NCBI GenBank assembly: GCA_000165345.1
Contig: CM000436.1
Span: 1,152,001-1,216,000 of the forward strand
Direction of reading: 5' to 3'
Length of the DNA stretch: 64,000 nucleotides
Shown: piece by piece, positions 1 through 64,000 of the stretch
How positions within the stretch are numbered: position 1 is the first letter of the stretch
Layout: every line of letters begins with the position of its first letter
Position numbers and translations under genes: made by a program
Notes under the pieces: generated by a model
Databases searched by the model: none
What the model saw: the letters and a program-made list of their open reading frames with translations, nothing else
Told to the model about the DNA's origin: nothing

Positions 1-53
1 CCATCACGGCAGATATCGCAATAACGTCTTAAACCTTTTCCTTGTCTAGCCAT
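1..53 (-). CDS. 5' end of a gene truncated by the window edge (N-terminus MARQGKGLRRYCDICRDG...); product not identifiable
   Basis: ATG at 53..51 on the minus strand opens an ORF that runs off position 1. Only 17 codons are visible. Confidence 0.3.
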   Translation of the reverse strand, partial: MARQGKGLRRYCDICRD

Positions 54-149
54 TATTGTTAATCCTGAGGTAGATATAAATATGAATAAAAGGCTTCTAG
101 TTTAGATTCTGGATGTATTTGTATAGAATAGAAACTTTAAGTAATCAAA

Positions 150-243
150 ATATATTCATACATATACATATACATATATATATATATATATACATAAATA
201 TATATATTTATATATATATATATATATTTATATATATAAATAT
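150..243. repeat. (TA)n / TATACA-type AT microsatellite
   Basis: Direct reading: tatattcatacatatacatatacatatatatatatatata...tatatataaatatgg. Confidence 0.9.
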
Positions 244-1342
244 GGCTACTCTTTCCAAAAAGTTGTATGCCTGTCCAATATTGTAATGTAAATCTTCAGG
301 TCCAAATTACGAGATTCTGCATAAATCTCAGTCCAGAATTAGAGTATAAGCTTTCCAAGATGTTGATTTCCTTTAATTTCTAATATTTTATCGGTACCTT
401 ATAGTTTTTTTATCTTGGATCCTCAGTAAATTTTCTCAAACTTGTATATGTAGAACCCCTCAATCAAATACTCATAATAGTATATCATCAAATTATTGAG
501 TTCGACTCCTCCTTTAGTCAGTAAATTAAAAAAAAAGCAACTGAGCTCTTTCTCTTATTTTCTTCTTTTTTATTTACTCTTTGAACATTTTCATATTTTG
601 TGCAAACTATCTACTCAAATAGCAGACATACAGACGTACATACGTATTGACTGTCCAATAATATGTGTAGTTACTTGCTATTCCATCACGCGGCTGTCTG
701 CACCTACCCTCCCTTTTTAATATCTATTATTGAGACATATATGTATCAATAATTTTATTAAAAAAAAACTGAACTTGCTTTTCAGTTTTTTAATTCAACC
801 TTAATTTTTTTATTTAATTAAGATAATCTTATTCAACAAAATTTGATTTTTCTAATGTTTTCAATGTCATGCAATTTACACCCATTTTGCCAATTTTCGC
901 CGGTATACATTTTTTTTTTATCAGACATGTGGGGATTGACACGTGTATTTTTTTTCTAATTGATTTTTTTTTCTTAAACAGTTGTATAATAATTTTATTA
1001 AGCTTCATAAATTCGCTTGAAGCCTGATCATCATTCATATAGAACAAGAGATTTTAACTAAGAGAAAATACTAGATATTGGTCAAACTAAATCACTAATC
1101 TAACACTTTGATAATAATTAAACGTTAATTTCCACATTGATACTTTATACCATTTTCCGAGCATATTGACAAAAAAAAAATACGTGAAAATTAATTAGTT
1201 AAATTTTTTTTTTTCTTGAAATTTAGAAACAAATTATATCTTATTTTAACTAAATATTTTACTTTAATATTAATTAGATAAATCACTTTGCTTATCAATT
1301 ATTTACTTCAATTCAATAGATTTCAATTTATACCGCCTATCA

Positions 1343-1356
1343 ATTTGGCGCCAAAT
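1343..1356. promoter_or_regulatory. perfect 14-bp palindrome ATTTGGCGCCAAAT (E2F-like site) about 590 bp upstream of the ELO gene; related GAAGGCGGGCT at 1389..1399 and TTTTCGCCGG at 894..903
   Basis: Seen directly. It matches the E2F/DP consensus TTTSSCGC on both strands. It is an isolated GC island in an AT-rich spacer. Confidence 0.5.
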
Positions 1357-1943
1357 TGTGGTTATGAATTTATGAATAATATTGCTGTGAAGGCGGGCTA
1401 AAAAGGGGGGAGTCAGGTATTTGTTCATTCAGAATAAATAAAAAAATGTATATAATATATATATATATATATTATATACATATGAATTGAAAATGATGGG
1501 TACCGTAAATAAATTTGTTGAACAAGTAATACAAAATTTGAATGTATTTATAGTTTAAAAAAGTTAGTATTAAATCATTAATTATTACACAAGTGAGAAC
1601 ATATATAAATATAAATATACTTGGAGATTTAATAATAATAAATTAATATTAAGAAAAGAAGAAGTATTTTGAATATAAAAAGTTCTCCTGTACAAGTACG
1701 AGCTCGAAGATATTTTTAATAAGCCTATTTTGTTTCAACTTTTTGTATTATTTGAAGTTCATGTAAAATAATTCTTGGATATATTTTTATATTACTTTTC
1801 ACTCAAATATTCAATTGGGAATCTATTAGCCTATATCTAATAGCACTCAATACAAATTTGCAATAAATTAAAAGTATAATGCAATTATAACATTAAATTA
1901 TTAAAGAATTATATTATAAAGATAATTAATAAAGGAGACAAAA

Positions 1944-2915
1944 ATGATCATAAAAAATAATAATAATGGGTATTTTATTGATAACGTTAATAAAATTTGG
2001 GAGATCCCTATAAATAGTGAGCATATGGACATTTTAAAGGAAATTCCATGGTTTAAATATCTTACTCTACCAATTGAAAGAAATTGGAATGGTATGAAAT
2101 TATTCCTTTGGACCAATGATAATTATTATCTTGCACACACAATCTGCATAATATATGCATTTTTCATATACTTTGGACCCAAAATTATGGAGAAACGAAA
2201 ACCTTTCAAATTGGAAAAACCTTTAAAATATTGGAACTTGTTTTTGGCACTTTTTTCATTTATTGGAACCCTACGTTTAATGCCATATGTTCTAACCAAC
2301 CTCATTAAGTATGGCTTTGTATCATCCATCTGTTCTCCTCCTATTGCTCCACTAACAAAAGGTCCAGCTGGCTTATGGCTCAGCTTATTTATATATTCTA
2401 AATATATTGAATTAATTGATACATTTTTTATTATTGCTAGAAAAAAATCACTTTCTTTTTTACACTGGTTCCATCACCTTACTGTACTCCTTTACACATG
2501 GGATGCTTATGTCTGCTGCCAAACTATTGGAGTCTTTTTTTGCGCCATAAACTACTTTGTTCATTCAATTATGTACTTTTACTATTATTTATCCTCTTGT
2601 GGTAAGAGACCAAAATGGGGTATGATCATCACAATCTTACAAATTGTACAAATGATTATTGGTACAATTCTAACCACTTCAGGTATGTATTACTCTTATA
2701 AACACCCATTTGCCAATGTATTTCCAGTTGAATATCTAAGTCAACCTCTCAAAGTTGGTTGTCACTTTATCAGAACCAACGGTGTTTTTGCCTGCCTTAT
2801 GTACATCTCCTACTTTGCTTTATTCTTTGACTTCTTTATCAAAAGATATATCACAAAAGGTACACCTCTTGCTGAATGGGTAACTGCCAATAAAAAACCA
2901 ACTAAGCGCGATTAG
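1944..2915 (+). CDS. ELO-family (GNS1/SUR4) long-chain fatty acid elongase
   Basis: 323-aa ORF with an ATG start. It has multiple TM helices and the ELO histidine box FLHWFHHLTVLLYTW (HxxHH). The C-terminus carries a basic di-lysine-like tail, NKKPTKRD. Confidence 0.85.
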   Translation: MIIKNNNNGYFIDNVNKIWEIPINSEHMDILKEIPWFKYLTLPIERNWNGMKLFLWTNDNYYLAHTICIIYAFFIYFGPKIMEKRKPFKLEKPLKYWNLFLALFSFIGTLRLMPYVLTNLIKYGFVSSICSPPIAPLTKGPAGLWLSLFIYSKYIELIDTFFIIARKKSLSFLHWFHHLTVLLYTWDAYVCCQTIGVFFCAINYFVHSIMYFYYYLSSCGKRPKWGMIITILQIVQMIIGTILTTSGMYYSYKHPFANVFPVEYLSQPLKVGCHFIRTNGVFACLMYISYFALFFDFFIKRYITKGTPLAEWVTANKKPTKRD

Positions 2916-3261
2916 TACCCCTGGCCTTATTATATTCAAAATGGCGGGAAAATGTGCATATAAGAGATATATAATATATATGCTTGTATATATTTAAAAT
3001 CAGGATAAGCAAGTTGTATAAGAATTATCACAACTCTTTGAATTGACTATAATAAGCCTATTCTACATCAGTAATTAAAAAAATGGATAATTCTAATTCA
3101 GGAATGAGAAAAGGAAATAACTTATTTAAAGGAAGATAATTAATTATAAAATATTAGAAATTGTTTAGCCTAGTAATTAAGATAATAATGTAAATGGCTA
3201 TATGATTCTTACATATTTTTGAGCTCTCTTTTTTATTGCTTTAATAATTTTCCTATGATGA

Positions 3262-4503
3262 CTATTCTATAGTTAAGAAACCAACAAACGGAGTATTTGG
3301 ACCATTTAGTCCACTTGAAATGATCTTATTATAATGTATTGATGACGTGTTGGTTCCAATATTAGAGCTACTTGTGTTATTAGCATTATTAGATTCTAGA
3401 GAGTTGCAGGCTATCGCCAAAATCTGTCTATAAGGATGCCAAGACGACGATGTTATTCTACCAGGAACATCGAAACGACTGAGAATCTTTAGTTGAGTAT
3501 TGTTTAGCATTAATGTGTCATTGGAGTCCTCACCTGGTTTCTTCTTTTCTGAAGAAATTGCTGTTGATATAATCTCGCCAGTATTATTGAATTCTATACT
3601 AGTTGCCGCTCCATCTATTCCTCCAAGTGTTGAAATTATTGATTTGGAACGCAAATCCAAAAGTGAAATTGTCTGGTCTTGTCCAAAGCTTGCAATCATA
3701 TTAGAAAACTCTCTTACAATCACTGAGCTATAAAGATGAGTTTGAATAAGCTCTGATTTGTTTTGATTCAATATATCGTTTGAATTTTCTAAAAAAATAA
3801 TTTCCAATTTTCCATCATTTCTAGCCATAATCAGATGTTTACTATCTGAACTAAATGTAATATCATTAATTTCTTCTGAAGATCTTTTATGGCTTTGAAT
3901 ATTATATGGAAGTTCTCTTCTTTTTTGCCTTTCATTTACAATATTAGAATCTATATTCATCTTGTTTTCTTCATCATTCTTTAATTTCATAATTGGAATT
4001 GGAAGTTGTTTACTATTTGGAAACCTTAAGTCTATTGCATATAAGTTATCAGCTCTATCTCCTGTTACTACAGTTTTATCATCTTTTGACCAAGCTACAT
4101 TTAGAAAAGAATCATTTGGAATAGTAATTTCAAAATGAGATAATCCAGATCTCAAATCATAAAATTCAATGCAAGGCTTATTCAAAGCAATACAAATCAT
4201 TTGAAACGGATTCAAACTACTTGGAATAGCTTTGAACCATTGCCCTGGAATGCTTGTTTCTGCTATAAATAATTGAGGATTCATTAATTGTATACTATCT
4301 CTTGCACTATAGACAAGCTTATTTCCATCACATGTCCAGTTTATACCGCATACCTTACTCTTCTTCTTTGTATCATGTAATCTTGTAATCTTCACTACTG
4401 ACTGGTGACCTAAACAATTCTCCAAAATAGAGTAGTCCTGATTAAATGTAGGTAGGACATTTTCTGGAGCTGTTGTTCTTCTTTCTAATACCTTCGATAT
4501 CAT
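3262..4503 (-). CDS. WD40-repeat protein, THO complex subunit 3 (THOC3/Tex1)-like
   Basis: 413-aa ORF with an ATG at 4503. Blocks of the form W(S/T)xDG..., NVAWSKDDKTVVTGDRADNLYAIDL and SSSWHPYRQILAIACNS align with the THOC3 motifs VAWSCDGRRLASGS, ICWSPDGQTIAVGNKDDVVTFID and VAWHPKRPLLAFACDD. Confidence 0.6.
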   Translation of the reverse strand: MISKVLERRTTAPENVLPTFNQDYSILENCLGHQSVVKITRLHDTKKKSKVCGINWTCDGNKLVYSARDSIQLMNPQLFIAETSIPGQWFKAIPSSLNPFQMICIALNKPCIEFYDLRSGLSHFEITIPNDSFLNVAWSKDDKTVVTGDRADNLYAIDLRFPNSKQLPIPIMKLKNDEENKMNIDSNIVNERQKRRELPYNIQSHKRSSEEINDITFSSDSKHLIMARNDGKLEIIFLENSNDILNQNKSELIQTHLYSSVIVREFSNMIASFGQDQTISLLDLRSKSIISTLGGIDGAATSIEFNNTGEIISTAISSEKKKPGEDSNDTLMLNNTQLKILSRFDVPGRITSSSWHPYRQILAIACNSLESNNANNTSSSNIGTNTSSIHYNKIISSGLNGPNTPFVGFLTIE

Positions 4504-4640
4504 TAAATAGAAACCGGATATATTCTATATAAGTTTATTTACGCAACAAATATGATACCCCCTCTTTATTCTCTTTTTGTTCAATTCGTTTAAAATGTCA
4601 ATTTTTTTTGTTTTTGTTTTTAATAATTTTGTAATAAACA

Positions 4641-4660
4641 AAAAGGCGCCAAATCGCCAA
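4641..4660. promoter_or_regulatory. E2F-like site AAAGGCGCCAAATCGCCAA in the 235-bp spacer upstream of the THOC3-like gene
   Basis: Seen directly: a GGCGCCAAA core with a second CGCCAA half-site. Confidence 0.45.
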
Positions 4661-4738
4661 CTATTATAATATAAATGAATTATCAAATAGAGATGACATA
4701 ATAAATATTAATAATAGAATTATATAATATTCTAAATG

Positions 4739-5125
4739 CTAATCAGCATAATGTTTCATTAATTTATCTATTATTGAAACTGACATCTCACTATTAACAT
4801 CTCCACAGTGTTTATTTATCATCTTTTCTAAATTCAAGTCTATAGCTATTCCAAATTTTTTGGCTCTCTCAAGTCTTTTGGATCTGGAAATTTCACTGCA
4901 TGGGCCAAAAGTGTGGTCCAAGTCAAAACTATGCAATGTATTTAAAAGTTGTTCATTATCATTAGCACTCTGTACTGGCTTTAAATCTGTAGCTTCCAAT
5001 TCTGGATTTACTATTGGTCTAACAATACTAGTCTTGAATCCTACTAGTTTTGATTGATTTTCCTTTTCACTTTCTTTTAAGCCTTTGGCTGACCTTTTTC
5101 TCTTCTTATTTACATTGGGAGGCAT
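4739..5125 (-). CDS. small basic nuclear protein. It has an N-terminal NLS (KKRKRSAK) and one RAxxFGI motif (LERAKKFGIA) like the repeated ERFGI motifs of SARNP/Tho1/CIP29 mRNA-export adaptors.
   Basis: 128-aa ORF with an ATG at 5125. The motif resemblance is from memory of SARNP (RAERFGI repeats). The gene lies next to the THOC3-like gene on the same strand. Confidence 0.5.
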   Translation of the reverse strand: MPPNVNKKRKRSAKGLKESEKENQSKLVGFKTSIVRPIVNPELEATDLKPVQSANDNEQLLNTLHSFDLDHTFGPCSEISRSKRLERAKKFGIAIDLNLEKMINKHCGDVNSEMSVSIIDKLMKHYAD

Positions 5126-5653
5126 TTTTTTTTTTAAATCTCAAGTTACACTCAATTTCCCAACTTATTTCAATTTCACACGTCTAAAAAAACAATATTC
5201 ACAAAATTTCAGTCAATAATCACAATTCTTAAAACAAATTAATTCTAAAAGTCTCAGCAATAATAGAATCCTTGTTTCAATTAAAGTAAGAATGTGCTCC
5301 AATCTTTACTTCCATTTCATAATACATTTCTATTTTGATACTTTAATTTCATAATACATACTATTAATAATTTAACATCAGCCCGCCAACACGTTTGAGC
5401 GCGCAAATATTTACTATTAAACATGTAAAAGATAAACATTTTTTAAATGTGAAAAATACCTAAAAATGTCAAGGATTGCAAGGAATCTGTCATTTGAATT
5501 AATGTGTGCTAGTTTATACTTTCTTTAATATAATATTTCCATTTATGTTTATATTATACTTTAACTAAACAAATATTAAGTCTAGAAAAACTTTGCTCTT
5601 AACAACATAATCTAGAGAAAATTCTTGAAAAGTAAGAATTAGGTTAATCTATT

Positions 5654-6847
5654 CTAGTGGTTTAGTAAGAACTCGCTACAATGCTTTCCAGGTACAAATA
5701 ATGGTCCTAATGGGTCCTGGAAATCATATGGATCATACTTGGATGGGTATTTATCTACACTTCCTGTAAACTTTGGAGGAACAACAAGTCCAGGATTTGA
5801 GGGGGATGAAATTGTGGCAGTTTTAAGATAATAAAATGTATTTCCAGTGCTAATAATACCGGTATCACTAATAATAGACATTGAACCGTCATATTGTCCA
5901 ATCTCAGGATACTTTCCTTGTTTGATGAAAGGTTCTGAGAATGCAAAATGTCTAGAAAAGATATGCATAAGAAGCTTTTCATTATTAGTTTCAGGTGCTG
6001 GACTAGCAAAACTACCAATGCTTGTCATTTTACCTTCTGGATAAGTAACCATAAATCCATACCATAGTGTTTGGCCTTTCTTTGCAAGTACATTAGCTTT
6101 TTGAGGCTCACTTGGAATATAAGATGGAGTATTTGATTCTGTTGAAAGTTGTTCTTGTACTAGTTCCTGACAGATATAGTTACCTCCCCATCTAAAAGCA
6201 TTATCCTCCAAAACTTCAAATACAAGAGCTAACTCTTTTGGATTTGTTAAAAGACCTGTTTCATTTCTATAAGTACTCATTGTAAAATTTGTTTCTGTAA
6301 TTGAACCAGATTCTAAAAAACTAATCTTAGCCCATTTTTCTGTCTCGTTTGGCCAATAGAAAGAAGTTGGTAAAGTTTTAGATCCATTATTTTCATCTTG
6401 ATTCTCTTCCTTCAAGCTTCTAATATTATTCCTAGGTAATGTTTTTTGTCTAAGTTTATCCATAATTTTCTTTCTATTAATTCTTTTAAATTTGAAATCA
6501 TTTTCATCAACAGTAGTATTACTTTGAGTTGCAAATTCAACAATTTCTACTCCAAATCCATAAAAGAAATAATCAAAAAGATGATCAACATTTTCTTCAA
6601 ATAACGTCATTGATTCATTTGAAGCTGTTTTGTAGTTTGAAAACAACTTAGATTGATCTGGAGTACCATCTATTTGAGAATATTCATAAATAGTAGTATA
6701 AGATCTTAAGTTTGTTAGCCAAGCATCAGCTTGCCTACTAAATATCCATTCAACTTTTGCTTGATCAAATATTAATGCATGGACTATACCGATCAATAAT
6801 ATAACACCAAGTAAATATTGTAATTGTTTTGTTTGAATTGAATTCAT
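5654..6847 (-). CDS. hypothetical secreted N-glycosylated protein (lineage-specific)
   Basis: The ORF track start at 6856 is TTG, and the first ATG is at 6847. The N-terminus MNSIQTKQLQYLLGVILLIGIVHALIF is a signal peptide. There are many NxS/T sites and no recognisable domain. Confidence 0.55.
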   Translation of the reverse strand: MNSIQTKQLQYLLGVILLIGIVHALIFDQAKVEWIFSRQADAWLTNLRSYTTIYEYSQIDGTPDQSKLFSNYKTASNESMTLFEENVDHLFDYFFYGFGVEIVEFATQSNTTVDENDFKFKRINRKKIMDKLRQKTLPRNNIRSLKEENQDENNGSKTLPTSFYWPNETEKWAKISFLESGSITETNFTMSTYRNETGLLTNPKELALVFEVLEDNAFRWGGNYICQELVQEQLSTESNTPSYIPSEPQKANVLAKKGQTLWYGFMVTYPEGKMTSIGSFASPAPETNNEKLLMHIFSRHFAFSEPFIKQGKYPEIGQYDGSMSIISDTGIISTGNTFYYLKTATISSPSNPGLVVPPKFTGSVDKYPSKYDPYDFQDPLGPLFVPGKHCSEFLLNH

Positions 6848-7469
6848 ATTAATCAAAATAGTAATTAATGTTTATTTTATTTTTTTATTTGAATCTTTAA
6901 AACTGAAAAAAGGCTTTTTACTTAATAATTTATTTGTATTAGCAATACTATTGAATATTTCTCTATTACTTATCAGAGTATTGATATAGTATTGATGATA
7001 GTATTGTGACTTTAAGATTTGTTATAACTGCAAAAGCAATAGTAATATTATTTATTATAGTTTTAGTAGATCTGGTTGATTTGTTAGTAGAAGTGGTAGT
7101 ATTAGTTTCAAACTATTTATAACGGCAATAATAATAACAATAATAATATTTCAATACTATTAAAGTATAATAAAATTATATTTAGTAACTTATTTAATAT
7201 TGATAAATATTAGTAATCAATTGATTGAAATTTAAAAATTCAACTGTTTTCTGGCTCTAAATATTATTTTATCACAACAATAAAGACTAATATACTTATT
7301 CTTAAATACAATTTTTTATATACTTAACTTGTTTTTCTTGTATTTATTAATTACTCAATACTTGTCTCCTATTTTCTAACTTTGTTCTGACTTAAATTCT
7401 AATCCAACTGAACCTTTAATCTTTAACTATTTATTTCCTATCTCATTTTTTCCTTATCGCTTTTTTATT

Positions 7470-7489
7470 AATTTGCATGCATGCAAATT
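7470..7489. promoter_or_regulatory. 20-bp perfect palindrome AATTTGCATGCATGCAAATT (double GCATGC motif) in a divergent promoter; E2F-like ATGGCGCCAAAG at 7523..7534
   Basis: Seen directly. The reverse complement is identical. It sits between the start of the 6847 minus-strand gene and the 7847 plus-strand gene. Confidence 0.5.
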
Positions 7490-7846
7490 TTCCATTTTTT
7501 TAATCCCGGTATCGAGCCACGTATGGCGCCAAAGTTTGTAGATGAATAATAAATTATGTGGAAGAATTTTATGCAATAAAAAAAGTTTTAAATAAAGACA
7601 AAAAAAGGAAAGAGAGAAGAAAAAGGGGAGGAAATATTTCAAGTAATAATTAAATAAAATAGTAAGGTGGAAGAGTGAAATAAACTAATAAATATTGTTT
7701 GGCTTAGCCACTAATTTGTTTTCATTTTCTGACACGTAATTAAAATTAACTTTGAAATGGATTGAGATCTGGAAAGCTTAGTATATATTTCTTTCTTTCT
7801 TTTTATATTATTTAACTTAAAAAAAATAAGTGAGTAGTAAATAAAT

Positions 7847-8431
7847 ATGAAAGAAGTTAGTGATGATATTTATAGCCGAGTTAGAAAAATTAAGTTTAAG
7901 AGATTAGGCTTAGACCCAAGTAAAAAAAGTAATCAAAGTGAAAAAGTTGATTATAACAATAACAAGAAAGATAAAGATGATGAACATCAATATTTAGTTT
8001 CTTTTAATTCCAAAGTTGAAGAGAAAAAGAAAAAAGGAGAAGGGAGAATTATAACATCAAATACTACAGTACAAGGATTTCATACCAAATTTCAACAAGA
8101 ACTTAAAATTGGTGATTATATAGAAATTGAACATCCAAATACATTAATTAAAGAAAGTAGACAAGTGGTCAGTATTGTGAGCGAAAGAACATTAATCGTA
8201 GATAGTGAATTTTCTTGTGACTTGGTTTCAACTAGTGAATATTACTATTATACGAATACAAATGACAATGATTTGGATATTTTAAATAAAAGTAATACAT
8301 ACTCTTATAGAGAAAAGGATGGAATGTTTAAATATAAGACTGTAGTTAAATCAGTGAATTCAAAATTGTCAAGGGAAGATATTTTAGATATTAGAGCAAA
8401 AAAACAAAGAGATAAATATTGTTGGATATAG
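7847..8431 (+). CDS. hypothetical protein (K/E-rich N-terminus, central beta-rich segment GDYIEIEHPNTLIKESRQVVSIVSERTLIVDSEF, C-terminal KQRDKYCWI)
   Basis: 194-aa ORF with an ATG start. No confident family assignment. Confidence 0.45.
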   Translation: MKEVSDDIYSRVRKIKFKRLGLDPSKKSNQSEKVDYNNNKKDKDDEHQYLVSFNSKVEEKKKKGEGRIITSNTTVQGFHTKFQQELKIGDYIEIEHPNTLIKESRQVVSIVSERTLIVDSEFSCDLVSTSEYYYYTNTNDNDLDILNKSNTYSYREKDGMFKYKTVVKSVNSKLSREDILDIRAKKQRDKYCWI

Positions 8432-8531
8432 TAGAGTTAAAAAAGAAAAAATAAACAAATAGCCTAGCATCTTCAAATTAATTAAATTATAAGTACTAAT
8501 TAATTAACTTCTTATAATAAATATTAAATCT

Positions 8532-9530
8532 TTACTCTTTACTACGGTTAATCTTTGATAAAATACCTGCATGAGGAGTATTTAATGTACTTAAATCCTG
8601 TTTACCAACATGGATTCTACCAATAGATTCTCCCAAAACATTTGTTGTCACATTCTTAATCTTTTTAGGCTTAATTTCACGTGGAACTATCATTGCTGAC
8701 TTTAATATACTCTTATCCGGTATCTGATGTTTTACTAATTCCATCTTTATTTGTAAACCAATTTCTGACAAAACTACTCTAGGTGATCCATTTAAAACAA
8801 GATTTTGATCTGATCTAATTAATAGTTCACTTGGTACTTGTTCTGATGGTCTATTTAGACGAATTAAATAGCTTCTAATATCAATATAAATCTTAGAATT
8901 CATTGATCCAATAATTGTAGATTGTTTATTAATTTCCTCGTTATCAGTTTCATAAGCTGTAACTAGAATTAAATGATCAAATCCTTTAAGAAATAATTTA
9001 GATCCTCTAACTATTGGACCAGAAAAAGTATCAAAGAACATTGTTCTTATACTTTTATAAACATCATCTGATTCAAAAGGAGCTCCTTGACATATTACTA
9101 TTGGTTTTGATCCATACTTTGGTAATTCCATATTTGGAGAAATTCCTTTATAATTTAATACATTAAATTCATACATATCCAAAATATGACTATCATAATA
9201 TCTTGTAAATATTAATCTAAATGGATGCTTCTTTGAACTATTTGCAAATATACTTATACTTGAACCATGTTTATATGATAACTGTTCCATTTTATGAGGA
9301 TCTACCCATGGAGAAGTAATCGCTTCTCCTTTTGTAATTCCTCTAACAATTTTTGTGTATGCTTTTGGGAAAATCTTATATAAATCCTTTAACAAATTTT
9401 GTATATTTTCCTTGCATTTTGAACCTTTAATAATAAGCCTTCTTTTTGTTTCTTCATTTACCTGACTCTCCCTCTTTATTACCACACTTTTCTTTGATCC
9501 TTTAATTTTACCGGAACTCGATTTTGCCAT
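8532..9530 (-). CDS. RPF2: ribosome production factor 2 (RPF2, Brix-domain ribosome biogenesis protein)
   Basis: The ORF track start at 9536 is TTG, and the first ATG is at 9530 (MAKSSSGKIKG...). The segment LLKDLYKIFPKAYTKIVRGITKGEAITSPWVDPHKMEQLSYKHGSSISIFANSSKKHPFRLIFTRYYDSHILDMYEFNVLNYKG matches the Brix/RPF2 core (LKDLYhLKKP..., FGSHSKKRPnNLVIGRlfD.hLLDMvEfGvenyK). Confidence 0.8.
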   Translation of the reverse strand: MAKSSSGKIKGSKKSVVIKRESQVNEETKRRLIIKGSKCKENIQNLLKDLYKIFPKAYTKIVRGITKGEAITSPWVDPHKMEQLSYKHGSSISIFANSSKKHPFRLIFTRYYDSHILDMYEFNVLNYKGISPNMELPKYGSKPIVICQGAPFESDDVYKSIRTMFFDTFSGPIVRGSKLFLKGFDHLILVTAYETDNEEINKQSTIIGSMNSKIYIDIRSYLIRLNRPSEQVPSELLIRSDQNLVLNGSPRVVLSEIGLQIKMELVKHQIPDKSILKSAMIVPREIKPKKIKNVTTNVLGESIGRIHVGKQDLSTLNTPHAGILSKINRSKE

Positions 9531-10070
9531 TTTCAAATCTCACAGCTTTTTTTTGACTTTAATATACTACTTATCTTTCTATTTATTAATAATTTACATA
9601 TATTCATATATATATATAAATATATATTATATGTATATATACACGTAAATATAAATATAATTATAAATAAACAAATATTCCCAGATTTTCTTTGAAAAAT
9701 CTCTTATTAGTTCAAAATCAAATTATTATTATTTTTCTATGTCAACTTTTACCTCTTATTTTATTATTTTTTTTTTTTCTTTACACTTATTTTCCATTAT
9801 TCTTAAATAATATATTTAAAATAATATTAAATGAACCGCCTATTCTTCCCGCCTAAAATTCTTTATATTATTTATACCGACAGAAAAAAAGCAAAAAGTA
9901 CATGCGGACGAGTTAAGGAGGATAAATTAAAAGTAATTTAATTCTGAATTAAGACTTTAAGTTTATTCAAATCTTTTTACTACTTTTTTTCTTTATGCTT
10001 CACATTTCTCTTCACCTCAATCTAATTCATCCCATCTCTAATCTTTTGATATTTTGACTTTAATTTTTAA

Positions 10071-13000
10071 TTATTTGGTTTGACTTTGTATTAAAACAAG
10101 GATTTTTATTTCGTTGAGTAAAGCAAAAAATGTTGAAATACTCAAGTAATTATTGATTGTAGAGGTAAATTGTTCAAATAGAAGCGAGTATATCTTCCAT
10201 TTTGCATTACAATTTGTAAGCCACTCAGAATTATTATTACTCTCACCAAATATACTAATAATACATGGATTAAAGTAAAATTGAGTGGAATTAAAATTTG
10301 AATTGCTTGAAATAGTCTGTTTCTTACTAAAGAGATTATAAAAAAATAAGTTATTTGGATCATTAATTACATCAATTTTCTTCCATTTACTAATATAGAA
10401 TTGTTGCTTTTCATTAATAATTTCCAATATATTATTATCCTTTTTATTACTAAAATTCAAATCTCCCTTATTTAAACCATTAGGATTAACCAATTCAACT
10501 TCCTCAAGAATAACAGATTCCAAAATTTCTTTTGATATAATTTCTTTTGGTAAGAATGAACCTAAATCAAGAAAAGAGTTAGGATTTTCAGAATTTACTG
10601 GAAGCTCCAACCATGTAGAATTCATTTCTCTCAAAAATTCTTCCGAATTCTCCAAAAGATTAATATCTTGTTCTTTAATATTCTTTTCTATTGATAGTCT
10701 TGGATAAAACTGTGATTGCCAAACCATCCACCAAGGAGGACTAGTAATAATAGAATCATCCAAATTCAAAGAATTTTGGTAAATATAATTAATAAATGCA
10801 ATATTAAATCCAAAATTACTTAAGTTATTCTTGAAAACTAAGTCATTTTGATCAAAATCCATATTTCCTTTAATTTCTGAAAACTTTTTAATCAACTTTG
10901 GTGCTTCAATTGAATAATCATTATTAGTATCATTTTTAATTGATTTAAAATTCTTAAAATAGTTTTCATTTATACCAAAATCAAAATCCTCGTCTTCATT
11001 AATTATTTCTTCATCTTCTTGTTCTATTTCATATTTTATTGGAGTAAAATATTCTTTCAAATATTTCAAATCTAAGATATTGTTATCACTAATCTCAGGT
11101 TTTATATCAAAATACTTTATTAAAGGATTAATCCTGCTTTTGAAGATACTATTAATTCTTGCTTGATCATAATATGTAAGACTTGTATTTATAACAAAGA
11201 CTTGTATTTCAGATGAATAAACCATTTTTCCAAATTTATTTTTGTAGCTATCAGTCTCATATGATTTATAATGAGAAATCAATGAGTAAATATGAAAAAT
11301 ATTGAATCTATAGAATCTGTCTTTGCTGTAAAACTTTTGTCGATTAACAAGTTTAACTAAAGTAAGATACTCAGAAAGAAGAGAATTAATGAATTGATTT
11401 TGCTTAGTTAAACCATTCCTTGTAGATTTATCATACCATGGAAGAAAAATCCCATTCTTATTAACCTTTTCATATTTTAATACAAATAATATATTTTGTA
11501 TAAATATTAAAACTTGTTCAATATCTAATACAAGCTTTTGTTTAGTAATTGGTTTTATTACATTAATCAATGGATATTCTTCTTTAAATAATGTTTTGTG
11601 AGATGAACTTAGTACTGTAAAGCCTTTGCTTAAATGATTAATCTTGAGTTTATATTTTGTACTTCCAAGAATTTGCCTTAAGCTGATTAAATTCTGTGAG
11701 AATTTAGATATCTTTTCATATCTAATATTAAAGAATTCTCCACTCTTTTGATTTCTATTTCTAGAAATAATAAAACTATTAGATTCCAAAATCTCATCAA
11801 TTACAATGATTTTACCAATTTGTTTAGGTTTAAGTACTTTATCTACCACTAAATCTGTGAATATATTACTAAAATACTTTTCAATCTGACCATTTAACAT
11901 AGGATCCAAAATATTTTCAACAAAATGTACTTTTTCTCTCAATTTTTCATTCAATATACTAATTTCCATATATTCCAATTCAAATCCTATACAATTGTGG
12001 AATACTAATCTATCACACCAATTATAACTTTTTATTAAATTTATCTCAGTTTTATCTCCACTATCTTCATCTTCTTTCTCATTTCTATTAAGAAATTTCC
12101 CAATTTTCCTTGTCCATTGTACCCTGTTTTGTAAGTCCCTGATAATACATTTTAATTCGCAAACAGGATAACCCCTTGCTAGCAAATTTTTTGAAACCTT
12201 TACTTTCTGATACTCTTCCTTACTATTATAATCTTCTTCCAATATTTCATAATCCTCATCATATTCATAACTATCTTTAATTTCATGGTTAGTACTTGAT
12301 TTTCTATTAAATTTATTGGGAGAAATATTATTATCAAGCTTGAAATTAATCTTTTGATTATATAAAATCTTTAATTCATTCAATAAAATCAACTCTTCAA
12401 AGTCAATAATTTCCATTGGAGACTCAATTTTAATAGTATAATTGTAATTACTCAACTTATTTTCTTTCATTTTCTTCTTTTTAACCAAATAATACCCATC
12501 GGAATATTTCATAAAATCTTCTGAGATGTATTTGTTTATTTCTTTCTGATCCAATTCTCTTATTAGTTTATGTTCTTGATCAATAATTCTATCCACTTTG
12601 AATTTGAATTCATATTCCTTTAAACCTTTATTCATTTTATTTAAATACTTATTTTTGACTATTTCTGTGAAACTAATTTTTAATCTATTAGTTCCAAGGC
12701 TGTCAAAATGTTCAAATCCTCCTTCAATCTCACTTATATAATGATAATAGTTATTATCCAGATTTGAACTTAGTATCATCTTATCAAAATAATCCTTCAA
12801 TTCAATACCCTCGTCTATTAAATCCTCCTCTTCCTCTTGTTTATCATTCTCTAACAATTTCATTAAATCAATGAGTCTTTCTGATCCACCTAAGCTATTC
12901 AAAACTTGGTTTTTGTGGATTTTTAATAAATTATTTGCTATATTAGTTTCAATAGAAGTATTACTTTCTTTTGTAAGTGTAAAATCATCGTCAATATAAA

Positions 13001-13145
13001 CTAGATCACTTTCCAAATATATTTTATCCAAGTGTTCTTGAATATAATTATCAGCCAAATCATTTCTTAAAAATGCATTCACCTTCAAATTTACTATTAA
13101 GTAGTAGCTCAAAAAAATTACGAAATAAAATATTCTCAAAAACAT
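10071..13145 (-). CDS. large hypothetical secretory-pathway protein (N-terminal signal peptide or signal anchor, about 1024 aa, no recognised domain)
   Basis: The ORF track start at 13211 is GTG, and the first ATG is at 13145. It gives MFLRIFYFVIFLSYYLIVNLKVNAF (hydrophobic signal or anchor). The protein has many NxS/T sites and acidic patches. Confidence 0.6.
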   Translation of the reverse strand: MFLRIFYFVIFLSYYLIVNLKVNAFLRNDLADNYIQEHLDKIYLESDLVYIDDDFTLTKESNTSIETNIANNLLKIHKNQVLNSLGGSERLIDLMKLLENDKQEEEEDLIDEGIELKDYFDKMILSSNLDNNYYHYISEIEGGFEHFDSLGTNRLKISFTEIVKNKYLNKMNKGLKEYEFKFKVDRIIDQEHKLIRELDQKEINKYISEDFMKYSDGYYLVKKKKMKENKLSNYNYTIKIESPMEIIDFEELILLNELKILYNQKINFKLDNNISPNKFNRKSSTNHEIKDSYEYDEDYEILEEDYNSKEEYQKVKVSKNLLARGYPVCELKCIIRDLQNRVQWTRKIGKFLNRNEKEDEDSGDKTEINLIKSYNWCDRLVFHNCIGFELEYMEISILNEKLREKVHFVENILDPMLNGQIEKYFSNIFTDLVVDKVLKPKQIGKIIVIDEILESNSFIISRNRNQKSGEFFNIRYEKISKFSQNLISLRQILGSTKYKLKINHLSKGFTVLSSSHKTLFKEEYPLINVIKPITKQKLVLDIEQVLIFIQNILFVLKYEKVNKNGIFLPWYDKSTRNGLTKQNQFINSLLSEYLTLVKLVNRQKFYSKDRFYRFNIFHIYSLISHYKSYETDSYKNKFGKMVYSSEIQVFVINTSLTYYDQARINSIFKSRINPLIKYFDIKPEISDNNILDLKYLKEYFTPIKYEIEQEDEEIINEDEDFDFGINENYFKNFKSIKNDTNNDYSIEAPKLIKKFSEIKGNMDFDQNDLVFKNNLSNFGFNIAFINYIYQNSLNLDDSIITSPPWWMVWQSQFYPRLSIEKNIKEQDINLLENSEEFLREMNSTWLELPVNSENPNSFLDLGSFLPKEIISKEILESVILEEVELVNPNGLNKGDLNFSNKKDNNILEIINEKQQFYISKWKKIDVINDPNNLFFYNLFSKKQTISSNSNFNSTQFYFNPCIISIFGESNNNSEWLTNCNAKWKIYSLLFEQFTSTINNYLSISTFFALLNEIKILVLIQSQTK

Positions 13146-13883
13146 CTTCTTATCATTCCATTTCTTATAACTAATAGGCCAATATCCAATTATAGTATTT
13201 TCTAACTTCACCTCGTTAATTTTAACTTTGCGATTTAATCCTTAGTAGAAAAAAAAAGTAGGAAATAAAACAAAAATTCTCTTATCTTTAAATAGGTTAT
13301 TATTTTCTATATTATTGGCTTGACTTACTTCAAGTTTAGTTGTGATGTTCCATTTCAATCAAAATCTATTTCTTATAACTCTATATTCTTATTTTCTTTC
13401 TAAATTCGAAAGAATTTCTTTTTTTTTTTTTGTTTTATTTCCAATTGTCACACAGGTATTCCGTAAGTGTCTACTTTGACTATTGGGCAAAAAAAAAATA
13501 TGGAGGCTCCCCACACATGCAACGCCGGTATTAAAAGTTAAACAAAACTTAGTAATAACATGTGGATTAATAATTGGAAAAATGGTAATTTGAAAATTCT
13601 TAAAATTTTTAATAAAAATTATTTCAATTATAACAAAATATTCATTACTATAATTAAAAATGACTAATATTTTGACTAATTCTATTTTTATTATTTTTTT
13701 TCAATTATTTTTATCATTTTTTCGATTTTAATTGACTTATCGTACTTACGTGTATATAATTTAATAATTACATGCAATTCATGTAATTGCTATTAATTAA
13801 TACACGCAATACATTACGTAATTTGAAAAAAAATAATTAATAAAAAAATAATATATATATATAATATAAATGAGTTTTTGATA

Positions 13884-14829
13884 TTAATCTTTTTTTCTTC
13901 CCCTTGCTTGAACTGTAATAGAATTAAAATAATTGAAAAATTAAATTCAATTTAAATTGTTTTGGTTTCTCTTTCACTTACCTTGTTTATATTTGTTTAA
14001 AATAGATTTTCCATCTGGATGTACTTCACAATATGCTTTTAATATATTGTCCATCTTTTTGAACAAAAAATTAGGGGAAAATATATAAAGAGTAGGTTTC
14101 ATAATTAAACTTACAATTTTAATATTTGGATGTGTAACTTCTAGAGACCTTTCTAATACATATAAATCTACAGCTTTATCCTCAATAGTTAAAGAATCTG
14201 AATAACTTAGTCCAAAATCAATAAAGATTATCTGATTATCGTGAGAATCATCGTTAATAATAATGTTTGAAGTAGTTAAATCACCATGAATTATATGACT
14301 ATGAAGTTTTGAAATTGCATTTCCTATTGATATTGAAATATCTATTAATAATATAATATAATAAAAATATTTGAATAAAAGTCAATAATATTATACTGGA
14401 GATGATTAAATTATTTATTCACTTACCTAATAACTTTGAATCATAATTGCTAGAATTTGATATTATATTGTTCAAATAATCATTCAATATTGTACCTTGA
14501 ACATAGTCCATAATAATGATTCCATTTTCAACATCAACAAAATGAACATTTGGGCAATTTATTCCTTTTTGATTACATTTTACCAAATTTCTAGATTCTC
14601 TCAAAATTCGACTAGTTTTCAAACTTTTATCTAATTGAGGATGTCTATACTTTTTTTCAAATCTATGTTTAATTACCACTTTTTTATTTAATAATGTTGT
14701 TTCATATATTCTCTATTTTGTGGTTTATAAAATTATTAAATAAATTTAAAAATAATCAGTTTATTAACTTACAGCCTCTGCTCCTTGAAATAATAACTTT
14801 TCATAAGAATCTGGTGGAATTATATTCAT
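13884..14829 (-). CDS. BUD32: Bud32/TP53RK (PRPK) atypical protein kinase of the KEOPS/EKC complex; 5 exons: 14829..14773, 14712..14427, 14323..14115, 14054..13982, 13912..13884
   Basis: Reconstructed by hand. All four introns have GTAAGT donors and AG acceptors, with lengths 60, 103, 60 and 69 nt. The phases close to a 217-aa product: MNIIPPDSYEKLLFQGAEA|RIYETTLLNKKVVIKHRFEKKYRHPQLD...G|NAISKLHSHIIHGDLTTSNIII...IDFGLSYSDSLTIEDKAVDLYVLERSLEVTHPNIKI|MDNILKAYCEV...KYKQ|VQARGRKKD. This matches TP53RK blocks QGAEARV, AVIKHRFPKGYRHPALE, HGDLTTSNML, IDFGLS, EDKGVDLYVLEKA and VRLRGRKRSM. The ORF track shows only exon 2 (14419..14679). Confidence 0.75.
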
Positions 14830-15062
14830 TCTAAGCAAATAAAAAACCTTCCTTCTAGGCAAATCAGAGTTTTAGGAAAAATTTAGAATTCAAAGATTAT
14901 TTTAATATAGTTTAGCTATCTATCACTTAATTTCAAATTTACTAATACAACTTTTACGCGCCAACTAATAGTAATTGTTAGCATGTAATAAGTCTTTGAC
15001 AATACAAGAATATTTCTTTCAACATTCTAAGTTCCTCAAAAGGAATTTATTCCCAAAAGGAC

Positions 15063-16880
15063 TTATTTCTTTCTTCTACTTCTAGAAGCAGGTCTTCTCG
15101 ATTTTTTCCTTGATTTGCGAATATTCTTACTTCTAACAGAAGTTGATTTATCTTTAGATTCACTCAGATTTTTATTATGATAATAGTTATAGTAATCATA
15201 ATTATTATTATCATTATTATTGTCATCACAATCATTGTTTTCATTATAATTATGGTCATTACAATTACCCATTAATTTAAAAAGAGACTTGTTTTTGTAG
15301 TAGATTCTTGCTCTTTGAAACTTATGAAAAGGATTCACTCCATCTTCAGTTTGGGGATTCATATATTTTGTGTGAAACATTTCATTAGTTTGATCTTCAT
15401 CCAAATCGCTAGCACTACTTTCACAGATACTATTAGAACGTTCACTTAGGCTAAAGTCTCTTTCAATACTCTTCGAAGCATTGCTCATTCTTTCTTTTCT
15501 TTGTTTTCTTCTTTTCGTCTTTCTTGAATTTCTTGTAATAACTGTAGAATCACATGATCTGCTTGTTGCTTTTCTGAGACTACTTACGCTTGCACGCTCT
15601 ACTATATCATAATCATCATCATCACTTTCCATATACTCTTCGAGATAGTCACTCTCGCAGAAACTATCTTCCTTGTAATATTTCACACGTTTACCTTCTT
15701 TTTCGTGATCTCTCTCATCTTTGTAGTCCACACCTTCTACTTCTTCCTCATTATCTTCTTCTTCCTCATTATCTTCTTCTTCCTCATTGTCTTCTTCTTC
15801 CTCATTATCATTGGCCTCTTCATTGCTTTCATAATCTTCCTGATCATTTTCATCTAAATAAAAGTACTGACTATTTCCTAAATTATGATATCCTGAAAAA
15901 TTTTCATTAAGTCTAGAATTATTAAACCTATTACAAAGTTGATAATTGTGTCCAGGATTTCCACAAAGAGCACAATAGGCCTTTTTAATTGCATTTTTGA
16001 AAGGAATTTCATTATTACAAATGATATGACCAAATCCAGAACAGTTATAACACTCAATATCTAAATCTGTAATTTTTTCTGTAGAATCATGATCTCCAAT
16101 AGCAAGTATACTTTCTTCATATCCTTTCTTAATACAAGGATGAATAGATATATTTTTTGACATCTCTAAGTTCAAATCTTGATTATTTTTATCATTATGA
16201 TTACTACAAACTGGCCTTCTGTAAGTTGAAAAGTCCAAACGTGAATTCAAATAATAGTTGCCTCCACTACATGAATCACATAATCTAATAGGATGGTCAG
16301 GATCTGTTTTCCAGGGACAGTCTTGCGGGTGATGAAATCTACTAGAACAAATTTGACATCTAGCTTTTCTACAATGTTCTTTTGGATGTATTTTAAGGCA
16401 TCTAATGCATATACTATTTTTTCTGGAATCTAATAATCTTTTTTGCTGAACAATTATTTCTTCAGGTATTTCATGAGGATCAATATCTTCATTTTTTGCA
16501 TCATTTTGAAAATTAGAGAAAAAGCGTAAATTATCGTTGTTTGTAGTTTCATTTTGCTTGATAGAGTCCAATTTTACATCCTCATAAGTATCCCATAACA
16601 TGCTTTCATAGTGCTTCATCCACTCAAAAGTCGATCTTTCTTGAATACTTTGATTATTATATACTCTATTTCCGCTGTATTTGTGTAAACCTCTCCTTTT
16701 CCATGAATTATTCTGGTAATAAGTATTGTCGTACCTATTATAAGAGGAATGCTCAGGTCTAGATTCTGAATAGTCATTTTGGTTATATCTTCTGGTTTTT
16801 CTACCCGAGTAATGCCAATTATTATTATTTGGTCTAATTTGATATCTAAAATTGTTATTCTCAAGCCTGTCTGCGTCCAT
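15063..16880 (-). CDS. CCHC zinc-knuckle protein with an acidic NEEEED repeat region and a basic Arg/Lys/Ser C-terminal tail
   Basis: 605-aa ORF with an ATG at 16880. Several CxxC...H...C knuckles are present (CIRCLKIHPKEHC, CQICSSRFHHPQDC, CYNCSGFGHIIC, CALCGNPGHNYQLC). The tail is RSKNIRKSRKKSRRPASRSRRKK. Confidence 0.7.
   Translation of the reverse strand: MDADRLENNNFRYQIRPNNNNWHYSGRKTRRYNQNDYSESRPEHSSYNRYDNTYYQNNSWKRRGLHKYSGNRVYNNQSIQERSTFEWMKHYESMLWDTYEDVKLDSIKQNETTNNDNLRFFSNFQNDAKNEDIDPHEIPEEIIVQQKRLLDSRKNSICIRCLKIHPKEHCRKARCQICSSRFHHPQDCPWKTDPDHPIRLCDSCSGGNYYLNSRLDFSTYRRPVCSNHNDKNNQDLNLEMSKNISIHPCIKKGYEESILAIGDHDSTEKITDLDIECYNCSGFGHIICNNEIPFKNAIKKAYCALCGNPGHNYQLCNRFNNSRLNENFSGYHNLGNSQYFYLDENDQEDYESNEEANDNEEEEDNEEEEDNEEEEDNEEEVEGVDYKDERDHEKEGKRVKYYKEDSFCESDYLEEYMESDDDDYDIVERASVSSLRKATSRSCDSTVITRNSRKTKRRKQRKERMSNASKSIERDFSLSERSNSICESSASDLDEDQTNEMFHTKYMNPQTEDGVNPFHKFQRARIYYKNKSLFKLMGNCNDHNYNENNDCDDNNNDNNNYDYYNYYHNKNLSESKDKSTSVRSKNIRKSRKKSRRPASRSRRKK
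15741..15812. repeat. 4 x 18-bp in-frame tandem repeat (cttcttcctcattatctt) encoding (NEEEED)n inside the zinc-knuckle gene
   Basis: Seen directly. The ORF on the opposite strand, 15590..15910, is a mirror artefact of this repeat. Confidence 0.8.
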
Positions 16881-17032
16881 TTCAAAAAAAAAACGAACCT
16901 AGATGACTAAAGATATAAATAAAATGACGGTATTCATTAAATAATTCCTCTTAATATTGGAATTTGATCTTTTCAACTACTTTGTACAGTCTAATTTTTG
17001 TATGCAAATTTAATTATGAAAATCTATAAAGT

Positions 17033-17467
17033 TGGCTTTTGGCGCCTCATGTCGATACTTAATTTGCCAAAAAAAAAGTGTTGATGCATAAGATCCAAAA
17101 AAAAAAAAAAAAAAAAAAAATCAAATAATAAATTTTTATAATTAAATAAAATATATATCTGCATAAGGATCTAAACTACTTATACAAGGTTTTCTTTTTA
17201 TTATTTTTTCTAATTTCTTTGATTTCCAAATTTTTATTTTTAAATAAATTAGAATATTTGGCGTCATGGCAAATTGGCGCCAGATGAAGTGCATTTTTAT
17301 GTTTGGTTAAAATATTGAAAAAAATTTTTAAAAAACAAAACATTCACAATCAAAATTTCAACAATCATTTTTTTATACTCTAGCTGCTTTAAAAATCTGA
17401 AATTTTAAAATTTTAATTTTAATGGTTTGTTTCTAATATTAATAAAAAAAAAAAAAATGGCGCCCAT
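17033..17467. promoter_or_regulatory. divergent promoter between the zinc-knuckle gene and SerRS carrying at least 4 E2F-like GGCGCC sites (17041..17046, 17261..17266, 17278..17283, 17458..17463) and an A24 homopolymer (17097..17120)
   Basis: Seen directly: TTTTGGCGCCTCATG, TTTGGCGTCATGGCAAATTGGCGCCAGATG and AATGGCGCCCAT. Confidence 0.5.
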
Positions 17468-17693
17468 ATTCAAAATATTTGTATATTTAATTATGGCAAA
17501 TTGACTCACATAAATTTAATACATAATATAAGACAAAAAAAAATTATTGAGGGGATTTATATCAAAAATAAAAGGCAATAAAAATTACCTTATTAAATTG
17601 TAAGTAATAGCAAGTTATTCGAAATTATTTGAAAAAGAAAAGCTCAATATAAATAAGATTAGTTTTAAACATATTACAATATAAGTATTTATT

Positions 17694-19058
17694 ATGCCTA
17701 TAGATATTAATAGAATTAGAGTGGAGAAAGGTGGAGATTATCAAAAGATAGCCGAGTCAGAAATGGCAAGGTATAAAGGACTAGAAACTCTTGAGGAACT
17801 CGTTAAAGTAGATCAGAAATGGAGAGAGGATATGTTTAAATTAGAGCAAAGCAAAAAGGAGTTAAATTCAATTTCAAAAGAAATTGCTCAAATTAAAAAG
17901 AAAGATCCAAAGGCAGATTGCAAGGATTTACAAGACAAAAGCGTTCAATTAAAGAAGAATCTTCCAATTATCGAGAAACAAGCATTGGAAACTGAAGAAG
18001 TAAGAGATAAGTTATGGCATAAAATTGGTAATGTCTTACAACCTGATGTTCCTATTTCCAATACAGAGGATGACAACCTTGTATTGAGAACATGGGGAGA
18101 AATACCAGATATTAAGGTTGATGGAACACCAGGGAAATTGCATCACAATGAAATCATGTCCAGATTAGGATTCTATGATAGTGTGAAAGGTGCAGAATTA
18201 GCAGGCCATCGTGGTTACTTTTTAAAGGATTATGGTGTAATAATGAGTATGGCTCTCTCACATTATGCTATGGGATTCTTGTTAAAAAAAGGATATTTGG
18301 CAATTCAACCGCCATACTTTATGAAAAGAGATTTGATGGGTAAAGCAGCTGAATTGCAGGACTTTGAGGAGACACTTTATCACATTCCTTCTGATAACAG
18401 CAAAGGCGAGGTTGATTCAAATAGCTTATTTTTGATTGCAACATCTGAGCAACCAATAGCTGCAATGCATCATAATGTGACACTTGAAGATAAGGACTTA
18501 CCAATCAAATATGCTGGTATTTCAACATGCTTTAGAAAAGAGGCAGGCGCTCATGGTAAAGATACCTGGGGAATATTTAGAATTCATCAATTTGAAAAAG
18601 TTGAGCAATTCTGTGTTACTTTACCAGAAGACTCACAAAAGATTCATGAGGAAATGATTAGCATTTCCGAGGAATTTTATCAATCTTTGGAATTACCTTA
18701 TAGAGTAATTTCAATCGTATCAGGAGCGCTTAATGACGCTGCATCGAAAAAGTATGATTTAGAAGCTTGGTTCCCCGGATATAACTCATATAGGGAACTT
18801 GTTTCATGCTCAAACTGTACTGATTACCAATCTAGAGCGCTTGAATGTCGTCTGGGATTCAGAAAAGAAGGAGAGCGTGAAAAACATTACTGCCATTTCC
18901 TAAACGGTACTTTATGTGCAATCCAAAGAACAATGTGCTGTATTGTTGAAAACTATCAAACTCCAGATGGTCTTAGAATACCAAAAGTCTTACAGCCTTA
19001 TATGAATGGCGTCGAATTCATTCCATTCAAAAACGAAACCGCTACTTGTGCCAATTAG
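17694..19058 (+). CDS. SARS: seryl-tRNA synthetase, cytoplasmic (class II aaRS)
   Basis: 454-aa ORF with an ATG start. It has the N-terminal coiled-coil arm typical of SerRS and a class II catalytic core (FRKEAGAHGKDTWGIFRIHQFEKVEQF...; motif 3 region GTLCAIQRTMCCIVENYQ). Confidence 0.9.
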   Translation: MPIDINRIRVEKGGDYQKIAESEMARYKGLETLEELVKVDQKWREDMFKLEQSKKELNSISKEIAQIKKKDPKADCKDLQDKSVQLKKNLPIIEKQALETEEVRDKLWHKIGNVLQPDVPISNTEDDNLVLRTWGEIPDIKVDGTPGKLHHNEIMSRLGFYDSVKGAELAGHRGYFLKDYGVIMSMALSHYAMGFLLKKGYLAIQPPYFMKRDLMGKAAELQDFEETLYHIPSDNSKGEVDSNSLFLIATSEQPIAAMHHNVTLEDKDLPIKYAGISTCFRKEAGAHGKDTWGIFRIHQFEKVEQFCVTLPEDSQKIHEEMISISEEFYQSLELPYRVISIVSGALNDAASKKYDLEAWFPGYNSYRELVSCSNCTDYQSRALECRLGFRKEGEREKHYCHFLNGTLCAIQRTMCCIVENYQTPDGLRIPKVLQPYMNGVEFIPFKNETATCAN

Positions 19059-19076
19059 TCTTTTTTTAGCATACGT

Positions 19077-19117
19077 GGGAAGGCGGGCTTTTCCCAACAT
19101 AGAATTGCATGCAAACT
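19077..19117. promoter_or_regulatory. GGGAAGGCGGGCTTTTCCC (near-palindromic E2F-like element) plus ATTGCATGCAAAC in the 160-bp spacer between two convergent 3' ends (SerRS and DHHC)
   Basis: Seen directly. The position is unexpected for a promoter element. See findings. Confidence 0.35.
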
Positions 19118-19219
19118 TAAATATATATAGGAAATATTCACAAAATTATAAATATGAACAATTAAGTTTGTGAAATTTAGAAAATCTATATTTTAACACT
19201 AGAATTTAATAAGTTATTT

Positions 19220-20908
19220 CTAAATACGGCTTGGAGGCTTTCTTTCCCAAATTATTTCTCCCTCTTCTCCTATTATAAGATCGTCCACGTAATAGGGAAT
19301 ACAAAAGATTGCCATATTATATATATGCCCCTTAGAAAATGGAGAGTTTTGCGTATCTGGAAATGGTTTTAGATATGAAATCTTATTCCATGCAAGATTC
19401 TCCCAAGTAGTTAAGTTATTATAGGCAAGAAAAAGGTGATATATAACAAGCAATAGAGAGAGAAAAGCAATAAAGAGTGCATTCCCAGCAATGAAAATCA
19501 TTGAGCAAATATCAAAGATTGTTAGGCGGCTACCATTCAGATCTGCTTTGAATAGACAAATTGAGATACAATAAAGAATCCAAATACACTCGGGAAATTG
19601 AACAAGCGAAAGCCACCAAAATTTGCATCTATTATATTCACCAATGCATACACCAAGCCAAGGACAATGGTGATCATGGGTCCGAATACATCTTTCACAA
19701 GAAGTACAATGCTTTGTACGAAGAGGTTGATACATTCTGCAATAATCACAAAATCTTAACCTAACTCCATTCTGATACATTTTCCCCTCTTTAAAGACAA
19801 AGTAGCCATCATTACTTTGAAAACAGCTATTTTTGAGACTATTACCACTCATTTCTCTTCTTGGTAGGAGATCAATGCCGTCTGAAGAACATGGAGAAAG
19901 CGGAAATGATAAACTATTACTATTCAAATTTGATACTGGATGAGTTAGTTGTTCCAATTTTGGTGTTTTTTGATCCATATCATTAAAATTTAATTTAAAA
20001 GTTGATCCTTCTTCATTTAAGTTTCCCCTGTCAATAAAGCTACATTCAGGAGATTTATTATCACCATCTATAAGATCTATAGATAATTTGCAGCATTCCG
20101 AGCTATTATTACTTAACAAGTTATCCAAGATCCTATTATTATTCAAAGAAAACTGAGAAACTCCTATTGAATTTAGAAGTTGTCCAGGCGCACTTTCCAT
20201 TACTAAACTTAAACTAGCTGTGCTTTTATCAATTCTTATTGGAGATTTTATCAAATTACTTGTATTTAAAAGTGGGAAAGATGTGGTACCGCTTCCCAGT
20301 CTTAAAATACTGTTTGATAAATTTAAATCATTTGTATTTGAATCGCATCTAGAATCAGCCAATGATTTATCATCCAAAATCTCAAAACTAGAGTTATTGA
20401 TTGATTCATTTATAGTCTGTAAATTATTTATTGACCCAGCTTCAAGGTCAAATTCATCAAATTCTTCATCCCTTTCTTCATCTGAAGATCCAAATATATC
20501 ACTATTACTTATTTTTTTTTCATTAGTGCCTCTTTTCAAATTTCTTAATTCCAAATTAAATTTTAGTTTTAATGGATCCCTAATTTTGTCCACTGGTTTC
20601 AATTTTGTTGATGGACAACTTTTCAGGTATCCTGGATCTCCAAACGATATTAATATATATAAAGTATAATTTAACATACCAAATATTAAAGAGTAAACTA
20701 TTAAAAAAGGAGCATTATTTATATACCAATCATTACTTGTATTATTTAACAACAACCATACTGGATAATATGCATATAATCTAAGTATACATACAAATAT
20801 ACCTGTAATATTCCAATTATTCTTTGAATTCACAATAAAACGAGATGGTAACAATCCCAGAGGGTTATCTGTATATGATGATAAGTCATTCTCCTTGTAT
20901 CTTACCAT
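19220..20908 (-). CDS. DHHC-CRD protein S-acyl (palmitoyl) transferase with a long low-complexity insert
   Basis: 562-aa ORF with an ATG at 20908. The DHHC-CRD is CDYCRMYQPLRTKHCTSCERCIRTHDHHCPWLGVCIGEYNRCKFW. Two TM helices precede it and two follow it. Confidence 0.85.
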   Translation of the reverse strand: MVRYKENDLSSYTDNPLGLLPSRFIVNSKNNWNITGIFVCILRLYAYYPVWLLLNNTSNDWYINNAPFLIVYSLIFGMLNYTLYILISFGDPGYLKSCPSTKLKPVDKIRDPLKLKFNLELRNLKRGTNEKKISNSDIFGSSDEERDEEFDEFDLEAGSINNLQTINESINNSSFEILDDKSLADSRCDSNTNDLNLSNSILRLGSGTTSFPLLNTSNLIKSPIRIDKSTASLSLVMESAPGQLLNSIGVSQFSLNNNRILDNLLSNNSSECCKLSIDLIDGDNKSPECSFIDRGNLNEEGSTFKLNFNDMDQKTPKLEQLTHPVSNLNSNSLSFPLSPCSSDGIDLLPRREMSGNSLKNSCFQSNDGYFVFKEGKMYQNGVRLRFCDYCRMYQPLRTKHCTSCERCIRTHDHHCPWLGVCIGEYNRCKFWWLSLVQFPECIWILYCISICLFKADLNGSRLTIFDICSMIFIAGNALFIAFLSLLLVIYHLFLAYNNLTTWENLAWNKISYLKPFPDTQNSPFSKGHIYNMAIFCIPYYVDDLIIGEEGEIIWERKPPSRI

Positions 20909-21497
20909 ATCATTATTTTTCTTTTTTTTCCCTTAGTAAAATAGATTTCTGTTTTCAATATAGTTTACTTTTTATTTTACTTTAACTTTTATTCTTTATT
21001 TTATACTTATATTTTGATAAGCCTATTTAGTTACTTACCTTAACACACTTCCCCCCACTAAAAAAAAAGCCAAGAATATTAATATCAAGTGATTAATATT
21101 TCACTAAATAGATTTTCAAATCACACAGATCTCAAGGGAATAGTGTCAGATTACCTTATTTTCTCGAAATTCTAATTTTTTTTAATACTTAATTAAATTT
21201 GTTTATTGCTTTAGCATGCACACCATTTAAGAATATTTACTAATACCTTAATTTCTGACCTAAATGTGTGTAATACAACAAATAACTTGCCAGGACTCTT
21301 TTATTCTTATAATAAACCTTTAAAATATTATCAAGATGTATTATATATATATATTTTTTAGTTACACCTTCTTTAACCCGGCCTTTGAAAATTTAAATAT
21401 TTCAATTTAGTATTCATCCTTTTTTTTTTTTTTTCAAATTACCCCATCAATTGCATTTCACAGTTTACCGCCAAGTCCCTGCCTACAAATGTGAGAG

Positions 21498-21528
21498 TTC
21501 CCGCCTTTAATTAACAGTTTTGGCGGGA
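21498..21528. promoter_or_regulatory. inverted pair TTCCCGCC ... GGCGGGAG flanking TTTAATTAACAGTTTT, in the divergent promoter between the DHHC and PPTase genes
   Basis: Seen directly. A GC-richer stretch of about 100 bp follows (to about 21640). Confidence 0.5.
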
Positions 21529-21737
21529 GCTGATTGTTAGTCTTCGAGAACTGAGCGCGTAAATGTGGAATTGGGGCAAAAATGCATATATACTATCGGT
21601 TGGGACCGGAGAGGGGTAAATGGGATCTTATAAGGAGAAAAAAAAAAGAAAGAAGAATAGTATTGTCTTTGAAGTGATCATTTAATTGTTTGTTATTGAT
21701 TTTTTTTCTATTTGTTTATATCACCTAATAGTATGAA

Positions 21738-22912
21738 ATGCAAGTAGAATTAGATTTAAAGAAAAGATTGGAAATAAATGATACTTGTATATTATGGTGC
21801 ACCTTGGATGTGTTTGATAATTTGGACTTTAGTAATTTGATTAACAAATTAAGACTCGAAGTATTGGAAGATGAAGAGTTTGAAAGAATTTTAAGGTTAG
21901 TTATAAATTATTCATAGTTTAATCAAAAATTATTATGAAGGATTAATGTTAAATTGACTTATTTTATTACTTAAATTAGGTATAAAATTCTGGATGATAG
22001 AAAAAGATCTTTATTAAGTGTATTATTAATGAAATTAGCCTTAATGAATTACTATGATATTTCACCAAAACAGGTAAAAATAATTCGTGAAAAAGGAATG
22101 AAGCCGTATTTTAAATATGACTCGGAAAGTGATTCATTACTGCATTTTAATGTTTCACATGATGGAGATGTTGTGGTGATTATTTTGTCTAAATATATGG
22201 TTGGAATTGATATTATGAAAACCGAGTTATCACCTTCCAGAGTTCAGTTATCAAATAATATTATGGAAGCAAATGAGAAATTTTTGAATAATATGAAAAA
22301 TGTTTTCCATCCATCTGAGTGGGAATATATTCAGAAAGATATCTCAAAATTTATGCATTATTGGACAATTAAAGAGTCATTTGTAAAATATATTGGGCTA
22401 GGGCTTTATGTTGATCCAAGAAGGCTATTAATAGATTCAAGTTTAGTAAAAGAAAATCATCAATGTAATTTGAATTCTCCCTATTTAAAACAAAGTAATA
22501 TATATCTGGACAATCAATTACAGGTAAGGAAATCAATTTTGTTAAATATAAGTATATATATATTAATTAATGCTACTGAATATGTTAAATTAATTTATTG
22601 TCTTATTTTCAGAATTGTGAGATCTATTCATCTAACAAAATTATTTCCAATTATTATATTTCTTTCTGTATATCAGAAAGTTATTCTCAGAAATTCAACA
22701 CATACAATATTTCTAGCGATCAAGTTAAGTATATTAATGAGTTTAAGAGATCACAACTTTGTAAAAATTCTACTATAAAGGTAAGCTCATATTTCTTAGT
22801 ACTTTCTAATTAAACTCTGAACTAGATTTGACTCTTTTTTTAACATTATTATTATTACTATATATAGATACATACTCAGCAACTAAAAGTAATGAATTTT
22901 TTTTCCTTTTGA
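21738..22912 (+). CDS. Sfp/AASDHPPT-type 4'-phosphopantetheinyl transferase; exons 21738..21895, 21980..22523, 22613..22780, plus a short, uncertain terminal exon ending at the TGA at 22910..22912
   Basis: Introns 21896..21979 (GTTAGT..AG) and 22524..22612 (GTAAGG..AG) were reconstructed by hand and keep the frame. Conserved PPTase blocks are FNVSHDGDVVVIILSKYMVGIDIM (the FNxSHsG...GvDiE block) and WTIKESFVKYIGLGL (the WtxKEaxxKaxGxG block). The N-terminal exon MQVELDLKKRLEINDTCILWCTLDVFDNLDFSNLINKLRLEVLEDEEFERILR|YKILDDRKRSLLSVLLMKLAL resembles the PPTase N-terminus. The donor after 22780 (AAG|GTAAGC) is clear, but the last acceptor is ambiguous. Confidence 0.65.
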
Positions 22913-23261
22913 TACACTCTCAAGATAATGTAATATTCAATATTATCACACAGAAAATATCTAGAAATTTGAAGAAAATTCATATATCAGTAGCCACACT
23001 ACTATTTCATATTTCTAAACTTAAAGAACTCTTATATTTTATGGTGATGATGATTTTGATTTCTTTAACCATTTTTACTTTTTTCAATTAATATATTATC
23101 GCTCGTAATAATTAAAAAAAAAAACAAAATTACCCGCCAAAACCCTCACAGTGATTAGTGCATTTTTGCAGAGGAAAAAAAATTAATACCTAAATAAAAT
23201 TAATTAATTTACTATTTTCAAGCACAGAATAATTAGTTAAATTAAATATAAGAGAATCAGG

Positions 23262-23549
23262 ATGTTAGTAAACACAGATGTTGATATTTCAAATGAATTA
23301 GAATCTATGTCCATTTTAAGGCCAAAGTACCCAACACATGTAGTGACTAAACAAGGAATAGAGTTAAGAAGTTCATCTTATGGAGTTGAAGATAGAGAGG
23401 GTAATATTGGTGAATTATTAGCAGTAACTCAGATCACAGGAGTTGTTTATATGACATTTGATTCTTCTGGAAGGCTTTATTCAATTGAAAAAGATATTGC
23501 AAGAGAATTTCTTGGAGAGTTGCAGGATGAAAAGATGAGTTGGGAATAA
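23262..23549 (+). CDS. hypothetical small protein (95 aa)
   Basis: ATG start. An E2F-like ACCCGCCAAAA lies at 23132..23142, about 120 bp upstream. No family assignment, and it may be spurious. Confidence 0.35.
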   Translation: MLVNTDVDISNELESMSILRPKYPTHVVTKQGIELRSSSYGVEDREGNIGELLAVTQITGVVYMTFDSSGRLYSIEKDIAREFLGELQDEKMSWE

Positions 23550-23986
23550 GCCTAAGAATATTTAGGTTAATTTTGGTAGAATTTGAAAGAGGTTGGGATC
23601 AGCTTTAAGAGAGGAGAGAAAGGAATAATCAAGAAGCTGAATAGTTATTAGTAAAATATTAATTTTACTAATTTAATAAAAGGAGAGAAAAAAAAAATCT
23701 GTAAGGAGGTAGCTACTTAAAATTACTATTTGAATTTTTATTCCTTGATAAGAAATGTTTGTCAAATAAAAATGAGATGAAATTTGGAACTGGTTAGAGA
23801 TTTATTTGATCTAGATTTGTAGATGTATAAGTCCTTTTCTATCATTTATACTACTAATTCTCCTTCTCTTCCTTCATATTTACTCATTAAAATTACGTAA
23901 TAAATAAATTTCAGATTAATTATTATGTACATTTTTTTTAAGTTTTTTTTAATTATATCACTTTTTTATCGAAGTGACTTATTCTA

Positions 23987-24068
23987 GGCAAAGTGCTCGA
24001 GTGGTTAAGAGGTCAGTCTCGAAAACTGATAGCGTTTCGCTGCGCAGGTTCGAATCCTGCCTTTGTCG
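23987..24068 (+). tRNA. tRNA-Ser(CGA): tRNA-Ser, anticodon CGA, 82 nt, intronless, long variable arm
   Basis: Folded by hand. Acceptor GGCAAAG/CTTTGTC (one G-U), 3-bp D-stem CTC/GAG. Anticodon stem TCAGT/ACTGA with loop CTCGAAA, giving anticodon CGA. 14-nt variable arm AGCG..CGC. T-arm GCAGG-TTCGAAT-CCTGC. Discriminator G. Confidence 0.9.
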
Positions 24069-24069
24069 G

Positions 24070-24075
24070 TTTTTT
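24070..24075 (+). terminator. RNA polymerase III terminator T6 immediately 3' of tRNA-Ser
   Basis: A TTTTTT run starts 2 nt after the discriminator base. Confidence 0.6.
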
Positions 24076-24322
24076 CCCCCCTATATAATTGGTAATAATT
24101 GGAGAAGAATCAAATTAATTGAAAAAATGAGGGAAATGGAGTGAAGAAAATGAAAAGGAATGTAGTAAAAAAATATTATGTATAACTAAGTGAATCAAAT
24201 GATCGTAAATATACTTTAGTATATTTTATCCTTTATATGCTATTATGGTTGATTTAAAAAGAAAGATAATTAAAATTCTTTTTATTTTTCCTATATTATA
24301 GGAATATTAAAGTTATCTACTA

Positions 24323-25879
24323 TCAAGATCTTAAAGACTTAAGGATCTGCTCAAGATGTTCGAGATCCTTGTCAATTAGTTGAATATTACAATCATAATA
24401 ATCTTGAATTTGTTGAATTAAAGAAAGCTGATGAGGAAGAATAAAGTTAATAGATATACCATTTAATCCAAATCTTCCAGTTCTTCCAATTCTATGCAAA
24501 TATGTCTCATTTTCAACTTGAACTGAAGATGTCTGATTAACAATATCAATAGAATTTGTGGAGCTGAATCTGACAGGAATATCAAAATTAATCACAAGAG
24601 TGACTTGAGGAACATCAATACCTCTTGATAAAACATCAGTAGCAATTAAAACTTTGCTTTCACCTGATCTAAATGAATCCATAACTTGATCACGAATTTC
24701 ATGATCCATTTTCTCACCAGAATTAGTTTGGGTACCACATATAACAGAAATTGCATGTCCATCTCTTCTCATATTTTCAGCTATAGAAAAGGCTGTTTTT
24801 CTAGTATTAACAAAAATGATAGACTGTCCAATTGACATACAAGCATACAAATCTGATAAAAATGAAAGCTTATCAGCATCATCATTACAAATTACATAGA
24901 ACTGTTGAATAGTATTCAATGTTAACTCTTCTTTTTTAACATTAATTTTATTTGCATTGGGTACAATCTTTTCAGCAAAAAGACGAACTTCCTCGTGGTA
25001 AGTTGCACTGAATAAAAGGATTTGTAAATTTTGTCTAAAGAATTTCCTGATTTGTCCAACTTGAGAAGCCATCATATTTCTATGATCAATCATTTCATCA
25101 GCTTCATCAATAACCATTAACTTCATAAATTCTGTTGGAAAAGATCTTTTCTTTAAAAAGTCTTGCATTTTTCCAGGAGTACATATAATTATCTGAGATC
25201 CAATAGTCTTATCGTATTTATCTCCTTGAGCAACAACAAGCCATGTTGTGATTCCTGTAAACTTTCCAAGTTCATTTACAACATCCTGGTTTTGACGTGC
25301 AAGCTCTCTAGTTGGACATAAACACATACATTGGGGATGAATAATCCTTGTATCAACTTTCCCCAACATAGCTAAAGCAAAAGTCGCAGTTTTACCACTT
25401 CCATTATGAGCTTGAGCAATTAAATTCATTGGTGAATTTAATATGAGTGGTAATGCTGCAGCTTGAATCTTAGATGGACGATTAAAACCTTTATTATAAA
25501 TACCTTTAAGTAGATCAGGTGAAAGATTAAGATCTGACCAATCTTTCGCAGAATACAGCTGAGCTTTAGGATCTACAGTTTGAACTGATATTGATGAGTT
25601 ATTTTGAACATCTCTAAATTGAAAAGCAGAATTATCGCTTTTTGGAGACTTAAAATCATCTATATCATCATTTTCAGTGTCTTTCCTTTCCATATCGTCT
25701 TCTTTAGATGTTCTTTCTTCCTCTTCTTGAACCTTTTTTGAATCTTCTAATTGAGAATTTGATGAAGTAATATTCTTAAAATATTCCTTAAGTTCATCTA
25801 CATTTGCAACTTCTCCATTTTCCTCTGTTTCTATCCTACTAGAGTTGCTATTGTTAATAACGGAATCTTCAGTTGACAT
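24323..25879 (-). CDS. DBP5: DEAD-box ATP-dependent RNA helicase DBP5/DDX19 (mRNA export)
   Basis: The ORF track start at 25882 is TTG, and the ATG is at 25879. The motif set is Q-motif region FNRPSKIQAAALPLIL, motif I NLIAQAHNGSGKTATFALAML (compare DDX19 NLIAQSQSGTGKTAAFVLAML), DEAD (VIDEADEM), SAT (FSAT) and HRIGRTGRFG. Confidence 0.85.
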   Translation of the reverse strand: MSTEDSVINNSNSSRIETEENGEVANVDELKEYFKNITSSNSQLEDSKKVQEEEERTSKEDDMERKDTENDDIDDFKSPKSDNSAFQFRDVQNNSSISVQTVDPKAQLYSAKDWSDLNLSPDLLKGIYNKGFNRPSKIQAAALPLILNSPMNLIAQAHNGSGKTATFALAMLGKVDTRIIHPQCMCLCPTRELARQNQDVVNELGKFTGITTWLVVAQGDKYDKTIGSQIIICTPGKMQDFLKKRSFPTEFMKLMVIDEADEMIDHRNMMASQVGQIRKFFRQNLQILLFSATYHEEVRLFAEKIVPNANKINVKKEELTLNTIQQFYVICNDDADKLSFLSDLYACMSIGQSIIFVNTRKTAFSIAENMRRDGHAISVICGTQTNSGEKMDHEIRDQVMDSFRSGESKVLIATDVLSRGIDVPQVTLVINFDIPVRFSSTNSIDIVNQTSSVQVENETYLHRIGRTGRFGLNGISINFILPHQLSLIQQIQDYYDCNIQLIDKDLEHLEQILKSLRS

Positions 25880-26167
25880 CAAGGCTTACTTCACTCTCCA
25901 AATCTTTTCTTGATATATATTCAAAGTGATAATTTTCGTATCGGGACAAATTCCAAGTAGCTGCAATTCAAATATATTACTATTGTAATGCTTGAATTAC
26001 TGATATAATAATCAAATCTAGATGAAAAATAGTAAATAAATTCCCTTCCTCTGATCTTTTAGATTATTGATTATTATTCTAATTCCTTTTGTTCCACCCC
26101 CTAGAAAGAATTTTTTTTAAATATTAACCTTCCTTTATTCTTTTCTTCCTTAATAATTCGGTACCAG

Positions 26168-26192
26168 TTTCGGCGCCAGACCTTTGGCGGGC
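26168..26192. promoter_or_regulatory. TTTCGGCGCCAGACCTTTGGCGGGC, two tandem E2F-like sites in the divergent DBP5/PRMT1 promoter
   Basis: Seen directly. Confidence 0.5.
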
Positions 26193-26405
26193 ATATTAAA
26201 GACATTATAATGTCAAATATTTTGTGATGAAAAAAGAGGAAAATTTGCAGAGAAAATTAGGTGGAGAAAAAATACTTTAATTTGGTTAAAGTAGATTCTT
26301 TTAAAGGAAGGATTTAGGGTATTAATATTAAAATTATTTGAATAAATAGTTTTAACTAAAAATTAAAAAAATAGTGGAATTGGGTTGAGTTTATTATATT
26401 GAATA

Positions 26406-27452
26406 ATGATTAAACCAACAGAAGAAGAGCTTAAAGAGTTTAAGAACTCCTGGAATCCATTAGTTCAAGAGGATATTAGCAGTGCAGATTATTACTTTAA
26501 TTCTTATGCTCATTTTGGAATACATGAAGAAATGTTAAAAGATTCAGTCAGAACTGGTTCATACCAGAAGGCCATAATGTCTAATAAACATTTGTTCCAA
26601 GATAAGATTGTCTTGGATGTAGGAAGTGGTACAGGAATTCTATGTATGTTTGCTGCAATGGCAGGAGCAAAGCACGTATATGGTATAGAATGTTCAGAAA
26701 TTGTACATGTTGCCAGAAATATAATTAAGGATAATAATCTATCTGATAAGATTACCTTTATACAGAGTAAAGCTGAAGAAGCTGTTCTTCCTGTAGAAAA
26801 GGTTGATATTATCATTTCCGAATGGATGGGATATTTACTATTATATGAATCTATGTTGGATACTGTATTATTTTGCAGAGATAAATGGCTTAAGGAAGAT
26901 GGTTTAATCTTCCCAGATAGAGCACAAATGTATATTGCAGGTATCGAAGATGCTGAATATAAACAAGAAAAGCTTGGATATTGGAATAATGTTTATGGAT
27001 TTAATTATCAATATGTCAAACCTTGTATTATGGAAGAACCAATAATAGATACCGTTGGAGAGAATGCTGTTAATACAAGCTCTTATTGTATTCTTGATAT
27101 TGACCTTTACAAGTGTAAGAAAGAAGACTTAGAATTTGTATCTCCTTTTTATCTTAAGGCTGCTAGAAAAGACTTTGTTCATGCTTTCATTGTATGGTTT
27201 GATATCATTTTTGGATGTGGTCATAAACCTGTTACTTTTACTACAAGCCCTTTTGGGAAATATACTCATTGGAAACAATCAGTATTCTACTTTGAAGAAG
27301 ATCTTGTTTGCGATACTAATGATATGATTTCAGGAATATTTGCTTTAAAGAAGAACACTAAAAATGTCCGAGATCTTGACATTAAAATCAAATTCAACTT
27401 TACAAAAAATAATTCTTCTATTGAAAGGATTAACTATTATAGACTAAGGTAA
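26406..27452 (+). CDS. PRMT1: protein arginine N-methyltransferase type I (PRMT1)
   Basis: 348-aa ORF with an ATG start. Motif I is VLDVGSGTGILCMFAAMAGAKHVYGIECS. The double-E/THW region is IISEWMGYLLLYESMLDTVLFCRDKWLKEDGLIFPDRA...YTHWKQSVFY. It aligns along its full length with PRMT1. Confidence 0.9.
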   Translation: MIKPTEEELKEFKNSWNPLVQEDISSADYYFNSYAHFGIHEEMLKDSVRTGSYQKAIMSNKHLFQDKIVLDVGSGTGILCMFAAMAGAKHVYGIECSEIVHVARNIIKDNNLSDKITFIQSKAEEAVLPVEKVDIIISEWMGYLLLYESMLDTVLFCRDKWLKEDGLIFPDRAQMYIAGIEDAEYKQEKLGYWNNVYGFNYQYVKPCIMEEPIIDTVGENAVNTSSYCILDIDLYKCKKEDLEFVSPFYLKAARKDFVHAFIVWFDIIFGCGHKPVTFTTSPFGKYTHWKQSVFYFEEDLVCDTNDMISGIFALKKNTKNVRDLDIKIKFNFTKNNSSIERINYYRLR

Positions 27453-27844
27453 AAGCTTTAACATGATTGTTTTGTATGCTCTTTTCAATCATTAGTTATT
27501 ATTATTTTACAATATAAAGGTGAAACATAAACTTACAGATTCTTAAATTGAATATTTTATACACTCTTATTATGTATTTTTATGCTTTAATTCAATGATA
27601 TTTTGTATCTATTTACCACTATTCTTACTGCTTCTTATAACATTAACATTTATTTGAATTAATTTACATGCAATCTGATCTGATTATAACATAGTCATTC
27701 CAAAACATATAAAAGAATTATTCTAGACTAAATGAACCAAACTATTCAAAACTAACTAAATTAAATCTCCATATCTACTGTAATTGTTTCTATAAATTCT
27801 TTCTTTTTTTATTTACAATATTTGATCATGTATTTATATGTGTG

Positions 27845-27860
27845 GTTTCCCGCCGGCGCG
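27845..27860. promoter_or_regulatory. TTTCCCGCCGGCGCGC GC-island upstream of the CPSF160-like gene
   Basis: Seen directly. It is followed by a GC-richer 5' leader (28000..28167). Confidence 0.4.
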
Positions 27861-28167
27861 CAACCACTTTAAAGGTATCGAAGTAATATATGAAATTATG
27901 TAGATGGAAAAAAAAATAAAAGAAAAAAAGAAAATAGCAATTTAGACAAATTATAAATATTTAAAATTGAATCTTGATTACAAGTATTTGAGCTTTTTAG
28001 GACAAATTGAGGGGGAGTAAAGCTAAGGCTTCGGATAAGGATACTTTGAAACCTTATTGTAGGAGTGTTAGGGAGAAATTTAATAAGGCCCTGCTCCTTA
28101 CAACAATAAACCTTTATTGGTTTAGTAATGAGAGTTTACTTCATCTGAACAAACGGAGGAGTCTAGA

Positions 28168-31100
28168 ATGACAGCCGTATTTGACACATACTGTTCCAGT
28201 GAGAGGCCTGAATTTTCAGTCTTTGGCCACTTTGTGGGGAGAAGAGATGAGCAAGATTCTCGATTAAATTTGTCTCTTGTAAAAAGTAACAGGATAGAGC
28301 TTTATGAGGTGAACAAAGATAAAAAGATTAGATTTATCGCATCATCAATACTTTTGCAAACTCCTGTGGCTTGTACTACCTTGAAAGGACATAATGGTAT
28401 GCCTGATTATATAGTACTATTATTTGCTCATTGGGAAATCATGATCTATAGGTACTCAAATCAATATGGAGAGTTAGAGCTAGTTAGTAAAGATCAAATC
28501 GAAATAGGAGACTTTGCAAGAGGCGCATCTTTGAAGTTTTCACGAGTTATTGAAGCTGATGACAATATTAAACTTGAACAAATTCTAATAGGAGCCAAAC
28601 CTAATTGTGATGATCTTGTTCTCATGATCACTTCTCCTAAATATCTATTATTTATTACATATAGATTGAAAGCGAATAGAAATGAATTTAATAAAGAGCT
28701 TTCTTTAGGAGTATGTTGGGGAATTCTTGTTGAAACAGATATTTATATGGATACTATTGTTGATTCTTGCCAAATTTTGGATGAAAACTCTAATCTTTGT
28801 TTACAACCCAAAATTGCTATTTTGACTAGAATTGGGCCAATAAGTACCGGATCTATTCAATCACATTCAAATTGTGTTTCTTTAATATATTTAACTATTA
28901 ATATGGAACTTACTGAATTTACTGTCTTGGATAAACTTGAACTTCTTCCAATGGATTCCTATAAACTTATTCCTTTTGATACTAGGAGAAATACTAATAT
29001 ATGTTTATCTGGAGGAGTAATGGTACTTTCCAGGAACTCTATAATTCTTCATGGAGGCATAAATAGACCATTTACATTAATCACAACTAATGATTCTTAT
29101 GACAAAGTTCCAGAGAAAAAGCTAGAAGTTGATTTATGTGCTCAAAAAGTTCATGGATTTAAGGCAAAAACATTTGGATTTGATACAGGTATCGTTAATG
29201 TAGATGGTAATAGTACAAGTACAACTTCTAATGATAATTCTGAATTCTTAAATACTATTTCTACTGATAATTCAAATAGTAATTTGGATCTTAGAACTTT
29301 ACTTACAAATCTTCAACCAATATTAATCAATCAACCAGAATTATCCATAGAATTCCAAATTTCATATTCGGTACCTTTCTTAATTACTAACGAATATTAT
29401 GGTATTTTACTTTTTAATCAAATTCAGCCATATTTAATTGGTTTAGTTCTACAATTATCAACAGACCGAACTAATGGAATCAAAGGATTCCATTGGTTTA
29501 AAGTTAATGAATATTGGGATTGGAGTAGAAACTATTTATCATGTAGAAATGATTCAGTTTTATACCTTGAAACTACGACTCATACAAAAAAGCTCGGGTC
29601 TGAGACAATTCTAGATGAGCATTATTTAATTACCGGTACCCCTATTTTTAGAGTTCAAAATGCTAGATTTGTCCAAAATAAAAATGATTCTTATAATTGT
29701 CAGTCATTATTATTAATTGGAAATAATGACTCTAATTCTGGAATCTCTATTTTAGATTTTACATTTAATAAAAAATTTACGGTACCTTTTATAAAAAATA
29801 TATCAAGTACCCAAGATCCACAATTAAGTTATAATGCTATAGTAAAATTAATTAATTCAAAAGAGGCACAATCTCGTATTAGTGACGAAAAGAATAAAAA
29901 AATCAAAAGGAATCAGGTAGATTCTGATAGTGTTAATCTAATACAACCTTATTCAGAAACTTACCTTTCATCTTCTAATCTAGAAGATCTTGAAAGATTT
30001 TACATATACTCAGATATTCCTATAAAGGAATATTGTAATGAATCTGAAGAAAATGTAGGTATTTTAAGAGATATTAAAATTAGGGATTATTTAGATCTTG
30101 GTCCAAACTCTCTTAGGGACTTTTGTATTATCCCAAGTTCTTATGAAAATTGGAATATTGAATTGGATGATGAAAAACGTCATAAGAAGTACCCAGTTGA
30201 TGAAAATCACTCAATACTTAGTACAAATGGAACTTATCCAATAGGACAACTTTCTCTATATGAGAAGTCTGTTTCTAAATCATTAATAACAAAGTTCTCC
30301 TTGGATGATATTCTGTTCCATTGGACTTTAAATGATCCAATTACTAGTAAAACTAAGTATTTAGTATTTACTTCGGATCCTTTAAAAAGTATCGGCAAGA
30401 CTTATTTCTTTTCATTAGATACTTGTATTAATAGTAGCCAAGAAACCTTTATTATTGGAGATGTGAATCAATTGGATCCTTCAGAAGGAGAATTTGATTA
30501 TGAAGCAGACTCAAATACTGTTGGAGTTGGAGTAATTAAAATGGGAAATGCATATGAGGATATTTTTGTGATCCAAGTTCTCCCATCAACCATTAATGTT
30601 TTAGATTTTGGAATCAAAACAAGATTAGTAGAACTGGATCTCATTTCAACTTTATTCTCTGATAATCCTGATGCTCCATTAGCAATTAAATCTTTTATTA
30701 TGGGTAACTTAATTATAATTTTATTTGAAGATTCTACTATTAAAGTTTTAAAGATCTTGAAATCGAATCCAGATAAAGATCAAGATCATAAAATAGGTAC
30801 CGAATATATTAATTCATTAAATAGCTTAAAAATTATTAATGAATTTTTAAGATACCAAATTATTATTGAGAATATGGATGATCTTTTTGAGGAACTTAAT
30901 AATCTTTTTGAAATTAACCAACTTGTAATTAAACAAAGAGTTATGGAAGGAGAGACTTCACAGCTTTTCGAAGATGAGCCTTTAGAAACAACATCAATAG
31001 AAGAGAGGAATCCTGATCAATTATGGAAAAACAAATTCTGGATCAGACATGTTTCTCCAGTAATTACTAATTCTGATCGTAATTTGAAAGATTCAGAAGA

Positions 31101-34065
31101 TTTCTTACTTGTTTTAGTCATTTATAGCAAATTATGGTTGAATGGATCTATAGCAATCTATAATATAGCTAAGAAGAGATTAATGTTCTTTTCACCTTTT
31201 ATATCTGCTGTACCATCTATAATGGGTAACGTATTATCACAAACTGGTAATAAGGAGGAGATCATATACAGATTTCTTGAGAATGAGTTTGATCTTGGAA
31301 GACCAATAACCTCAATATGCACTCCAATTATTGAACCAAAATATTATATAGCAAAAGAAGGAGGAGGGATTTCAATTTCTTCCACATTTTCTCTGAATCC
31401 TAGTGGATTAAGTACTTCCAGCCAAGGAGGTAATGATTCGAACTTTACACAAAGCTCTAATTCTTATTTGATTTCTTGTGAACTTATTAAGATGGAAGAA
31501 GAAGATAGCAAAGAGGGTAATAGTGAAATGATACTGGTTGCTTCAGTTTCACAGAAGCCAATCCTGGTTTATAGGCTTGATCTTAGAAATAATAACTCAA
31601 ATATTTCTAGATCAGGAGATTTCATCTTCTCTAGGAAATGGAAGCTGGAAATACAGACAAACTTTAATCATGTACAGATGGATATTACAAGATTCTTTGC
31701 TCAGTTTCCAAACACCATATCAAGTTCCAATATCCAAGAAACATTTTCAATTGAATCACCATTATCTATTTATAATTGTGGTCATGGTATTTCATTTAAT
31801 TCAAAGATCTCAAATAATGTGGATACCTGGATAATTCAGCCACCATCTCCCTTAGATATAGAATTCAGACAAGAAATAATGAGTGATGAAAGAAAGGTAT
31901 GCGAAATGGGGGATATCTCGTCTTATTCTCCATCTTCTCTTGTTATTATGACAGACAAAGGAAGATTTTCAGTGGTAAGCTTGTACGAGACGAGAACATC
32001 CAATTGTATAGCCAAGATAGATTCTCCGTGGTCTCCTATACATATACTTTTAACAACGAGTATTGAGAATGAAATAAACTTTGAATTTTTAAATCTTGCA
32101 AATACTTCATCAGATCCAAAATTCTGTAACTCTTTATGCACTTTGCCATTTCCAGGTAATGATAATTGGTTACTCAGAAGAGCCTTCCTTCCAGAAGTGG
32201 TGGTCCAAAGAGTGGCATTTTGCAAAGAGTATGGTCTTATTGCCATTATTGTTGGAATTCCTGATAATGCAAAGCACCATTTAAATGGGTATCATATTCG
32301 TCAAATGGCTTTCTATAGATATCTAAGATGTCTAGAAGCTGGAGGAAAAGAAGCTCAAACTATCTTACTTAACCAAGATCTCATTAGAAACCCCGACAAG
32401 TGCTTTGAAAAGTCTTTAGCAAGTATTCCAGATTTAGATATTCCTCCTGCAAATTTCGACTCAGAAACATATTTTGACACTCTTCCTCCTGGGATAGAAA
32501 TTGGAGAATCTCTTCCTAAAATATTCTATCAGTCTAATATGATAAACGAAAAAGCCAGAAAATTAGGGTTTTCTAACCAATCTTCCACATGCAGTCATTC
32601 CGAGACAGAAAATGGGGCGCCCAACGGTGCATGCAATGGTTTTGAGCGGGAACAATTCGGAATATTAATGGACCCAAATATAATGCGTAACGAGTTATTA
32701 ATATATTCATTTGAAGATTTATTTCCACATTTAAGACCATCAGTGCCACTTTCAGGGCAAAGCCTTGATAGTTTTCCGAAGCCAAAAGGAAGATATGCTT
32801 TTGGAGCTTGGGAGGTGGGTCTGAGTATGAAGTTTGGACAAGATTCCAAAGGCCAGCAAGTTTTAATTATTGGTACAGGCACAAACCCAACTCATTACTA
32901 TGAAGCAGAGGGAAGGCTACTGATGTTTAAAGTAAAGCAATTGGTTTCTGTAAATGAGGAAGATGGGAATATTGTAGGAGGAACAACAGGAAATGGAACA
33001 GAAGTTGAAAGTAAAAGAGAAGTAGTAGTAGGAACAACAGGAGTTCGAGTAAATAATACAAAATGGACAAATATGTTAAAATATTGGCCATCCAGATTTT
33101 CAAAGCAGCTATATCATGATAATGTACAAGAGTTGGATATTTGTTTTCAAAGTATGTATAGGGGTCCTGTAACAAGTGTTGATCTAATTAACCTACCAGC
33201 AACAACAGCTCCAATTGCACCAGCAATACCAGCTTTAGCAGCTTATCCAATAATACAGAATAATTCTATTGTCAGAGCTCCAAATTCTAATGTTACCTAC
33301 ATTGCTCATACATTTGGATATAGACTTTATATACATGAACTAAGAGAAAATAACGAGGGGAACTTTACTAAAGGAACTTTTATGGATACTCCTTTAGGTA
33401 TTAGTTCAGTTTCTAATTATAAAGCTTTATTTTTCTTGGGAGACATAAGAAGAGGAATTCATTTTGGAATGCTTAGAACTGATGCTTCCAGAGGATCTCA
33501 AACAATGGTTAAATTTGCTAGATCTCATCCTCTTTGGAAATTTACATGTACATCTGCTCAAGCTATTGTTCAAGATAAAGATCTTGCAATTCTAGTATCT
33601 GACAACAATAATAATCTATTTACTTTTGAACCTAACTTTAATGCAACGCAAATAATTGACAAGGAAACACTTAAACCAACATCACATACAAGCCTTTCTA
33701 CATCCTTCGTACATATGAGAACTGTGGAATCAGATAATTATCGTTATGTCATTGCTAGTGGAAGAAATGGTTCCTTCTTCTCTATAAAGCTCACAAATAA
33801 ATTACAACACGAACATCTTTCACATGTTGAGAAATTACTCTGTTGCAATATTCCTTCATTTTTAGGAATATCTCCTAATTCCTCTCTGCCTATTAATCCA
33901 AATCTTACCAGCATCCCACAATTCATTCAAAATCTATATCCTACTGATAAAATCATATTTCTTAAACATCTAAATTACCTTAAATACTTATCTGATCCAA
34001 TCTTACAATCCATTTTCAAAAACACAAATATATCACTTTCGCGCATTCACCAATTTATAGTTTGA
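28168..34065 (+). CDS. CPSF-A/DDB1/SF3B3-family triple beta-propeller protein, most like CPSF160 (CPSF1); oversized at 1965 aa
   Basis: ATG start. The N-terminus MTAVFDTYCSSERPEFSVFGHFVG...IELYEV parallels CPSF1 MYAVYK..PTGLEFSMYCNFFN...LYVYRL. The C-terminal region (FFLGDIRRGIHFGMLRTD...LAILVSDNNNNLFTFEP...LKHLNYLKYLSDPILQSIF) has the CPSF_A character. Long Asn/Ser-rich insertions are present. Confidence 0.6.
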   Translation: MTAVFDTYCSSERPEFSVFGHFVGRRDEQDSRLNLSLVKSNRIELYEVNKDKKIRFIASSILLQTPVACTTLKGHNGMPDYIVLLFAHWEIMIYRYSNQYGELELVSKDQIEIGDFARGASLKFSRVIEADDNIKLEQILIGAKPNCDDLVLMITSPKYLLFITYRLKANRNEFNKELSLGVCWGILVETDIYMDTIVDSCQILDENSNLCLQPKIAILTRIGPISTGSIQSHSNCVSLIYLTINMELTEFTVLDKLELLPMDSYKLIPFDTRRNTNICLSGGVMVLSRNSIILHGGINRPFTLITTNDSYDKVPEKKLEVDLCAQKVHGFKAKTFGFDTGIVNVDGNSTSTTSNDNSEFLNTISTDNSNSNLDLRTLLTNLQPILINQPELSIEFQISYSVPFLITNEYYGILLFNQIQPYLIGLVLQLSTDRTNGIKGFHWFKVNEYWDWSRNYLSCRNDSVLYLETTTHTKKLGSETILDEHYLITGTPIFRVQNARFVQNKNDSYNCQSLLLIGNNDSNSGISILDFTFNKKFTVPFIKNISSTQDPQLSYNAIVKLINSKEAQSRISDEKNKKIKRNQVDSDSVNLIQPYSETYLSSSNLEDLERFYIYSDIPIKEYCNESEENVGILRDIKIRDYLDLGPNSLRDFCIIPSSYENWNIELDDEKRHKKYPVDENHSILSTNGTYPIGQLSLYEKSVSKSLITKFSLDDILFHWTLNDPITSKTKYLVFTSDPLKSIGKTYFFSLDTCINSSQETFIIGDVNQLDPSEGEFDYEADSNTVGVGVIKMGNAYEDIFVIQVLPSTINVLDFGIKTRLVELDLISTLFSDNPDAPLAIKSFIMGNLIIILFEDSTIKVLKILKSNPDKDQDHKIGTEYINSLNSLKIINEFLRYQIIIENMDDLFEELNNLFEINQLVIKQRVMEGETSQLFEDEPLETTSIEERNPDQLWKNKFWIRHVSPVITNSDRNLKDSEDFLLVLVIYSKLWLNGSIAIYNIAKKRLMFFSPFISAVPSIMGNVLSQTGNKEEIIYRFLENEFDLGRPITSICTPIIEPKYYIAKEGGGISISSTFSLNPSGLSTSSQGGNDSNFTQSSNSYLISCELIKMEEEDSKEGNSEMILVASVSQKPILVYRLDLRNNNSNISRSGDFIFSRKWKLEIQTNFNHVQMDITRFFAQFPNTISSSNIQETFSIESPLSIYNCGHGISFNSKISNNVDTWIIQPPSPLDIEFRQEIMSDERKVCEMGDISSYSPSSLVIMTDKGRFSVVSLYETRTSNCIAKIDSPWSPIHILLTTSIENEINFEFLNLANTSSDPKFCNSLCTLPFPGNDNWLLRRAFLPEVVVQRVAFCKEYGLIAIIVGIPDNAKHHLNGYHIRQMAFYRYLRCLEAGGKEAQTILLNQDLIRNPDKCFEKSLASIPDLDIPPANFDSETYFDTLPPGIEIGESLPKIFYQSNMINEKARKLGFSNQSSTCSHSETENGAPNGACNGFEREQFGILMDPNIMRNELLIYSFEDLFPHLRPSVPLSGQSLDSFPKPKGRYAFGAWEVGLSMKFGQDSKGQQVLIIGTGTNPTHYYEAEGRLLMFKVKQLVSVNEEDGNIVGGTTGNGTEVESKREVVVGTTGVRVNNTKWTNMLKYWPSRFSKQLYHDNVQELDICFQSMYRGPVTSVDLINLPATTAPIAPAIPALAAYPIIQNNSIVRAPNSNVTYIAHTFGYRLYIHELRENNEGNFTKGTFMDTPLGISSVSNYKALFFLGDIRRGIHFGMLRTDASRGSQTMVKFARSHPLWKFTCTSAQAIVQDKDLAILVSDNNNNLFTFEPNFNATQIIDKETLKPTSHTSLSTSFVHMRTVESDNYRYVIASGRNGSFFSIKLTNKLQHEHLSHVEKLLCCNIPSFLGISPNSSLPINPNLTSIPQFIQNLYPTDKIIFLKHLNYLKYLSDPILQSIFKNTNISLSRIHQFIV

Positions 34066-34171
34066 CTTTCCCGCTCAAAAAATGGGCGGTAAGTGGGGTA
34101 ACTGAATAATTTTATAGAATATTTATAATAATAAATATATAAAATAAATAATACATTTAATTATGGACTTG

Positions 34172-34191
34172 TTTTTTTTTTTTTTTTTTTT
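34172..34191. repeat. T20 homopolymer (then T9 at 34201..34209) in the CPSF/RIC1 spacer
   Basis: Seen directly. Confidence 0.95.
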
Positions 34192-34485
34192 AATAATTTT
34201 TTTTTTTTAGAATAAATTAATCTTCTTGAATATTGAAGTTCACATTTTCAATTATTATTTATCTCTGACTATGTATATATAGTTTTATTTTGTGTTTAGT
34301 CTTAAAAAATATATATCAAATTAGTCTGGGCTTGATTATATAGATTTAACAGTAATATTTAGATCCTCACAATATGTCATGTTAGCAATATAAAATGAAA
34401 TTTTGATTTGAATGTAATTGAAAATTAGTTGAATAAAATAAAATAAAATTAAAAAAAAAAAATGTATTGTAATTATTTGCAATAA

Positions 34486-37400
34486 ATGATAATTCCATTA
34501 GTAAATAACGTAAGAACATATGATGGTTTTGTTAATGGTGAAATAATTGGATCAAAAATAAGTCCATGCGAAAATTACTTGGCAATAATTACAAAAGATT
34601 CTCTTCAAATAGTTAGTAATCGTCATAATCGAATACTAATTTCCAGATTTATATTAAACAACAATAATAAAGAAAAAATTGATGAAACTTTTAGTGGAAA
34701 TTTAGAATGGAGTAATAATAGTAAATTGTTAATCTTAGGATCTTCAAGTTATCAACATGTCTTTGTTTTCCGTCTTCATCTGCATTCTCCTCTTGAAATT
34801 TCAAATGAAAATGGATATTTGAGTGAATCAGAATCTAATTTTGAAGATTCTAGTAATGAAAGTAATGAATTTGATGATAATGATGTTGATGATAATAATA
34901 ATAATAAGGATAATAATGAAAATAAATATCAAACAAATAAACAGGAAAACTTTTTTATTATAAGTGATTCTGTTTCAAAAGTTAATAATAATGAAAGATT
35001 TGTTTTTATTACTGAAGAGCTTGAAAATGGATTAATTAATATTCCAAGTGTTAATGTTCCTGATGAAATCTTTGATAGCTTTCAAGAAGATCTGTTATCT
35101 TTTCAGTTAATTAGTGAATATGGAACTTTGACAGAAAAAAATGAAAAGTCAAATATAGAAACTGAAATTGAATTCTCAACATCTTATGCAAAATTGGATT
35201 TAATTGGAATGATTAATGTATTTTATAAATTTGATTCCTTTCTTCTTATTTTTGACCAAAATATTAATGAATATGTTTTATTATTTTCTTTAAATGAATT
35301 TCCAATACTAATTTTAATAACAATTTCCAACTCAAGCTTCAAAATAAGAAGAAATATATTCTTAACAGATTTAATTTCTTTAAAAGGTATTGGAGATGAA
35401 TTTAAAAACAATTTTCAAACTTGTTCATTTTCTTCATTAGATCCTATTTATAACTTTGATTTAAATAAAAGAAACTTTTTTAGTGGATATTTGGATTTAT
35501 CCATTATAAATAAAGAAATTAAATTGGAAAATTTGGAAAGATTAAAAATATCCTCTCAAATTCAAGAAAATATTAAAGAATTATCAACTTCAGCCAATTC
35601 TTATTACCAAAATGGTTTAAGTTTAATGGAAACTTTAATTAATAATAGTAATAAAGATTTTGATTTTAGTTTGCAAAATAAACCAAATTTCTTAGGATTT
35701 GGAATTAGAAATTTGGAATATAATGAAATTCATGATTGGTTAACATTAATAGTTAAACCAATCAATTCTCTTTTATTATTTTCTTGGAATTCACCATTAA
35801 CTTTAAATGGAAATCATAAAGATTATGATCAAAGTAAAAATATTCAAAGATCTCCATTTGGATTTATTATTAAGCCAAGTGGTATTTTGAGATCAAAAAT
35901 TCTCAATCGATATCGTAGAATTGTTACAATTTGTGACGAATCATTTGAACTTACAGAAGAAATTGGAATTGAATTTGAATTATGTAATGATTATATTGAT
36001 AATGAATCCACTTATAATTTTGATGATAATAATAATAAATCAATTAATGATTCAGAAATTAACATTTCTAACTCATTTAACCAAAAAGAATTGTTTATTA
36101 GAATTCTTTCATTTGAAGAGATGATATTTATTCAGCCAGAAAATAATCATAAAACTGCTGAAAATAATATAATTTTTGATAAACCCAAAATTAATTGTAT
36201 ATTTAGTTTAAAACTTTCAGAAATGATCTCCAATATGAGCTTATTCTCCAAAGTCCCATATATGAGTGTAACCAATAGTGATATGTATATTACTATAACT
36301 TTGGAAGAATATGGAATATTTATAATTGATAGTCTTTCTGGTAAAATTTACTTTAAAATTAATAAAGATATATCCAAAATTCAGAATTCCATTATATTTA
36401 AACATGCTATTATTATTTCAAATGATTTTTCAATGTTGTACCAAGTAAAGATTAAAACAAATGATAATGATCAAGAAAGATTATATTTGATAGAACTTCC
36501 AATTTATAAATTAGTGGAAACAAGATCATCTTTTTGTAGGCTTTCAAATAATGATCAAAGTCTTCCTTCATGTGAAAATTTGGTTTTTCTTGGAATAGAA
36601 AGCATTGGAATATTACAATGTAATTACAGAAATTTTCAATTAGATTTTGATTTAGAATCCAATAACTTTAATGATTTGAAGGAAAGTAATAAAATTGAAA
36701 AAGATTCCATTAAAGAATTAAGTTTCAAAAATGAACATTTTAGTTACAATTATGATAATAATATTAAAAATAACCAAAGAATTACCCCAGATTCTAGTGG
36801 AATAATATCATCTTGTGTTGAATTCCAAACAGATTTAGTTTTGAAAAGTATACCAATTCCTCCTTCCATATATATTAATCATAACTGGCCAATTAATATG
36901 GCATATGTTAACAAAAGTGGAAATTATATACTAGTAAGTGGTTATAGGGGATGTGCAATTTATGATTTAATTAACTCAAGATGGAGATTATTTTGTGATT
37001 TAAATCATGAACTTCTTTTATGTAAACCAAATTTACCATTTGGATGGATTAATGAATGGGTTTTCTTCTTATCAGTGGATTCCTCTTTGCTTTTAAATAC
37101 TTTTCATGATTTAATTACAAGTAATGATGATTTATGGGAAATATCAGCATTTGAGAAGAATAAATTATATGAAACTTATATCCGATCTTTAAATAGAAAA
37201 TTGAAATCCAGAAATATTCAAAATCAAATAAATAAAAATGACGAAAGTTGTATTGTATTTTTCGATATCCGAAATTCTCTTGATATAAGAAATATTATTG
37301 GAATAATTCCGTTTTGCTCTTCTAATCCATTATTAGTGGTTAATAGTATATCTAAACCAGAAGATGATCTTTTTATTTTGTATACTGATGATTTTGTTCT

Positions 37401-39810
37401 TACAGCTTACGAAGATGAAAATTTATCAAATTCTTCACGTATACCTTCAGAAGTTAAATGGCTTGTTGATCTTTCAGAAATTTGGAATGAGCATCCTGTA
37501 GAAATTTTATTAATCAATATATGTATTGAATTCTGTATATTTCTTATATTACAAAAAGATTGGAAATTATATAAATTAACAGTATATTACCAACCAAGTG
37601 AAAATATATTAAATAAAAAATGTGAATTTAAACTTGAACCAATTAACAAATCATGTATTGAATTTGATGAGAATTTGTTTTATTATAATAATTCAAATAT
37701 CATAAAATTTGGATATATGGAATTTTGTTCAAATAATAAAGGGATTAAAAAATCCTTTGAATCTTTAGAAATTACTTCTTCCTTAAATAAAGCTCAGTCA
37801 AAATGCAGAATGAATCCAAATATCTCAAATTTTGATAATATTTTGAAAGATGCATTAAATTTACTTGAAAATGAATATAATAAATCAGCTGAAAATGATA
37901 TATTTGAATTTTTAAAAAACGATGATCTCAGAAAGTTTATAAATAATTGTTTGAATCAAAATATAAATATAATTTCAGATAAGCTTCCATTATACTGGGA
38001 AAATATTGAAGAATTAGTCATTTCTGGTATTATTTGGTACTTAACAGAATCTCAAGAAATATTTTTGCTTCCATTAATTGATGAAATGAGTTATAAAGAA
38101 AACCAAAAGTGCTTACAACTTAATCCAATACTTGTACAATCATTTCAAACAAAAATTAATCATACTCAAATTGTGAATTTTTTTCCTGGTCTTGCTTCAT
38201 TTTTACTTTTGGAAACATATCCAAACAAAAAAAGAATTAATAATGAATTTAATTCTGAATCAAATATTAGTAAAAGCCTTAGTTCTTTAGTTAATGAGTC
38301 GAGAATTATATTAACAATATGTCAAAGCTTATCTCCAGTTTTACAAGATTTGATTAACATTCCAAATAAATTTTTGAGATCCAAGATTATAAGAGAATTT
38401 TTATTTCCAATCACGAGTTATATTAAATTTTACCCTTTAGAGAATATACTTAAAATTCTGATAAATATTTTTGAAAATATGATTTTCTCCACTTTAAAAG
38501 ATTCATGTAAAGAGTATAAAAAAATTTTGAATGAGATGATTGAGAAAATGGTATCATTTTCCAAGCAAAATGATCTTATAAATAAAAATGTTACTGATGA
38601 ACTTATTAATAATTATTTGAAAGAAATCTTTTATATTGTTGGACCAAATATGAATATATGCAACGAAAGTTGTTGTGACCATAACAAAGATTCTAGTATC
38701 ATTGAGTTAATTCAATCAAAAATTATAAAATCTTCACCGAAAATACAAGAAATGATACAATTAATGGAAATAATTGAAGAATCTCTCGATATAGTACATA
38801 TAAATATATCTTCAATGGAATCATTATCTCAAATTGGAAGTAATAGTACAGAATCAAATATATTTACTTTTCTTGTTATTTCAATAATCAGAAAGATTGA
38901 TCCAGTAATTGTTCCATGTATAATTTTTCCAATAATTGGTCGAAATCCAAATAATCTTTTTCAAGAATGCATTAGGAATAAAAATTTTTCAAATGCAATG
39001 CTTTACCTAACAGTTTTACAATCTTTTCTTGGACCATATTATGTTAGATATGAACATTCTCTTTTATTACTACATAATATTTTATCAAATACAAATATTA
39101 CCAATTATTATCAACTTTTTTCTATGGCAAGTCAAACCATTAAATTCATCTTTATTATTTTCAAACCAAATAATTTATCTATAAATACGCCATTATCTAA
39201 AATTACTGAGCCAGTTTCAATTGTTGGAATAAATAATTGCAATAATTTAGAATTGGATTGTCTTGTTTTTTTAAATAAAATAGATAGTATACTTGAATTC
39301 CATTTTTTATCTAAACTTATACAAATTGAATGGTTGTATATAATTATTATGTGCAAAAGTTTGGGAATGAACTTTAATTCTTGGTTCACACATTGTTTGC
39401 AAAAATACTTTCCATTATGGTTTAGTGACGAGGATTTGGATTCTTTTTCTTATTTAAAATCTACTAACTTTGTTAATTTGGTTATCTCAGTCCAACATAA
39501 ATTTAACCTTTTTAATATAGAAGAAAATTCTATTTGTCTTTTTGATGAAACATTCCAACAAAATTCATCATCCAAAGTATTGAATAATATTAACCATAAT
39601 TTTCTTTCAAATATTCACAAAAATAATTCAGAAATTTTTTCTCAACATTTTTCTATACAAAAGAACTTTATTGTTATTCAAGTAATTAAACAATTTTTTA
39701 AAGCATTTTTATCCAATTCTTTCCCTTTACCGGCATTAGCTATTGCATATGCATGCAATGACGTGTATTCTGTCCACAAAGTTCTGCATGACTTTCCAAA
39801 TATTAAATAA
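34486..39810 (+). CDS. RIC1-like protein (Rab6 GEF subunit homolog) with an N-terminal WD/beta-propeller region; 1774 aa
   Basis: ATG start. The segment NHNWPINMAYVNKSGNYILVSGYRGCAIYDLINSRWRLFCD aligns with the RIC1 block [38 protein letters not shown]. The N-terminal NLEWSNNSKLLILGSSSYQHVFVFRL resembles RIC1 [24 protein letters not shown]. A 7-codon uORF (34462..34485) abuts the main ATG. Confidence 0.55.
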   Translation: MIIPLVNNVRTYDGFVNGEIIGSKISPCENYLAIITKDSLQIVSNRHNRILISRFILNNNNKEKIDETFSGNLEWSNNSKLLILGSSSYQHVFVFRLHLHSPLEISNENGYLSESESNFEDSSNESNEFDDNDVDDNNNNKDNNENKYQTNKQENFFIISDSVSKVNNNERFVFITEELENGLINIPSVNVPDEIFDSFQEDLLSFQLISEYGTLTEKNEKSNIETEIEFSTSYAKLDLIGMINVFYKFDSFLLIFDQNINEYVLLFSLNEFPILILITISNSSFKIRRNIFLTDLISLKGIGDEFKNNFQTCSFSSLDPIYNFDLNKRNFFSGYLDLSIINKEIKLENLERLKISSQIQENIKELSTSANSYYQNGLSLMETLINNSNKDFDFSLQNKPNFLGFGIRNLEYNEIHDWLTLIVKPINSLLLFSWNSPLTLNGNHKDYDQSKNIQRSPFGFIIKPSGILRSKILNRYRRIVTICDESFELTEEIGIEFELCNDYIDNESTYNFDDNNNKSINDSEINISNSFNQKELFIRILSFEEMIFIQPENNHKTAENNIIFDKPKINCIFSLKLSEMISNMSLFSKVPYMSVTNSDMYITITLEEYGIFIIDSLSGKIYFKINKDISKIQNSIIFKHAIIISNDFSMLYQVKIKTNDNDQERLYLIELPIYKLVETRSSFCRLSNNDQSLPSCENLVFLGIESIGILQCNYRNFQLDFDLESNNFNDLKESNKIEKDSIKELSFKNEHFSYNYDNNIKNNQRITPDSSGIISSCVEFQTDLVLKSIPIPPSIYINHNWPINMAYVNKSGNYILVSGYRGCAIYDLINSRWRLFCDLNHELLLCKPNLPFGWINEWVFFLSVDSSLLLNTFHDLITSNDDLWEISAFEKNKLYETYIRSLNRKLKSRNIQNQINKNDESCIVFFDIRNSLDIRNIIGIIPFCSSNPLLVVNSISKPEDDLFILYTDDFVLTAYEDENLSNSSRIPSEVKWLVDLSEIWNEHPVEILLINICIEFCIFLILQKDWKLYKLTVYYQPSENILNKKCEFKLEPINKSCIEFDENLFYYNNSNIIKFGYMEFCSNNKGIKKSFESLEITSSLNKAQSKCRMNPNISNFDNILKDALNLLENEYNKSAENDIFEFLKNDDLRKFINNCLNQNINIISDKLPLYWENIEELVISGIIWYLTESQEIFLLPLIDEMSYKENQKCLQLNPILVQSFQTKINHTQIVNFFPGLASFLLLETYPNKKRINNEFNSESNISKSLSSLVNESRIILTICQSLSPVLQDLINIPNKFLRSKIIREFLFPITSYIKFYPLENILKILINIFENMIFSTLKDSCKEYKKILNEMIEKMVSFSKQNDLINKNVTDELINNYLKEIFYIVGPNMNICNESCCDHNKDSSIIELIQSKIIKSSPKIQEMIQLMEIIEESLDIVHINISSMESLSQIGSNSTESNIFTFLVISIIRKIDPVIVPCIIFPIIGRNPNNLFQECIRNKNFSNAMLYLTVLQSFLGPYYVRYEHSLLLLHNILSNTNITNYYQLFSMASQTIKFIFIIFKPNNLSINTPLSKITEPVSIVGINNCNNLELDCLVFLNKIDSILEFHFLSKLIQIEWLYIIIMCKSLGMNFNSWFTHCLQKYFPLWFSDEDLDSFSYLKSTNFVNLVISVQHKFNLFNIEENSICLFDETFQQNSSSKVLNNINHNFLSNIHKNNSEIFSQHFSIQKNFIVIQVIKQFFKAFLSNSFPLPALAIAYACNDVYSVHKVLHDFPNIK

Positions 39811-40231
39811 AATTTGCATGCAATTACATAGTTTCAAATACGTTTATATATTTTATTTAATTTTTTTTTTCAGTATGAAATTACTTTTAATATTTATAAA
39901 AAAAAATAAATTTGTTTGAAAGGAGAAGTTTATTATATTTACATTTTTCTCTTTTCACAACCCCATATTTTTTTTTATTTTATTTGAATAGACAATAAGT
40001 TTTATTTATTTTCAGTTAATAAATTAATATTACTAAATATTTTTATCTTTACTGTTTTAATCTATTCCATTCTTTTTCTCTAAATATAAAATAAAATTTC
40101 TTTTATTATCAGTATCTTTCTTTTTATTTGCTTTATTGTTTAATATTTGCTCACACAATTCTTCTGCTAGTAGAATGCATTTGAAAAAAAAAAAAAATCA
40201 TTCATGACATTTTGTTATTAAAAATTTTATC

Positions 40232-40251
40232 GGCCGCCTGACTTTGGCGGG
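40232..40251. promoter_or_regulatory. GGCCGCCTGACTTTGGCGGG E2F-like pair about 210 bp upstream of the 40460 gene
   Basis: Seen directly. Confidence 0.45.
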
Positions 40252-40459
40252 TATGTTTGTAATTATAATTTAATTTGAGGGAATATAAATATTAATATAA
40301 TTGGATAAATAATAAAATTTATTATTGTATAAGGACCAAAAAATAAAGTAAAGTATAAATAGGTTATAAAATCTTAAAGGTGGTCTTTGAGCACTGGTAT
40401 TACAATATAGTCTATTGATATAATTAGTGAAAAGAAAAAGTAATTCATTTGGTTAAAAT

Positions 40460-40726
40460 ATGGAAAATAGTTACAAGATGGGAGTTAAAAATATTGTATT
40501 GTTATTTGCCACATTTCTATTAAGTGTTTTAGCAGAAGATCAAAAGGATGGAGAAATTTTAGCAGTAACTCCAAGAGATTTAAATTTGACTCCTTTTAAT
40601 TTATCAGCTTTAATTTTAGTTTCTTTTTTTACTATGTTGATTATTTTTATTGTTGGATTAACTATTGATACTGATACTCCAACTAGATTTGAAGAGAAGA
40701 TGCCACCTATTATGAAGGAATATTAA
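40460..40726 (+). CDS. small type I membrane protein: signal peptide, a short N-glycosylated ectodomain, one TM helix and a short cytoplasmic tail
   Basis: 88-aa ORF. MGVKNIVLLFATFLLSVLA is the signal peptide, NLT and NLS are sequons, LILVSFFTMLIIFIVGLTI is the TM helix, and the tail ends ...IMKEY. It lies tail-to-tail with the V-ATPase c'' gene. Confidence 0.4.
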   Translation: MENSYKMGVKNIVLLFATFLLSVLAEDQKDGEILAVTPRDLNLTPFNLSALILVSFFTMLIIFIVGLTIDTDTPTRFEEKMPPIMKEY

Positions 40727-41222
40727 GATATTATTTAACTTGGTTATATAAGAAAAAAATAATAAGTATAATTCAGCTCAATAATTTATTTTAATATTAC
40801 TTCAAGTAATATTATCATTTCTAAAATCAAAATCATTATAAATACTATAATTATTCTTTTTAGCAAATATTATTTTTGTTTTCTTTAAAAATTACATAAT
40901 AATTTTTTCTAAGATTTTTATTTAATAAAGAAATTCTTTATTTCTTTACTTAATATTAATACTCAATAATTTTAGCACTATTAATACATATTTTTCTTCA
41001 AAAAAAGTTTTTTTATTTTAGAATTTTCCTTTTTGCTTTTATTTATTAAGAAAAAGTTAATAATTTACTTCAAATTTAAAGAACAATAATGAAATGAAGG
41101 AATATTAAAAGAAAAAAAAAAAAGTCAATTGAATCAATATAAAAAGTTACAACTAATAATAAAAATGTTAACAATCATTAGTGATTGCTAAATATTAAAT
41201 AAAAATCATCAAAATAAAACAT

Positions 41223-41768
41223 TTATTTTGAAGGGAAGTCAGCAAGCGAAAGTTGATAAAAACCAACAATCATTCCAAATAAACCCAAAGCACCGGCAAA
41301 AATTTCAACAACCAACATCTTAGAAAATAATTCTCCTCTTTGAGCATCAGCAAGAGCTGTTGAACTACCAGTAATTCCAACACTAATACCAGAAAATAAA
41401 TTTGATAAACCAATTGTTAGTCCAGAACAGAGCAAAATCCATGAAGATTTGACTATCTGTACCTCCCAAGCATCCTTTGGTTGACCAGAAATTATATCAA
41501 TATCCGGAAGTGATCTTATTTTAGACATTAATAAAAATGTTGCAATTACACCATAAATTGCAGTAGCTTCACAAAAAATTACTGAAATCAAATTCTTTGA
41601 ACGAATTCTTGGAGATCTAAGAGCTGCTCCAACTAAAGAATTACCAGTTGTGAAAATACCCCAGCCTGCTCCAAATGTTGAAAGAACTATGCATAATACT
41701 ACTCCAAGATATGCAAAATGTAATGGAGGAATTGATAAGAAAATCTCTGAATATGTTTGATATGCCAT
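41223..41768 (-). CDS. VMA16: V-type H+-ATPase 21-kDa proteolipid subunit c'' (ATP6V0B/Vma16)
   Basis: 181-aa ORF with an ATG at 41768. GAGWGIFTTGNSLVGAALRSPRIRSKNLISVIFCEATAIYGVI matches c'' GAAWGIyITGSSiIGgGVKAPRIKtKNLvSIIFCEAVAIYGiI. The essential Glu lies in VVEIFAGALGLFGMIVG. Confidence 0.85.
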   Translation of the reverse strand: MAYQTYSEIFLSIPPLHFAYLGVVLCIVLSTFGAGWGIFTTGNSLVGAALRSPRIRSKNLISVIFCEATAIYGVIATFLLMSKIRSLPDIDIISGQPKDAWEVQIVKSSWILLCSGLTIGLSNLFSGISVGITGSSTALADAQRGELFSKMLVVEIFAGALGLFGMIVGFYQLSLADFPSK

Positions 41769-42161
41769 CTTATCTCTTAAAATTTACCACTATAATATAA
41801 TACAATATAATATATATTTTTATATTTATTTATAAAAAAAAATAAGATAATGTTTTGATTAGTTTCACAATCTTGTCTATTAATTACTATTATTTTCAAT
41901 ATAAATTTTTAATCTTGAAGTATAATCAAGATATTCGTGGTCCTTGAAAATTAATATGGAAAGCTAATCAATTCTGCTTATTAATTTACTTAATCTCCTC
42001 TTAATTTAATTGAGAAACTTTAAGTTAAATTATTTTCTTTTTTTTTTTCCTTTTTGCTCCCAATCTTATTTTAATTAATTCAGTAATGGCTTCACTAATA
42101 TTTATTTAGTTTATCCATTACATTAATTTATTCCTATATTATAATCAATGCAAACACAAAG

Positions 42162-42182
42162 TTCCCGCCTGATTTTCCCGCC
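42162..42182. promoter_or_regulatory. TTCCCGCCTGATTTTCCCGCC double E2F-like site upstream of the V-ATPase c'' gene
   Basis: Seen directly. Confidence 0.45.
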
Positions 42183-42467
42183 ATTGTCTAATAATTGTCA
42201 TTTATTTAATAGTTGATTGTGAAGTGTTAAAAAAAGTTGTTTTAATTAAAATAAATTCATAATTTTCACACAGTACAAACACTACTCTTAAAGTTCGATT
42301 TTTAGTTTCTCACTATTAGTTATTTATATAATTGTACCTAAACTCTTAAACTATTAGAGTTTGAATATCTAGATAAGCTGTCTCTTTAAGAAATTATCAA
42401 GTTTAAGGAAAATGAGATCTAAAGTATATGTTAATATCAATTATATCTTTAATTATATAATTTGAGG

Positions 42468-42590
42468 CTGCTACTACTACTACAAATACTACCAATACTA
42501 CCACTTATACTGCCATAAATACTAGAACTAATACTACTAATACCACTGCAAAGCCAACAAGCATTATTACCACCATTACTACTTTAATAC
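42468..42590. repeat. degenerate ACT/TAC/ACC trinucleotide-rich tract (a stop-free Thr/Asn-rich frame with no ATG)
   Basis: Seen directly. It is compositionally similar to the 54937..55140 tract. Confidence 0.6.
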
Positions 42591-43341
42591 CTCTAATAAT
42601 ACAATAATATTGCGATTTTAACATTGCTCGTACTTTTTTCTCTTTCCTCTCTTTGAACTCAATATCAATTCTCAGTTTTTATTTTTGTATCAGATTCGTT
42701 TGAGATTATTCAAGAACTATATATATACGATATTTTGAAAGTGGAAGAAAAAAGAAAAGTGGATCATGCATATTACATTCAAATATATAACTAGGAACTA
42801 GTAGGAAGTGAATGAAGAAAATAGATTTAGTTAAATGAAGAGAGAAAAAAAGAACAAAATAGGAAATATGCCTGTTAGATATTATATTCACTAAATCTTT
42901 CATATATTTCAATAATTAACAACATAATATCTTACATTTAATAATATTAAAAATATAGATAAGCATGTATATATATATATATTCATCTACTTATTTACAA
43001 TTTATTATCTATTTAAATATTAGTAATTATTATCATTCGAAATTATGTCATTTAATAATTACATATTAATGCATGCATTAATATTGTTGCCACCAACTTA
43101 ACTATTATAGTTTCATCAGATAACATTACATAATTCAATATTGAAAATCTATTTAAAAAATAAATAATTAAAACCAAATTTAAATAAATTTTTAATAACT
43201 TATTCAATATTAAATTCTCTCATTATCACTAATCATTTTATTATTTTACCCCAAATCAATTAATATTTAATTATTCAACCCCACCTTATATGGCGCTTAC
43301 CAGAACCCCTCCTATAATATAAATTTTTAACTGCTCGTGAC

Positions 43342-43360
43342 TTTGGGAAGGCGCCAAAAT
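43342..43360. promoter_or_regulatory. TTTGGGAAGGCGCCAAAAT E2F-like site (also TGGCGCTTACC at 43291..43301) about 900 bp upstream of the RING-CH/FHA gene
   Basis: Seen directly. Confidence 0.4.
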
Positions 43361-43860
43361 CTGAACACACAAATTAGAAAATATTTTTATTTAATATAAT
43401 GAAAGGCATTTAAGAATTCCCCCTCTCGGAGAATAATAGCAAAAGCTAGAAATATCAAAATCTGTGATAGAAGAGCTTTGTAATTAGTGAATAGGATAAG
43501 AGCTTATGAGATAAGCAAAGGAGTTAGGAACACGACTTTTGTATGTACAAAGCCTGGAGAATTTGAATAAAAAAGCCGGGCAAGGAATTATCTGAATGTT
43601 AAATTAAAGTTCTTAAAAATATATATATTTTGCTAATAAAGGAAAGGGAAGGAAAAAAGGAAGCTAGGTAGAGTAATTTGTATTAAAAAAAAAATTAAGA
43701 GAAAATAACTATCAAGAAGATAATATTGATACAAAATCTCTAGTTGGTTTCCATAAAACTTCCAATTCAAAGTTTAAGTAAACTCTGATAGGTAAATAGA
43801 AGTAAATATATTTATGTATTTTGATTGTAAAAGTCAAAGTTTGAGTGATTGGTATAATTG

Positions 43861-43940
43861 AGAGTGAGAGAGAGAGAGAGAGAGAGAGTGAGTGAGTGAG
43901 AAAGAGAGATAAATAGAAAGAGTGTGAGAGTGAAGGAAGG
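43861..43940. repeat. (GA)n / GAGTGA purine-rich microsatellite (G-box-like)
   Basis: Seen directly: agagtgagagagagagagagagagagtgagtgagtgagaaagagagataaatagaaagagtgtgagagtgaaggaagg. Confidence 0.85.
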
Positions 43941-44275
43941 GTTAAAAAAACATCTTGGAAGGTTTGTTTTCGAAATCTTCTTGGATACGGGAATTAAAAT
44001 ACATATAGTCAAGGTTTTGTTGTACCACTAAATAAATCACAGAGCTAAAGATTGGAAGTTATATTTATTCTTGATAAGATTTTGAAATAATAGGGGTTTC
44101 TGGTCTTTAAGGCACTAGTAACAACTGAAAGGTTTGGATAACTTACAGTTTGATAATATTATTTGCCTTAAAGAGAGATTTTACTTCTTTTATCTAATAT
44201 AATAATCCAATTCTTCTGTCGTTTATTCTATAAATTGTGAATAATAAAAGGTTTGGCTGAATTAGTATCATCGAG

Positions 44276-46618
44276 ATGAGCCTTGAAAGGGTTAATTCAA
44301 GTATAGAAATGCGAGAAGATAGCCCTACAAGAGATAATACCATCACTCAAGTAGATGTTAGACAGAATTCTGATCTCCTACAAGACTATCCTTCAATGAG
44401 AGTTCCGAGTCTTATAGTATTTGGACAAGGCCAAAGCCAAAATCATACTCAAGGCCATACACATGGATATATTCAAACTAATCAAACTAACCAAGTTACT
44501 CAAATAGGGGAGGGAACTGATCCATCTCTAATAAGAATAGCAAGAGGAGGAACAACAACAACTTCTTCTTCTTCAGGAAATAGTATTGAGAATTTACCAA
44601 ATCCACTTTTAGAAGAAGGAGGACAAAGTTTAATTATAGAAACAACAACATGGTCTAGAGATTCGCATGAACTTTTTGATTATGAAGCACAACATATTAA
44701 TAATAAAAAGTTTCTTGTGAGTAAAAATAGCAAAATCTTTCGACAAAATACAGAATGTATGATTGTTGGTGATGAGGAAGAGCTTCCAACACAAGGAGAC
44801 TATTTATTATCTATAAAAACCACTTCAGATGGGAAATTTGTAGCTTTTCCTGCAGATAGAAGTTTGGGAGCGTGTAGTGAAAGGCAGCTAATTCCTAAGA
44901 AGGTTTGGTTAATTGTTCGAGATCTGCCTAGTAAATCATATGCTTTACAACAAAACGATATGGTTAAGCTAGGAAGATTTAAATTACGTGTTAAACAATT
45001 GGTTAAAAATGAAGATCAAATTCCAGAGCTTAGGCTTGATGAAATGGAAACAAATATTATTGAGCCAACTTTAGAGGAATCTATAACAATGCAATGCAGA
45101 ATTTGTCTCACTGAAGGAGAGCAAGAAGATGATCCTTTGCTTTGTCCATGTCAGTGCAGAGGATCTATTAAGTTTGTTCATTTAGAATGTTTAAGACATT
45201 GGATTAATGGAAGGCTCAATCTGGCCAACGAAAATGGGTCCGGAGATACCTTCTTCTTTAGGCAGTTACAATGTGAGCTTTGTAAGAGTCCTCTTCCTTC
45301 TTCAGCTTCTATTAAAGGCTCTAGAGTCAATATTGTTAAAGTACCTCAAGCTAAACCTCCATTTATTGTTTTGGAGAATATTTATGGGAATGTTCATAGA
45401 GGAGTGCATGTAGTAAGTATGGCTGAAAAGAAGGATTTGAAACTTGGTAGAGGTCATGAATCAGATGTAAGAATTTCTGATGTAAGTATATCTAGATATC
45501 ATGCAACTATTAGATATAGAAATGATAACTTCATGCTTGAAGATCATGATTCCAAATTTGGTACTCTTGTTTCAGTCAGGAGACCACAAGCCATAGATAA
45601 TTGTCATAATTTAGCTCTCCAAGTAGGAAGGACTGTAGTTAATTTGAGACTTTCAGAAGAGCCATGTTCTCCTAGTATTGGTATAAAAGAGTTACCTGTG
45701 AGCAATTCTCCAGATTTCCTTTTAGATCCTGAGCAAAATAATAACCAAAATGGAGGAGCTAGTGGAAATAATGGAAGTGGTAATGGTGGTGTATCTGGAG
45801 TAAACCGAAGATCTAGTGGCTTAAATGCAAACTCGGATGTAAATGGTATGAATCATCAGAATTCTCAAGGTGATTTCCATTGCTTACATAATAAAATGAG
45901 CCAAAATTTAAGATTAGCAGCTCCTGCTACACTTTCCAAAGTAATTGAACATTCTCAGAATATTCCTTCTTTTTTGGATATTCAAGAATCTGACACAAAA
46001 AGTGGCCAAGAAAACGATAATACAAATATTAGAAAAGGAGCTATTCAGAATGTTTCTGAAGATAAATCAACGTTTTTGTCATCTTTGGTTTCCTCTTTAT
46101 CACCACTATCATCAACATCGTCATCTTGTTCATCATCATCATCTTCTTCATCATCTTGTTCATCTCTACTATCTACCTATACTCAACTTTCTACCTCTAC
46201 TATTCCTACTCATTCTCTTGAAGAGATAGCAAATAAAGGAGTAGAAGTTAAAAACAATGGTATTCAATCAATTAATGGGTTAAAACTGGAGAATATTAAT
46301 ATTCAAAATAAGATAGAATTTTTTGGAGATGAAAAAAAGAAGCAATCTGAACAAGATTACTTAGAAATTAAAGAATCAAAAAATAACATCTATAGAAGTG
46401 GAAAATTACTAGTTTCTGAAACCTTTGGTGATGGTGGTTTTGTGGCCCCTCCTTCTAAAGATTCAGATCATTTCTTGGACTGCTCCAAAAATATGAACTC
46501 TCTCATTTACAATAACATTAACCACTGTAAAAGCAACCACAGAATTAGTAACAAGACTTCATTACGGTTACCTTGTTCATCTTTAACATTTTGGATTGAA
46601 AAAAATCAATCAACTTGA
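44276..46618 (+). CDS. RING-CH (MARCH-type C4HC3) zinc finger plus FHA domain protein, a putative E3 ubiquitin ligase; the C-terminal half is Ser/Asn-rich
   Basis: 780-aa ORF with an ATG start. RING-CH: CRICLTEGEQEDDPLLCPCQCRGSIKFVHLECLRHWINGR...CELCKSP. FHA: LKLGRGHESDVRISDVSISRYHATIRYRNDNFMLEDHDSKFGTLV. Poly-Ser tract at 46100..46170. Confidence 0.7.
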   Translation: MSLERVNSSIEMREDSPTRDNTITQVDVRQNSDLLQDYPSMRVPSLIVFGQGQSQNHTQGHTHGYIQTNQTNQVTQIGEGTDPSLIRIARGGTTTTSSSSGNSIENLPNPLLEEGGQSLIIETTTWSRDSHELFDYEAQHINNKKFLVSKNSKIFRQNTECMIVGDEEELPTQGDYLLSIKTTSDGKFVAFPADRSLGACSERQLIPKKVWLIVRDLPSKSYALQQNDMVKLGRFKLRVKQLVKNEDQIPELRLDEMETNIIEPTLEESITMQCRICLTEGEQEDDPLLCPCQCRGSIKFVHLECLRHWINGRLNLANENGSGDTFFFRQLQCELCKSPLPSSASIKGSRVNIVKVPQAKPPFIVLENIYGNVHRGVHVVSMAEKKDLKLGRGHESDVRISDVSISRYHATIRYRNDNFMLEDHDSKFGTLVSVRRPQAIDNCHNLALQVGRTVVNLRLSEEPCSPSIGIKELPVSNSPDFLLDPEQNNNQNGGASGNNGSGNGGVSGVNRRSSGLNANSDVNGMNHQNSQGDFHCLHNKMSQNLRLAAPATLSKVIEHSQNIPSFLDIQESDTKSGQENDNTNIRKGAIQNVSEDKSTFLSSLVSSLSPLSSTSSSCSSSSSSSSSCSSLLSTYTQLSTSTIPTHSLEEIANKGVEVKNNGIQSINGLKLENINIQNKIEFFGDEKKKQSEQDYLEIKESKNNIYRSGKLLVSETFGDGGFVAPPSKDSDHFLDCSKNMNSLIYNNINHCKSNHRISNKTSLRLPCSSLTFWIEKNQST

Positions 46619-47270
46619 CCTATTTATACAAATCAGAACTACACTATCCAAATATAATAAGGTATCGGATGCCATTAATATATTTTTCTTTTAATACATA
46701 AAGACTATTTGGGTGTAAAAAAAGATTTCCAGCCATGTTCCAAGATGTGTTGATAAAGTAGGTATTAGCAGTCNCGAGTGATGTATTTTCGAGTAATGCC
46801 CACGAGTTGTCAACAGGAATTGACTCTTTACTGAAGTATGCTGTTAATCAATATTCAAAGACTCAGGCATCCCCCTTATATACTTATATAAAAATATCAG
46901 ATCCAAGCCAATAAAAATAAAAAAAAAAAGAAAACAGTTTTATCTTCACTATATTATCACTAATATTAGATTATTATTGTTATTATTGTTATTGTTATTA
47001 TTATTAATATATACTTATAAATATATATAAAATTTTCTAATATTTCTAATCTTTGACACAATTACAGTATTAATTTCAACGCTTGTTGAAGAACCTTTGG
47101 TCAAGCCACTTGCCTATGTTTCCACTACAATCCAGCTTTATTGCTAATTGAATTATACCGACGGATACATTTTTGGTTTGAGATCTTACCTCTAGTTTAA
47201 TAACTAATACTAATTTTTCTATTAATTTAATTTTCTTTAATTTTTGTAATATATTCAAATACTTATTTAA

Positions 47271-47337
47271 ATGGGCGCCTGCATGTTTGCATGCATATAT
47301 AAGTTCAATTTGAGCGCCACATGCATTTTGGAAAATT
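47271..47337. promoter_or_regulatory. composite GGGCGCC + GCATG x4 element (ATGGGCGCCTGCATGTTTGCATGCATATA...GAGCGCCACATGCAT). A second palindromic ACGTGGTTTTACCGCCGCCCCACGT lies at 47691..47715.
   Basis: Seen directly, in the 1.5-kb spacer upstream of the FCP1 gene. Confidence 0.45.
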
Positions 47338-48119
47338 ATGTTTGTGAAAACTATAAATAGAAGATGATTTTGTTTCTATTAAGTCTTTTTTTGTAATTTT
47401 TAGAAATATTTGTACATCTTCAAAATGCTTATTCTTTGACAATTTTTTTGTTCATAATGGAATTAACGAATATAGAAAAGTTAAATTTTTTATTTTTTTT
47501 TACTGATTTAATATTTAAAAATTGACATTTAGAAATCTATTTCTAACTAATTTAGTAATTTTCCAAAAATATAAATACTACTCTTTATTAAAATATATCA
47601 AAATAATTATCATTTTTTATATTTAAACCCAAGTTTAATCAAATTTATTAATTTTTCTTTTTTTTCTAGTTTTATACTTTATATTTAAATACGTGGTTTT
47701 ACCGCCGCCCCACGTAAGGTACCGGTATTATTAATTAAATATAATAAAAAATATACTTTAATAATATAAGTATGAAAGAAATTTATATATTTAAATTTAT
47801 AATAATGTTAAACATAAATATTTTGTGAGAGAAATAAAGAAATAGAGAAGAATAAGAAGGGGTGAGGAAAAAAAGTAAATAAAAAAAAGAATTACAAGAT
47901 CTTAAGAAAGTAATATGTAATAAATAAGATAATTGTAAAAATATAGGTTAAAATTTTGCTAGTAGAATTAAGTAATTTGATTAAATTTTATTCAAGTATT
48001 TATAAATTAATATACAAGACAAGATTTAGATCATTCTTTTAAATAATAAAGATTAAATTAAACTAATTATTATTATTCCTAATATTAATATAGGTATATA
48101 ATCAATATAATAACTTGAT

Positions 48120-50408
48120 ATGAGTGAGGATGAGAAAATACAAATTAAATGTTTAACTGAAATATTTAAGAATCCAGTTAAAATAGAATGGAAAAAGTAT
48201 TTAAATGATAAAATAAAACCTGGAGAAGTTATTTTAGATATTTCAGATTTGAATAATGGTCAATTAGTTACAAGAATTAAATCAATATGTCATGGAAAAA
48301 TATCAAGTTGTTTAACTCCAAAAATATGTGAAATCATTTCAGTAATAAAACAAAATAATAATGAACATATTTCAGAATTTGAAATTAAAGATTTAACGAA
48401 TGAAAGTTTTGAGAAATCAATTTTATATATTAAACAAGAAAATCCAAATAGTCATAATAATAGATATTATTTTGGTTATTATTTATGTGATCATACTACA
48501 TTTTTAAGTAATATATGTGTAGAATGCGGATTTATACTCGAAGGAAAAAGTGAATTTTCTAATAATAATAAATCAATTAAAAGAGTTAAAGCTGGAAATA
48601 ACAATAATGAGATAGCAGAAATTGAATCTACTAATATAAGTAGACGTGATCATAAAACAGGTAACTATCATGAAAATGATAGAAATGAAAGAATGTTAAT
48701 AAATGCAGGTTTTCTTTCAAATAATAATGATATTAAATTTAATAAGAATTATGTAGATGAACAAGAAAAATCTTTTATATTTGAACTATTATATATAAAG
48801 AGAAAGTTAAGCTTAGTTTTAGATTTGGATAATACATTAATACATGCATCTTCAACTTTACCAGAAATTAAAAAAAATGATGAATTTATTGAAATTAAAG
48901 AAATTATGGAAAATGAAATTACTGAAGAAATTTATAATAAGTATTATGGTAGTGTTGTAATGCTTGGAAATAAACCACAAAGTAATGAATTACTTCCAAA
49001 AGGAATTGATCATTTTCCTCATTATAATAATGATACAGATTCAAATATTGAAATTTATTTTAAATTATTAGAAAGTTTGATATTTTGTATTCCATTTGGC
49101 AATTCTTTAAATTCTGGAATAGAAAGACAATCTAGAAATAGCTCAAATTGGAGTTTTGGATATTATAAATTAAGACCTGGTGTAATTAATATGTTGAGAA
49201 CTCTTTCTAAAGATAAATATGAAATCTATATGTATACTATGGGAACAGAATATCATGCATATACTTCACTTCGAATTTTGGATCCAGAATTACGTTTTTT
49301 CCATTCAAAGAGAATATTTTATAGAAATAATGGATTTAAAGAGACTTCAATTAAAAGTTTAAATACTTTATTTCCATATGATCATCGTACTTTAGTCATT
49401 TTGGATGATATTGAACAAGCTTGGACTGATATTAATTCATTATTAAAAGTTTATCCATATAATTTTTTTCCAAGTAATTCAATTCCAAATGATTCATCTA
49501 GTTTTTCTAGATATATTTCACAAATTAGAACAAACAATAAATGGAGTCAATTAATAAAAAAGAAAAGAACTAGAAATGATCAAATATCTGAGAATGATTG
49601 TAAAGAAAAGGATGAAATAGATCAAAATAAAATTGATAAAGAAATAACAAAGGAACAATCTTGTATTGATATTATCAAAGAAATCATTAGATCAGAAAAA
49701 GATTATCAGTTATTGATATTCCAAAAGTTATTAATAGCTTTACACGATGCATATTTTAAAGAATTTGATTTAACTTTAAGTAAAAAAGGAGAATTTCATG
49801 ATGAAGATTCATTGGTTTATATAATTTATAGAGATGCACCAAATATTTCCAATATTATTAAGATTATGAGAAGAGGAGTACTTAAAGATTGTAATTTACA
49901 ATTTACTGGTTTCAATAATAAATTCTTTTATAACTTTGTAGATTCAGATTTATATAAATGGTGTAGATATTTTGGTTCAAGTATATTGGATAATAATACA
50001 AAGAATTACTCAGAGAAATTAATTGCTACTCACTGTATATGTGAACAATTATTTACAGAAAAGTATCATCATGCAAAAGAAAAAGGAATTCCATGTATTA
50101 ATATTTTATGGCTTGAAACTATTATTTATACATGGATTAGCCCTTTAAAGATTAATATAAATAATCCATTATTTTGTGATCCTGTTAATTCAGATTATTA
50201 TTCCCCTTTTGAAAGTTTAAATTTGAAAGATAAAGAATCTCCAGACTACTTTGACTTTGATAATTACAGTTATTCCTATCTTTATTCTACAAATACAAGC
50301 GAATCACTTAAGGAACAACTTTGGGAAGAAGCTTTTAACGATATCTCATTTTCTATGGGAGAAGAAGATGATGATGGCGAAGAAGAAGAAGATGATGATG
50401 ATGATTAA
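48120..50408 (+). CDS. FCP1: FCP1-like RNA polymerase II CTD phosphatase (FCP1 homology domain plus BRCT), with an acidic tail
   Basis: 762-aa ORF with an ATG start. The DxDxT catalytic motif is LSLVLDLDNTLIHAS. The phosphatase core is YKLRPGVINMLRTL...YEIYMYTMGTEYHAYTSLRILDP...TLVILDDIEQAW. The BRCT-like region is LQFTGFNNKF...CINILWLETIIYTW. The terminus is EEDDDGEEEEDDDDD. Confidence 0.75.
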   Translation: MSEDEKIQIKCLTEIFKNPVKIEWKKYLNDKIKPGEVILDISDLNNGQLVTRIKSICHGKISSCLTPKICEIISVIKQNNNEHISEFEIKDLTNESFEKSILYIKQENPNSHNNRYYFGYYLCDHTTFLSNICVECGFILEGKSEFSNNNKSIKRVKAGNNNNEIAEIESTNISRRDHKTGNYHENDRNERMLINAGFLSNNNDIKFNKNYVDEQEKSFIFELLYIKRKLSLVLDLDNTLIHASSTLPEIKKNDEFIEIKEIMENEITEEIYNKYYGSVVMLGNKPQSNELLPKGIDHFPHYNNDTDSNIEIYFKLLESLIFCIPFGNSLNSGIERQSRNSSNWSFGYYKLRPGVINMLRTLSKDKYEIYMYTMGTEYHAYTSLRILDPELRFFHSKRIFYRNNGFKETSIKSLNTLFPYDHRTLVILDDIEQAWTDINSLLKVYPYNFFPSNSIPNDSSSFSRYISQIRTNNKWSQLIKKKRTRNDQISENDCKEKDEIDQNKIDKEITKEQSCIDIIKEIIRSEKDYQLLIFQKLLIALHDAYFKEFDLTLSKKGEFHDEDSLVYIIYRDAPNISNIIKIMRRGVLKDCNLQFTGFNNKFFYNFVDSDLYKWCRYFGSSILDNNTKNYSEKLIATHCICEQLFTEKYHHAKEKGIPCINILWLETIIYTWISPLKININNPLFCDPVNSDYYSPFESLNLKDKESPDYFDFDNYSYSYLYSTNTSESLKEQLWEEAFNDISFSMGEEDDDGEEEEDDDDD

Positions 50409-50854
50409 GATGAAGATGGAGATGATGATGATAAATACAATGATTACGATAATGATGATAATGACGAAAATCTATATATTTCAGATTCTAATTACTCAAA
50501 GAATTCTTAATTTGAAAAAATTTCAGAATTAGAATTCACTTTGACATCAGAATATTAGATAATTACTGATGACTCTCATTTATTGTCATTTCTTAGAATG
50601 GCGGGCTCAATTTTTGTTTCTTTTCCTCAATTTAATACACTGAAAATATGAAATAGCATCTAGTTCTTCATATAAAATTTCAATTAAAGTCTATAATACA
50701 ATATTGTTATTTATGAATGATTTACTAGACTAGATAAAAATTCTTGATTTATGATTTAATACTAAGGGATAATTAAGAAATATTATGTGTAAATAAGAAT
50801 GACTTTACATTTAGAAATAAAATAGCAATTTTATTTTTGCTTTCGCATGCGGAA

Positions 50855-50866
50855 AATGGCGCCATT
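50855..50866. promoter_or_regulatory. palindrome AATGGCGCCATT preceded by TTTCGCATGCGG, in the promoter of the 50952 gene; GGCGGGCTC at 50598..50608
   Basis: Seen directly. Confidence 0.45.
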
Positions 50867-50951
50867 AAATAAATATTTCTATAGTAATTAATAATAATAA
50901 TAATAATAAAATTGGAATAAGAAAGACTGGAATAAATATAAATGGTTATAA

Positions 50952-51555
50952 ATGTCAGGAAATAGTAAGCAGTTATCCAAGTCAGAATTGGTTAAGATAT
51001 TGAAAAAGTCTACAAGCAGTACTAGGGAGAAGAATTTGGCAATAAAGCAATTAAAGAAGTTTCCACCAAATCAAAAAGATGAACTGGATAAGAATTTGGA
51101 AGGTTTAAAATTTAAAGTTAACAAGAATAAGTTATTTCATTTTTTGTAAGTTTTGAATGATGAGAATTTGGATTATGAAATTTTGTTGAATTATTTTAAA
51201 GAATTCAACAAAAATCATTCCAAAAAAAAATATTAAATATAAATTAATGTTAAAATTTAATATCTAAAAACAAAACAAAAAAAAAGATGTTTTAGATGCG
51301 ATAAGCCTAAACAGTCTAATATTCAAGTATTGTGTAAGCTTAAAGGTAAGTAATTTAATTTATTAAAAGAAAAAAATTAATTAAATTATTAAACATGAAA
51401 ATAATTAAAATTCAATGAATAACATTAATATTAATAATAATGATAAAATGATATTATACATTATAGATTCAGAATATACAATATGTCACTGTTGCTATCT
51501 TTCATTAGAAAGTAGTATTGAATTGAAAAGAATTAAAAGTTTGAATTTAAGATAA
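50952..51555 (+). CDS. speculative 3-exon small zinc-ribbon protein (about 113 aa); exons 50952..51145, 51287..51345, 51467..51555
   Basis: Exon 1 is the 65-aa track ORF. Its TAA is the TAA of a GTAAGT donor (TTTTT|GTAAGT). The AG acceptors at 51285..51286 and 51465..51466 keep the frame. The product MSGNSK...KLFHF-L-CFRCDKPKQSNIQVLCKLK-D-SEYTICHCCYLSLESSIELKRIKSLNLR has a CxxC...C...CxCC cluster. The model is unverified. Confidence 0.25.
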
Positions 51556-51556
51556 T

Positions 51557-52313
51557 TTAATTATTATTGCAATCAAGATCTTCATCATCATCATCATCGT
51601 CATCAATATCTTGGCCTAAATCTATATCACTATCTTGATTCATTTTTTCAGTTTCTGAATCATTCATTCTATTAACATTATTTATATCTTGACTCCAATT
51701 TGGAGTAATTGACATTTCATATTCTGTTGGTAACCAAATTTTTGAAACGCCTTTATTTGGAAACGTAGGTAAAGGTAAAGAGTTAATTTCACTAGATACC
51801 ATTTTATTTGCTATATTTGAATTTTGACTGGCTGTAATTGTTTCATAGTATTCTGAAATAGCAATTTTAGCATCACATTCTTGAATATTTGTTCTTGAAT
51901 CTATTCTTGCATATTCATTAGATTTAATGATCAAATCTTGGCTAAATGCTAATTTTTTTTTCAGATGAACATAATAATTATGTAAATTATGATATTTTAT
52001 AGTGATTGAAAAATAAAACTTACCGAATGCAGTATTTAATAATTGATCAATAATTCTTGGATCATAAGATTCTACTTTCATATCTTTTAGTAGTCTTCCA
52101 ATAGAAGCTACAGATTCTGGAATTACTTGAATATATTTTTTCTATTGTAATTATTGATTAATATTTAAAATAATAAATAGAAATAATTAAATATTTATTA
52201 CAAAACAAGAATATATTAAAACAATATATTAATAGATATAAAGAAGAAATAATTATATATTGATTCAAACTTTGCATATATTAATATGAAAATACTTAAC
52301 TTACTTCTTCCAT
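51557..52313 (-). CDS. TAF9: TFIID subunit TAF9 (histone-fold TAF); exons 52313..52305, 52141..52024, 51948..51557
   Basis: Reconstructed by hand. ATGGAAGAA|GTAAGT gives a 163-nt intron. Exon 2 ends TTCG|GTAAGT, followed by a 75-nt intron. The product is MEEKKYIQVIPESVASIGRLLKDMKVESYDPRIIDQLLNTAFAFSQDLIIKSNEYARIDSRTNIQECDAKIAIS...DDDDDDDEDLDCNNN. It matches TAF9 [64 protein letters not shown] and its poly-Asp tail. Confidence 0.65.
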
Positions 52314-52704
52314 ATATTTGAAAAAAAAATAATTGTTTTCTTTTTTTCCTTACTTTTCTTTTGTCAATTTGTGAAATTCTCGTGTTTTTTCATTTATTAT
52401 AATTAATAAAAAATAATATTTATTTTGGGTATATTACCGCCAAAACTTTTATATTCATAAAAATTTATTATTAATAACTAAATATATGATAATTTTTTTA
52501 AATTAGCAATAGAATATAATAAATGTGAAATATTTAAAAATAAAACATAAAATTTTTACTTATAATTATAACATAAAACTAATAATACTTTAAAAAAACA
52601 AATAAATAGATAAAATACATTCTCACATATATTGAATTGATTTTATTATCGTTATCAGTAAATAAATATTGATTTGGCAAAAAAATTTTCTATGTGGACA
52701 AATA

Positions 52705-52753
52705 AATGCATGCAGTGCATGTGGCGCATAAAGGTGCAGATAATGCATGCATT
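52705..52753. promoter_or_regulatory. AATGCATGCAGTGCATGTGGCGCATAAAGGTGCAGATAATGCATGCATT, two GCATGC palindromes bracketing a GGCGC core, in the divergent TAF9/mucin promoter
   Basis: Seen directly. Confidence 0.5.
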
Positions 52754-53100
52754 TATTTTGTTTTTTTTTTTTAATATTGAAATTCTGAGTTGAGGGGTGA
52801 TGTGTGAAGGAATATTTTATATTATATATTGTGGGAGATGACAAATTTATAATATAATATGTGCTCGTATTCGTGTATAAAATAAAGTATAAAAAAGAAG
52901 ACATACCGTTTATAATTAATAGTTTGTCTCAATAAGAAATACTTATATAATAAATAAAGTGTATTAAAATGCATCATAAGATTATTAATTATTAATTTAA
53001 GATAAAATTAAATTAAAAGGGAAACAAATTTGAGATATATAACTCAAATAGTAATAATTACATCAAACGCATCAATAAATATAAATATAATAGTGGAGAA

Positions 53101-54528
53101 ATGTTTATTAAAAGGAATATATTGAGTTTAGCAACATTATTAGTTGGAGCTTCAGCAAGTGGTATATTTAGACAATTTGGTGATAAAATAACCCAACAAG
53201 CAAATCCATGTCATATTACATGTCCAAGAGAATATGCTCCAGTATGTGCAACAGATGCAGAAACTTATGAGAATTTATGTTTATTTGGAGTAGCAAAATG
53301 TATGAATAGAGATCTTCAATTGGTAGCAAATGTAACATGTCCAGATTTATTAATACATTTAACACATTTAGCACAGAAAGGTATGGTAGAAAGTATGAAT
53401 GCAATAGATTCAACATATCAAACATTTGGTAATATAACAAAGGGAACAGCAGAAATGATATCATCTACTTTAGATTCTGTACCATTAATAAAATTACCAA
53501 ACTTTAATCTTCCAATATTTGGAATACCACCAATTCCACCACAAGTTTTGAAAACGACTTCAACTTCAACTTCAACTTCAACTACTACTACTACTACTAC
53601 ATCAACATCAACTTCAACAACTGAAAATACAAGTACAAATTTTGAATCAGATTCTTCATCTGAATCAACATCAGAATACACATCCACATCCACATCCACG
53701 TCATCGACTATTACATCAGATATTGAGCCTACATCTACATCTACATCCACATCTGCATCTACATCTACATCTACATCTACATCTGCTTCTACATCTGCTT
53801 TGCCAACATCTACAACTACCATTGCTACTTCAACAAAATCTTCAAGAAAATTAATAGAGATTCCAAGTTTAGAACAAGGAGCAAGTGGAGTAATAGCACA
53901 GGTAACTAAGACTATACAATCAGCACTAAGTGGATCTGGAGTTAGTGGTTCATCACCAACAACATCATCATCAGCAGCATTGGGATTAAATAATTTGGAT
54001 GATGCAAGAACAACAATTGAGGGTATGGTAAAGACTATTCCATATACGCCAGGAAAGAATTCTAGTAATATATTATTAGTAGATGGAGTTTCACAAATAG
54101 TAAAATTACCAAATGGAAAAGAAAGTAAGAATTTACTTTCAAATATTACATCAACAGAATCATTTAATTTACCCAATATTACAAATTTAACAAATGGTTC
54201 ATTAAGTAATATTACAGAAAAAATTACAAGTAGAAATATTACATTAAATGGTGAAAATTTAATATCTAATCCAAATTTTCAATCTTTGAGAAATTTAACT
54301 TCATCAACATTGGATAATAATAATATTAGTAATACGACTGCTATTAATGGCACAAATAGTGGTTTAAATATTAATGGTACTTCTTTATTAACAGATTCTA
54401 AATTTAATAAATTGGTTAATGGTAGATTTAATACAACTGATATTTTTAAAGGAATTGGAAATACAATAAATAATATTACAAAGAATATTAAGGAGCAAGT
54501 AGAAAATGAAATTGAAAATATTAATTAA
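53101..54528 (+). CDS. secreted Kazal-domain protein with a long Thr/Ser-rich mucin-like region and an N-glycan-rich C-terminus
   Basis: 475-aa ORF with an ATG start. The signal peptide is MFIKRNILSLATLLVGASASG. The Kazal-type module is CPREYAPVCATDAETYENLCLFGVAKCMNRDLQLVANVTC. This is followed by TSTSTSTSTTTTTTTSTSTS...TSTSTSASTSTSTSTSAS repeats encoded by (ACTTCA)n and (ACATCT)n at 53556..53830, then about 20 NxS/T sequons. Confidence 0.7.
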   Translation: MFIKRNILSLATLLVGASASGIFRQFGDKITQQANPCHITCPREYAPVCATDAETYENLCLFGVAKCMNRDLQLVANVTCPDLLIHLTHLAQKGMVESMNAIDSTYQTFGNITKGTAEMISSTLDSVPLIKLPNFNLPIFGIPPIPPQVLKTTSTSTSTSTTTTTTTSTSTSTTENTSTNFESDSSSESTSEYTSTSTSTSSTITSDIEPTSTSTSTSASTSTSTSTSASTSALPTSTTTIATSTKSSRKLIEIPSLEQGASGVIAQVTKTIQSALSGSGVSGSSPTTSSSAALGLNNLDDARTTIEGMVKTIPYTPGKNSSNILLVDGVSQIVKLPNGKESKNLLSNITSTESFNLPNITNLTNGSLSNITEKITSRNITLNGENLISNPNFQSLRNLTSSTLDNNNISNTTAINGTNSGLNINGTSLLTDSKFNKLVNGRFNTTDIFKGIGNTINNITKNIKEQVENEIENIN

Positions 54529-54936
54529 ATCTTTAATATTAAGATTTAGTTAATATTTTTTTTCCTCTCTTTTTCTTCTTCTTCATGAATCATAATTATC
54601 ATCCAAACCAAATATTCAGAGTAGAAATAGCCCATAGATTATGAGAAAAGAAAGAGTAATTCCTTATTTTCTTCTTTTTCTTCAACTTAATGTTATTATT
54701 GGAATTTTTATTAAAAAAAAAAAATTAATAATAATATCAAAGGAGAATCACTTTCTTTCTTTCTCTAATCATTTTGTGACTTTAAAAGAAAAAAGGATTT
54801 CAACAACCAGTTCTACCACTTTATTTATAACAAACAACCATTTCCACCACATAATCTTCAATAAAAATTTGCAAAAACCAAAACAACCTTGAGTAACATA
54901 ATTACGACAACTTCTACTAATGATCTTATTAATAAC

Positions 54937-55140
54937 TATTACTACTACTGTTACTACTGATACTACTACTACCACTACTACTACCACTACCATCACTAAC
55001 AATACAACTTCTAAAATAAACACTAATATTGTTATTGCTAATATTTATAACTAATCACTATTACTGCTATTAATACTAGTATTAATATTATTATTAGTAT
55101 TATTATTACCACTACTACAATGGCATTACAATATTGCTAC
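54937..55140. repeat. degenerate ACT/TAC/ATT trinucleotide-rich minisatellite (mirror ORFs are poly-Thr on plus and poly-Val on minus)
   Basis: Seen directly. Track ORFs 54641..54892 and 54769..55023 overlap it and are probably artefacts. Confidence 0.6.
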
Positions 55141-55209
55141 ATTTAAGTTTATATGAATGTTGTAATAATCAATTGGTTCTAAATCAAAATGGTGAAAAAC
55201 TAATGTATA

Positions 55210-55278
55210 AACAGACAGACAAATAAAGCAGACAGATGAATAAACAGAGAAATGAATAAGCAAAAAGATGAATAAATC
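55210..55278. repeat. 4 copies of a roughly 16-nt purine-rich tandem repeat (CAGACAGACAAATAAAG / CAGACAGATGAATAAA / CAGAGAAATGAATAAG / CAAAAAGATGAATAAAT)
   Basis: Seen directly. Confidence 0.6.
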
Positions 55279-56243
55279 TACAAAAATAAGAAAGAAAGGA
55301 AAAAAAAAAAGAAAAGGAAGAAATAGACTAAAGAATACTGAGAAAAGTTCTTTATTGATAAGGAATGGGAGGGAAAGAGAAAAAAAAAGTTAAGTTTTCC
55401 AATATGTTGAAATAATCTTTTTCTCTTATTAACTAAGTAATAAGATTTAAATAAAAAAAAATATATTATAATGAACTCGTATAATTGTTTAATCTAAATA
55501 AATTAATTAAATCTTTTATTGATATATCCCAACTTAAAAGAAATATATAAACTTTCTTAAATATACATCAAATAATATTTGGATATTAACAATAATTGAC
55601 TAGAAGAAAAGCAATTGGTGATTATTTTCTTTTTTCTTTTCCACATCTTTATTTATTATTTATCTTTAATATTAATGAGTATAATGGGGAAAAAAAAGAG
55701 AAATTTACACAAAATATTAAACAAATACAGGAATAGATAAGTTATGATTTCTTAATATTTGAATTATAAAATAAGAATAAATCAATTAATTAAAAACAAT
55801 AATATAACATTATTAACAAACGTTGTAANNNNTNTNTTAATGTTTTTCTATCATATTTATTTATTTTCCTTTTAGAAAATTTATTAATATAAAAAAATAA
55901 TAATAATAATAATAATAATATTAAAAGTTATTAGAAAATAAGTCAAATTTANTTTTGTAAATTTAATTGTATTATTTGTAATATAATTATAACAAAAAAG
56001 TGTTTTTTTTTTTAAATAAATATATTAATAGCATGTACTATTAATTATTACTAATTTATAAAGATTACAATGAGTAATTGTCAAAAATAAAGCATAAAAA
56101 TTAATAAAAATAATAAGCTTTTGTTTATATATATTATTTAAGTTAATTGATACTAAATGAAACTAAAATTTATTTAGAAAAAAAAAGAAGAAAATTCAAT
56201 TTATAAATTATATTCAAATAGTAGATAATAATTAATATTATAT

Positions 56244-56286
<43 letters not shown>

Positions 56287-56304
56287 AAATATTGTATTAA
56301 TTTT

Positions 56305-56331
56305 TTTGGCGGGAAAAGAATTTGCATGCAA
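56305..56331. promoter_or_regulatory. TTTGGCGGGAAAAGAATTTGCATGCAA, a canonical E2F site plus GCATGC, about 190 bp 3' of the NCoR-like gene stop
   Basis: Seen directly. No annotated gene lies downstream within 1.8 kb. See findings. Confidence 0.35.
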
Positions 56332-56519
56332 TAGCCATTTAAATTCCTTACACGTAATAAATAATTAAATAATTTTTTTAAAGTTAAAGGGAAAAGAGTG
56401 GAAAAAAAAAGATTGTTAATAAATATAGTTATTTAGANAGAAAGTTATGAAAAGTTATTAATATAAATAGATAGAAAATGATTAATTCTTTTCTTCGTGT
56501 ATTTATTAATTAAATTTAT

Positions 56520-59500
56520 TCACTCCTTTTTAGGAATTTCTTGATTTAAATTCACATTCTTTAAACTATTATTATTGTTTGTTGGATCTTGAATTGGATT
56601 TCCAATTGTTGTCCCTCCTTTATTTATTCCATTAAAGCCAACTAATGGGTTTCCAATATGTTGTTGAAATTGTTGTTGCTGAAGTTGTTGCTGTTGTTGT
56701 TGTTGTATTATTAAACTCAACATATCTCCTCCAATGGAATTTCTATTTAATTGTTGTCGACTTTGAAAATTAAAAGGGATTGTATTTGCTAGAAACTGTT
56801 GTTGCAGTTGTNGCAATTGCAGTTGTTGTTGCTGCTGTTGCAGTTGTTGTAGTTGTTGAAGTTGTTGTTGTTGTTGTTGTTGTTGCTGTTGTTGTTGTTG
56901 TTGCTGCTGCTGCTGCTGCTGCTGTTGCTTTAACTGTAGCTGCAATTGAAGTTGAAGTTGTAGCTGTTGATTGTGTTGTTGCTGCAGTTGCTGTTGTTGT
57001 TGATGTTGTTGCTGTTGTTGCTGTTGCAATAACTGTTGTTGGAACAAATGTTGAAGTTGGAAAAAGTTAGGAAATGCTTGGGGTTGTGTTTGCAAAGAGG
57101 TTTGTGAAAAAAGTCCATTTCCAACCCCGAATTCATTTCCAACTCCAGCTTCAATTCCAGCTCCAGTTCCAATTCCAGCTCCAGTTACAACTCCAACTCC
57201 ACCACTTCCAGCTCCAGCATCAATTCCAGTTCCAGCTCCTACACCAACTCCAGATCCAACTCCAGCTCCTACGCCAACTCCTACACCAACTCCAGATCCT
57301 GCTCCAGCTCCAGATCCAGCTCCAGCTCCAGCTCCAGCTCCAGCTCCAGCTCCAGCTCCAGCTCCAGCTCCAGCTCCAGCTCCAGCTCCAGCTCCTACTG
57401 AATTCAAAGTTGCAGAATCAAATATTCCTGGAACTATAACACCTTTATTTGAGCTATTTTCTGTTTTTGAATTAAATCCTCCTTCTCCGCCTTCTGAGGC
57501 TCCCATTGTTATTTTACTTGAAATTTCAACAACCTCACATGACTTCTCTCCGTCTACTATCGCTTCCTTAGCTAAAACCATACTCTTACTATTATCGTAA
57601 TCCCCTACTTTAGTAGAATCTCCAACTAATACCTCATTCTTGTCCTCATTCTTCTCCTTCTCTGTCTCTTTCTGCTCTTCTTTTCCATATTGATCATTTA
57701 CTGATATTCCTTCTACTAATCCAGAAACCATCTCTGCTTTCAAATCCGTAATCAGAGTTTCAGATTCAGGTTTGAGCTTAGTTTCAGGTCCAGGTTCAGA
57801 CTCAAGATTGGGTTCAGTTTCAGGATTAAGATCCCGCTCTTTTAACTCTGTAGAATCTTTAGTTGTTGAATTATTTACAGAAGTTGGATTAGGACTTGTA
57901 GTGATACCTGCAGTATAATTACTACCGCCAACAATTCCACCACTTCCCAATAATGTGTTCATTATCATCTGATTTAAAGGATTTGCCAATCCTCCAACAA
58001 ATCCAATCTGTTGAGAATTTCTCATTTGTTCTTGTAATGTTTGCTGAAAAACCAACTGTTGTTGTAAGTATTGATTCATTAATATACTATTCCAAGTCTG
58101 ATTGTGATTGCTCTGGGAATTAATATTTGTTGAATCACTTGTACTATTATTAACACTGCTTGTTGTATTAACACCATTATTCACAGGATTTATAGATATG
58201 GGATTCTCTGTTGCTCCTACTGCTCCTGATACCGATCCTGATTCTCCTATTCCTGTTCCTCCCACTCCTCCTGCTACATTATGCTGTCCAAGATTAGACC
58301 CCAAGCCTCCAAATAATAATCCAGAAGGATACCCCACTCCTGTTGCTCCTGTTGCTCCTGTTGCTCCTGTTGCTGCTCCTACTCCTACCCCTGCTCCTCC
58401 TACTCCTGTTACTCCCATTCCTATCCCTCCTCCTCCTCCTAATCCCAACCCTCCTATACCAGGAATTCCCCCCTTAGCCATTCCAGGTATACCAGATATG
58501 CCTCCTATACGAGGTATTCCTCCTAAATTTTGTAGTCCTCCCATACTTTGTAGTCCACCCAAACCCTGAAATCCTCCTATACCTTGTAGTCCTCCAAGCC
58601 CTGACAAATCTTGAATGCCATTACCGCTCCCACTACAACTATTACTACTGCTACTGTTATTAATATCATTACCACCACTTCCTCCTACATCACCAACAGC
58701 ATTTTCCACTCCCATTCCAGAATAAATACCTGTATTTGATACTTGGCAAGGCTTTAATGGATTCACTTGAGATGTAACATTTCCACATGAATTAATAATT
58801 GATGGAAAACCACCTGATAAAATTGGTATAGAATTATCATTAACTTTAGGTAATTGTAATCCAAAATTTACGTTACCCATATTCATATTTAATAATGAAT
58901 TTGGCTGTAATTGACTTAGTCCAGGAATTGAATTATCTGAAATAAAGTAGTTTGCTAGAATTCCATTATTATTTAATAATAGTAAGTTATTAATATTATT
59001 GGATGATGATGATGTTTCTATTTTACCATTTAATACTTTATTATTACTATTTCCTTTCATATACTCATCCATCAATTTTGGTATCTTTCTATTCATACTC
59101 TCTTCATTATATTCATTTAAACCAATATTATTACCATTTCCACTACTCATTAGTATATCATTACTGTTCGTATCACTAACTTCCTTGCTATTTAACAATC
59201 CTACTACTCCTGTTACACCTGATCCTGGCCCTGATCCTGGCCCTGATCCTGATCCTGACCCTGATCCTGACCCTCTCTTACGTCTTCCTTGCCTTGGCTT
59301 CTCATTCATTGATGATTTTTGTAATACCGAATTACTATTTATATTATTAACTATTTCCAAATTTCTTAATTTACCTTTACCTGTCTCTGTTGATGGAACA
59401 TTTGAGACATAATTTGAAATATCTGAAGATAATGAATAATCTTGCTTATTTGATGGAGATATTGTCAAAGAATGTAATAAAGAATTACTACCATTTATAA

Positions 59501-62500
59501 CTCCTCCTAATTCTCCCATTATATTATCCATAAACTGATTCAAATATAAATATACCGATACCTTTAAATCATTTATTGATATATTTGGATCCAAATATGA
59601 CATATTCAAAGATTCTTGATCTTTATATTCTTTATGATCAAATATTATTGGTATATTACTTGGTAATTGTATATTTGAATTTCCTTGCTTATTTTGAATA
59701 TTTATATTATAAAAAGGAGAAATTAATGCATCCATATCTTTTGGTAATATATATCCATTACTTAAGTTATCCATTGTATATCTTTTATTTGTATTTAAAT
59801 GAGAATCATCATGTTTTCTAAATAAAAACTTATATATTAAATCATCATATAATCCCCATTCTTCTTTCTTTTCTATTCCTATCATATTATTATTCATTTC
59901 TCTTCTTTCAATTATTGGAAGCCTAAATAATGTTGATGGTCTATTTAACATTCTTCTTAAAGATGATCTTGAAAGAAGTCTCTCTGTATACATATTCATA
60001 TTACCAAGACTACTAAAACATGATCTCTTATAAAAATCTCTCATAAAATGATTATATGTTGATTCAATTGTTAAAGTATTCAATATTTCATCAATTAAAA
60101 GCTCCCTATATGAATGTTTCTTATATTTAATAATCTCCATACATCTTATAGTACTAATAAGACTATTCCAAAATATACTCTTATCTTTTTTTATTTGTAT
60201 ATTATCATCATCTTGAGAATCTTTAATAATTCTTTGAATATTTTCTTCTGTATCATCTTTTGTATGAATTGAAGATGATATTATTTCATCATCATTCATT
60301 ATATTATGATCTTTTTGATCATAATGATGATTCATATTAATTTGATTCTTATTATGATTTCCTTTAAAATAATATACTAATCTTAAAATCCTTTTAAATC
60401 CTAATGTATATTTATATTTGTAATAAAAATCTATACAATCTTTAATAGTCTTATATTCCATAAATGATGCTATCCTTCTGAAATCTTTTGGATACATTAA
60501 ATACTTTTCTATAAACATTCTTATTTCTGAATAAGTCCATATAGTATTTCTATTCCTTTCTTGATCAGTTGGATTGATTACTTGATTATTCTTATTAATA
60601 TAAATAAATTTCACAGGTTTAATAGGATCTTGATCATAAACATTAAATTCAATTTCTGCAGGAAATCTAAAAATACTATTCTCAAACCATAGTGGAGATG
60701 GACCTATAAAACTGGATGATGAACTAGTCATTTGCATCCATTCTCTTTGAGCTTGTTTTTGATGTACTATTCCTTTTTCTCTTTCTCTATTTTTTTGTAT
60801 ATTCAATCCAATATCTTTTTCTTTATCTTTTTCTTTATTAGAAATAGGTATTTCTTTATAATTTTTAGTTACCCCGATACCTAATGTTGTAGTACCAGAA
60901 GAACCAAATGATAAAGAATTACAACTATTAGAATGAGAAGGATTAGATTGTGATGTAGAAGTGATATTATTTCCTGTTAAAATATTTCCAATTGATGGTT
61001 GAGAATCATTTTTCATAACTGATGCAAATTCATTAGAATAATTTGTAGATCCAGGTACCCCTCCAGTTTTAACCAAATTAAGAAATGATAAAGATGCATT
61101 GCCTGTATTTGATGACATAGAATGATCTTCATTTCCAATAATATTATTGGAAGAATGATAATTATCATTAGAATTTCTTGTCCTTCTTGATCTTGTAGAA
61201 TTTAATTCAAAGGTACCGACATCAATTCCTCCAGTTCCTCTTTTTCTTCTTGTATTACTAACAGTATTAAGTGTTTCATTTGTTGAATTAGAGATATTAT
61301 TTATATCATGAGTATTCCGATTAATACTTTCAGAATGATTTTGTTCAATATTTCCAATATGATCACTTCCTTTTAATATACCTCCTTTTGTTTGAATATT
61401 ATATAACTTTTGATTATTATTAGTATTAGTAGAATCAATATTATCACCAAATACAAGAGCTCTATTAGAATTAGTAAAAAGTATTGGTGTTTGAATATTT
61501 TGTAAAGACATCATATAAGTTTTTGATATATCATTATTTCTACATTCAGGTAGAAGATCTAGAAATTTATGATATACTTTAAACCTAAAATCATGTTTAA
61601 AATAACCAATAGGTAAAGGTACCAATTGATCAGGATGATCAATTGCTCTTAAAGGTAAACAACCCCAAGTAAAATTCAGATCTCTTTCACTATTTAACAT
61701 TTCATTATATGCAACATATCTTTTATAACGATGATATATAAAATGTAAAGATCTTTTAATATTTGATATTTCATTTCTAATCATGATCTTTTTTCTTTTA
61801 ATATGTTTTCTTACTCTTTGAATTTTTGAAGAATAACCAAGTAAATTAATAGGATGATAAAAATCACCATTAATTGGTCTTAAAATATCTTTAATAACTT
61901 TTAAAGCAAACTTATTATGATCTTGTATTGGATAACAAAGACTAGTATAGTATGGCATTAAAGATACATATTCTGGTATACCAAGTATAACTTCAATATA
62001 ATCTTGTATTTCTCTATCAATAACTAAATCATCCTGATAGATTTTAATAATTTCAAGAGTATGATCATCTTTACTTTCTTCTAAAATAGATTCTAATAAC
62101 TTAATTTCATCCATTAAATAGTTAAATGTTGATATAAGAAATGGAATATGATCACCAGTATTTTTTTGATGATTATCGATAGTAATGATCTCATTAATTT
62201 TATCCTTTAAAACTTTTAAAGAATTTAATTTCTCAATATTTTCTTCTTTGAGTTTTTGTAAAGATTCTGTAATTCCAAAATCATTATTAATATGAGAAGA
62301 AGAATTAGAATCTTGAGAATTTTTATTTTCATTAATAAATCGTATTCGGTACCTTTTTAGATCTTTATTATTTGTATCAATTTCACTATTAATAAATTGA
62401 TCCAACTCTTTAATTCTACCAGGCAAAACACAAATCTTAACTTTTTGTCTTGCAGTTCTAAAAGCCTGACTTGTATTTTCCATAACTGAAGCCAAGTAAT

Positions 62501-63749
62501 TATAATTATGATCATTTTCTTCTAAATTATTATTAATTTCAGAGTTTCCCGCCTTTTCTGTAAAGAATGAGCAAGAATCTGAAATATTGTTAGAATTAGA
62601 AGAATCAATATAAAGATTTTCGAATGCCGTATTGGTATGTTCATCTTCAACTTTTTTTAGTGTGAGATTAGATAGATTGAAATCTGGAGTTAGAAATTCA
62701 ATAGCTCCTAGTAGTCCTTGTTTGTAATTAATAGACTTTTTGTGATTATAATCAGTAAGTCCAGCACAAGATGATGATTCATAAGAGGTACCTAAAGTAA
62801 TTTGAGAAGTTTCTTGAGATCTTTTAACAAGATTAACTTGATAAATATGATATATTTTACATAAATCATTCAAGAATTGACCATTTTCTCCATAAGTTGA
62901 GCTATTAACTGAATTAATCTTTTTAATGTTTCTAATATTTCCCAAGCTTAAATTTAAGTATGGACCTCTTCTATGATCTTGTGCTATTGGTAGTTGTTGT
63001 AAATTGTAATTCTCCAGTTCTCTACCTCCTTTATCATATAAATCTTTCAAGTAATATTTACAAGCTAAAGTAAAAATATCCAAAGGAGTTCTTGATCTTA
63101 ATATCTTTTCTGTTTCATCTATCTCAGTCTTTTCCTTGGAGCTAGTGTTCTTCCTTCTAAAGTATCTTCTATGAGTTTTCTTCTTTTTTGTGTTTATAGC
63201 TTTCAAATCTTTTGTAGAAGAGGAGCATGAATTATTAATATTACTATTGTTATTAGTTGCATTTAAACCAGAACTTGAGCCTAAATTAGCTCCTGAATCA
63301 AAATCTAGAGCCTCACATATCTCTTCTCCTTCTCCATCATCTAAATCATCATCCATAATAGAAGTTGTTAAACAATTTTCATTAAAGTTAATACTATTTG
63401 CCTCGATATTTCTTCTTTCTTGTTCCTTTTTTAATTGTTCCAACTCTAAATTAATTCTCAGTATCTCATCCTGAAGGTATAATACTAAATTATGATCCTT
63501 TAAAATATTTACATTACCAAAAATCATCTTATCTTGAATCTTCTCTTCATCTATTATTGGCTCATATAGAAATTCATCCTTGAATAAATTATCTTTCAAT
63601 CCTCCACCTTCACTAAAATCAGAAACTTGCTTCAAATATTTATCCACTAATTTCTCAAATTCATCAGCTTCCTTAACATTTTTAACTTTTCTACATCCAT
63701 TAATTATGCTTCCCAGCAAAATCTCGTTATATTCAGTTTCTTTATCCAT
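56520..63749 (-). CDS. NCoR/SMRT-like SANT-domain transcriptional co-repressor (2409 aa) with extreme low-complexity expansion
   Basis: ATG at 63749. The SANT domain with its preceding block ([30 protein letters not shown]...[43 protein letters not shown]) is collinear with NCoR1 (LSVIPPMMFDAEQRRVKFINMNGL...WTDHEKEIFKDKFIQHPKNFGLIASYLERKSVPDCVLYYY). It has an N-terminal coiled coil ([18 protein letters not shown]). The upstream block [49 protein letters not shown] matches the NCoR region KVYHENIKTNQVMRKKLILFFKRRNHARKQREQKICQRYDQL. The C-terminal third is poly-Q, (GA)n, GGLQ/GGIPG Gly-rich and PD/PG repeats. One N at 56812 gives an X. Confidence 0.7.
   Translation of the reverse strand: [2409 protein letters not shown]
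57131..57397. repeat. imperfect to perfect (GCTCCA)n hexamer array (perfect core about 57313..57396, at least 13 copies) encoding the (GA)n/(GS)/(GV) dipeptide run of the NCoR-like protein; adjacent (CAA/CAG)n poly-Q tract at 56795..57050
   Basis: Seen directly. Mirror ORFs 56780..57070+, 57074..57439+ and 58108..58569+ are artefacts of these repeats. Confidence 0.85.
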
Positions 63750-63810
63750 AATTCTACCAAATTTTTCTTCAAAACTTATTTATTTAATCAGTTTCAACTT
63801 GATTATTTGC

Positions 63811-63960
63811 CTTTATATATACATATATATATATATAAACATATAAACATATATATATATAAGCAAATATATATATTTATGATTTACTATATTCTCCATA
63901 AATATATTTATATTTATATAAATATATACACTATCTATTCAAATAAACTCTTTCTAACTT
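63811..63960. repeat. TA/ATATAC-rich microsatellite in the 5' flank of the NCoR-like gene
   Basis: Seen directly. Track ORFs 63580..63846 and 63807..63998 are low-complexity artefacts. Confidence 0.85.
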
Positions 63961-64000
63961 ATTTAACCTTTGTTCGCTTTCCAAGCTTCTTTCTCTAATA

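What the first reader, a model, noticed from the sequence alone, without database searches (positions are those of the whole stretch)
1..64000. Eukaryotic, most likely Cryptosporidium-like apicomplexan, nuclear DNA rather than a prokaryotic accessory region
The window has about 25-30% GC, with genes every 2 kb or so on both strands and standard-code ORFs up to 7.2 kb. Most genes are intronless, but a subset of small housekeeping genes carry 60-165-nt GTAAGT...AG introns. Intergenic spacers are about 75% AT, not about 90% as in Dictyostelium or Plasmodium, and nearly every one carries GGCGCC/GGCGGG E2F-like elements and GCATGC palindromes. This combination of over-represented upstream motifs has been reported for Cryptosporidium. 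The gene content also fits: a Kazal-domain Ser/Thr mucin, an Sfp-type PPTase, an ELO elongase and an NCoR-like co-repressor (as in the coccidian HDAC3 complex). No transposons, CRISPR, rRNA or operon-like systems are present, so any 'defence island' reading would be wrong.
Basis: partly seen in the sequence, partly recalled or inferred. Interest (0 to 1): 0.5.

Follow-up and report, generated by a model that had tools for sequence, protein, structure and literature searches.

The report
Cryptosporidium parvum chromosome 8 segment

Summary
The window is nuclear DNA of Cryptosporidium parvum, chromosome 8, at roughly 1.144-1.208 Mb of a ~1.34 Mb chromosome. Fourteen of 15 ORF products tested are residue-for-residue identical to deposited C. 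parvum proteins, 13 of them listed with an Iowa II accession. A 21.4-kb stretch is 99.97% identical to a C. parvum chr 8 assembly. Gene order is kept in C. ubiquitum, C. felis, C. bovis and C. ryanae.

- GC is 27%.
- There are 26 protein genes plus one tRNA in 64 kb.
- The longest ORF is 7,230 nt, and all three standard stop codons are used.
- Spacers are 77.5% AT.
- Four genes carry seven introns of 60-163 nt.
- The ELO, Sfp-PPTase, Kazal-mucin and NCoR/SMRT-like SANT genes are present.
- E2F-like GGCGCC/GGCGGG and GCATGC are 17- to 140-fold over-represented in spacers, and almost confined to them.
- Several E2F-like sites are the only islands conserved between species.

One claim is overstated. 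E2F-like cores occur in 18 of 27 spacers and GCATGC in only 9, so "nearly every one" does not hold.

The genome and its motifs are published. Interest is low and the novelty class is already known.

The parts
1..53 (-). 5' end (first ~18 codons) of a 2140-aa SNF2/PHD chromatin-remodeller gene that continues beyond the window
   Evidence: Gene call at L005 1688-8110 (-), mapped to the window through the ELO anchor
1944..2915 (+). ELO/GNS1-SUR4 fatty-acyl elongase, 323 aa, intronless
   Evidence: Pfam ELO, E=1.4e-72. Exact match to C. parvum Iowa II EAK89598.1
3262..4503 (-). WD40 protein, THOC3-like, 413 aa
   Evidence: Pfam Beta-prop_THOC3, E=2.4e-23, below that model's cutoff. Exact match to EAK89599.1
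4739..5125 (-). DNA polymerase delta subunit 4-like, 128 aa
   Evidence: Gene call. Pfam DNA_pol_delta_4, 31.2 bits against a cutoff of 25
5654..6847 (-). Hypothetical 397-aa protein found only in Cryptosporidium clusters
   Evidence: No Pfam hit. Exact match to EAK89601.1
7847..8431 (+). Hypothetical 194-aa protein, named 'apicomplexan specific' by its source
   Evidence: Exact match to EAK89602.1
8532..9530 (-). Brix-domain ribosome-biogenesis protein, 332 aa
   Evidence: Pfam Brix, E=1.3e-25. Gene calls
10071..13145 (-). Hypothetical 1024-aa protein
   Evidence: Gene calls. No Pfam hit
13974..14829 (-). Small atypical RIO/Bud32-type kinase, 236 aa, with two GTAAGT...AG introns at 14713-14772 (60 nt) and 14342-14426 (85 nt)
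   Evidence: Only one GT..AG combination gives the annotated 236-aa product. Pfam RIO1/Pkinase. The Bud32 assignment is my inference and was not tested
15063..16880 (-). Hypothetical 605-aa Cys/His-rich, acidic-repeat protein
   Evidence: ORF and gene calls. No Pfam hit
17694..19058 (+). Cytoplasmic seryl-tRNA synthetase, 454 aa
   Evidence: Pfam Seryl_tRNA_N plus tRNA-synt_2b. Exact match to EAK89605.1
19220..20908 (-). DHHC palmitoyltransferase, 562 aa
   Evidence: Pfam DHHC, E=8e-28. Exact match to EAK89606.1
21738..22813 (+). Sfp-type 4'-phosphopantetheinyl transferase, 300 aa, with introns at 21896-21979 (84 nt, GTTAGT) and 22524-22612 (89 nt, GTAAGG)
   Evidence: The spliced product equals P0110, 'SFP-type phosphopantetheinyl transferase [C. 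parvum]'. Pfam AASDHPPT_N plus ACPS
23262..23549 (+). 95-aa ORF, annotated either as its own gene or as the last exon of the PPTase
   Evidence: ORF. The cluster mixes 95-aa, 300-aa and fused 389-aa models
23987..24068 (+). tRNA-Ser (anticodon CGA)
   Evidence: Rfam tRNA, 59.1 bits. ARAGORN
24323..25879 (-). Dbp5-like DEAD-box RNA helicase, 518 aa
   Evidence: Pfam DEAD plus Helicase_C. Exact match to EAK89607.1, 'Dbp5p-like'
26406..27452 (+). Protein arginine N-methyltransferase (PRMT1 type), 348 aa
   Evidence: Pfam PRMT_C, E=2.7e-54. Exact match to EAK89608.1
28168..34065 (+). CPSF-A/DDB1/RSE1-family beta-propeller protein, 1965 aa
   Evidence: Pfam CPSF_A. Exact match to EAK89609.1
34486..39810 (+). 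RIC1-like protein, 1774 aa
   Evidence: Pfam Beta-prop_RIC1_2nd and RIC1, both below their cutoffs. Gene call
40460..40726 (+). 88-aa hypothetical small protein with hydrophobic stretches
   Evidence: ORF. Gene calls of 88, 82 and 72 aa at the same place in five species
41223..41768 (-). V-ATPase proteolipid subunit (c''), 181 aa
   Evidence: Pfam ATP-synt_C, two copies. Exact match to EAK89611.1
43273..43640 (.). Conserved non-coding block inside the 2.5-kb spacer. The core at 43305-43371 holds G-box-like CCCCTCC, TATA-like, TTTTAACTGCTCGTGAC and GGCGCC. A G-box-like CCCCACC and a TGGCGC lie just upstream at ~43280-43300
   Evidence: Alignments of three and five species. No Rfam family. No structure signal
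44276..46618 (+). RING-variant (SSM4/MARCH-like) plus FHA domain protein, 780 aa
   Evidence: Pfam RINGv plus FHA. Exact match only to EAK89613.1 / XP_627364.1
48120..50408 (+). FCP1-like RNA pol II CTD phosphatase (NIF plus BRCT), 762 aa
   Evidence: Pfam NIF and PTCB-BRCT. Exact match to EAK89614.1
50952..51555 (+). 113-aa hypothetical protein with two GTAAGT introns at 51146-51286 (141 nt) and 51346-51466 (121 nt)
   Evidence: Only one solution gives the annotated 113-aa product
51557..52313 (-). TAF9 (TFIID 31 kDa) homologue, 197 aa, with one GTAAGT intron at 52142-52304 (163 nt)
   Evidence: Pfam TFIID-31kDa, 38.6 bits against a cutoff of 29 for the spliced product
53101..54528 (+). Secreted Kazal-domain protein with a Ser/Thr-rich mucin-like tract, 475 aa
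   Evidence: Pfam Kazal_1, E=1e-8 at residues 36-70. The source name includes a signal peptide, a Kazal domain and mucin-like low complexity
56520..63749 (-). 2409-aa low-complexity protein with one SANT domain of the NCoR/SMRT deacetylase-activation type (residues ~1036-1115)
   Evidence: Pfam Myb_DNA-binding at residues 1071-1113. Best PDB match is the SMRT DAD bound to HDAC3, 4A69_C, E=3e-10, covering 79 of 94 residues
17041..17464 (.). Three GGCGCC E2F-like sites (17041, 17276, 17459) in the divergent hyp605/SerRS spacer, each conserved in position in C. ubiquitum and C. felis
26172..26191 (.). Paired E2F-like sites GGCGCCAGACCTTTGGCGGG in the divergent DBP5/PRMT1 spacer. This is the main island conserved across the three species

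Best explanation
The window is a 64-kb stretch of chromosome 8 of Cryptosporidium parvum, at about 1.144-1.208 Mb of a ~1.34-Mb chromosome. It most likely comes from the original Iowa II reference assembly.

It is ordinary, compact apicomplexan nuclear DNA:
- It holds 26 mostly intronless protein genes and one tRNA gene.
- Spacers are short and 77.5% AT.
- Four genes carry short spliceosomal introns.

The G+C-rich hexamers in the spacers are the known Cryptosporidium promoter elements:
- E2F/DP-type sites of the form (T/A)(T/A)(T/A)GGCG(G/C)(G/C)AAA.
- The ApiAP2 palindrome TGCATGCA.
- G-boxes.

The inferred mechanism is that E2F/DP heterodimers bind the GGCGCC/GGCGGG sites in nucleosome-free spacers. 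From there they drive transcription, often in both directions from one spacer. What is shown here is the enrichment of these sites, their confinement to spacers, their E2F-like flanks and their conservation between species. Protein binding itself is taken from the literature and was not tested here.
For: Identity of the window:
- 14 of 15 ORF products are exact matches to C. parvum proteins, 13 of them with Iowa II accessions.
- blastn gives 99.97% identity over 21,366 nt to CP029787.1, 99.91% to CM109968.1 and 99.96% to a Logan contig.
- Positions in the record are 1,135,853-1,208,437 of 1,342,803.
- The RINGv-FHA product matches only the Iowa II entry EAK89613.1 / XP_627364.1, seen on one 1,344,712-bp contig. 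Other C. parvum assemblies carry a different sequence.
- The window holds 10 N characters.

Synteny:
- Brix through CPSF_A is kept in C. ubiquitum and C. felis.
- CPSF_A through TAF9 is kept in the same two species.
- RINGv-FHA, V-ATPase c'' and RIC1 are kept in C. bovis and C. ryanae.

Eukaryotic features:
- Seven GT..AG introns reproduce the annotated product lengths, and for the PPTase the exact deposited protein.
- Eukaryote-specific families are present: TAF9, FCP1, CPSF_A, PRMT, DHHC, V-ATPase c'' and ELO.

Motifs:
- Enrichment over shuffles is 17- to 140-fold in spacers.
- 25 of 27 GGCGCC/GGCGGG sites are intergenic.
- The flanks are T/A-rich on the 5' side and A-rich on the 3' side, as in the E2F consensus TTTGGCGGGAAA.
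- The same spacer bias is seen in C. ubiquitum (12 intergenic against 4 genic) and C. felis (14 against 2).
- Sites are phylogenetic footprints in otherwise diverged spacers.

Literature:
- E2F, GCATGC and G-box motifs are over-represented upstream of C. parvum genes, and the cgd2_3490 AP2 domain binds [T/C]GCATGC[A/G] (PMC3734150).
- E2F is the dominant motif in sporozoite ATAC-seq peaks, and more than half of those peaks are bidirectional promoters (10.1101/2025.01.17.633476).
Against: Nothing argues against the identification itself. The remaining points are minor.

- One product, the 605-aa protein, is not in the collection as an exact sequence.
- The SANT protein is 2409 aa here against 2405 and 2408 aa in other assemblies. 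That fits repeat-length variation or old-assembly errors.
- The exact source record of the window was not retrieved, so the attribution to the original Iowa II assembly is an inference.

On the mechanism:
- Five promoter-bearing spacers lack any E2F-like core.
- Three of the seven convergent (3'-3') spacers have an E2F-like core, so the motif is not simply one per promoter.
- No binding data were generated here.
Confidence: 0.98

Rival explanations
1. The window comes from a sister species such as C. hominis, C. meleagridis or C. tyzzeri, not from C. parvum.
For: These species share the same gene order, and their orthologues fall in the same 90%-identity clusters.
Against: - The exact-sequence matches are to C. 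parvum entries. In nearly all clusters checked, the C. hominis, C. meleagridis and C. tyzzeri proteins are separate, non-identical members. The exception is the V-ATPase proteolipid, which is also identical in C. meleagridis.
- The Dbp5-like protein's cluster has a single member, carried only by C. parvum accessions.
- DNA identity to two C. parvum chr 8 assemblies is 99.91-99.97% over 21 kb, spacers included.
- I did not align a C. hominis locus directly.
Confidence: 0.015
2. The window belongs to a non-apicomplexan AT-rich protist that uses the standard code, such as an amoebozoan or a ciliate.
For: Only the general features fit: low GC, short introns and compact genes.
Against: - Every cluster looked up contains only Cryptosporidium entries.
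- Nucleotide identity to C. parvum is near-perfect.
- Synteny holds across five other Cryptosporidium species.
Confidence: 0.001
3. The window is a prokaryotic or viral accessory region, a defence island, in a low-GC genome.
For: - ORFs lie on both strands in AT-rich DNA.
- The DEAD-box protein gives weak hits to PADLOC helicase-type models, SngC at 1.1e-15 and Cas3 at 3.3e-13.
Against: - Spliceosomal introns are needed to recover four annotated products.
- The gene set is eukaryote-specific.
- Sigma-70-like and intrinsic-terminator-like sites are at shuffle level.
- There are no CRISPR-like or dispersed repeats.
- The other nine proteins scanned have no PADLOC hit.
- The DEAD-box protein scores 120 bits to Pfam DEAD and is named Dbp5-like by its source.
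Confidence: 0.001

Closest known systems
Cryptosporidium parvum Iowa II reference genome, chromosome 8 (Abrahamsen et al. 2004, from my own knowledge), proteins EAK89598-EAK89616, and later assemblies CP029787.1 and CM109968.1
   Same: - Proteins are identical.
- DNA is 99.9-99.97% identical over the 21 kb compared.
- Gene order and intron positions are the same.
   Different: - A handful of SNPs and indels separate the window from the newer assemblies: 5 mismatches and 1 gap against CP029787.1 in 21 kb.
- The window holds ten N characters.
- Repeat lengths differ in the SANT protein (2409 against 2405 and 2408 aa) and in the Kazal mucin (475 against 477 aa in the ATCC assembly).
Published C. 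parvum upstream motifs: E2F-like ([C/G]GCGC[G/C], GGCGGG), AP2_1 (TGCATGCA) and G-box (G.GGGG), from Oberstaller et al. 2013 (PMC3734150)
   Same: - The same cores are over-represented in the same place, upstream and intergenic DNA.
- The flanks match the E2F consensus.
   Different: Nothing differs in kind. Added here for this one locus: the E2F-like sites are positionally conserved footprints across C. parvum, C. ubiquitum and C. felis.
NCoR/SMRT co-repressors (human NCOR1/NCOR2), deacetylase-activation domain bound to HDAC3 (PDB 4A69)
   Same: Residues ~1036-1115 of the 2409-aa protein align to 79 of the 94 residues of the SMRT DAD construct, including the segment N-terminal to the SANT fold, at E=3e-10. 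NCoR1 and NCoR2 SANT structures take the top three places.
   Different: - Only one SANT/Myb domain was detected by Pfam, whereas NCoR/SMRT have a SANT1-SANT2 pair.
- The rest of the protein is low-complexity (poly-Q, Gly/Ala repeats) with no detectable similarity.
- Association with an HDAC3 was not tested. The link to the Toxoplasma HDAC3 co-repressor complex is from memory only.
Sfp-type PPTase of C. parvum (UniRef Q5I4D4)
   Same: The spliced product is identical to the deposited 300-aa protein.
   Different: Annotations disagree on the 3' end, with 300-, 304- and 389-aa models.

Membership tests
Cryptosporidium parvum nuclear genome, chromosome 8 | Near-identity of the DNA, spacers included, to C. 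parvum chr 8 assemblies | tested here: met
   99.97% over 21,366 nt to CP029787.1 and 99.91% to CM109968.1. Only window 7687-29058 was aligned at the DNA level.
Cryptosporidium parvum nuclear genome, chromosome 8 | Encoded proteins identical to deposited C. parvum proteins | tested here: met
   14 of 15 exact look-ups were found, all with C. parvum accessions.
Cryptosporidium parvum nuclear genome, chromosome 8 | Synteny with other Cryptosporidium species (SerRS-DHHC-PPTase-DBP5-PRMT1 and onward) | tested here: met
   The gene order is the same in C. ubiquitum, C. felis, C. bovis and C. ryanae loci.
E2F/DP-type cis-regulatory element | CG-rich core ([C/G]GCGC[G/C] or GGCGGG) with a T-rich 5' flank and an A-rich 3' flank | tested here: met
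   32 sites were found. Position -1 is T/A in 26 of 32, and positions +1 to +3 are A in 16-20 of 32.
E2F/DP-type cis-regulatory element | Over-represented in, and confined to, upstream or intergenic DNA | tested here: met
   29 sites in spacers against 0.60 +/- 0.78 in 500 dinucleotide shuffles. 25 of 27 GGCGCC/GGCGGG sites are intergenic.
   18 of 27 spacers, or 15 of 20 promoter-bearing ones.
E2F/DP-type cis-regulatory element | Conserved in orthologous spacers of other species | tested here: met
   The three sites upstream of SerRS and the paired site between DBP5 and PRMT1 are conserved in C. ubiquitum and C. felis.
E2F/DP-type cis-regulatory element | Bound by E2F/DP proteins in vivo | not testable with these tools
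   Only indirect literature support is available: E2F motifs dominate ATAC-seq peaks (10.1101/2025.01.17.633476).
ApiAP2 GCATGC (AP2_1) element | Palindromic GCATGC core enriched in spacers | tested here: met
   11 in spacers against 0.66 +/- 0.80 in shuffles, and 13 against 3.2 in the whole window.
   9 of 27 spacers.
NCoR/SMRT-type co-repressor | SANT1 / deacetylase-activation domain | tested here: met
   Best PDB match is 4A69_C (SMRT DAD) at E=3e-10, followed by 1XC5 and 2EQR.
NCoR/SMRT-type co-repressor | Second (histone-interaction) SANT domain | tested here: not met
   Pfam finds a single Myb_DNA-binding hit in the 2409 aa at E<=0.01. A divergent copy cannot be excluded.
NCoR/SMRT-type co-repressor | Physical association with, and activation of, an HDAC3-class deacetylase | not testable with these tools
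   This needs co-purification.
Kazal-domain mucin | Kazal domain, a Ser/Thr-rich tract and an N-terminal signal sequence | tested here: met
   Kazal_1, E=1e-8 at residues 36-70. A long TSTSTS tract is present. The signal peptide rests only on the source's name and on reading the hydrophobic N-terminus.
Sfp-type 4'-phosphopantetheinyl transferase | Two-lobed AASDHPPT_N plus ACPS architecture | tested here: met
   Both Pfam domains score above their cutoffs on the spliced product, which is identical to the deposited C. parvum SFP-PPTase.
Prokaryotic defence island / CRISPR locus | Defence-system proteins, CRISPR arrays and bacterial promoters or terminators | tested here: not met
   - PADLOC hits come only from the DEAD-box protein, among the 10 proteins scanned, and are to several helicase-type models.
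- There are no spaced direct repeats.
- Promoter and terminator scans are at chance level.

The most novel reading that the evidence does not exclude
The ~370-nt non-coding block at 43273-43640 may mark an unannotated conserved non-coding transcript, or a dedicated composite regulatory module, and not merely the promoter and 5' UTR of the RINGv-FHA gene 640-1000 nt downstream.

- It lies in an unusually long spacer whose size is conserved (1.7-2.5 kb in five species).
- Its core is kept as far out as C. bovis and C. ryanae.
- My evidence neither shows nor excludes a transcript there.
Probability: 0.2. Interest if true: 0.2.

Novelty: already known. Interest (0 to 1): 0.05.

Why it matters
The main value is to the scan itself. 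It shows that a eukaryotic parasite chromosome was present in the input, and that this window should be removed from any search for prokaryotic accessory systems.

Biologically, the window is a clean local illustration of published features of Cryptosporidium:
- An extremely compact genome.
- Few and short introns.
- Heavy use of E2F/DP-type promoter elements, which according to the papers cited are absent from the other apicomplexans studied.

The cross-species footprints found here give concrete sites for anyone testing E2F function by mutagenesis. The best examples are the three sites upstream of SerRS and the paired site between DBP5 and PRMT1. These sites do not change what is known.

Tried and rejected
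Structured ncRNA in the conserved block at 43273-43640:
- An Rfam E-value scan gave only chance-level hits, with E>=3.3 and scores far below gathering thresholds.
- RNAalifold on three species gave a covariation term of +0.46, which does not support a structure.
- Single-sequence folding z-scores were -0.01 and +0.31 on the two strands.
- The longest ORF that overlaps the block is 45 aa, and the longest lying wholly inside it is 31 aa.
- I conclude a structured RNA or a small protein is unlikely there.

Is the block a known lncRNA?
- I searched the supplements of the C. parvum lncRNA paper (PMC7840661) for gene IDs and for six sequence strings from the block and found nothing.
- The FASTA file was truncated when stored, so this result is not informative.

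Polycistrons in the window:
- No supplement of the polycistron preprint is held, and no matching gene IDs occur in its text.

Toxoplasma HDAC3 complex:
- A literature search for a Toxoplasma HDAC3/NCoR-like complex returned only papers on the host NCoR.

Recurring motif:
- TTAACTGCTCGTGAC occurs only once in the window even with 3 mismatches allowed.

Prokaryotic reading:
- Rejected on the basis.

Full report
**What the window is**

The composition profile gives 23-33% GC in every 4-kb bin, and the base counts give 27% overall with ten N characters. Six-frame ORF listing shows long ORFs on both strands, up to 7,230 nt at 56520-63749 on the minus strand.

Exact-sequence look-ups of 15 ORF products found 14 in the protein collection, all carrying Cryptosporidium parvum accessions:
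- Thirteen of them include an Iowa II EAK896xx accession, for example SerRS EAK89605.1, PRMT EAK89608.1, ELO EAK89598.1 and the Kazal protein EAK89616.1.
- The orthologues from C. hominis, C. meleagridis, C. tyzzeri, C. ubiquitum, C. felis and C. canis are, with one exception, separate and non-identical members of the same clusters. The exception is the V-ATPase proteolipid, which is also identical in C. meleagridis.

The contigs that encode these proteins are C. parvum chromosome-8 records of 1.34 Mb. Window 7693-29058 aligns to CP029787.1 at 99.97% identity over 21,366 nt (5 mismatches, 1 gap) and to CM109968.1 at 99.91%. Anchoring four genes places the window at about 1.144-1.208 Mb of that chromosome.

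The RINGv-FHA product matches only the Iowa II entry, which lies on a 1,344,712-bp contig, and not the newer assemblies. Together with the N characters, this suggests the original Iowa II reference assembly is the source. That attribution is an inference.

**Gene map**

I combined the gene calls of the annotated assemblies with Pfam and source names. The window holds the following genes, in order:

| Gene | Note |
|---|---|
| SNF2/PHD | 5' tip only |
| ELO elongase | |
| THOC3-like WD40 protein | |
| Pol-delta subunit-4-like protein | |
| Two hypothetical proteins | |
| Brix protein | |
| 1024-aa hypothetical | |
| Small RIO/Bud32-type kinase | |
| 605-aa hypothetical | |
| SerRS | |
| DHHC palmitoyltransferase | |
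| Sfp-type PPTase | |
| 95-aa ORF | |
| tRNA-Ser(CGA) | |
| Dbp5-like DEAD-box helicase | |
| PRMT1 | |
| CPSF-A/DDB1-family protein | |
| RIC1-like protein | |
| 88-aa small protein | |
| V-ATPase proteolipid c'' | |
| RINGv-FHA protein | |
| FCP1-like CTD phosphatase | |
| 113-aa protein | |
| TAF9 | |
| Kazal-domain mucin | |
| 2409-aa SANT protein | |

That makes 26 protein genes and one tRNA, 70% of bases genic, and one gene per 2.4 kb. The 25 complete CDS end in TAA (13), TAG (7) and TGA (5), which is the standard code.

**Introns**

Four annotated products are shorter than their genomic spans. I enumerated GT..AG combinations that restore an open frame of exactly the annotated length:
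- The kinase has a single solution, with introns of 60 and 85 nt.
- The 113-aa gene has a single solution, with introns of 141 and 121 nt.
- TAF9 has a single solution, with one intron of 163 nt.
- All five of these introns begin GTAAGT.
- The PPTase had several solutions. The one with introns at 21896-21979 (GTTAGT) and 22524-22612 (GTAAGG) reproduces the deposited 300-aa C. parvum SFP-PPTase residue for residue.

**Motifs**

In the whole window:

| Motif | Observed | Expected (dinucleotide shuffles) |
|---|---|---|
| GGCGCC | 11 | 0.18 |
| GGCGGG | 16 | 0.66 |
| GCATGC | 13 | 3.2 |

Split by my gene map, 25 of the 27 E2F-like hexamers and 11 of 13 GCATGC lie in the 19 kb of spacer, although the spacers have only 22.5% GC.

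Shuffling the spacers alone 500 times:

| Motif | Observed in spacers | Shuffle mean |
|---|---|---|
| GGCGCC | 10 | 0.07 |
| GGCGGG/CCCGCC | 15 | 0.25 |
| GCATGC | 11 | 0.66 |
| Any GGCGSS core | 29 | 0.60 |

Oriented on the core, the flanks are T/A-rich on the 5' side and A-rich on the 3' side. This resembles the TTTGGCGGGAAA E2F consensus cited in PMC3734150.

The same spacer bias holds in the orthologous loci:
- C. ubiquitum has 12 intergenic sites against 4 genic.
- C. felis has 14 intergenic sites against 2 genic, even though C. felis spacers are 38% GC.

Spacer alignments show the sites as footprints:
- The three GGCGCC sites upstream of SerRS are kept in position in all three species.
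- The paired GGCGCCAGACCTTTGGCGGG is the main conserved island of the DBP5/PRMT1 divergent spacer.

E2F-like cores occur in 18 of 27 spacers (15 of 20 that must contain a promoter), and GCATGC in only 9 of 27.

**What is known**

- Oberstaller et al. 2013 (PMC3734150) report E2F (TGGCGCCA, GGCGGG), TGCAT/GCATGC and G-box motifs as the most over-represented upstream motifs in C. parvum. They confirm that the cgd2_3490 AP2 domain binds [T/C]GCATGC[A/G]. They also note the absence of E2F/DP proteins in other apicomplexans.
- A 2025 preprint (10.1101/2025.01.17.633476) finds E2F to be the dominant motif in sporozoite ATAC-seq peaks. More than half of those peaks are bidirectional promoters. It also reports 201 polycistronic transcripts.
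- Li et al. 2021 (PMC7840661) find E2F and AP2_1 motifs upstream of antisense lncRNAs.

The motif content of this window is therefore an instance of published biology. The mechanism I adopt is that E2F/DP heterodimers bind these sites in open spacers, often serving two divergent genes. That mechanism is inferred from the literature and was not tested here.

**The named genes**

- The Kazal claim is met: Kazal_1 at E=1e-8, followed by a long Ser/Thr tract. The source's own name also says so.
- The NCoR-like claim is supported for one domain. Residues ~1036-1115 of the 2409-aa protein align best to the SMRT deacetylase-activation domain crystallised with HDAC3 (4A69_C, E=3e-10), with two NCoR SANT structures next.
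- Pfam sees only one SANT/Myb domain, so the two-SANT architecture of NCoR/SMRT is not shown.
- The link to a coccidian HDAC3 complex could not be checked.

**Not prokaryotic**

- Sigma-70-like sites (84 against 85 +/- 8.5) and terminator-like sites (3 against 3.8 +/- 2.0) are at chance level.
- Repeats are only coding low-complexity tracts and AT runs.
- Rfam finds only the tRNA.
- Of the 10 proteins scanned, only the DEAD-box protein gives PADLOC hits, to several helicase-type models.

**Side observations**

*Conserved non-coding block.* The 2.5-kb spacer between V-ATPase c'' and RINGv-FHA is also long (1.7-2.4 kb) in four other species.
- It contains a ~370-nt block at 43273-43640 that is far better conserved than its surroundings.
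- The core at 43305-43371 is kept as far out as C. bovis and C. ryanae.
- The core reads as a dense cluster of G-box-like, E2F-like and TATA-like elements around an invariant TTTTAACTGCTCGTGAC.
- Rfam, RNAalifold and folding z-scores give no sign of a structured RNA, and the longest ORF overlapping the block is 45 aa.
- I read it as a composite promoter with a long 5' UTR, or possibly an unannotated lncRNA.

*PPTase 3' end.* Three competing annotation models exist, at 300, 304 and 389 aa, and all use or skip the same GTAAGC donor at 22781.

*E2F-like sites in 3'-3' spacers.* E2F-like cores also sit in three of the seven convergent (3'-3') spacers. One of them, next to a TGCATGCA between SerRS and DHHC, is conserved in C. 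ubiquitum. This fits published antisense-lncRNA promoters.

**Verdict**

The region is a piece of a long-published reference genome. Interest is low and the novelty class is already known.

Noticed in passing
window 43273-43640 (core 43305-43371), inside spacer 41769-44275: A ~370-nt non-coding block is much better conserved than the rest of the spacer in C. parvum, C. ubiquitum and C. felis. Its 67-nt core (CCCCTCC - TATA-like - TTTTAACTGCTCGTGAC - GGCGCC - AACACACAAA) is kept as far out as C. bovis and C. ryanae. The spacer itself is long in all five species (1.7-2.5 kb). No Rfam family, no folding or covariation signal, and no sizeable ORF was found (longest overlapping ORF 45 aa). It is probably a composite promoter with a long 5' UTR for RINGv-FHA, or an unannotated lncRNA.
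   Followed up: partly
window 22781-23549: The 3' end of the Sfp-PPTase gene has three rival public annotations. One reads through to the stop at 22813 (300 aa). One has an 87-nt intron from the GTAAGC donor at 22781 (304 aa). One has a 470-nt intron from the same donor that fuses the 95-aa ORF at 23262-23549 (389 aa in C. hominis, and a 365-aa fused call in C. ubiquitum). An E2F-like CCCGCC at 23133 lies inside the putative long intron. Transcript data are needed.
   Followed up: partly
The proximity is probably coincidental.
   Followed up: yes
window 19082-19112, also 2943-2948 and 56308-56329: E2F-like cores, two of them next to GCATGC, sit in convergent (3'-3') spacers that should need no mRNA promoter. 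The SerRS/DHHC pair (GGCGGG...TGCATGCA) is conserved in C. ubiquitum but not in C. felis. This fits the published finding that C. parvum antisense lncRNAs have E2F or AP2_1 motifs upstream (PMC7840661). No transcript evidence was available here.
   Followed up: partly
window 51555-51557: The 113-aa gene (+) and TAF9 (-) end tail to tail with a single base between their stop codons, so their 3' UTRs must overlap on opposite strands. The same arrangement is called in C. ubiquitum and C. felis.
   Followed up: no
window 46774, 55829-55836, 55952, 56438, 56812: Ten N characters are present. One falls inside the poly-Q region of the SANT-protein ORF and translates as X. The repeat-bearing genes differ in length between assemblies: SANT protein 2409 against 2405 and 2408 aa, Kazal mucin 475 against 477 aa. 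These are signs of an older assembly and of repeat polymorphism.
   Followed up: partly
window 54529-56519: A 2-kb, 81% AT convergent spacer lies between the Kazal mucin and the SANT protein. No gene is called in it, it contains several of the Ns, and it has an ATT/AAT inverted low-complexity pair (55882-55971 and 56202-56291). I did not compare it with other species.
   Followed up: no

Follow-up and report, generated by a model that had tools for sequence, protein, structure and literature searches.

A five-exon gene of the Bud32/TP53RK family on chromosome 8 of Cryptosporidium parvum, with a corrected second intron

Bud32 is an ATPase and not a conventional protein kinase, and tRNA activates its hydrolysis of ATP through an arginine of Kae1 (PMC11621456). 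The ATPase and C-terminal tail mechanism was established with the yeast and archaeal proteins: an invariant arginine of the tail touches the tRNA, and truncation of the tail or mutation of this arginine leads to a loss of t6A formation (PMC11621456). For the complexes of archaea, yeast, humans and plants, association with Kae1 and Cgi121 and the requirement for t6A have been demonstrated (PMC11621456, PMC4615747). Every eukaryote and archaeon examined is reported to have Bud32, and an interaction of Kae1 with Bud32 and Cgi121 has been reported in P. falciparum (PMC4615747). In a table drawn up from MEROPS, C. parvum, C. hominis and C. muris are each credited with one homologue of the M22 (Kae1) family (PMC3770453). 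We found no dedicated study of KEOPS, Kae1, t6A or a Bud32 kinome entry of Cryptosporidium in the literature, and a review of t6A enzymes does not mention apicomplexans.

Here we describe a gene on the minus strand of Cryptosporidium parvum chromosome 8 that has five exons, encodes 223 aa and is very probably the Bud32/TP53RK (PRPK) orthologue of this species, which by homology would be the ATPase subunit of KEOPS. The gene spans positions 13884-14829 (ATG at 14829, end of the stop codon at 13884) of the 64-kb stretch of DNA that was analysed, referred to as the window. An earlier note on this DNA had rightly recognised a spliced Bud32/TP53RK gene from the raw sequence, with one acceptor placed 18 nt off.

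Membership of the product in the Bud32/TP53RK family is firm. The NCBIfam model TIGR03724 (arch_bud32; 193 positions) was matched from position 1 to 191 with 181.8 bits, the cutoff being 125. Scores on the archaeal equivalog models (NF0114xx), which are narrower, stayed under the cutoffs of these models, as expected for a eukaryote, and Pfam gave only generic RIO1/Pkinase similarity (RIO1 best, E 5e-11), which is usual for the Bud32 family. In a phmmer search of PDB sequences, A. thaliana Bud32 and human TP53RK were matched over residues 10-223 with E-values of 1.3e-43 to 3.6e-43. Bud32/TP53RK proteins took the first nine places among distinct PDB sequences (E 1e-43 to 1e-22), and other kinases came at 7e-5 or worse. 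Database homologues carry TP53RK or Bud32 names, and the best matches among them are Cryptosporidium proteins.

An AF2 model based on 40 homologues reached a pLDDT of 94.1 and a pTM of 0.89. When it was compared with the PDB by Foldseek, the top 22 structures were all PRPK/Bud32 (TM 0.74-0.91), other kinases reaching at most 0.62. The predicted fold is that of a bilobal kinase of minimal size (~220 aa), which lacks an activation segment and the substrate-binding subdomains, and the product is predicted to be an atypical, RIO-like mini-kinase. All the hallmarks named in the earlier note, HGDLTTSN, IDFGLS, EDKAVDLYVLE and a C-terminal RGRKK (here RGRKKD), are present in the product. An alignment of 40 sequences shows no variation at K34, E58, H133, D135, N140 and D156, and R218, G219, R220 and K221 of the tail are near-invariant in a 40-sequence eukaryote alignment. 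The five-exon, four-intron Bud32/TP53RK gene that had been proposed is thus supported by the TIGR03724 score, by the match to solved chains (E ~1e-43), by the fold and by the conserved catalytic and tail residues.

Among the solved relatives, the best PDB match was A. thaliana Bud32 in KEOPS (8K20 chain B; E 1.3e-43, 42% identity in the structural alignment). The likeness to human TP53RK, which the earlier note had suggested checking, extends near full length in phmmer against PDB sequences (E ~1e-43). The human structures (6WQX, 7SZA-D, 9FL9) aligned over residues 11-222 with E ~2e-43 to 4e-43, and by Foldseek gave a TM of 0.86-0.91 and an rmsd of 1.4-1.9 A at 37-38% identity. GAEA, VIKHRF, HGDLTTSN, IDFGLS, EDK.VDLYVLE and RGRK are common to the human and the C. 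parvum protein. The human protein has an N-terminal extension of ~35 residues and a longer tail (..RGRKRSMVG), whereas the C. parvum protein ends at RGRKKD; the human gene probably has far fewer introns. Yeast Bud32 (4WW5) and archaeal Bud32 or Kae1-Bud32 fusion proteins (2VWB, 3EN9, 8UNK) were matched with E-values of 1e-22 to 8e-27 and a TM of 0.73-0.79; identity goes down to 28-36%, and the yeast protein has insertions. Many archaea have Bud32 fused to Kae1 or encoded next to it, whereas the Cryptosporidium Bud32 is a separate gene with unrelated neighbours. RIO1 and RIO2, the nearest other atypical kinase family, gave weaker fold matches (TM ~0.57-0.62) and match the C. parvum protein far less well than Bud32 does. 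The C. parvum protein has the Bud32-specific C-tail and lacks the RIO-specific N-terminal helix and winged-helix domain.

The coordinates of the features are collected in the table. All four introns are short, AT-rich and bounded by GT..AG, and without splicing stops crowd all frames. That every donor reads GTAAGT, as claimed earlier, proved correct (14772, 14426, 14114 and 13981, minus strand). The window contains just 17 GTAAGT on the minus strand across its 64 kb, so chance would seldom place four of them within these 946 nt (Poisson P ~1.4e-4). The start ATG is the first in-frame ATG of exon 1, and the N-terminus aligns with those of C. canis, C. felis and C. hominis. The earlier note had given intron lengths of 60, 103, 60 and 69 nt and a product of 217 aa; its reading frame was reproduced, with phases 0/1/0/1, but intron 2 is 85 nt long and the product has 223 aa. 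It was also right that exon 2 alone is visible in the ORF list: at the default threshold this list holds an 86-aa ORF at 14419..14679, and no other portion of the gene appears as an ORF of at least 60 aa. Exon 3, which encodes the catalytic core, contains no ATG, GTG or TTG and is missing from the list.

Table. Features of the Bud32/TP53RK gene, in window positions and in the order of transcription.
Feature	Position	Strand	Length and description
Exon 1	14773..14829	-	57 nt; ATG at 14829; encodes MNIIPPDSYEKLLFQGAEA; P-loop-like GAEA; ends in phase 0
Intron 1	14713..14772	-	60 nt; GTAAGT..ATAG; phase 0; 13% GC; in-frame stops inside
Exon 2	14427..14712	-	286 nt; N-lobe; ATP-anchoring K34 (VVIKHRF); alphaC E58
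Intron 2	14342..14426	-	85 nt; GTAAGT..TAATAG; phase 1; 14% GC; boundary corrected
Exon 3	14115..14341	-	227 nt; HGDLTTSN loop (D135, N140); DFG (D156); EDKAVDLYVLE
Disputed 18 nt (AT ATT TCA ATA TCA ATA G)	14324..14341	-	start of exon 3; residues D115-I120
Remainder of exon 3	14115..14323	-	downstream of the disputed 18 nt
Intron 3	14055..14114	-	60 nt; GTAAGT..AAAAG; phase 0
Exon 4	13982..14054	-	73 nt; encodes MDNILKAYCEVHPDGKSILNKYKQ
Intron 4	13913..13981	-	69 nt; GTAAGT..TTACAG; phase 1
Exon 5	13884..13912	-	29 nt including the TAA stop; (V)QARGRKKD; basic C-terminal tail of Bud32

The exon-intron structure is conserved across the genus. All four introns, intron 1 included, keep their position and phase in eight Cryptosporidium species, and GT..AG ends were found in 24 of the 24 introns of the six species with reconstructed models. 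We aligned the locus of C. parvum with those of the close relatives C. hominis and C. meleagridis over 672 exon and 279 intron columns. The intron columns included 47 with indels and the exon columns 0; exon substitutions by codon position 1/2/3 numbered 12/4/38, and the intron boundary sequences were conserved in both relatives. Intron lengths vary between 48 and 94 nt among the Cryptosporidium species, intron 4 showing indels of +3 and -1 in relatives. Exon 4 is exactly 73 nt in all eight species, exon 2 is 286 nt in seven of the eight (277 in C. serpentis) and the 29 nt of exon 5 are conserved. If retained, every intron would bring a stop or a frameshift in several species. With their GT..AG ends, conserved position and phase, drift in length and disruption of the frame, the four introns have the properties of spliceosomal introns. 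The distant orthologous loci of C. canis, C. ryanae, C. felis, C. bovis and C. serpentis were compared as well, and there the contrast in global identity between exons (~60-78%) and introns (~45-62%) is weak, because AT-rich sequence gives a high background. The alignment of close species was much more decisive than identity in the distant species.

We also scored the alternative gene models against an independent profile built from 100-odd homologues from outside Cryptosporidium. The 223-aa model scored best with 267.3 bits, followed by the 217-aa model (255.6), the model with intron 3 kept (251.6) and the model with the last exon omitted (250.7). The 2004 GenBank model reached 216.4 bits and the bare ORF 91.2 bits.

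It is unlikely, though conceivable, that minor in-frame isoforms are made beside the 223-aa form, either by use of both intron 2 acceptors or by occasional retention of intron 3. Both events preserve the reading frame in C. parvum, and stochastic use of tandem in-frame acceptors sometimes occurs. However, conservation is absent for either alternative isoform, and there is no hint of regulation here.

For the function of the 223-aa protein, the family profile, the solved relatives and the fold support the earlier reading as a kinase/ATPase subunit of KEOPS, and by homology the Cryptosporidium protein would be expected to hydrolyse ATP, to form the complex and to act in t6A synthesis. In this role, Bud32 would be bound to Kae1 as the ATPase subunit, and the substrate tRNA would switch on its ATP hydrolysis via Kae1. 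The basic C-terminal tail, which is the product of the last micro-exon, would extend to the region of the tRNA and the Kae1 active site, and Kae1 could then transfer the threonylcarbamoyl group onto A37 of ANN-decoding tRNAs. In C. parvum this functionally critical tail is encoded wholly by the 29-nt last exon. Kae1, Cgi121, Pcc1 and Sua5/YrdC were searched for among the 10 larger ORFs scanned in the window, and none was found there.

We consider it very unlikely that the main function is that of a protein kinase on protein substrates, as was first proposed for human PRPK and p53, apart from KEOPS and t6A. To our knowledge p53 is absent from Cryptosporidium, which counts against a kinase role of the p53 type. 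The protein does keep the full set of kinase catalytic residues and matches Pfam Pkinase as well as RIO1. However, the activation segment and the substrate-binding subdomains are missing from its fold, as in all Bud32, and the C-tail directed to Kae1 and the tRNA is conserved. Furthermore, the KEOPS ATPase is the essential and conserved job of the family (PMC11621456, PMC4615747).

The earlier note had called four introns striking for so small a gene, which is fair, since introns occur in 10.8% of the C. parvum Iowa genes as reannotated with RNA-seq (PMC4637869). Intron-bearing C. parvum genes have 2-10 exons with a mean of 2.6, and their introns average 99 nt and 22% GC (PMC4637869). Five exons in 0.95 kb is therefore in the upper tail, yet within the known range for C. 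parvum. The neighbourhood of the gene consists mostly of long uninterrupted ORFs.

The intron density is best explained by ancestral retention, because three of the introns coincide with introns of a plant orthologue. In a protein alignment with this orthologue, from Diospyros lotus (P0050), the plant introns 1, 4 and 5 fall at the same column and in the same phase as Cryptosporidium introns 1, 3 and 4, that is, after GAEA in phase 0, before MDxIL in phase 0 and before V-x-x-RGRK in phase 1. The penultimate exon of the Diospyros gene is exactly 73 nt, matching Cryptosporidium exon 4. This gene has two extra introns in comparison to Cryptosporidium and lacks Cryptosporidium intron 2, which had no counterpart in the three outgroups examined. 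The sole Dictyostelium intron coincides with Cryptosporidium intron 1 in position and phase. Introns 1, 3 and 4 are thus best explained as retained ancestral introns and not as lineage-specific gains, and the positions common to plant and amoebozoan make the gene a small example of ancestral intron retention in a largely intron-stripped genome.

There is only a slim chance that one of two further possibilities holds, namely that the use of the two in-frame intron 2 acceptors, or of the stop-free 60-nt intron 3 of the C. parvum/C. tyzzeri lineage, is regulated, or that the ancestral introns have been kept as splicing is needed for expression. If true, regulated splicing would yield a form of Bud32 whose pre-catalytic helix is shortened or which carries a 20-aa insert, and this could tune KEOPS across life-cycle stages, and the alternative would concern the three ancestral introns in a tiny gene of an intron-poor genome.

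Regarding the acceptor of intron 2, the disputed 18 nt are coding and are not the 3' end of the intron. The acceptor TAATAG/AT at 14342/14341 lies 18 nt upstream of the AG proposed earlier, is in frame and adds the residues DISISI. An orthologous acceptor is present in all eight species examined, whereas C. canis and C. ryanae have GG and CG, respectively, instead of the AG of the 103-nt intron. C. parvum, C. hominis and C. meleagridis do not differ in the 18 nt (100% identity), and a (D/E/K)-(I/V)-x-x-x-(I/V)-G stretch is kept in frame at this site in all species. The length of intron 2 is 85, 82 and 48 nt in C. parvum, C. hominis and C. meleagridis, respectively, and the indels are all upstream of the TAATAG acceptor. 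The 18 nt were worth +11.7 bits on the independent Bud32 profile. The 223-aa model aligns with the solved A. thaliana Bud32 and human TP53RK without a gap through ..kllDISISIGnaisklH.., and in the AF2 model the six residues lie in the middle of helix 109-128, ahead of the catalytic loop. Deposited proteins from the same locus, EAZ51486.1, QOY40235.1, WKS79733.1, KAL3126700.1, TRY49887.1, POM83399.1 and others, have the junction of the 85-nt intron 2 (DISISIG).

A main transcript with a 103-nt intron 2, ending at the acceptor CAATAG/GA at 14324/14323 and encoding the 217-aa protein, is extremely improbable. Such an intron would preserve the frame, its product scores well over the family cutoffs (TIGR03724 181.1 bits, in addition to the score on the independent profile given above), and the AG at its acceptor site is present in C. 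parvum, C. felis, C. bovis and C. serpentis. However, it would discard a fully conserved sequence that encodes a conserved peptide, and it would cut six residues from the middle of a helix and leave a gap against every solved Bud32. The usual acceptor, moreover, is the first AG past the branch region. The junction is used by none of the deposited Cryptosporidium models, and an exact-sequence look-up of the 217-aa protein in a collection of 15 billion proteins gave no match. The 103-nt intron 2 was ruled out by this comparative, profile, structural and database evidence.

Intron 3 of C. parvum is in frame and contains no stop, which is a coincidence. The C. hominis copy of the intron has 58 nt and the C. 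meleagridis copy 59 nt, the latter with a TAA, and neither can stay in the mRNA. In C. canis (65 nt), C. ryanae (70 nt), C. bovis (58 nt), C. felis and C. serpentis the intron breaks the frame or holds a stop. As the frame shifts in C. hominis, C. meleagridis and most other species, retention of intron 3 was ruled out. On the independent profile, keeping intron 3 loses 15.7 bits and splits the match in two, and dropping exon 5 loses 16.6 bits. C. parvum, C. hominis and C. meleagridis share an identical exon 5 (100%), and V-x-x-RGRKK(D/V) followed by the stop is found in all species; the near-invariant RGRKK tail that it encodes is needed for t6A activity in the systems studied. The plant orthologue has introns at both the intron 3 and the intron 4 site. 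A kinase with an insert or without the tail, arising because intron 3 is kept and/or the last exon is unused, is therefore a reading with hardly any probability, even though several GenBank entries (P0124, P0130, P0129) model 236-aa and 216-aa proteins that end in KQGK and the 60-nt intron is in frame and free of stops in C. tyzzeri as well as in C. parvum.

The gene, its correct structure and the lesson for ORF-based annotation are already known. The gene was called hidden in the earlier note, and hidden it is to a naive ORF scan, but it was already in GenBank as EAZ51486.1 and, in full, as QOY40235.1. That annotation from ORFs only under-calls intron-bearing genes is likewise true, but this conclusion had been drawn by the reannotations of 2015 and 2022 (PMC4637869, PMC8744675). 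The exact 223-aa protein is deposited for C. parvum under QOY40235.1 (CPATCC_004340) and WRK34233.1, the former deriving from the IOWA-ATCC long-read reannotation, whose authors state that the introns are 100% RNA-seq supported (PMC8744675). The RNA-seq support for the junctions of the 223-aa model is thus second-hand, through the deposited model and this general statement. The partial model EAZ51486.1/XP_001388446.1 of the Iowa II genome annotation already used the 85-nt intron 2; its faults are a missing exon 1, the retention of intron 3 and a read-through of donor 4.

Roughly 15 distinct Cryptosporidium proteins are deposited at this locus, and the conserved five-exon structure is found in QOY40235.1 and WRK34233.1 only. 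In the other deposits exon 1 is missing, intron 2, 3 or 4 is retained, a stop is placed inside intron 3 or the gene is fused to a neighbouring gene of 1024 aa, the commonest fault being the loss of the last exon. Most public models therefore lack the 29-nt exon and with it the RGRKK tail, without which the KEOPS complexes studied cannot make t6A. Users of these proteomes, in orthology or kinome surveys or in the design of PRPK-like inhibitors, would handle defective sequences. A housekeeping gene of this kind is expected in every eukaryote and is not a discovery; the practical value of the present analysis lies in annotation quality.

In other assemblies the gene carries the locus tags CPHLJ_8g4700, CPCDC_8g4700 and CHM_8g4700, and from this _8g4700 numbering its classical identifier is probably cgd8_4700. 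In a supplementary table of Isaza et al. the pair cgd8_4700/CHUDEA8_4700 has the values 0.957, 0.1043, 0.017 and 0.163. We infer that the columns are identity, dS, dN and dN/dS and that the pair is the present gene, in which case the values would fit purifying selection.

Comparative splicing yielded corrected five-exon models for five further species, in which the most upstream in-frame ATG was taken as the start. These models encode 224 aa in C. canis, 249 aa in C. ryanae, 231 aa in C. felis, 243 aa in C. bovis and 220 aa in C. serpentis.

When the Bud32 gene (window 13884-14829) was compared with the orthologue of the plant Diospyros lotus, the position and phase of Cryptosporidium introns 1, 3 and 4 were found to be exactly those of introns in the plant gene, and the penultimate exon was 73 nt long in both. 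Intron 1 also coincided with the sole intron of the Dictyostelium orthologue. Because position, phase and the 73-nt exon length match the land-plant orthologue, and intron 1 is found in Dictyostelium as well, the sequence comparison points to the introns common to Cryptosporidium and the plant being ancestral and having been kept in an intron-poor genome.

The deposited gene models of the Bud32 orthologue were wrong or incomplete in every listed assembly, covering seven species: C. canis (loci L001 and L002), C. ryanae (L003), C. felis (L004), C. bovis (L005), C. serpentis (L006), C. hominis (L010) and C. meleagridis (L011), with the gene starting at position 2001 or 1501 of each locus. The faults included a missed last exon of 29 nt, introns that had not been removed and models that break off within intron 3, and in the C. 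hominis model OLQ16367.1 (1193 aa) the orthologue was fused to the adjoining gene. Corrected five-exon models were worked out for C. canis, C. ryanae, C. felis, C. bovis and C. serpentis.

All three genes at the locus, Bud32 and the two beside it, are carried by the minus strand. Same-strand genes flanked Bud32 on both sides in all Cryptosporidium loci fetched, with a downstream product of about 1000 aa; this arrangement was also present in the gastric species C. serpentis, as was the seryl-tRNA synthetase. The spacer from the Bud32 stop to the next gene (window 13212-13883) is very AT-rich and measures about 670 nt, a little above the average of about 550-590 nt that has been reported for intergenic regions. 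Two further minus-strand GTAAGT motifs lie in the spacer, at 13328 and 13749, and the gene downstream may have an intron in its 5' UTR here. The ten N characters in the window are scattered: apart from one short cluster they are isolated ambiguous bases. All are distant from the Bud32 locus, and none makes up a scaffold gap.

Features around Bud32 and elsewhere in the window
Feature	Window position	Strand	Remark
605-aa low-complexity/CCHC-like protein	within 10071-20908	-	beside Bud32
1024-aa 'signal peptide-containing protein'	within 10071-20908	-	beside Bud32
Seryl-tRNA synthetase	17694-19055	+	adjoins three-gene minus-strand group
DHHC palmitoyltransferase	19223-20908	-	adjoins three-gene minus-strand group
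'50952 gene' of the earlier note	50952-51560	+	ATG and GTAAGT sites
TAF9-like ORF, 174 aa	51560-52081	-	Pfam TFIID-31kDa match
N characters	46774; 55829-55836; 55952; 56438; 56812

The TAF9-like ORF matched Pfam TFIID-31kDa just below the cutoff (E 8e-6; 26.4 bits against 29), with the match beginning at profile position 18. Two minus-strand GTAAGT donors, at 52023 and 52304, suggest further exons upstream of this ORF (region 51560-52320 of the window), which is consistent with the remark in the earlier note that TAF9 is spliced. On the plus strand, the ATG at 50952 starts a short frame that closes at the GTAAGT at 51146, and a second GTAAGT follows at 51346 after a short exon-like stretch (..CDKPKQSNIQVLCKLK). 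Judged from these sites, this is probably a small multi-exon gene.

What the first reader, a model, noticed from the sequence alone, without database searches (positions are those of the whole stretch)
19077..19117. E2F-like / GCATGC elements sitting between convergent 3' gene ends
Three strong elements are not upstream of any called gene. GGGAAGGCGGGCTTTTCCC + ATTGCATGCAAAC lies in the 160-bp spacer between the SerRS stop (19058) and the DHHC stop (19220). TGGCGGGAAAA at 2942..2952 lies between the ELO stop and the THOC3-like stop. TTTGGCGGGAAAAGAATTTGCATGCAA at 56305..56331 is 190 bp 3' of the NCoR-like gene, and AATTTGCATGCAATT at 39811..39825 abuts the RIC1-like stop. The 11-mer GAAGGCGGGCT at 19079 recurs at 1389. 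These may drive antisense or ncRNA transcription, act as 3' boundary or termination elements, or reveal unannotated small genes.
Basis: seen in the sequence. Interest (0 to 1): 0.5.

Follow-up and report, generated by a model that had tools for sequence, protein, structure and literature searches.

The report
Orphan promoter-like motifs between convergent genes
In this Cryptosporidium parvum chromosome 8 segment, known promoter motifs (E2F-type and TGCATGCA) lie between the tail ends of convergent genes, where no promoter is expected; the one at 19077-19117 is conserved in related species and most likely starts an unannotated antisense or non-coding transcript, a phenomenon already reported genome-wide.

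Summary
The window is C. parvum Iowa II chromosome 8, roughly cgd8_4630 to cgd8_4840. The motifs are far above chance: GGCGGGAAA 5 observed against 0.04 expected, TGCATGCA 11 against 0.38, and E2F cores in convergent spacers 3 against 0.05.

They are the known Cryptosporidium E2F/DP and ApiAP2 'AP2_1' promoter motifs. In the window, 26 of 32 E2F cores lie in promoter-bearing spacers, 3 in convergent spacers and 3 in 45 kb of coding sequence.

The SerRS|DHHC module (GGCGGGCTTTT, 18 bases, TGCATGCA) is conserved with its spacing in C. ubiquitum. Its E2F half is kept in C. canis. It is lost in C. felis.

Site 4 (39811-39825) is not in a convergent spacer, because a conserved 88-aa gene lies downstream.

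There is no sign of a special 3' motif class. Motif density in convergent spacers is about half that of promoter spacers, and 11 convergent spacers in C. bovis, C. ryanae and C. muris hold none.

Li et al. 2021 already showed that these two motifs head the list upstream of antisense lncRNAs that begin near 3' gene ends. Their catalogue has no lncRNA at any of these sites.

Best reading: orphan promoter modules for unannotated antisense or non-coding transcription. This is inferred, not shown. Interest is modest.

The parts
19079..19093 (.). E2F/DP-type site GAAGGCGGGCTTTTC (core GGCGGG at 19082-19087), 24 bp after the SerRS stop
   Evidence: AGGCGGGCTT occurs once per locus at the same place in three C. 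parvum assemblies, C. ubiquitum and C. canis, and nowhere else in the 19 loci.
19106..19113 (.). ApiAP2 'AP2_1' palindrome TGCATGCA, 18 bases after the E2F core
   Evidence: Conserved in C. ubiquitum with nearly the same spacing (17 bases).
19073..19078 (.). ACGTGG block next to the E2F core, conserved in C. ubiquitum (ACGTGGGrAGGCGGGCTTTT)
   Evidence: ACGTG often lies next to E2F/AP2 sites in the window. Its significance was not tested.
19148..19159 (.). TATAAATATGAA block, also present in the otherwise unalignable GC-rich C. canis spacer; either a TATA-like element or a poly(A)-signal-like element
   Evidence: Pairwise alignments. The role is inferred only.
19059..19219 (.). 161-bp convergent spacer between SerRS (+, inferred cgd8_4720 / CPATCC_0004940) and the DHHC palmitoyltransferase (-, inferred cgd8_4730 / CPATCC_0004950)
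2942..2962 (.). Site 2: TGGCGGGAAAA followed by a degenerate AP2 half, TGCATATA (2955-2962), 28 bp after the ELO stop in the 346-bp ELO|THOC3-like convergent spacer
   Evidence: The chipmunk genotype I orthologue reads GGCGTGAAATTGTGCATGCA, with the E2F half broken and the AP2 half intact.
56305..56331 (.). Site 3: TTTGGCGGGAAAA, 5 bases, then TGCATGCA; the only such motifs in the 1991-bp gene-free Kazal|Myb/NCoR-like convergent spacer, 189 bp from the stop of the latter gene
   Evidence: Identical in three C. parvum assemblies. No orthologue could be fetched because the C. ubiquitum contig ends first.
39750..39825 (.). Site 4: motif cluster spanning the RIC1 stop (TGCATGCA 39750, GACGTGT, TGTCCACA, TGCATG, TGCATGCA 39815). 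It lies in a tandem spacer, 645 bp upstream of the 88-aa gene at 40460-40726.
   Evidence: In C. ubiquitum the last site reads TGCATGTA and falls inside the CDS.
1389..1399 (.). Second copy of GAAGGCGGGCT: an ordinary E2F-type site in the SNF2|ELO divergent promoter spacer
   Evidence: Not conserved in chipmunk genotype I.

Best explanation
The element at 19077-19117 is a compact cis-regulatory module made of an E2F/DP-type site (GGCGGGCTTTT) and an ApiAP2 AP2_1 site (TGCATGCA). These are the two commonest Cryptosporidium promoter motifs. Here the module sits in a 161-bp tail-to-tail spacer that contains no annotated 5' end.

Proposed mechanism. The E2F/DP heterodimer and an AP2_1-binding ApiAP2 factor occupy the site. 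They hold open a nucleosome-free patch and recruit RNA polymerase II. Transcription then starts within about 50-150 bp and runs antisense into the 3' end of DHHC, or of SerRS, or both. The product is a natural antisense or non-coding RNA of the kind already catalogued in C. parvum. Sites 2 and 3 are the same kind of orphan module. Site 3 may instead drive an intergenic ncRNA in its 2-kb gene-free spacer. Site 4 is more simply a distal part of the promoter region of the downstream 88-aa gene.

Shown here: motif identity, non-randomness, position relative to genes, and evolutionary conservation of site 1. Inferred: factor binding, and any transcription from these sites.
For: 1. Motif identity and behaviour.
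- E2F cores (SSCGCC) occur 32 times. 26 are in divergent or tandem spacers, typically 100-400 bp upstream of an ATG, and only 3 are in 45 kb of CDS.
- 15 of 19 promoter-bearing spacers carry at least one core.
- These are the published E2F and AP2_1 motifs (PMC3734150; PMC12246861).

2. Selection.
- 26 of 37 intergenic motif sites are conserved as a class in C. ubiquitum or chipmunk genotype I, against 19% for random 6-mers.
- Both site-1 motifs are conserved with their spacing in C. ubiquitum, where the spacer as a whole is about 65% identical.
- AAGGCGGGCTT is kept at the same position in C. canis, whose spacer is otherwise unalignable (45% GC, about 45% identity).

3. Precedent.
- C. parvum antisense lncRNAs start near the 3' end of the sense CDS, and E2F/DP1 and ApiAP2_1 are the top two motifs within 100 bp upstream of them (PMC7840661).
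- One of those lncRNAs, Cp_lnc_38, lies in this window. It starts about 80 bp from the conserved E2F site at 9846 and runs antisense into the 3' end of the neighbouring gene.
- ATAC-seq peaks in sporozoites are dominated by E2F motifs (bioRxiv 10.1101/2025.01.17.633476).

4. Alternatives excluded for site 1.
- No Rfam family or tRNA.
- No room for an ORF.
- The GGGAA/TTCCC inverted repeat is neither thermodynamically unusual nor conserved.
Against: - No transcript evidence could be obtained. The 396-lncRNA catalogue of Li et al. 2021 has nothing antisense to SerRS or DHHC (CPATCC_0004940/50), nor at sites 2-4.
- The run of GenBank locus tags in the IOWA-ATCC annotation leaves no extra feature between DHHC and the Kazal gene.
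- Site 1 is lost in C. felis.
- The E2F half of site 2 is broken in chipmunk genotype I.
- Convergent spacers in C. bovis, C. ryanae and C. muris have no such motifs.
- The direction of any transcript is unknown. Motif orientation shows no consistent relation to gene direction in the window (read from the hits).
- The spacer is so short that both 3' UTRs probably cover the module.
Confidence: 0.5

Rival explanations
1. Factor-bound 3' boundary or roadblock. E2F/DP and/or AP2 proteins bound between convergent genes stop read-through polymerases or position a nucleosome-free gap. This would limit collision and interference in a genome with very short spacers, without producing a stable transcript.
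For: - Sites 1 and 2 lie 24 and 28 bp after a stop codon, in spacers of 161 and 346 bp.
- Site 1 is conserved.
- No lncRNA is catalogued there.
- Roadblock termination by general regulatory factors is established in budding yeast (my own knowledge, not checked here).
Against: - Most convergent spacers have no such motif. That includes the shortest ones (1 and 100 bp here) and all 11 in C. bovis, C. ryanae and C. muris.
- It therefore cannot be a general requirement.
- No such role is known for E2F or ApiAP2 factors in Cryptosporidium.
Confidence: 0.13
2. Relic of a promoter. The motifs are left over from a promoter orphaned by rearrangement or gene loss, are decaying slowly, and now have little or no function.
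For: - The 3' flank of SerRS is a synteny breakpoint. The next gene is DHHC(-) in the C. parvum clade, alpha-amylase(+) in C. bovis and C. ryanae, where the spacer carries TGCATGCA repeats as a normal promoter, and TRAM/LAG1(-) in C. muris.
- Site 3 lies at the edge of a 2-kb gene-free, low-complexity stretch that contains Thr-codon repeats resembling a decayed mucin-like gene.
- The module is lost in C. felis, and site 2 shows turnover between its two halves.
Against: - An exact 10-11-mer retained in C. parvum, C. ubiquitum and C. canis, inside a spacer that is otherwise saturated with changes and has shifted from 26% to 45% GC, argues for selection.
- Motif sites as a class are conserved 70% of the time against a 19% background.
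Confidence: 0.14
3. Distal regulatory element of an annotated gene. The module acts at a distance or from the 3' side on SerRS, DHHC or another neighbour. For site 4, it is simply an upstream element of the 88-aa gene.
For: - Site 4 lies 645 bp upstream of a real, conserved small gene that has its own conserved E2F pair at about -215.
- Distances in this genome are short enough for any spacer to be close to several promoters.
Against: - For sites 1-3 the nearest annotated 5' ends are 1.4-7 kb away, across whole genes.
- Other E2F cores in the window lie 100-400 bp from an ATG.
- No enhancer-type regulation has been described in Cryptosporidium in the papers read.
Confidence: 0.13
4. RNA-level 3'-UTR element, or a small unannotated gene or structured RNA in the spacers.
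For: - The module probably lies inside the SerRS and/or DHHC 3' UTR.
- The ELO|THOC3-like spacer is fairly well conserved overall (73-78% with chipmunk genotype I).
Against: - The hairpin is not significant (z -1.1 and -2.0) and is not conserved.
- Rfam finds nothing.
- There are no credible ORFs.
- The conserved parts are exactly the DNA-binding motifs that are also conserved in ordinary promoters.
- The conservation of the ELO|THOC3-like spacer is the same as that of other spacers.
Confidence: 0.05

Closest known systems
Promoter motifs upstream of C. parvum antisense lncRNAs (Li, Baptista, Sateriale, Striepen & Kissinger 2021, PMC7840661)
   Same: - The same two motifs (E2F/DP1 TTSSCGCCWAA and ApiAP2_1 ANTTGCATGYA).
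- The same genomic setting, at the 3' ends of protein-coding genes in a very compact genome.
- Co-occurrence of both motifs was reported upstream of 17 lncRNAs.
   Different: - No lncRNA is catalogued at these four sites.
- The paper explains many cases by bidirectional promoters shared with an upstream mRNA. That cannot apply to convergent spacers, which contain no mRNA promoter.
Cryptosporidium E2F/DP binding motif in mRNA promoters and open chromatin (Oberstaller et al. 2013, PMC3734150; Xiao et al. 2025 preprint, 10.1101/2025.01.17.633476)
   Same: - A G+C core SSCGCC with T/A-rich flanks.
- Strongly enriched in non-coding DNA and conserved between species.
   Different: - The described sites are upstream of genes or inside polycistron spacers.
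- These sites lie where both neighbours end.
ApiAP2 AP2_1 site TGCATGCA (reported bound by the cgd2_3490 / PF14_0633 AP2 domains, as cited in PMC3734150)
   Same: Exact palindromic 8-mer at sites 1, 3 and 4.
   Different: - Site 2 has only TGCATATA in C. parvum.
- AP2 motifs were reported absent from sporozoite ATAC-seq peaks, so any activity may be stage-specific.
Roadblock termination by general regulatory factors such as Reb1 and Rap1 in budding yeast (my own knowledge)
   Same: A sequence-specific DNA-binding site placed just downstream of a gene in a compact genome.
   Different: - No evidence for such a function here.
- Most convergent spacers lack the motif.

Membership tests
E2F/DP binding site (Cryptosporidium E2F motif) | 6-bp G+C core of the type [C/G]GCGC[G/C] or GGCGGG | tested here: met
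   GGCGGG at 19082, 2943 and 56308.
E2F/DP binding site (Cryptosporidium E2F motif) | T-rich and A-rich flanks (TTTSSCGC / GCGSSAAA) | tested here: met
   Sites 2 and 3 are the full TGGCGGGAAAA and TTTGGCGGGAAAA. Site 1 has the weaker flanks GAAGGCGGGCTTTT.
E2F/DP binding site (Cryptosporidium E2F motif) | Enriched in non-coding relative to coding DNA, and conserved between species | tested here: met
   29 of 32 cores lie in 19 kb of spacers and 3 in 45 kb of CDS. 70% class conservation against a 19% background.
E2F/DP binding site (Cryptosporidium E2F motif) | Bound by E2F/DP proteins | not testable with these tools
   Needs ChIP, CUT&RUN, EMSA or protein-binding microarrays.
ApiAP2 AP2_1 site | Palindromic core TGCATGCA | tested here: met
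   19106-19113, 56323-56330 and 39815-39822. Site 2 has only TGCATATA in C. parvum and TGCATGCA in chipmunk genotype I.
lncRNA promoter class of Li et al. 2021 | Motif within 100 bp upstream of the 5' end of a catalogued lncRNA | tested here: not met
   No catalogued lncRNA has a sense gene between CPATCC_0004933 and 0005203, and none is antisense to ELO or the THOC3-like gene. The ID mapping was verified with Cp_lnc_366, the upstream motifs of Cp_lnc_38, and orf88 = CPATCC_0005030. The newer CpBGF set of 766 lncRNAs could not be consulted.
lncRNA promoter class of Li et al. 2021 | Drives a transcript antisense to a neighbouring gene, starting near its 3' end | not testable with these tools
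   No RNA-seq, Iso-Seq or start-site data are accessible here.
Hairpin or terminator-like structure | A stable stem-loop that is conserved | tested here: not met
   z -1.07 on the + strand and -2.01 on the - strand. The right arm is absent in C. ubiquitum (z -0.13) and C. canis (z +0.70).
Known structured ncRNA (Rfam) | Match to a covariance model | tested here: not met
   Only tRNA-Ser at 23987-24068 in the whole window. Nothing at E <= 1 in 54400-56600 or 39700-41300.

The most novel reading that the evidence does not exclude
A subset of convergent gene pairs in the intestinal Cryptosporidium clade carries conserved E2F+AP2 composite modules that are not promoters. Instead they act as factor-bound separators, either roadblocks or nucleosome-free insulators, that keep convergent transcription units apart in spacers as short as 160 bp. 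In this roughly 72-kb region, composite modules under a relaxed definition are found in 4 of 8 convergent spacers against 3 of 19 promoter-bearing spacers. That difference is not significant (Fisher p = 0.15).
Probability: 0.1. Interest if true: 0.6.

Novelty: new member of a known kind. Interest (0 to 1): 0.3.

Why it matters
Gene regulation in Cryptosporidium is poorly understood, and almost none of its cis-elements have been tested experimentally.

A 161-bp spacer that holds one conserved E2F site and one conserved AP2 site, with no mRNA promoter nearby, is an unusually clean test case. It can show whether these motifs are enough to start transcription, in which direction, and at which stage. 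It can also show whether antisense transcription of a housekeeping pair (SerRS and a DHHC palmitoyltransferase) is regulated.

If transcripts are found, the result adds instances to a published pattern. It would also show that antisense RNAs can arise from dedicated promoters, not only from bidirectional mRNA promoters.

If no transcripts are found although the sites are occupied, that would point to a boundary function not yet described in this parasite.

Tried and rejected
1. Looking for the transcripts in published data.
- Six sequence probes flanking sites 1 and 2 found nothing in the lncRNA FASTA of Li et al. 2021. That file is truncated in the held copy.
- Cp_lnc_67, antisense to a palmitoyltransferase, turned out to belong to a different gene outside the window.
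- The S4 table, once mapped to the window, lists only Cp_lnc_38 and Cp_lnc_366 here.
- Supplements of the sRNA paper and of the ATAC-seq/polycistron preprint are not held.
- Bankier et al. 2003 is not held.

2. Hairpin or terminator reading of GGGAAG...CTTTTCCC: rejected.

3. Small genes or structured RNAs in the spacers: rejected.

4. A composite E2F+AP2 module as a signature specific to convergent spacers: suggestive counts, but not significant.

5. Orthologue of site 3: the C. ubiquitum contig ends inside the Kazal gene.

6. MAFFT alignment of the C. canis spacer was misleading. It was replaced by anchored pairwise alignments.

7. Motif orientation relative to gene direction showed no consistent rule, so it gives no clue to the direction of transcription (read).

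Full report
**Source and gene map**

The window is Cryptosporidium parvum chromosome 8. The SerRS, DHHC, ELO and other proteins are identical to C. parvum Iowa II entries (EAK89605.1 and others). They lie on 1.33-1.38 Mb chromosome records.

I built the gene map from ORFs, Pfam and the genes called in GenBank assemblies. The order is:
- SNF2/PHD(-)
- ELO(+)
- THOC3-like WD40(-)
- PolD4(-)
- two hypothetical genes
- Brix(-)
- a 1023-aa hypothetical(-)
- a kinase(-)
- a 605-aa hypothetical(-)
- SerRS(+)
- DHHC(-)
- PPTase(+)
- a 95-aa ORF(+)
- tRNA-Ser
- DEAD helicase(-)
- PRMT(+)
- DDB1/CPSF_A-like(+)
- RIC1-like(+)
- an 88-aa TM protein(+)
- V-ATPase proteolipid(-)
- RINGv/FHA(+)
- FCP1-like phosphatase(+)
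- a 113-aa ORF(+)
- TAF9-like(-)
- a Kazal/mucin-like protein(+)
- a 2409-aa Myb-domain 'NCoR-like' protein(-)

Legacy IDs run from about cgd8_4630 to cgd8_4840. The other IDs are interpolated. cgd8_4840 is listed as a Myb-domain protein in a review table.

**The observation**

The motifs are far above chance.

| Pattern | Observed | Expected |
|---|---|---|
| GGCGGGAAA | 5 | 0.04 |
| TGCATGCA | 11 | 0.38 |
| GGCGGG, up to 30 bases, TGCATGCA | 2 (sites 1 and 3) | 0.00 |
| E2F cores in simulated convergent spacers | 3 | 0.05 |

One correction is needed. The spacer after the RIC1-like gene is not convergent. An 88-aa transmembrane protein gene (40460-40726 +, cpbgf_8004783) follows it. Its C-terminus is invariant in C. 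ubiquitum.

**What the motifs are**

They are the two best-known Cryptosporidium promoter motifs:
- the E2F/DP site;
- the ApiAP2 'AP2_1' site TGCATGCA (PMC3734150; PMC12246861).

A scan for the E2F core SSCGCC gives 32 hits.

| Class | Hits | Density per kb |
|---|---|---|
| Divergent spacers | 13 | 1.56 |
| Tandem spacers | 13 | 1.77 |
| Convergent spacers | 3 | 0.89 |
| CDS (45 kb) | 3 | 0.07 |

15 of 19 promoter-bearing spacers carry at least one core, usually 100-400 bp upstream of the ATG, against 3 of 8 convergent spacers.

So the flagged elements are ordinary promoter motifs in places where no annotated promoter exists. They are not enriched there relative to other spacers.

**Conservation**

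I fetched the orthologous SerRS regions of C. canis, C. bovis, C. ryanae, C. muris, C. ubiquitum and C. felis.

The SerRS|DHHC convergent arrangement exists only in the C. parvum, C. ubiquitum, C. felis and C. canis group.
- C. ubiquitum keeps ACGTGGGrAGGCGGGCTTTT, then 17 bases, then TGCATGCA. The spacer as a whole is about 65% identical.
- C. canis has a spacer of 45% GC that is otherwise unalignable. It keeps AAGGCGGGCTT 14 bases after the stop.
- C. felis has lost the core.
- AGGCGGGCTT occurs once per locus, always at this spot, in C. parvum (three assemblies), C. ubiquitum and C. canis, and nowhere else in the 19 loci.

As a yardstick, 26 of 37 intergenic motif sites of C. parvum are conserved as a class in C. 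ubiquitum or chipmunk genotype I. The figure for random 6-mers is 19%. Site 1 therefore behaves like a functional promoter motif.

Site 2 is different. Its E2F half is broken in chipmunk genotype I (GGCGTG). The adjacent degenerate AP2 half of C. parvum (TGCATATA) is an intact TGCATGCA there. This looks like turnover within a composite module.

Site 3 could not be compared, because the C. ubiquitum contig ends before it.

**Is there a 3' class?**

The eight loci from other species hold 25 convergent spacers. E2F cores occur only in two of them:
- SerRS|DHHC;
- the PPTase|DEAD spacer, which in fact contains a small ORF and a tRNA gene.

C. bovis, C. ryanae and C. muris have none in 11 convergent spacers.

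In the roughly 72 kb of C. parvum that I hold, 4 of 8 convergent spacers carry an E2F+AP2 composite under a relaxed definition. This includes NUDIX|SNF2 just left of the window. The figure for promoter-bearing spacers is 3 of 19, but the difference is not significant (p = 0.15).

**Transcripts**

Li et al. 2021 report 396 lncRNAs.
- 92% are antisense.
- They start near the 3' end of the sense CDS.
- E2F/DP1 and ApiAP2_1 are the top two motifs within 100 bp upstream of them.

I mapped their table to the window in three ways:
- Cp_lnc_366 is at 15651-15853 on the + strand.
- The listed upstream motifs of Cp_lnc_38 are at 9846 and 9901.
- orf88 is CPATCC_0005030.

Hence SerRS = CPATCC_0004940 and DHHC = 0004950.

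The catalogue has no lncRNA between 0004933 and 0005203, and none on ELO or the THOC3-like gene. The run of GenBank locus tags in the IOWA-ATCC annotation (CPATCC_004343, 004344, 004351, 004353, 004355, 004358) leaves no extra feature between DHHC and the Kazal gene.

Transcription from these sites is therefore neither shown nor excluded.

**Alternatives examined**

- The inverted repeat GGGAAG..CTTTTCCC is not an unusual hairpin and is not conserved.
- Rfam and ARAGORN find only tRNA-Ser at 23987-24068.
- The spacers hold no credible ORFs.
- The 3' flank of SerRS is a synteny breakpoint with three different neighbours in three lineages. In C. bovis and C. ryanae the spacer is a normal promoter with TGCATGCA repeats. 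This keeps a 'relic promoter' reading alive, although conservation as far as C. canis argues against simple decay.
- A roadblock or boundary role cannot be tested here. It cannot be general, since most convergent spacers lack the motif.

**Verdict**

The most likely reading (about 0.5) is that sites 1-3 are orphan promoter modules of the known E2F/AP2 type that drive antisense or non-coding transcripts not yet annotated. Site 4 belongs to the upstream region of a small annotated gene.

The finding adds new instances to a published phenomenon. The clean, conserved 161-bp SerRS|DHHC spacer is a good experimental test case, but it is not a new kind of element.

Noticed in passing
window 32616-32636: The composite GGCGCC, 7 bases, TGCATGCA lies inside the DDB1/CPSF_A-like CDS. 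One of only 3 E2F cores and one of only 2 GCATGC sites in 45 kb of coding sequence coincide here. This may be an intragenic promoter.
   Followed up: no
window 19059 onward; L013, L014 and L015 at about 11372-11800: There is a synteny breakpoint immediately 3' of SerRS. The next gene is DHHC(-) in C. parvum, C. ubiquitum, C. felis and C. canis, alpha-amylase(+) in C. bovis and C. ryanae, and TRAM/LAG1(-) in C. muris.
   Followed up: partly
window 54529-56519: This is an unusually long (1991 bp), gene-free convergent spacer with 21% GC. It contains an (ATT)n microsatellite (56245-56285), a run of Thr-codon (ACT)n repeats (about 54925-55010) and several N bases. Rfam finds nothing and there is no credible ORF.
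   Followed up: partly
window 5390, 7518, 19073, 39761, 47691/47711, 56351: ACGTG lies within about 10-40 bp of E2F or AP2 sites at several modules. At site 1 it is conserved in C. ubiquitum. It may be a third partner motif; only a crude density count was made.
   Followed up: partly
window 39750-39825: A dense motif cluster occupies the last 61 bp of the RIC1-like CDS (39750-39810) and the 15 bp after its stop: TGCATGCA, GACGTGT, TGTCCACA (motif 5 of Li et al. 2021), TGCATG and TGCATGCA. It is largely conserved in C. ubiquitum.
   Followed up: partly
L009 1090-1681 (about 6.4-7.0 kb left of the window start): The NUDIX(+)|SNF2(-) convergent spacer carries GTGCGTGCATGCATGATGGCGCT, an AP2 site next to a near-E2F site. 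Chipmunk genotype I has GCATGCATGC in the same spacer.
   Followed up: partly
window about 9930 onward (+) and 15651-15853 (+): Two published lncRNAs map here. Cp_lnc_38 is antisense to the 1023-aa hypothetical gene and shares the conserved E2F site at 9846 with the Brix promoter. Cp_lnc_366 lies inside the 605-aa hypothetical gene.
   Followed up: yes
window 40460-40726 (+): A small 88-aa transmembrane protein gene (cpbgf_8004783 / CPATCC_0005030) has a C-terminal TPTRFEEKMPPIMKEY that is invariant in C. ubiquitum. It has no Pfam family on record in the fetched loci.
   Followed up: partly
window 41769-44275: The divergent spacer between the V-ATPase proteolipid gene and the RINGv/FHA gene is long (2.5 kb). 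It holds E2F cores at 42164, 42177 and 43350 and a GCATGC at 43071. It may hold an unannotated transcript.
   Followed up: no
window 23987-24068 (+): A tRNA-Ser (anticodon CGA) lies between the 95-aa ORF and the DEAD-box helicase gene.
   Followed up: yes

Follow-up and report, generated by a model that had tools for sequence, protein, structure and literature searches.

The locus at positions 21738-22912 of the window (the whole stretch of 64,000 nt that was analysed) raises the question of what its gene encodes and where the coding sequence ends. A sequence-only reading had described it as an intron-containing gene of three or more exons for an Sfp-type 4'-phosphopantetheinyl transferase (PPTase), with an unsettled 3' end. 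An Sfp/AASDHPPT-type PPTase is encoded here on the plus strand. It can be stated with high confidence that 21738-22912 is CpSFP-PPT, a gene of four exons with introns of 84, 89 and 87 nt that specifies an AASDHPPT-like enzyme of 304 aa, intron 3 being removed in the main mRNA. The coordinates of the locus are collected in Table 1.

Table 1. Features of the PPTase locus and its surroundings, numbered from the first letter of the window
Feature	Positions	Strand	Description
Conserved intergenic block	21439..21589		Between the divergent DHHC and PPTase genes; E2F-like GGCGGGA/GGCGCGC sites (putative) and GCAAAAATGCA
Exon 1	21738..21895	+	ATG at 21738 to AG/gt; last 2 nt open codon 53 (phase 2)
Intron 1	21896..21979	+	84 nt, GT..AG (donor after 21895, acceptor before 21980); position conserved in 7 species
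Exon 2	21980..22523	+	Most of both PPTase half-domains and the catalytic residues
H113	22158-22160	+	Catalytic residue, exon 2
D130	22209-22211	+	Catalytic residue, exon 2
E185	22374-22376	+	Catalytic residue, exon 2
K189	22386-22388	+	Catalytic residue, exon 2
Intron 2	22524..22612	+	89 nt, GTAAGG..CAG (donor after 22523, acceptor before 22613); conserved in 7 species, 70-91 nt
Exon 3	22613..22780	+	Last core strands (NCEIYSSNKIISNYYISFCISE), then variable linker
Intron 3	22781..22867	+	87 nt, GTAAGC..TAG (donor after 22780, acceptor before 22868)
Exon 4	22868..22912	+	45 nt; IHTQQLKVMNFFSF and TGA stop at 22910-22912
Long ORF, non-coding	22828..23091	+	Intron 3 end, exon 4 in the wrong frame, 3' UTR or intergenic DNA
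Conserved block TATCGCTCGTAAT	23097-23109		5' of the 95-aa ORF; 7-species alignment
Conserved block TTACCCGCCAAAACCCTCAC	23130-23149		5' of the 95-aa ORF; 7-species alignment
Conserved block TGCATTTTTGC	23159-23169		5' of the 95-aa ORF; 7-species alignment
95-aa ORF, hypothetical protein	23262..23549	+	Separate gene

The four exons join into a 915-nt ORF, and the 304-aa product is 100% identical in protein alignment to WRK34237.1 of C. parvum. By exact look-up, this protein is placed on CP141125.1 (assembly GCA_035232765.1), which is chromosome 8 of the telomere-to-telomere assembly of C. parvum IOWA II (CpBGF). No mismatch was found between the window and CP141125.1 over the 5175 nt compared; the organism had been correctly recognised from sequence as Cryptosporidium. 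The gene of WRK34237.1 spans 1175 nt, equal to 21738-22912, and both ends are its CDS limits. All close relatives in the protein search are Cryptosporidium PPTases.

The cluster of WRK34237.1 includes Q5I4D4, with the record name 'SFP-type phosphopantetheinyl transferase [C. parvum]'. Q5I4D4 is 97% identical to the 304-aa product and differs in its last residues alone, whereas WRK34237.1 does not differ at all. The gene is the CpSFP-PPT of Cai, Herschap and Zhu 2005 (Eukaryot Cell 4:1211), UniProt Q5I4D4. CpSFP-PPT was cloned, biochemically characterised and annotated with exactly the four-exon structure at 21738-22912 before this analysis; it is therefore not a discovery. The enzyme studied in 2005 by Cai and co-workers is reported, as summarised in PMC3171403, to convert carrier proteins from the apo to the holo form in a CoA-dependent manner.

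The status of the gene as the sole PPTase of C. parvum is described in the literature. In its passages on Cai et al. [quoted passage not shown] A passage of PMC8710574 citing the same study places the PPTase immunofluorescence signal chiefly in intracellular merozoites. A literature search for cgd8_4740 found no paper, and the locus is absent from the polycistron preprint. The enzyme is biologically important as, according to the literature, the only activator of the carrier domains in the parasite's FAS and PKS megasynthases, and is therefore a conceivable drug target. This importance has been known since 2005, and the gene structure is already contained in the current telomere-to-telomere reference.

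The assignment to the PPTase family is carried by sequence matches, motifs and fold. Two Pfam families match the spliced product: AASDHPPT_N at residues 40-121 (E 1.5e-17, 64 bits, cut-off 27) and ACPS at residues 127-209 (E 2.7e-12, 47 bits, cut-off 25). A sequence search of the PDB finds human AASDHPPT (2cg5/2byd) at E 8e-17 and B. subtilis Sfp (1qr0/4mrt) at E 3e-8; in a profile search of the PDB, these values improve to 1e-20 and 4.5e-13. The Pfam and PDB matches are far beyond chance. The alignment to human AASDHPPT, proposed as a check when the gene was first noticed, covers residues 40-256.

Sfp-type PPTases of the AASDHPPT subfamily carry the motifs KP..., FN(V/I/L)SH, G(I/V)D and W(T/S)xKE(S/A)xxK, in which Asp and Glu are Mg2+ ligands and Lys is catalytic. 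The two motifs that had been quoted in support of a PPTase lie in the same frame within exon 2, FNVSHDGDVVVI from 22146 and WTIKESFVKYIGLGL from 22362. In alignments of the Cryptosporidium orthologues, H113, D130, E185 and K189 are invariant, as are the runs K94-P95, F109-N-V-S-H113, G128-I-D130 and W181-T-I-K-E185-S-F-V-K189. A wider alignment of 28 sequences, which takes in bacterial Sfp-type proteins, leaves G128, D130, W181, K184, E185, K189, G192 and G194 invariant; K94, P95 and H113 are found in at least 90% of its rows.

An AF2 model built on the 28-sequence alignment has a mean pLDDT of 77, with a confident core at residues 1-257 that includes exon 1 (pLDDT 88-93 over residues 11-50); pLDDT is below 50 over residues 258-304. 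The best Foldseek matches in the PDB are 2cg5, 2byd and 2c43 (E 1e-16 to 6e-15, TM 0.67-0.70), all human AASDHPPT, which ranks first (2cg5_A at E 1.7e-16) and for which TM is also given as 0.62-0.70. They are followed by the Sfp structure 4mrt_A (E 6.4e-11) and then by PcpS, PptT, MuPPT and PptAb. Pfam, AF2 and Foldseek agree on two pseudo-symmetric PPTase half-domains in one chain of more than 220 aa. The gene product is an Sfp-type (group II) PPTase of the AASDHPPT subfamily; Pfam, PDB matches and fold all bear out the family named from sequence.

By analogy with Sfp and AASDHPPT, the enzyme would be a monomer built of two pseudo-symmetric half-domains. D130 and E185 would hold Mg2+, and H113 and K189 would assist; from what is known of Sfp and AASDHPPT, D130 and E185 are presumably the ligands of the Mg2+ that positions the CoA pyrophosphate. 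The phosphopantetheine arm would then be moved from CoA to a conserved serine in apo-carrier domains. The substrates would be the ACP domains of the giant type I FAS (CpFAS1) and PKS (CpPKS1), as described in the passages of PMC3171403 on this enzyme.

The exon-intron structure was compared across the loci of seven species: C. parvum, C. meleagridis, C. sp. chipmunk genotype I, C. ubiquitum, C. canis, L005 and L006, the last two being Cryptosporidium assemblies from Logan. The four-exon ORF is intact in all seven, and the positions of all three introns are conserved. Every difference in exon length is a multiple of 3, while intron lengths vary freely. Exon 1 has 158 nt (161 in L005) and keeps the position of its GT donor; exon 3 lengths are 144, 150, 168, 171 and 174 nt. 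Intron 1 measures 79-90 nt, in lengths that are not multiples of 3; in comparisons with the distant species its identity is 0.23-0.34 and that of exon 1 is 0.59-0.61.

The alignment to human AASDHPPT has no gap at the junction of exons 1 and 2 (residues 52/53) or at that of exons 2 and 3 (residues 234/235), and goes on through residues 235-256 of exon 3. It follows that introns 1 and 2 are real and are removed. Intron 2 is read through in the 2004 model XP_627358.1 and in the Logan ORF calls. The first description of three or more exons thus becomes a four-exon model supported by conservation in seven species, and the end coordinate given then, 22912, is the end of exon 4.

The 3' end depends on intron 3. 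Its donor AAG/GTRAGY at 22780/22781 and its YAG acceptor at 22867/22868 are conserved in all seven species, with intron lengths of 87/87/88/86/72/85/84 nt. In every species the GT..AG position is kept, the length is free to leave the frame, and the flanking exons are in phase. Among the phase-0 acceptors after 22780 that were compared, only 22868 (and 22880, a same-frame subset) gives a conserved peptide. Acceptors 22954 and 22975, which lead into the frame of the long ORF, were rejected as they are not conserved.

The phase-0 peptide of exon 4 has no indels in its first 12 codons in the seven species and follows the pattern [IL]H.Q.L..[ND][FYL]. It reads IHTQQLKVMNFFSF in C. parvum and C. meleagridis, IHTQQIKVLDFFPFCMLSR in the chipmunk genotype, IHIQKLKIMDYLHLD in C. 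ubiquitum and LHVQRLSIADLFLQDVPK in C. canis, each followed by a stop; L005 has IQIRRLGNIDFSPL and L006 has LHTQKLGINDFSPL, both reading on. The spliced C. parvum protein ends in ...STIK/IHTQQLKVMNFFSF, and the exon 4 peptide is the C-terminus of WRK34237.1 in the CpBGF annotation. Variable sites in exon 4 number 10/8/11 by codon position, which is saturated and uninformative at these divergences.

To compare exon 4 with the C-terminal motif of the family, an hmmsearch profile was run against the PDB and hhalign against non-Cryptosporidium homologues; neither alignment extends past about residue 256. By eye, exon 4 may resemble that motif, for example ..IHFREIESFDELVS of P0010, in a region beyond the point at which the alignment tools end. 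A possible likeness to the C-terminal strand of human AASDHPPT is likewise seen by eye and is confirmed by neither alignment tool.

Public records hold three types of model for the 3' end, as seen from the cluster listing and alignment. Type (a), of 300-301 aa, leaves the GT at 22781 unspliced and continues as far as a TAA at 22811-22813; it comprises Q5I4D4, the IOWA-ATCC model QOY40239.1 and models of C. hominis, C. tyzzeri and C. meleagridis. Type (b) is the 304-aa CpBGF model WRK34237.1, with the third intron removed. Type (c) consists of models of 365-391 aa in which the PPTase is fused to the 95-aa ORF that follows it; these come from C. hominis (OLQ16363.1), from the chipmunk genotype and C. 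ubiquitum, and, in a single model of 366 aa, from C. meleagridis.

If type (a) were correct, the gene would have three exons only, the GT at 22781 would be unused, and the protein of 300 aa would end in VSSYFLVLSN, which is encoded by intron 3. This C-terminus is shared by Q5I4D4 and the IOWA-ATCC model, in contrast to the exon 4-encoded C-terminus of the 304-aa product. The read-through form is deposited for C. parvum as Q5I4D4, QOY40239.1, WKS79737.1 and KAL5367218.1, and as 301-aa models for C. hominis, C. tyzzeri and C. meleagridis. For the IOWA-ATCC annotation, which lacks intron 3, RNA-seq support is stated for 100% of the introns (PMC8744675). In addition, introns 1 and 2 are removed in Q5I4D4, which would therefore seem to derive from a real cDNA.

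However, the read-through tails are not conserved: L006 has VS and a stop, whereas the tail of C. parvum has 10 aa, that of the chipmunk genotype 16 and that of C. canis 23. Their sole constant piece, V-S, comes from the GTRAGY donor sequence. All seven species also keep a perfect donor, with an acceptor 72-88 nt further on and, behind it, an in-phase conserved peptide. Furthermore, the later CpBGF annotation, which was manually curated with Iso-Seq and stranded RNA-seq (PMC12179316), uses intron 3. As for the cDNA, a reverse primer placed at the predicted stop, inside intron 3, could recover only molecules that retain the intron, and the presence of the 300-aa model in databases may perhaps be explained in this way. 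A gene of three exons is unlikely; the 300-aa model most probably stands for mRNA in which intron 3 is kept.

That C. parvum removes intron 3 is thus suggested by conservation and one curated annotation. Since donor, acceptor and exon 4 peptide are conserved, the read-through tails are variable and the CpBGF curation uses the intron, the 304-aa model is very likely the main product. The two forms can be told apart by peptides: NSTIKIHTQQLK belongs to the spliced form and NSTIKVSSYFLVLSN to the intron-retained form. The Logan entries contain neither a spliced 300-aa nor a spliced 304-aa protein.

Since the 300-aa form appears in three other C. parvum annotations as well as in Q5I4D4, retention of intron 3 may be frequent. 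A further reading, which is possible but doubtful, is that intron 3 is a conserved intron of regulated retention, with the spliced transcript giving 304 aa and the retained one the 300-aa form cloned in 2005. Greater conservation of intron 3 than of introns 1 and 2 in five of six species comparisons favours regulated retention. The occurrence of both forms in public records is also in its favour.

If regulated retention is true, the protein characterised in 2005 and most deposited orthologue models would carry a non-native C-terminus; the models concerned are those of C. hominis, C. tyzzeri, C. meleagridis, C. ubiquitum, C. canis and the chipmunk genotype. Read-through or fused PPTase 3' ends, which lack comparative support, occur in the orthologue models of at least six other Cryptosporidium assemblies. 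For expression or modelling of the enzyme, the 304-aa four-exon form is advised.

The long ORF at the 3' end had been noted from sequence as out of frame with the donor at 22780, and this is so: no phase-0 acceptor enters its frame. The mismatch arises because the ORF is non-coding. In C. meleagridis, the chipmunk genotype and C. ubiquitum it is interrupted or shorter; with neither phase-0 entry nor conservation, it was rejected as a coding 3' exon.

Shortly after the C. parvum stop, the sequence TC[TC]CAAGA[TC]A is conserved in seven of seven species. In C. canis, L005 and L006 it lies inside the frame of exon 4 (..LQD/SKD/SQD..), whereas it is displaced by one frame shift in C. parvum and C. 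meleagridis and by the other in the chipmunk genotype; in C. ubiquitum it stands behind an in-frame TGA. The extension past the N/D-F motif therefore appears variable and seems to have been shortened in the C. parvum group, and the long ORF may partly track an abandoned frame.

The same displacement could be taken to mean that the gene is a decaying pseudogene with a frameshifted 3' end: relative to C. canis, L005 and L006, ..TCTCAAGATA.. (22917-22927) lies in a different frame in C. parvum, C. meleagridis and the chipmunk genotype, and the matching region of C. ubiquitum sits behind the in-frame stop. The differing part, however, is only the variable C-terminal extension past the N/D-F motif, which ranges from 3 to about 43 residues with the frame open in all, while the catalytic core is whole and strongly conserved in the seven species. 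Activity and immunolocalisation are also reported in the relevant passages of PMC3171403 and PMC8710574. Decay of the gene has a negligible probability. A frameshifted pseudogene was the outcome that the sequence-only reading had set against its own proposal, and the ORF, intact in all seven species, effectively refutes it.

The order of genes is common to all loci compared: SerRS, DHHC, PPTase, 95-aa ORF, DEAD helicase and PRMT. The neighbouring DHHC palmitoyltransferase that had been named from sequence lies on the minus strand at 19220-20908 (Pfam DHHC 8e-28). The ELO elongase reported elsewhere in the window was likewise found, at 1944-2915 (Pfam ELO 1.4e-72).

Between the divergent DHHC and PPTase genes lies a conserved intergenic block, of which the first ~68 nt are almost invariant in seven species. 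It has no Rfam match, and RNAalifold on the conserved upstream block finds no covariation (term +0.87). Due to this lack of covariation, a non-coding RNA was rejected and a promoter module is preferred, which is the probable nature of the block; the motif identities given for it, E2F-like and others, are putative.

Exact copies of GCAAAAATGCA occur in the window at 21576 and 23159 only. Downstream of the PPTase gene, the three promoter-like blocks at 23097-23169 mark a separate promoter and therefore the 3' limit of the gene. At gathering thresholds, Rfam finds only a tRNA-Ser at 23987-24068; its sub-threshold matches to MAT2A_C and SNORD11B (20900-23300, E up to 1) were set aside as chance matches. 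A SNORD-like C box at about 23046 was rejected as it is not conserved in the chipmunk genotype or C. ubiquitum. A scan for bacterial promoters and terminators, which is unsuited to a eukaryote, gave counts at shuffle level.

The 95-aa ORF is annotated separately in C. parvum, C. hominis, C. tyzzeri and C. meleagridis. It has no Pfam or PDB match and an AF2 pLDDT of 54. An exhaustive HMMER search found only Cryptosporidium proteins beyond weak unrelated matches; those to YadA-head and NHL repeat proteins were judged spurious.

Type (c) models would join this ORF to the PPTase by splicing the donor at 22780 to an acceptor just 5' of 23262; the product would have about 390 aa. Fusions of this kind are found in four deposited models; the donor is real, and C. 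parvum has an in-phase AG at 23252 by analogy with the C. hominis model. The junctions of the four models, however, differ and are non-homologous. The ORF keeps its own ATG in seven of seven species, and the exon 4 stop precedes it in each. A fusion intron would be about 470 nt long and contain the three conserved blocks, in contrast to the 70-91 nt of introns in this gene. The two genes are also kept apart in the curated annotations of C. parvum, C. hominis, C. tyzzeri and C. meleagridis. Short-read RNA-seq is described as yielding false fusions of adjoining same-strand genes in this compact genome (PMC8744675). A fused protein is highly improbable, and the models that propose it are probably artefacts.

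AcpS-type (group I) proteins are ~120-aa trimers. They have in common with the C. parvum PPTase the half-domain of the ACPS superfamily (PF01648), and match one half of it only, with a Foldseek E of ~0.01 or worse; 111-151 columns are aligned to AcpS, against 256-261 to 2cg5, 2byd and 2c43. The C. parvum PPTase does not belong to group I.

B. subtilis Sfp is the founding member of the group II PPTases and is alike in fold (Foldseek E 6e-11, TM 0.69). It differs in being bacterial and NRPS-associated, and, at ~225 aa, in lacking the linker and the N-terminal extension encoded by exon 1.

Human AASDHPPT (2byd, 2c43, 2cg5), a broad-specificity eukaryotic Sfp-type PPTase, is the nearest solved relative both by sequence and by fold, at ~24% identity. 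The two enzymes have in common the two half-domains and the motifs FN(V/I)SH, GIDIM and W(T/A)(I/L)KESF(V/I)K. In contrast to the human enzyme, the Cryptosporidium protein has a C-terminal tail that is far shorter, and a linker of its own at residues 258-290, where pLDDT is low.

A noncoding block of ~150 nt separates the divergent genes for the DHHC palmitoyltransferase and the Sfp-type phosphopantetheinyl transferase (PPTase). Seven Cryptosporidium species, whose GC contents range from 27% to 46%, share its opening ~68 nt (TTACCCCAT..GTTCCCGCC) almost unchanged, and the intergenic DNA around it is hardly alignable among them. The block contains an inverted pair, TTCCCGCC/GGCGGGA, as well as the motifs GGCGCGCAAA and GCAAAAATGCA. 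It has no match in Rfam and shows no covariation; it is therefore probably a promoter module common to the DHHC palmitoyltransferase and PPTase genes. This level of conservation is striking all the same.

Across the 64 kb of the window, exact copies of the 11-mer GCAAAAATGCA are limited to two positions, 21576 (+) and 23159 (-). The two sites lie in the promoter-like regions on either side of the PPTase gene; three short conserved blocks (TATCGCTCGTAAT, TTACCCGCCAAAACCCTCAC and TGCATTTTTGC) are found in the downstream region.

Conserved features and neighbouring genes in the window
Feature	Window position	Strand	Remarks
Seryl-tRNA synthetase	17694-19058		
Noncoding block, ~150 nt	21439-21589		Between divergent DHHC and PPTase genes; first ~68 nt almost invariant in 7/7 species
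PPTase intron 3	22781-22867		
TC[TC]CAAGA[TC]A	22913-22930		Just 3' of C. parvum PPTase stop codon; kept in 7/7 species
Three short blocks	23097-23169		5' of 95-aa ORF; kept in 7/7 species
95-aa ORF	23262-23549	+	Conserved across Cryptosporidium
tRNA-Ser, anticodon CGA	23987-24068	+	Rfam, 59 bits; ARAGORN
DEAD-box helicase	24323-25882	-	
Type I protein arginine methyltransferase	26406-27452		

The 95-aa ORF shows 70-91% identity genus-wide, C. felis and C. bovis included; the PPTase tail is far less conserved. It has no match in Pfam or PDB, and an exhaustive HMMER search gave no credible homologues beyond Cryptosporidium. In its low-confidence AF2 model (pLDDT 54), the strands are all beta and a helix forms the C-terminus after them. 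Four public models fuse this ORF to the PPTase, and C. tyzzeri and C. felis records mislabel it as '4'-phosphopantetheinyl transferase'. The public models of C. canis (L004 4326-4828; P0006/P0008) also appear to be mis-annotated. The PPTase models end early, after exon 2, at 244 and 237 aa; the counterpart of the 95-aa ORF is modelled as 146 aa and diverges after ..VTQITG.

The tRNA-Ser gene sits between the 95-aa ORF and the helicase gene. As far as the fetched DNA reaches, the order of the synthetase, helicase and methyltransferase genes is kept in all six orthologous loci.

The motif TC[TC]CAAGA[TC]A is coding (exon 4) in C. canis and two further assemblies (L005 and L006); it is non-coding in the C. 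parvum group. It may be either the leftover of a longer ancestral PPTase tail or a conserved 3'-UTR element. Intron 3 of the PPTase gene is conserved above introns 1 and 2 in five of the six species comparisons; against L006, its identity is 0.50, compared with 0.26 and 0.26 for introns 1 and 2. This difference could be alignment noise; it could also hint at a regulatory role for intron 3, such as intron retention.
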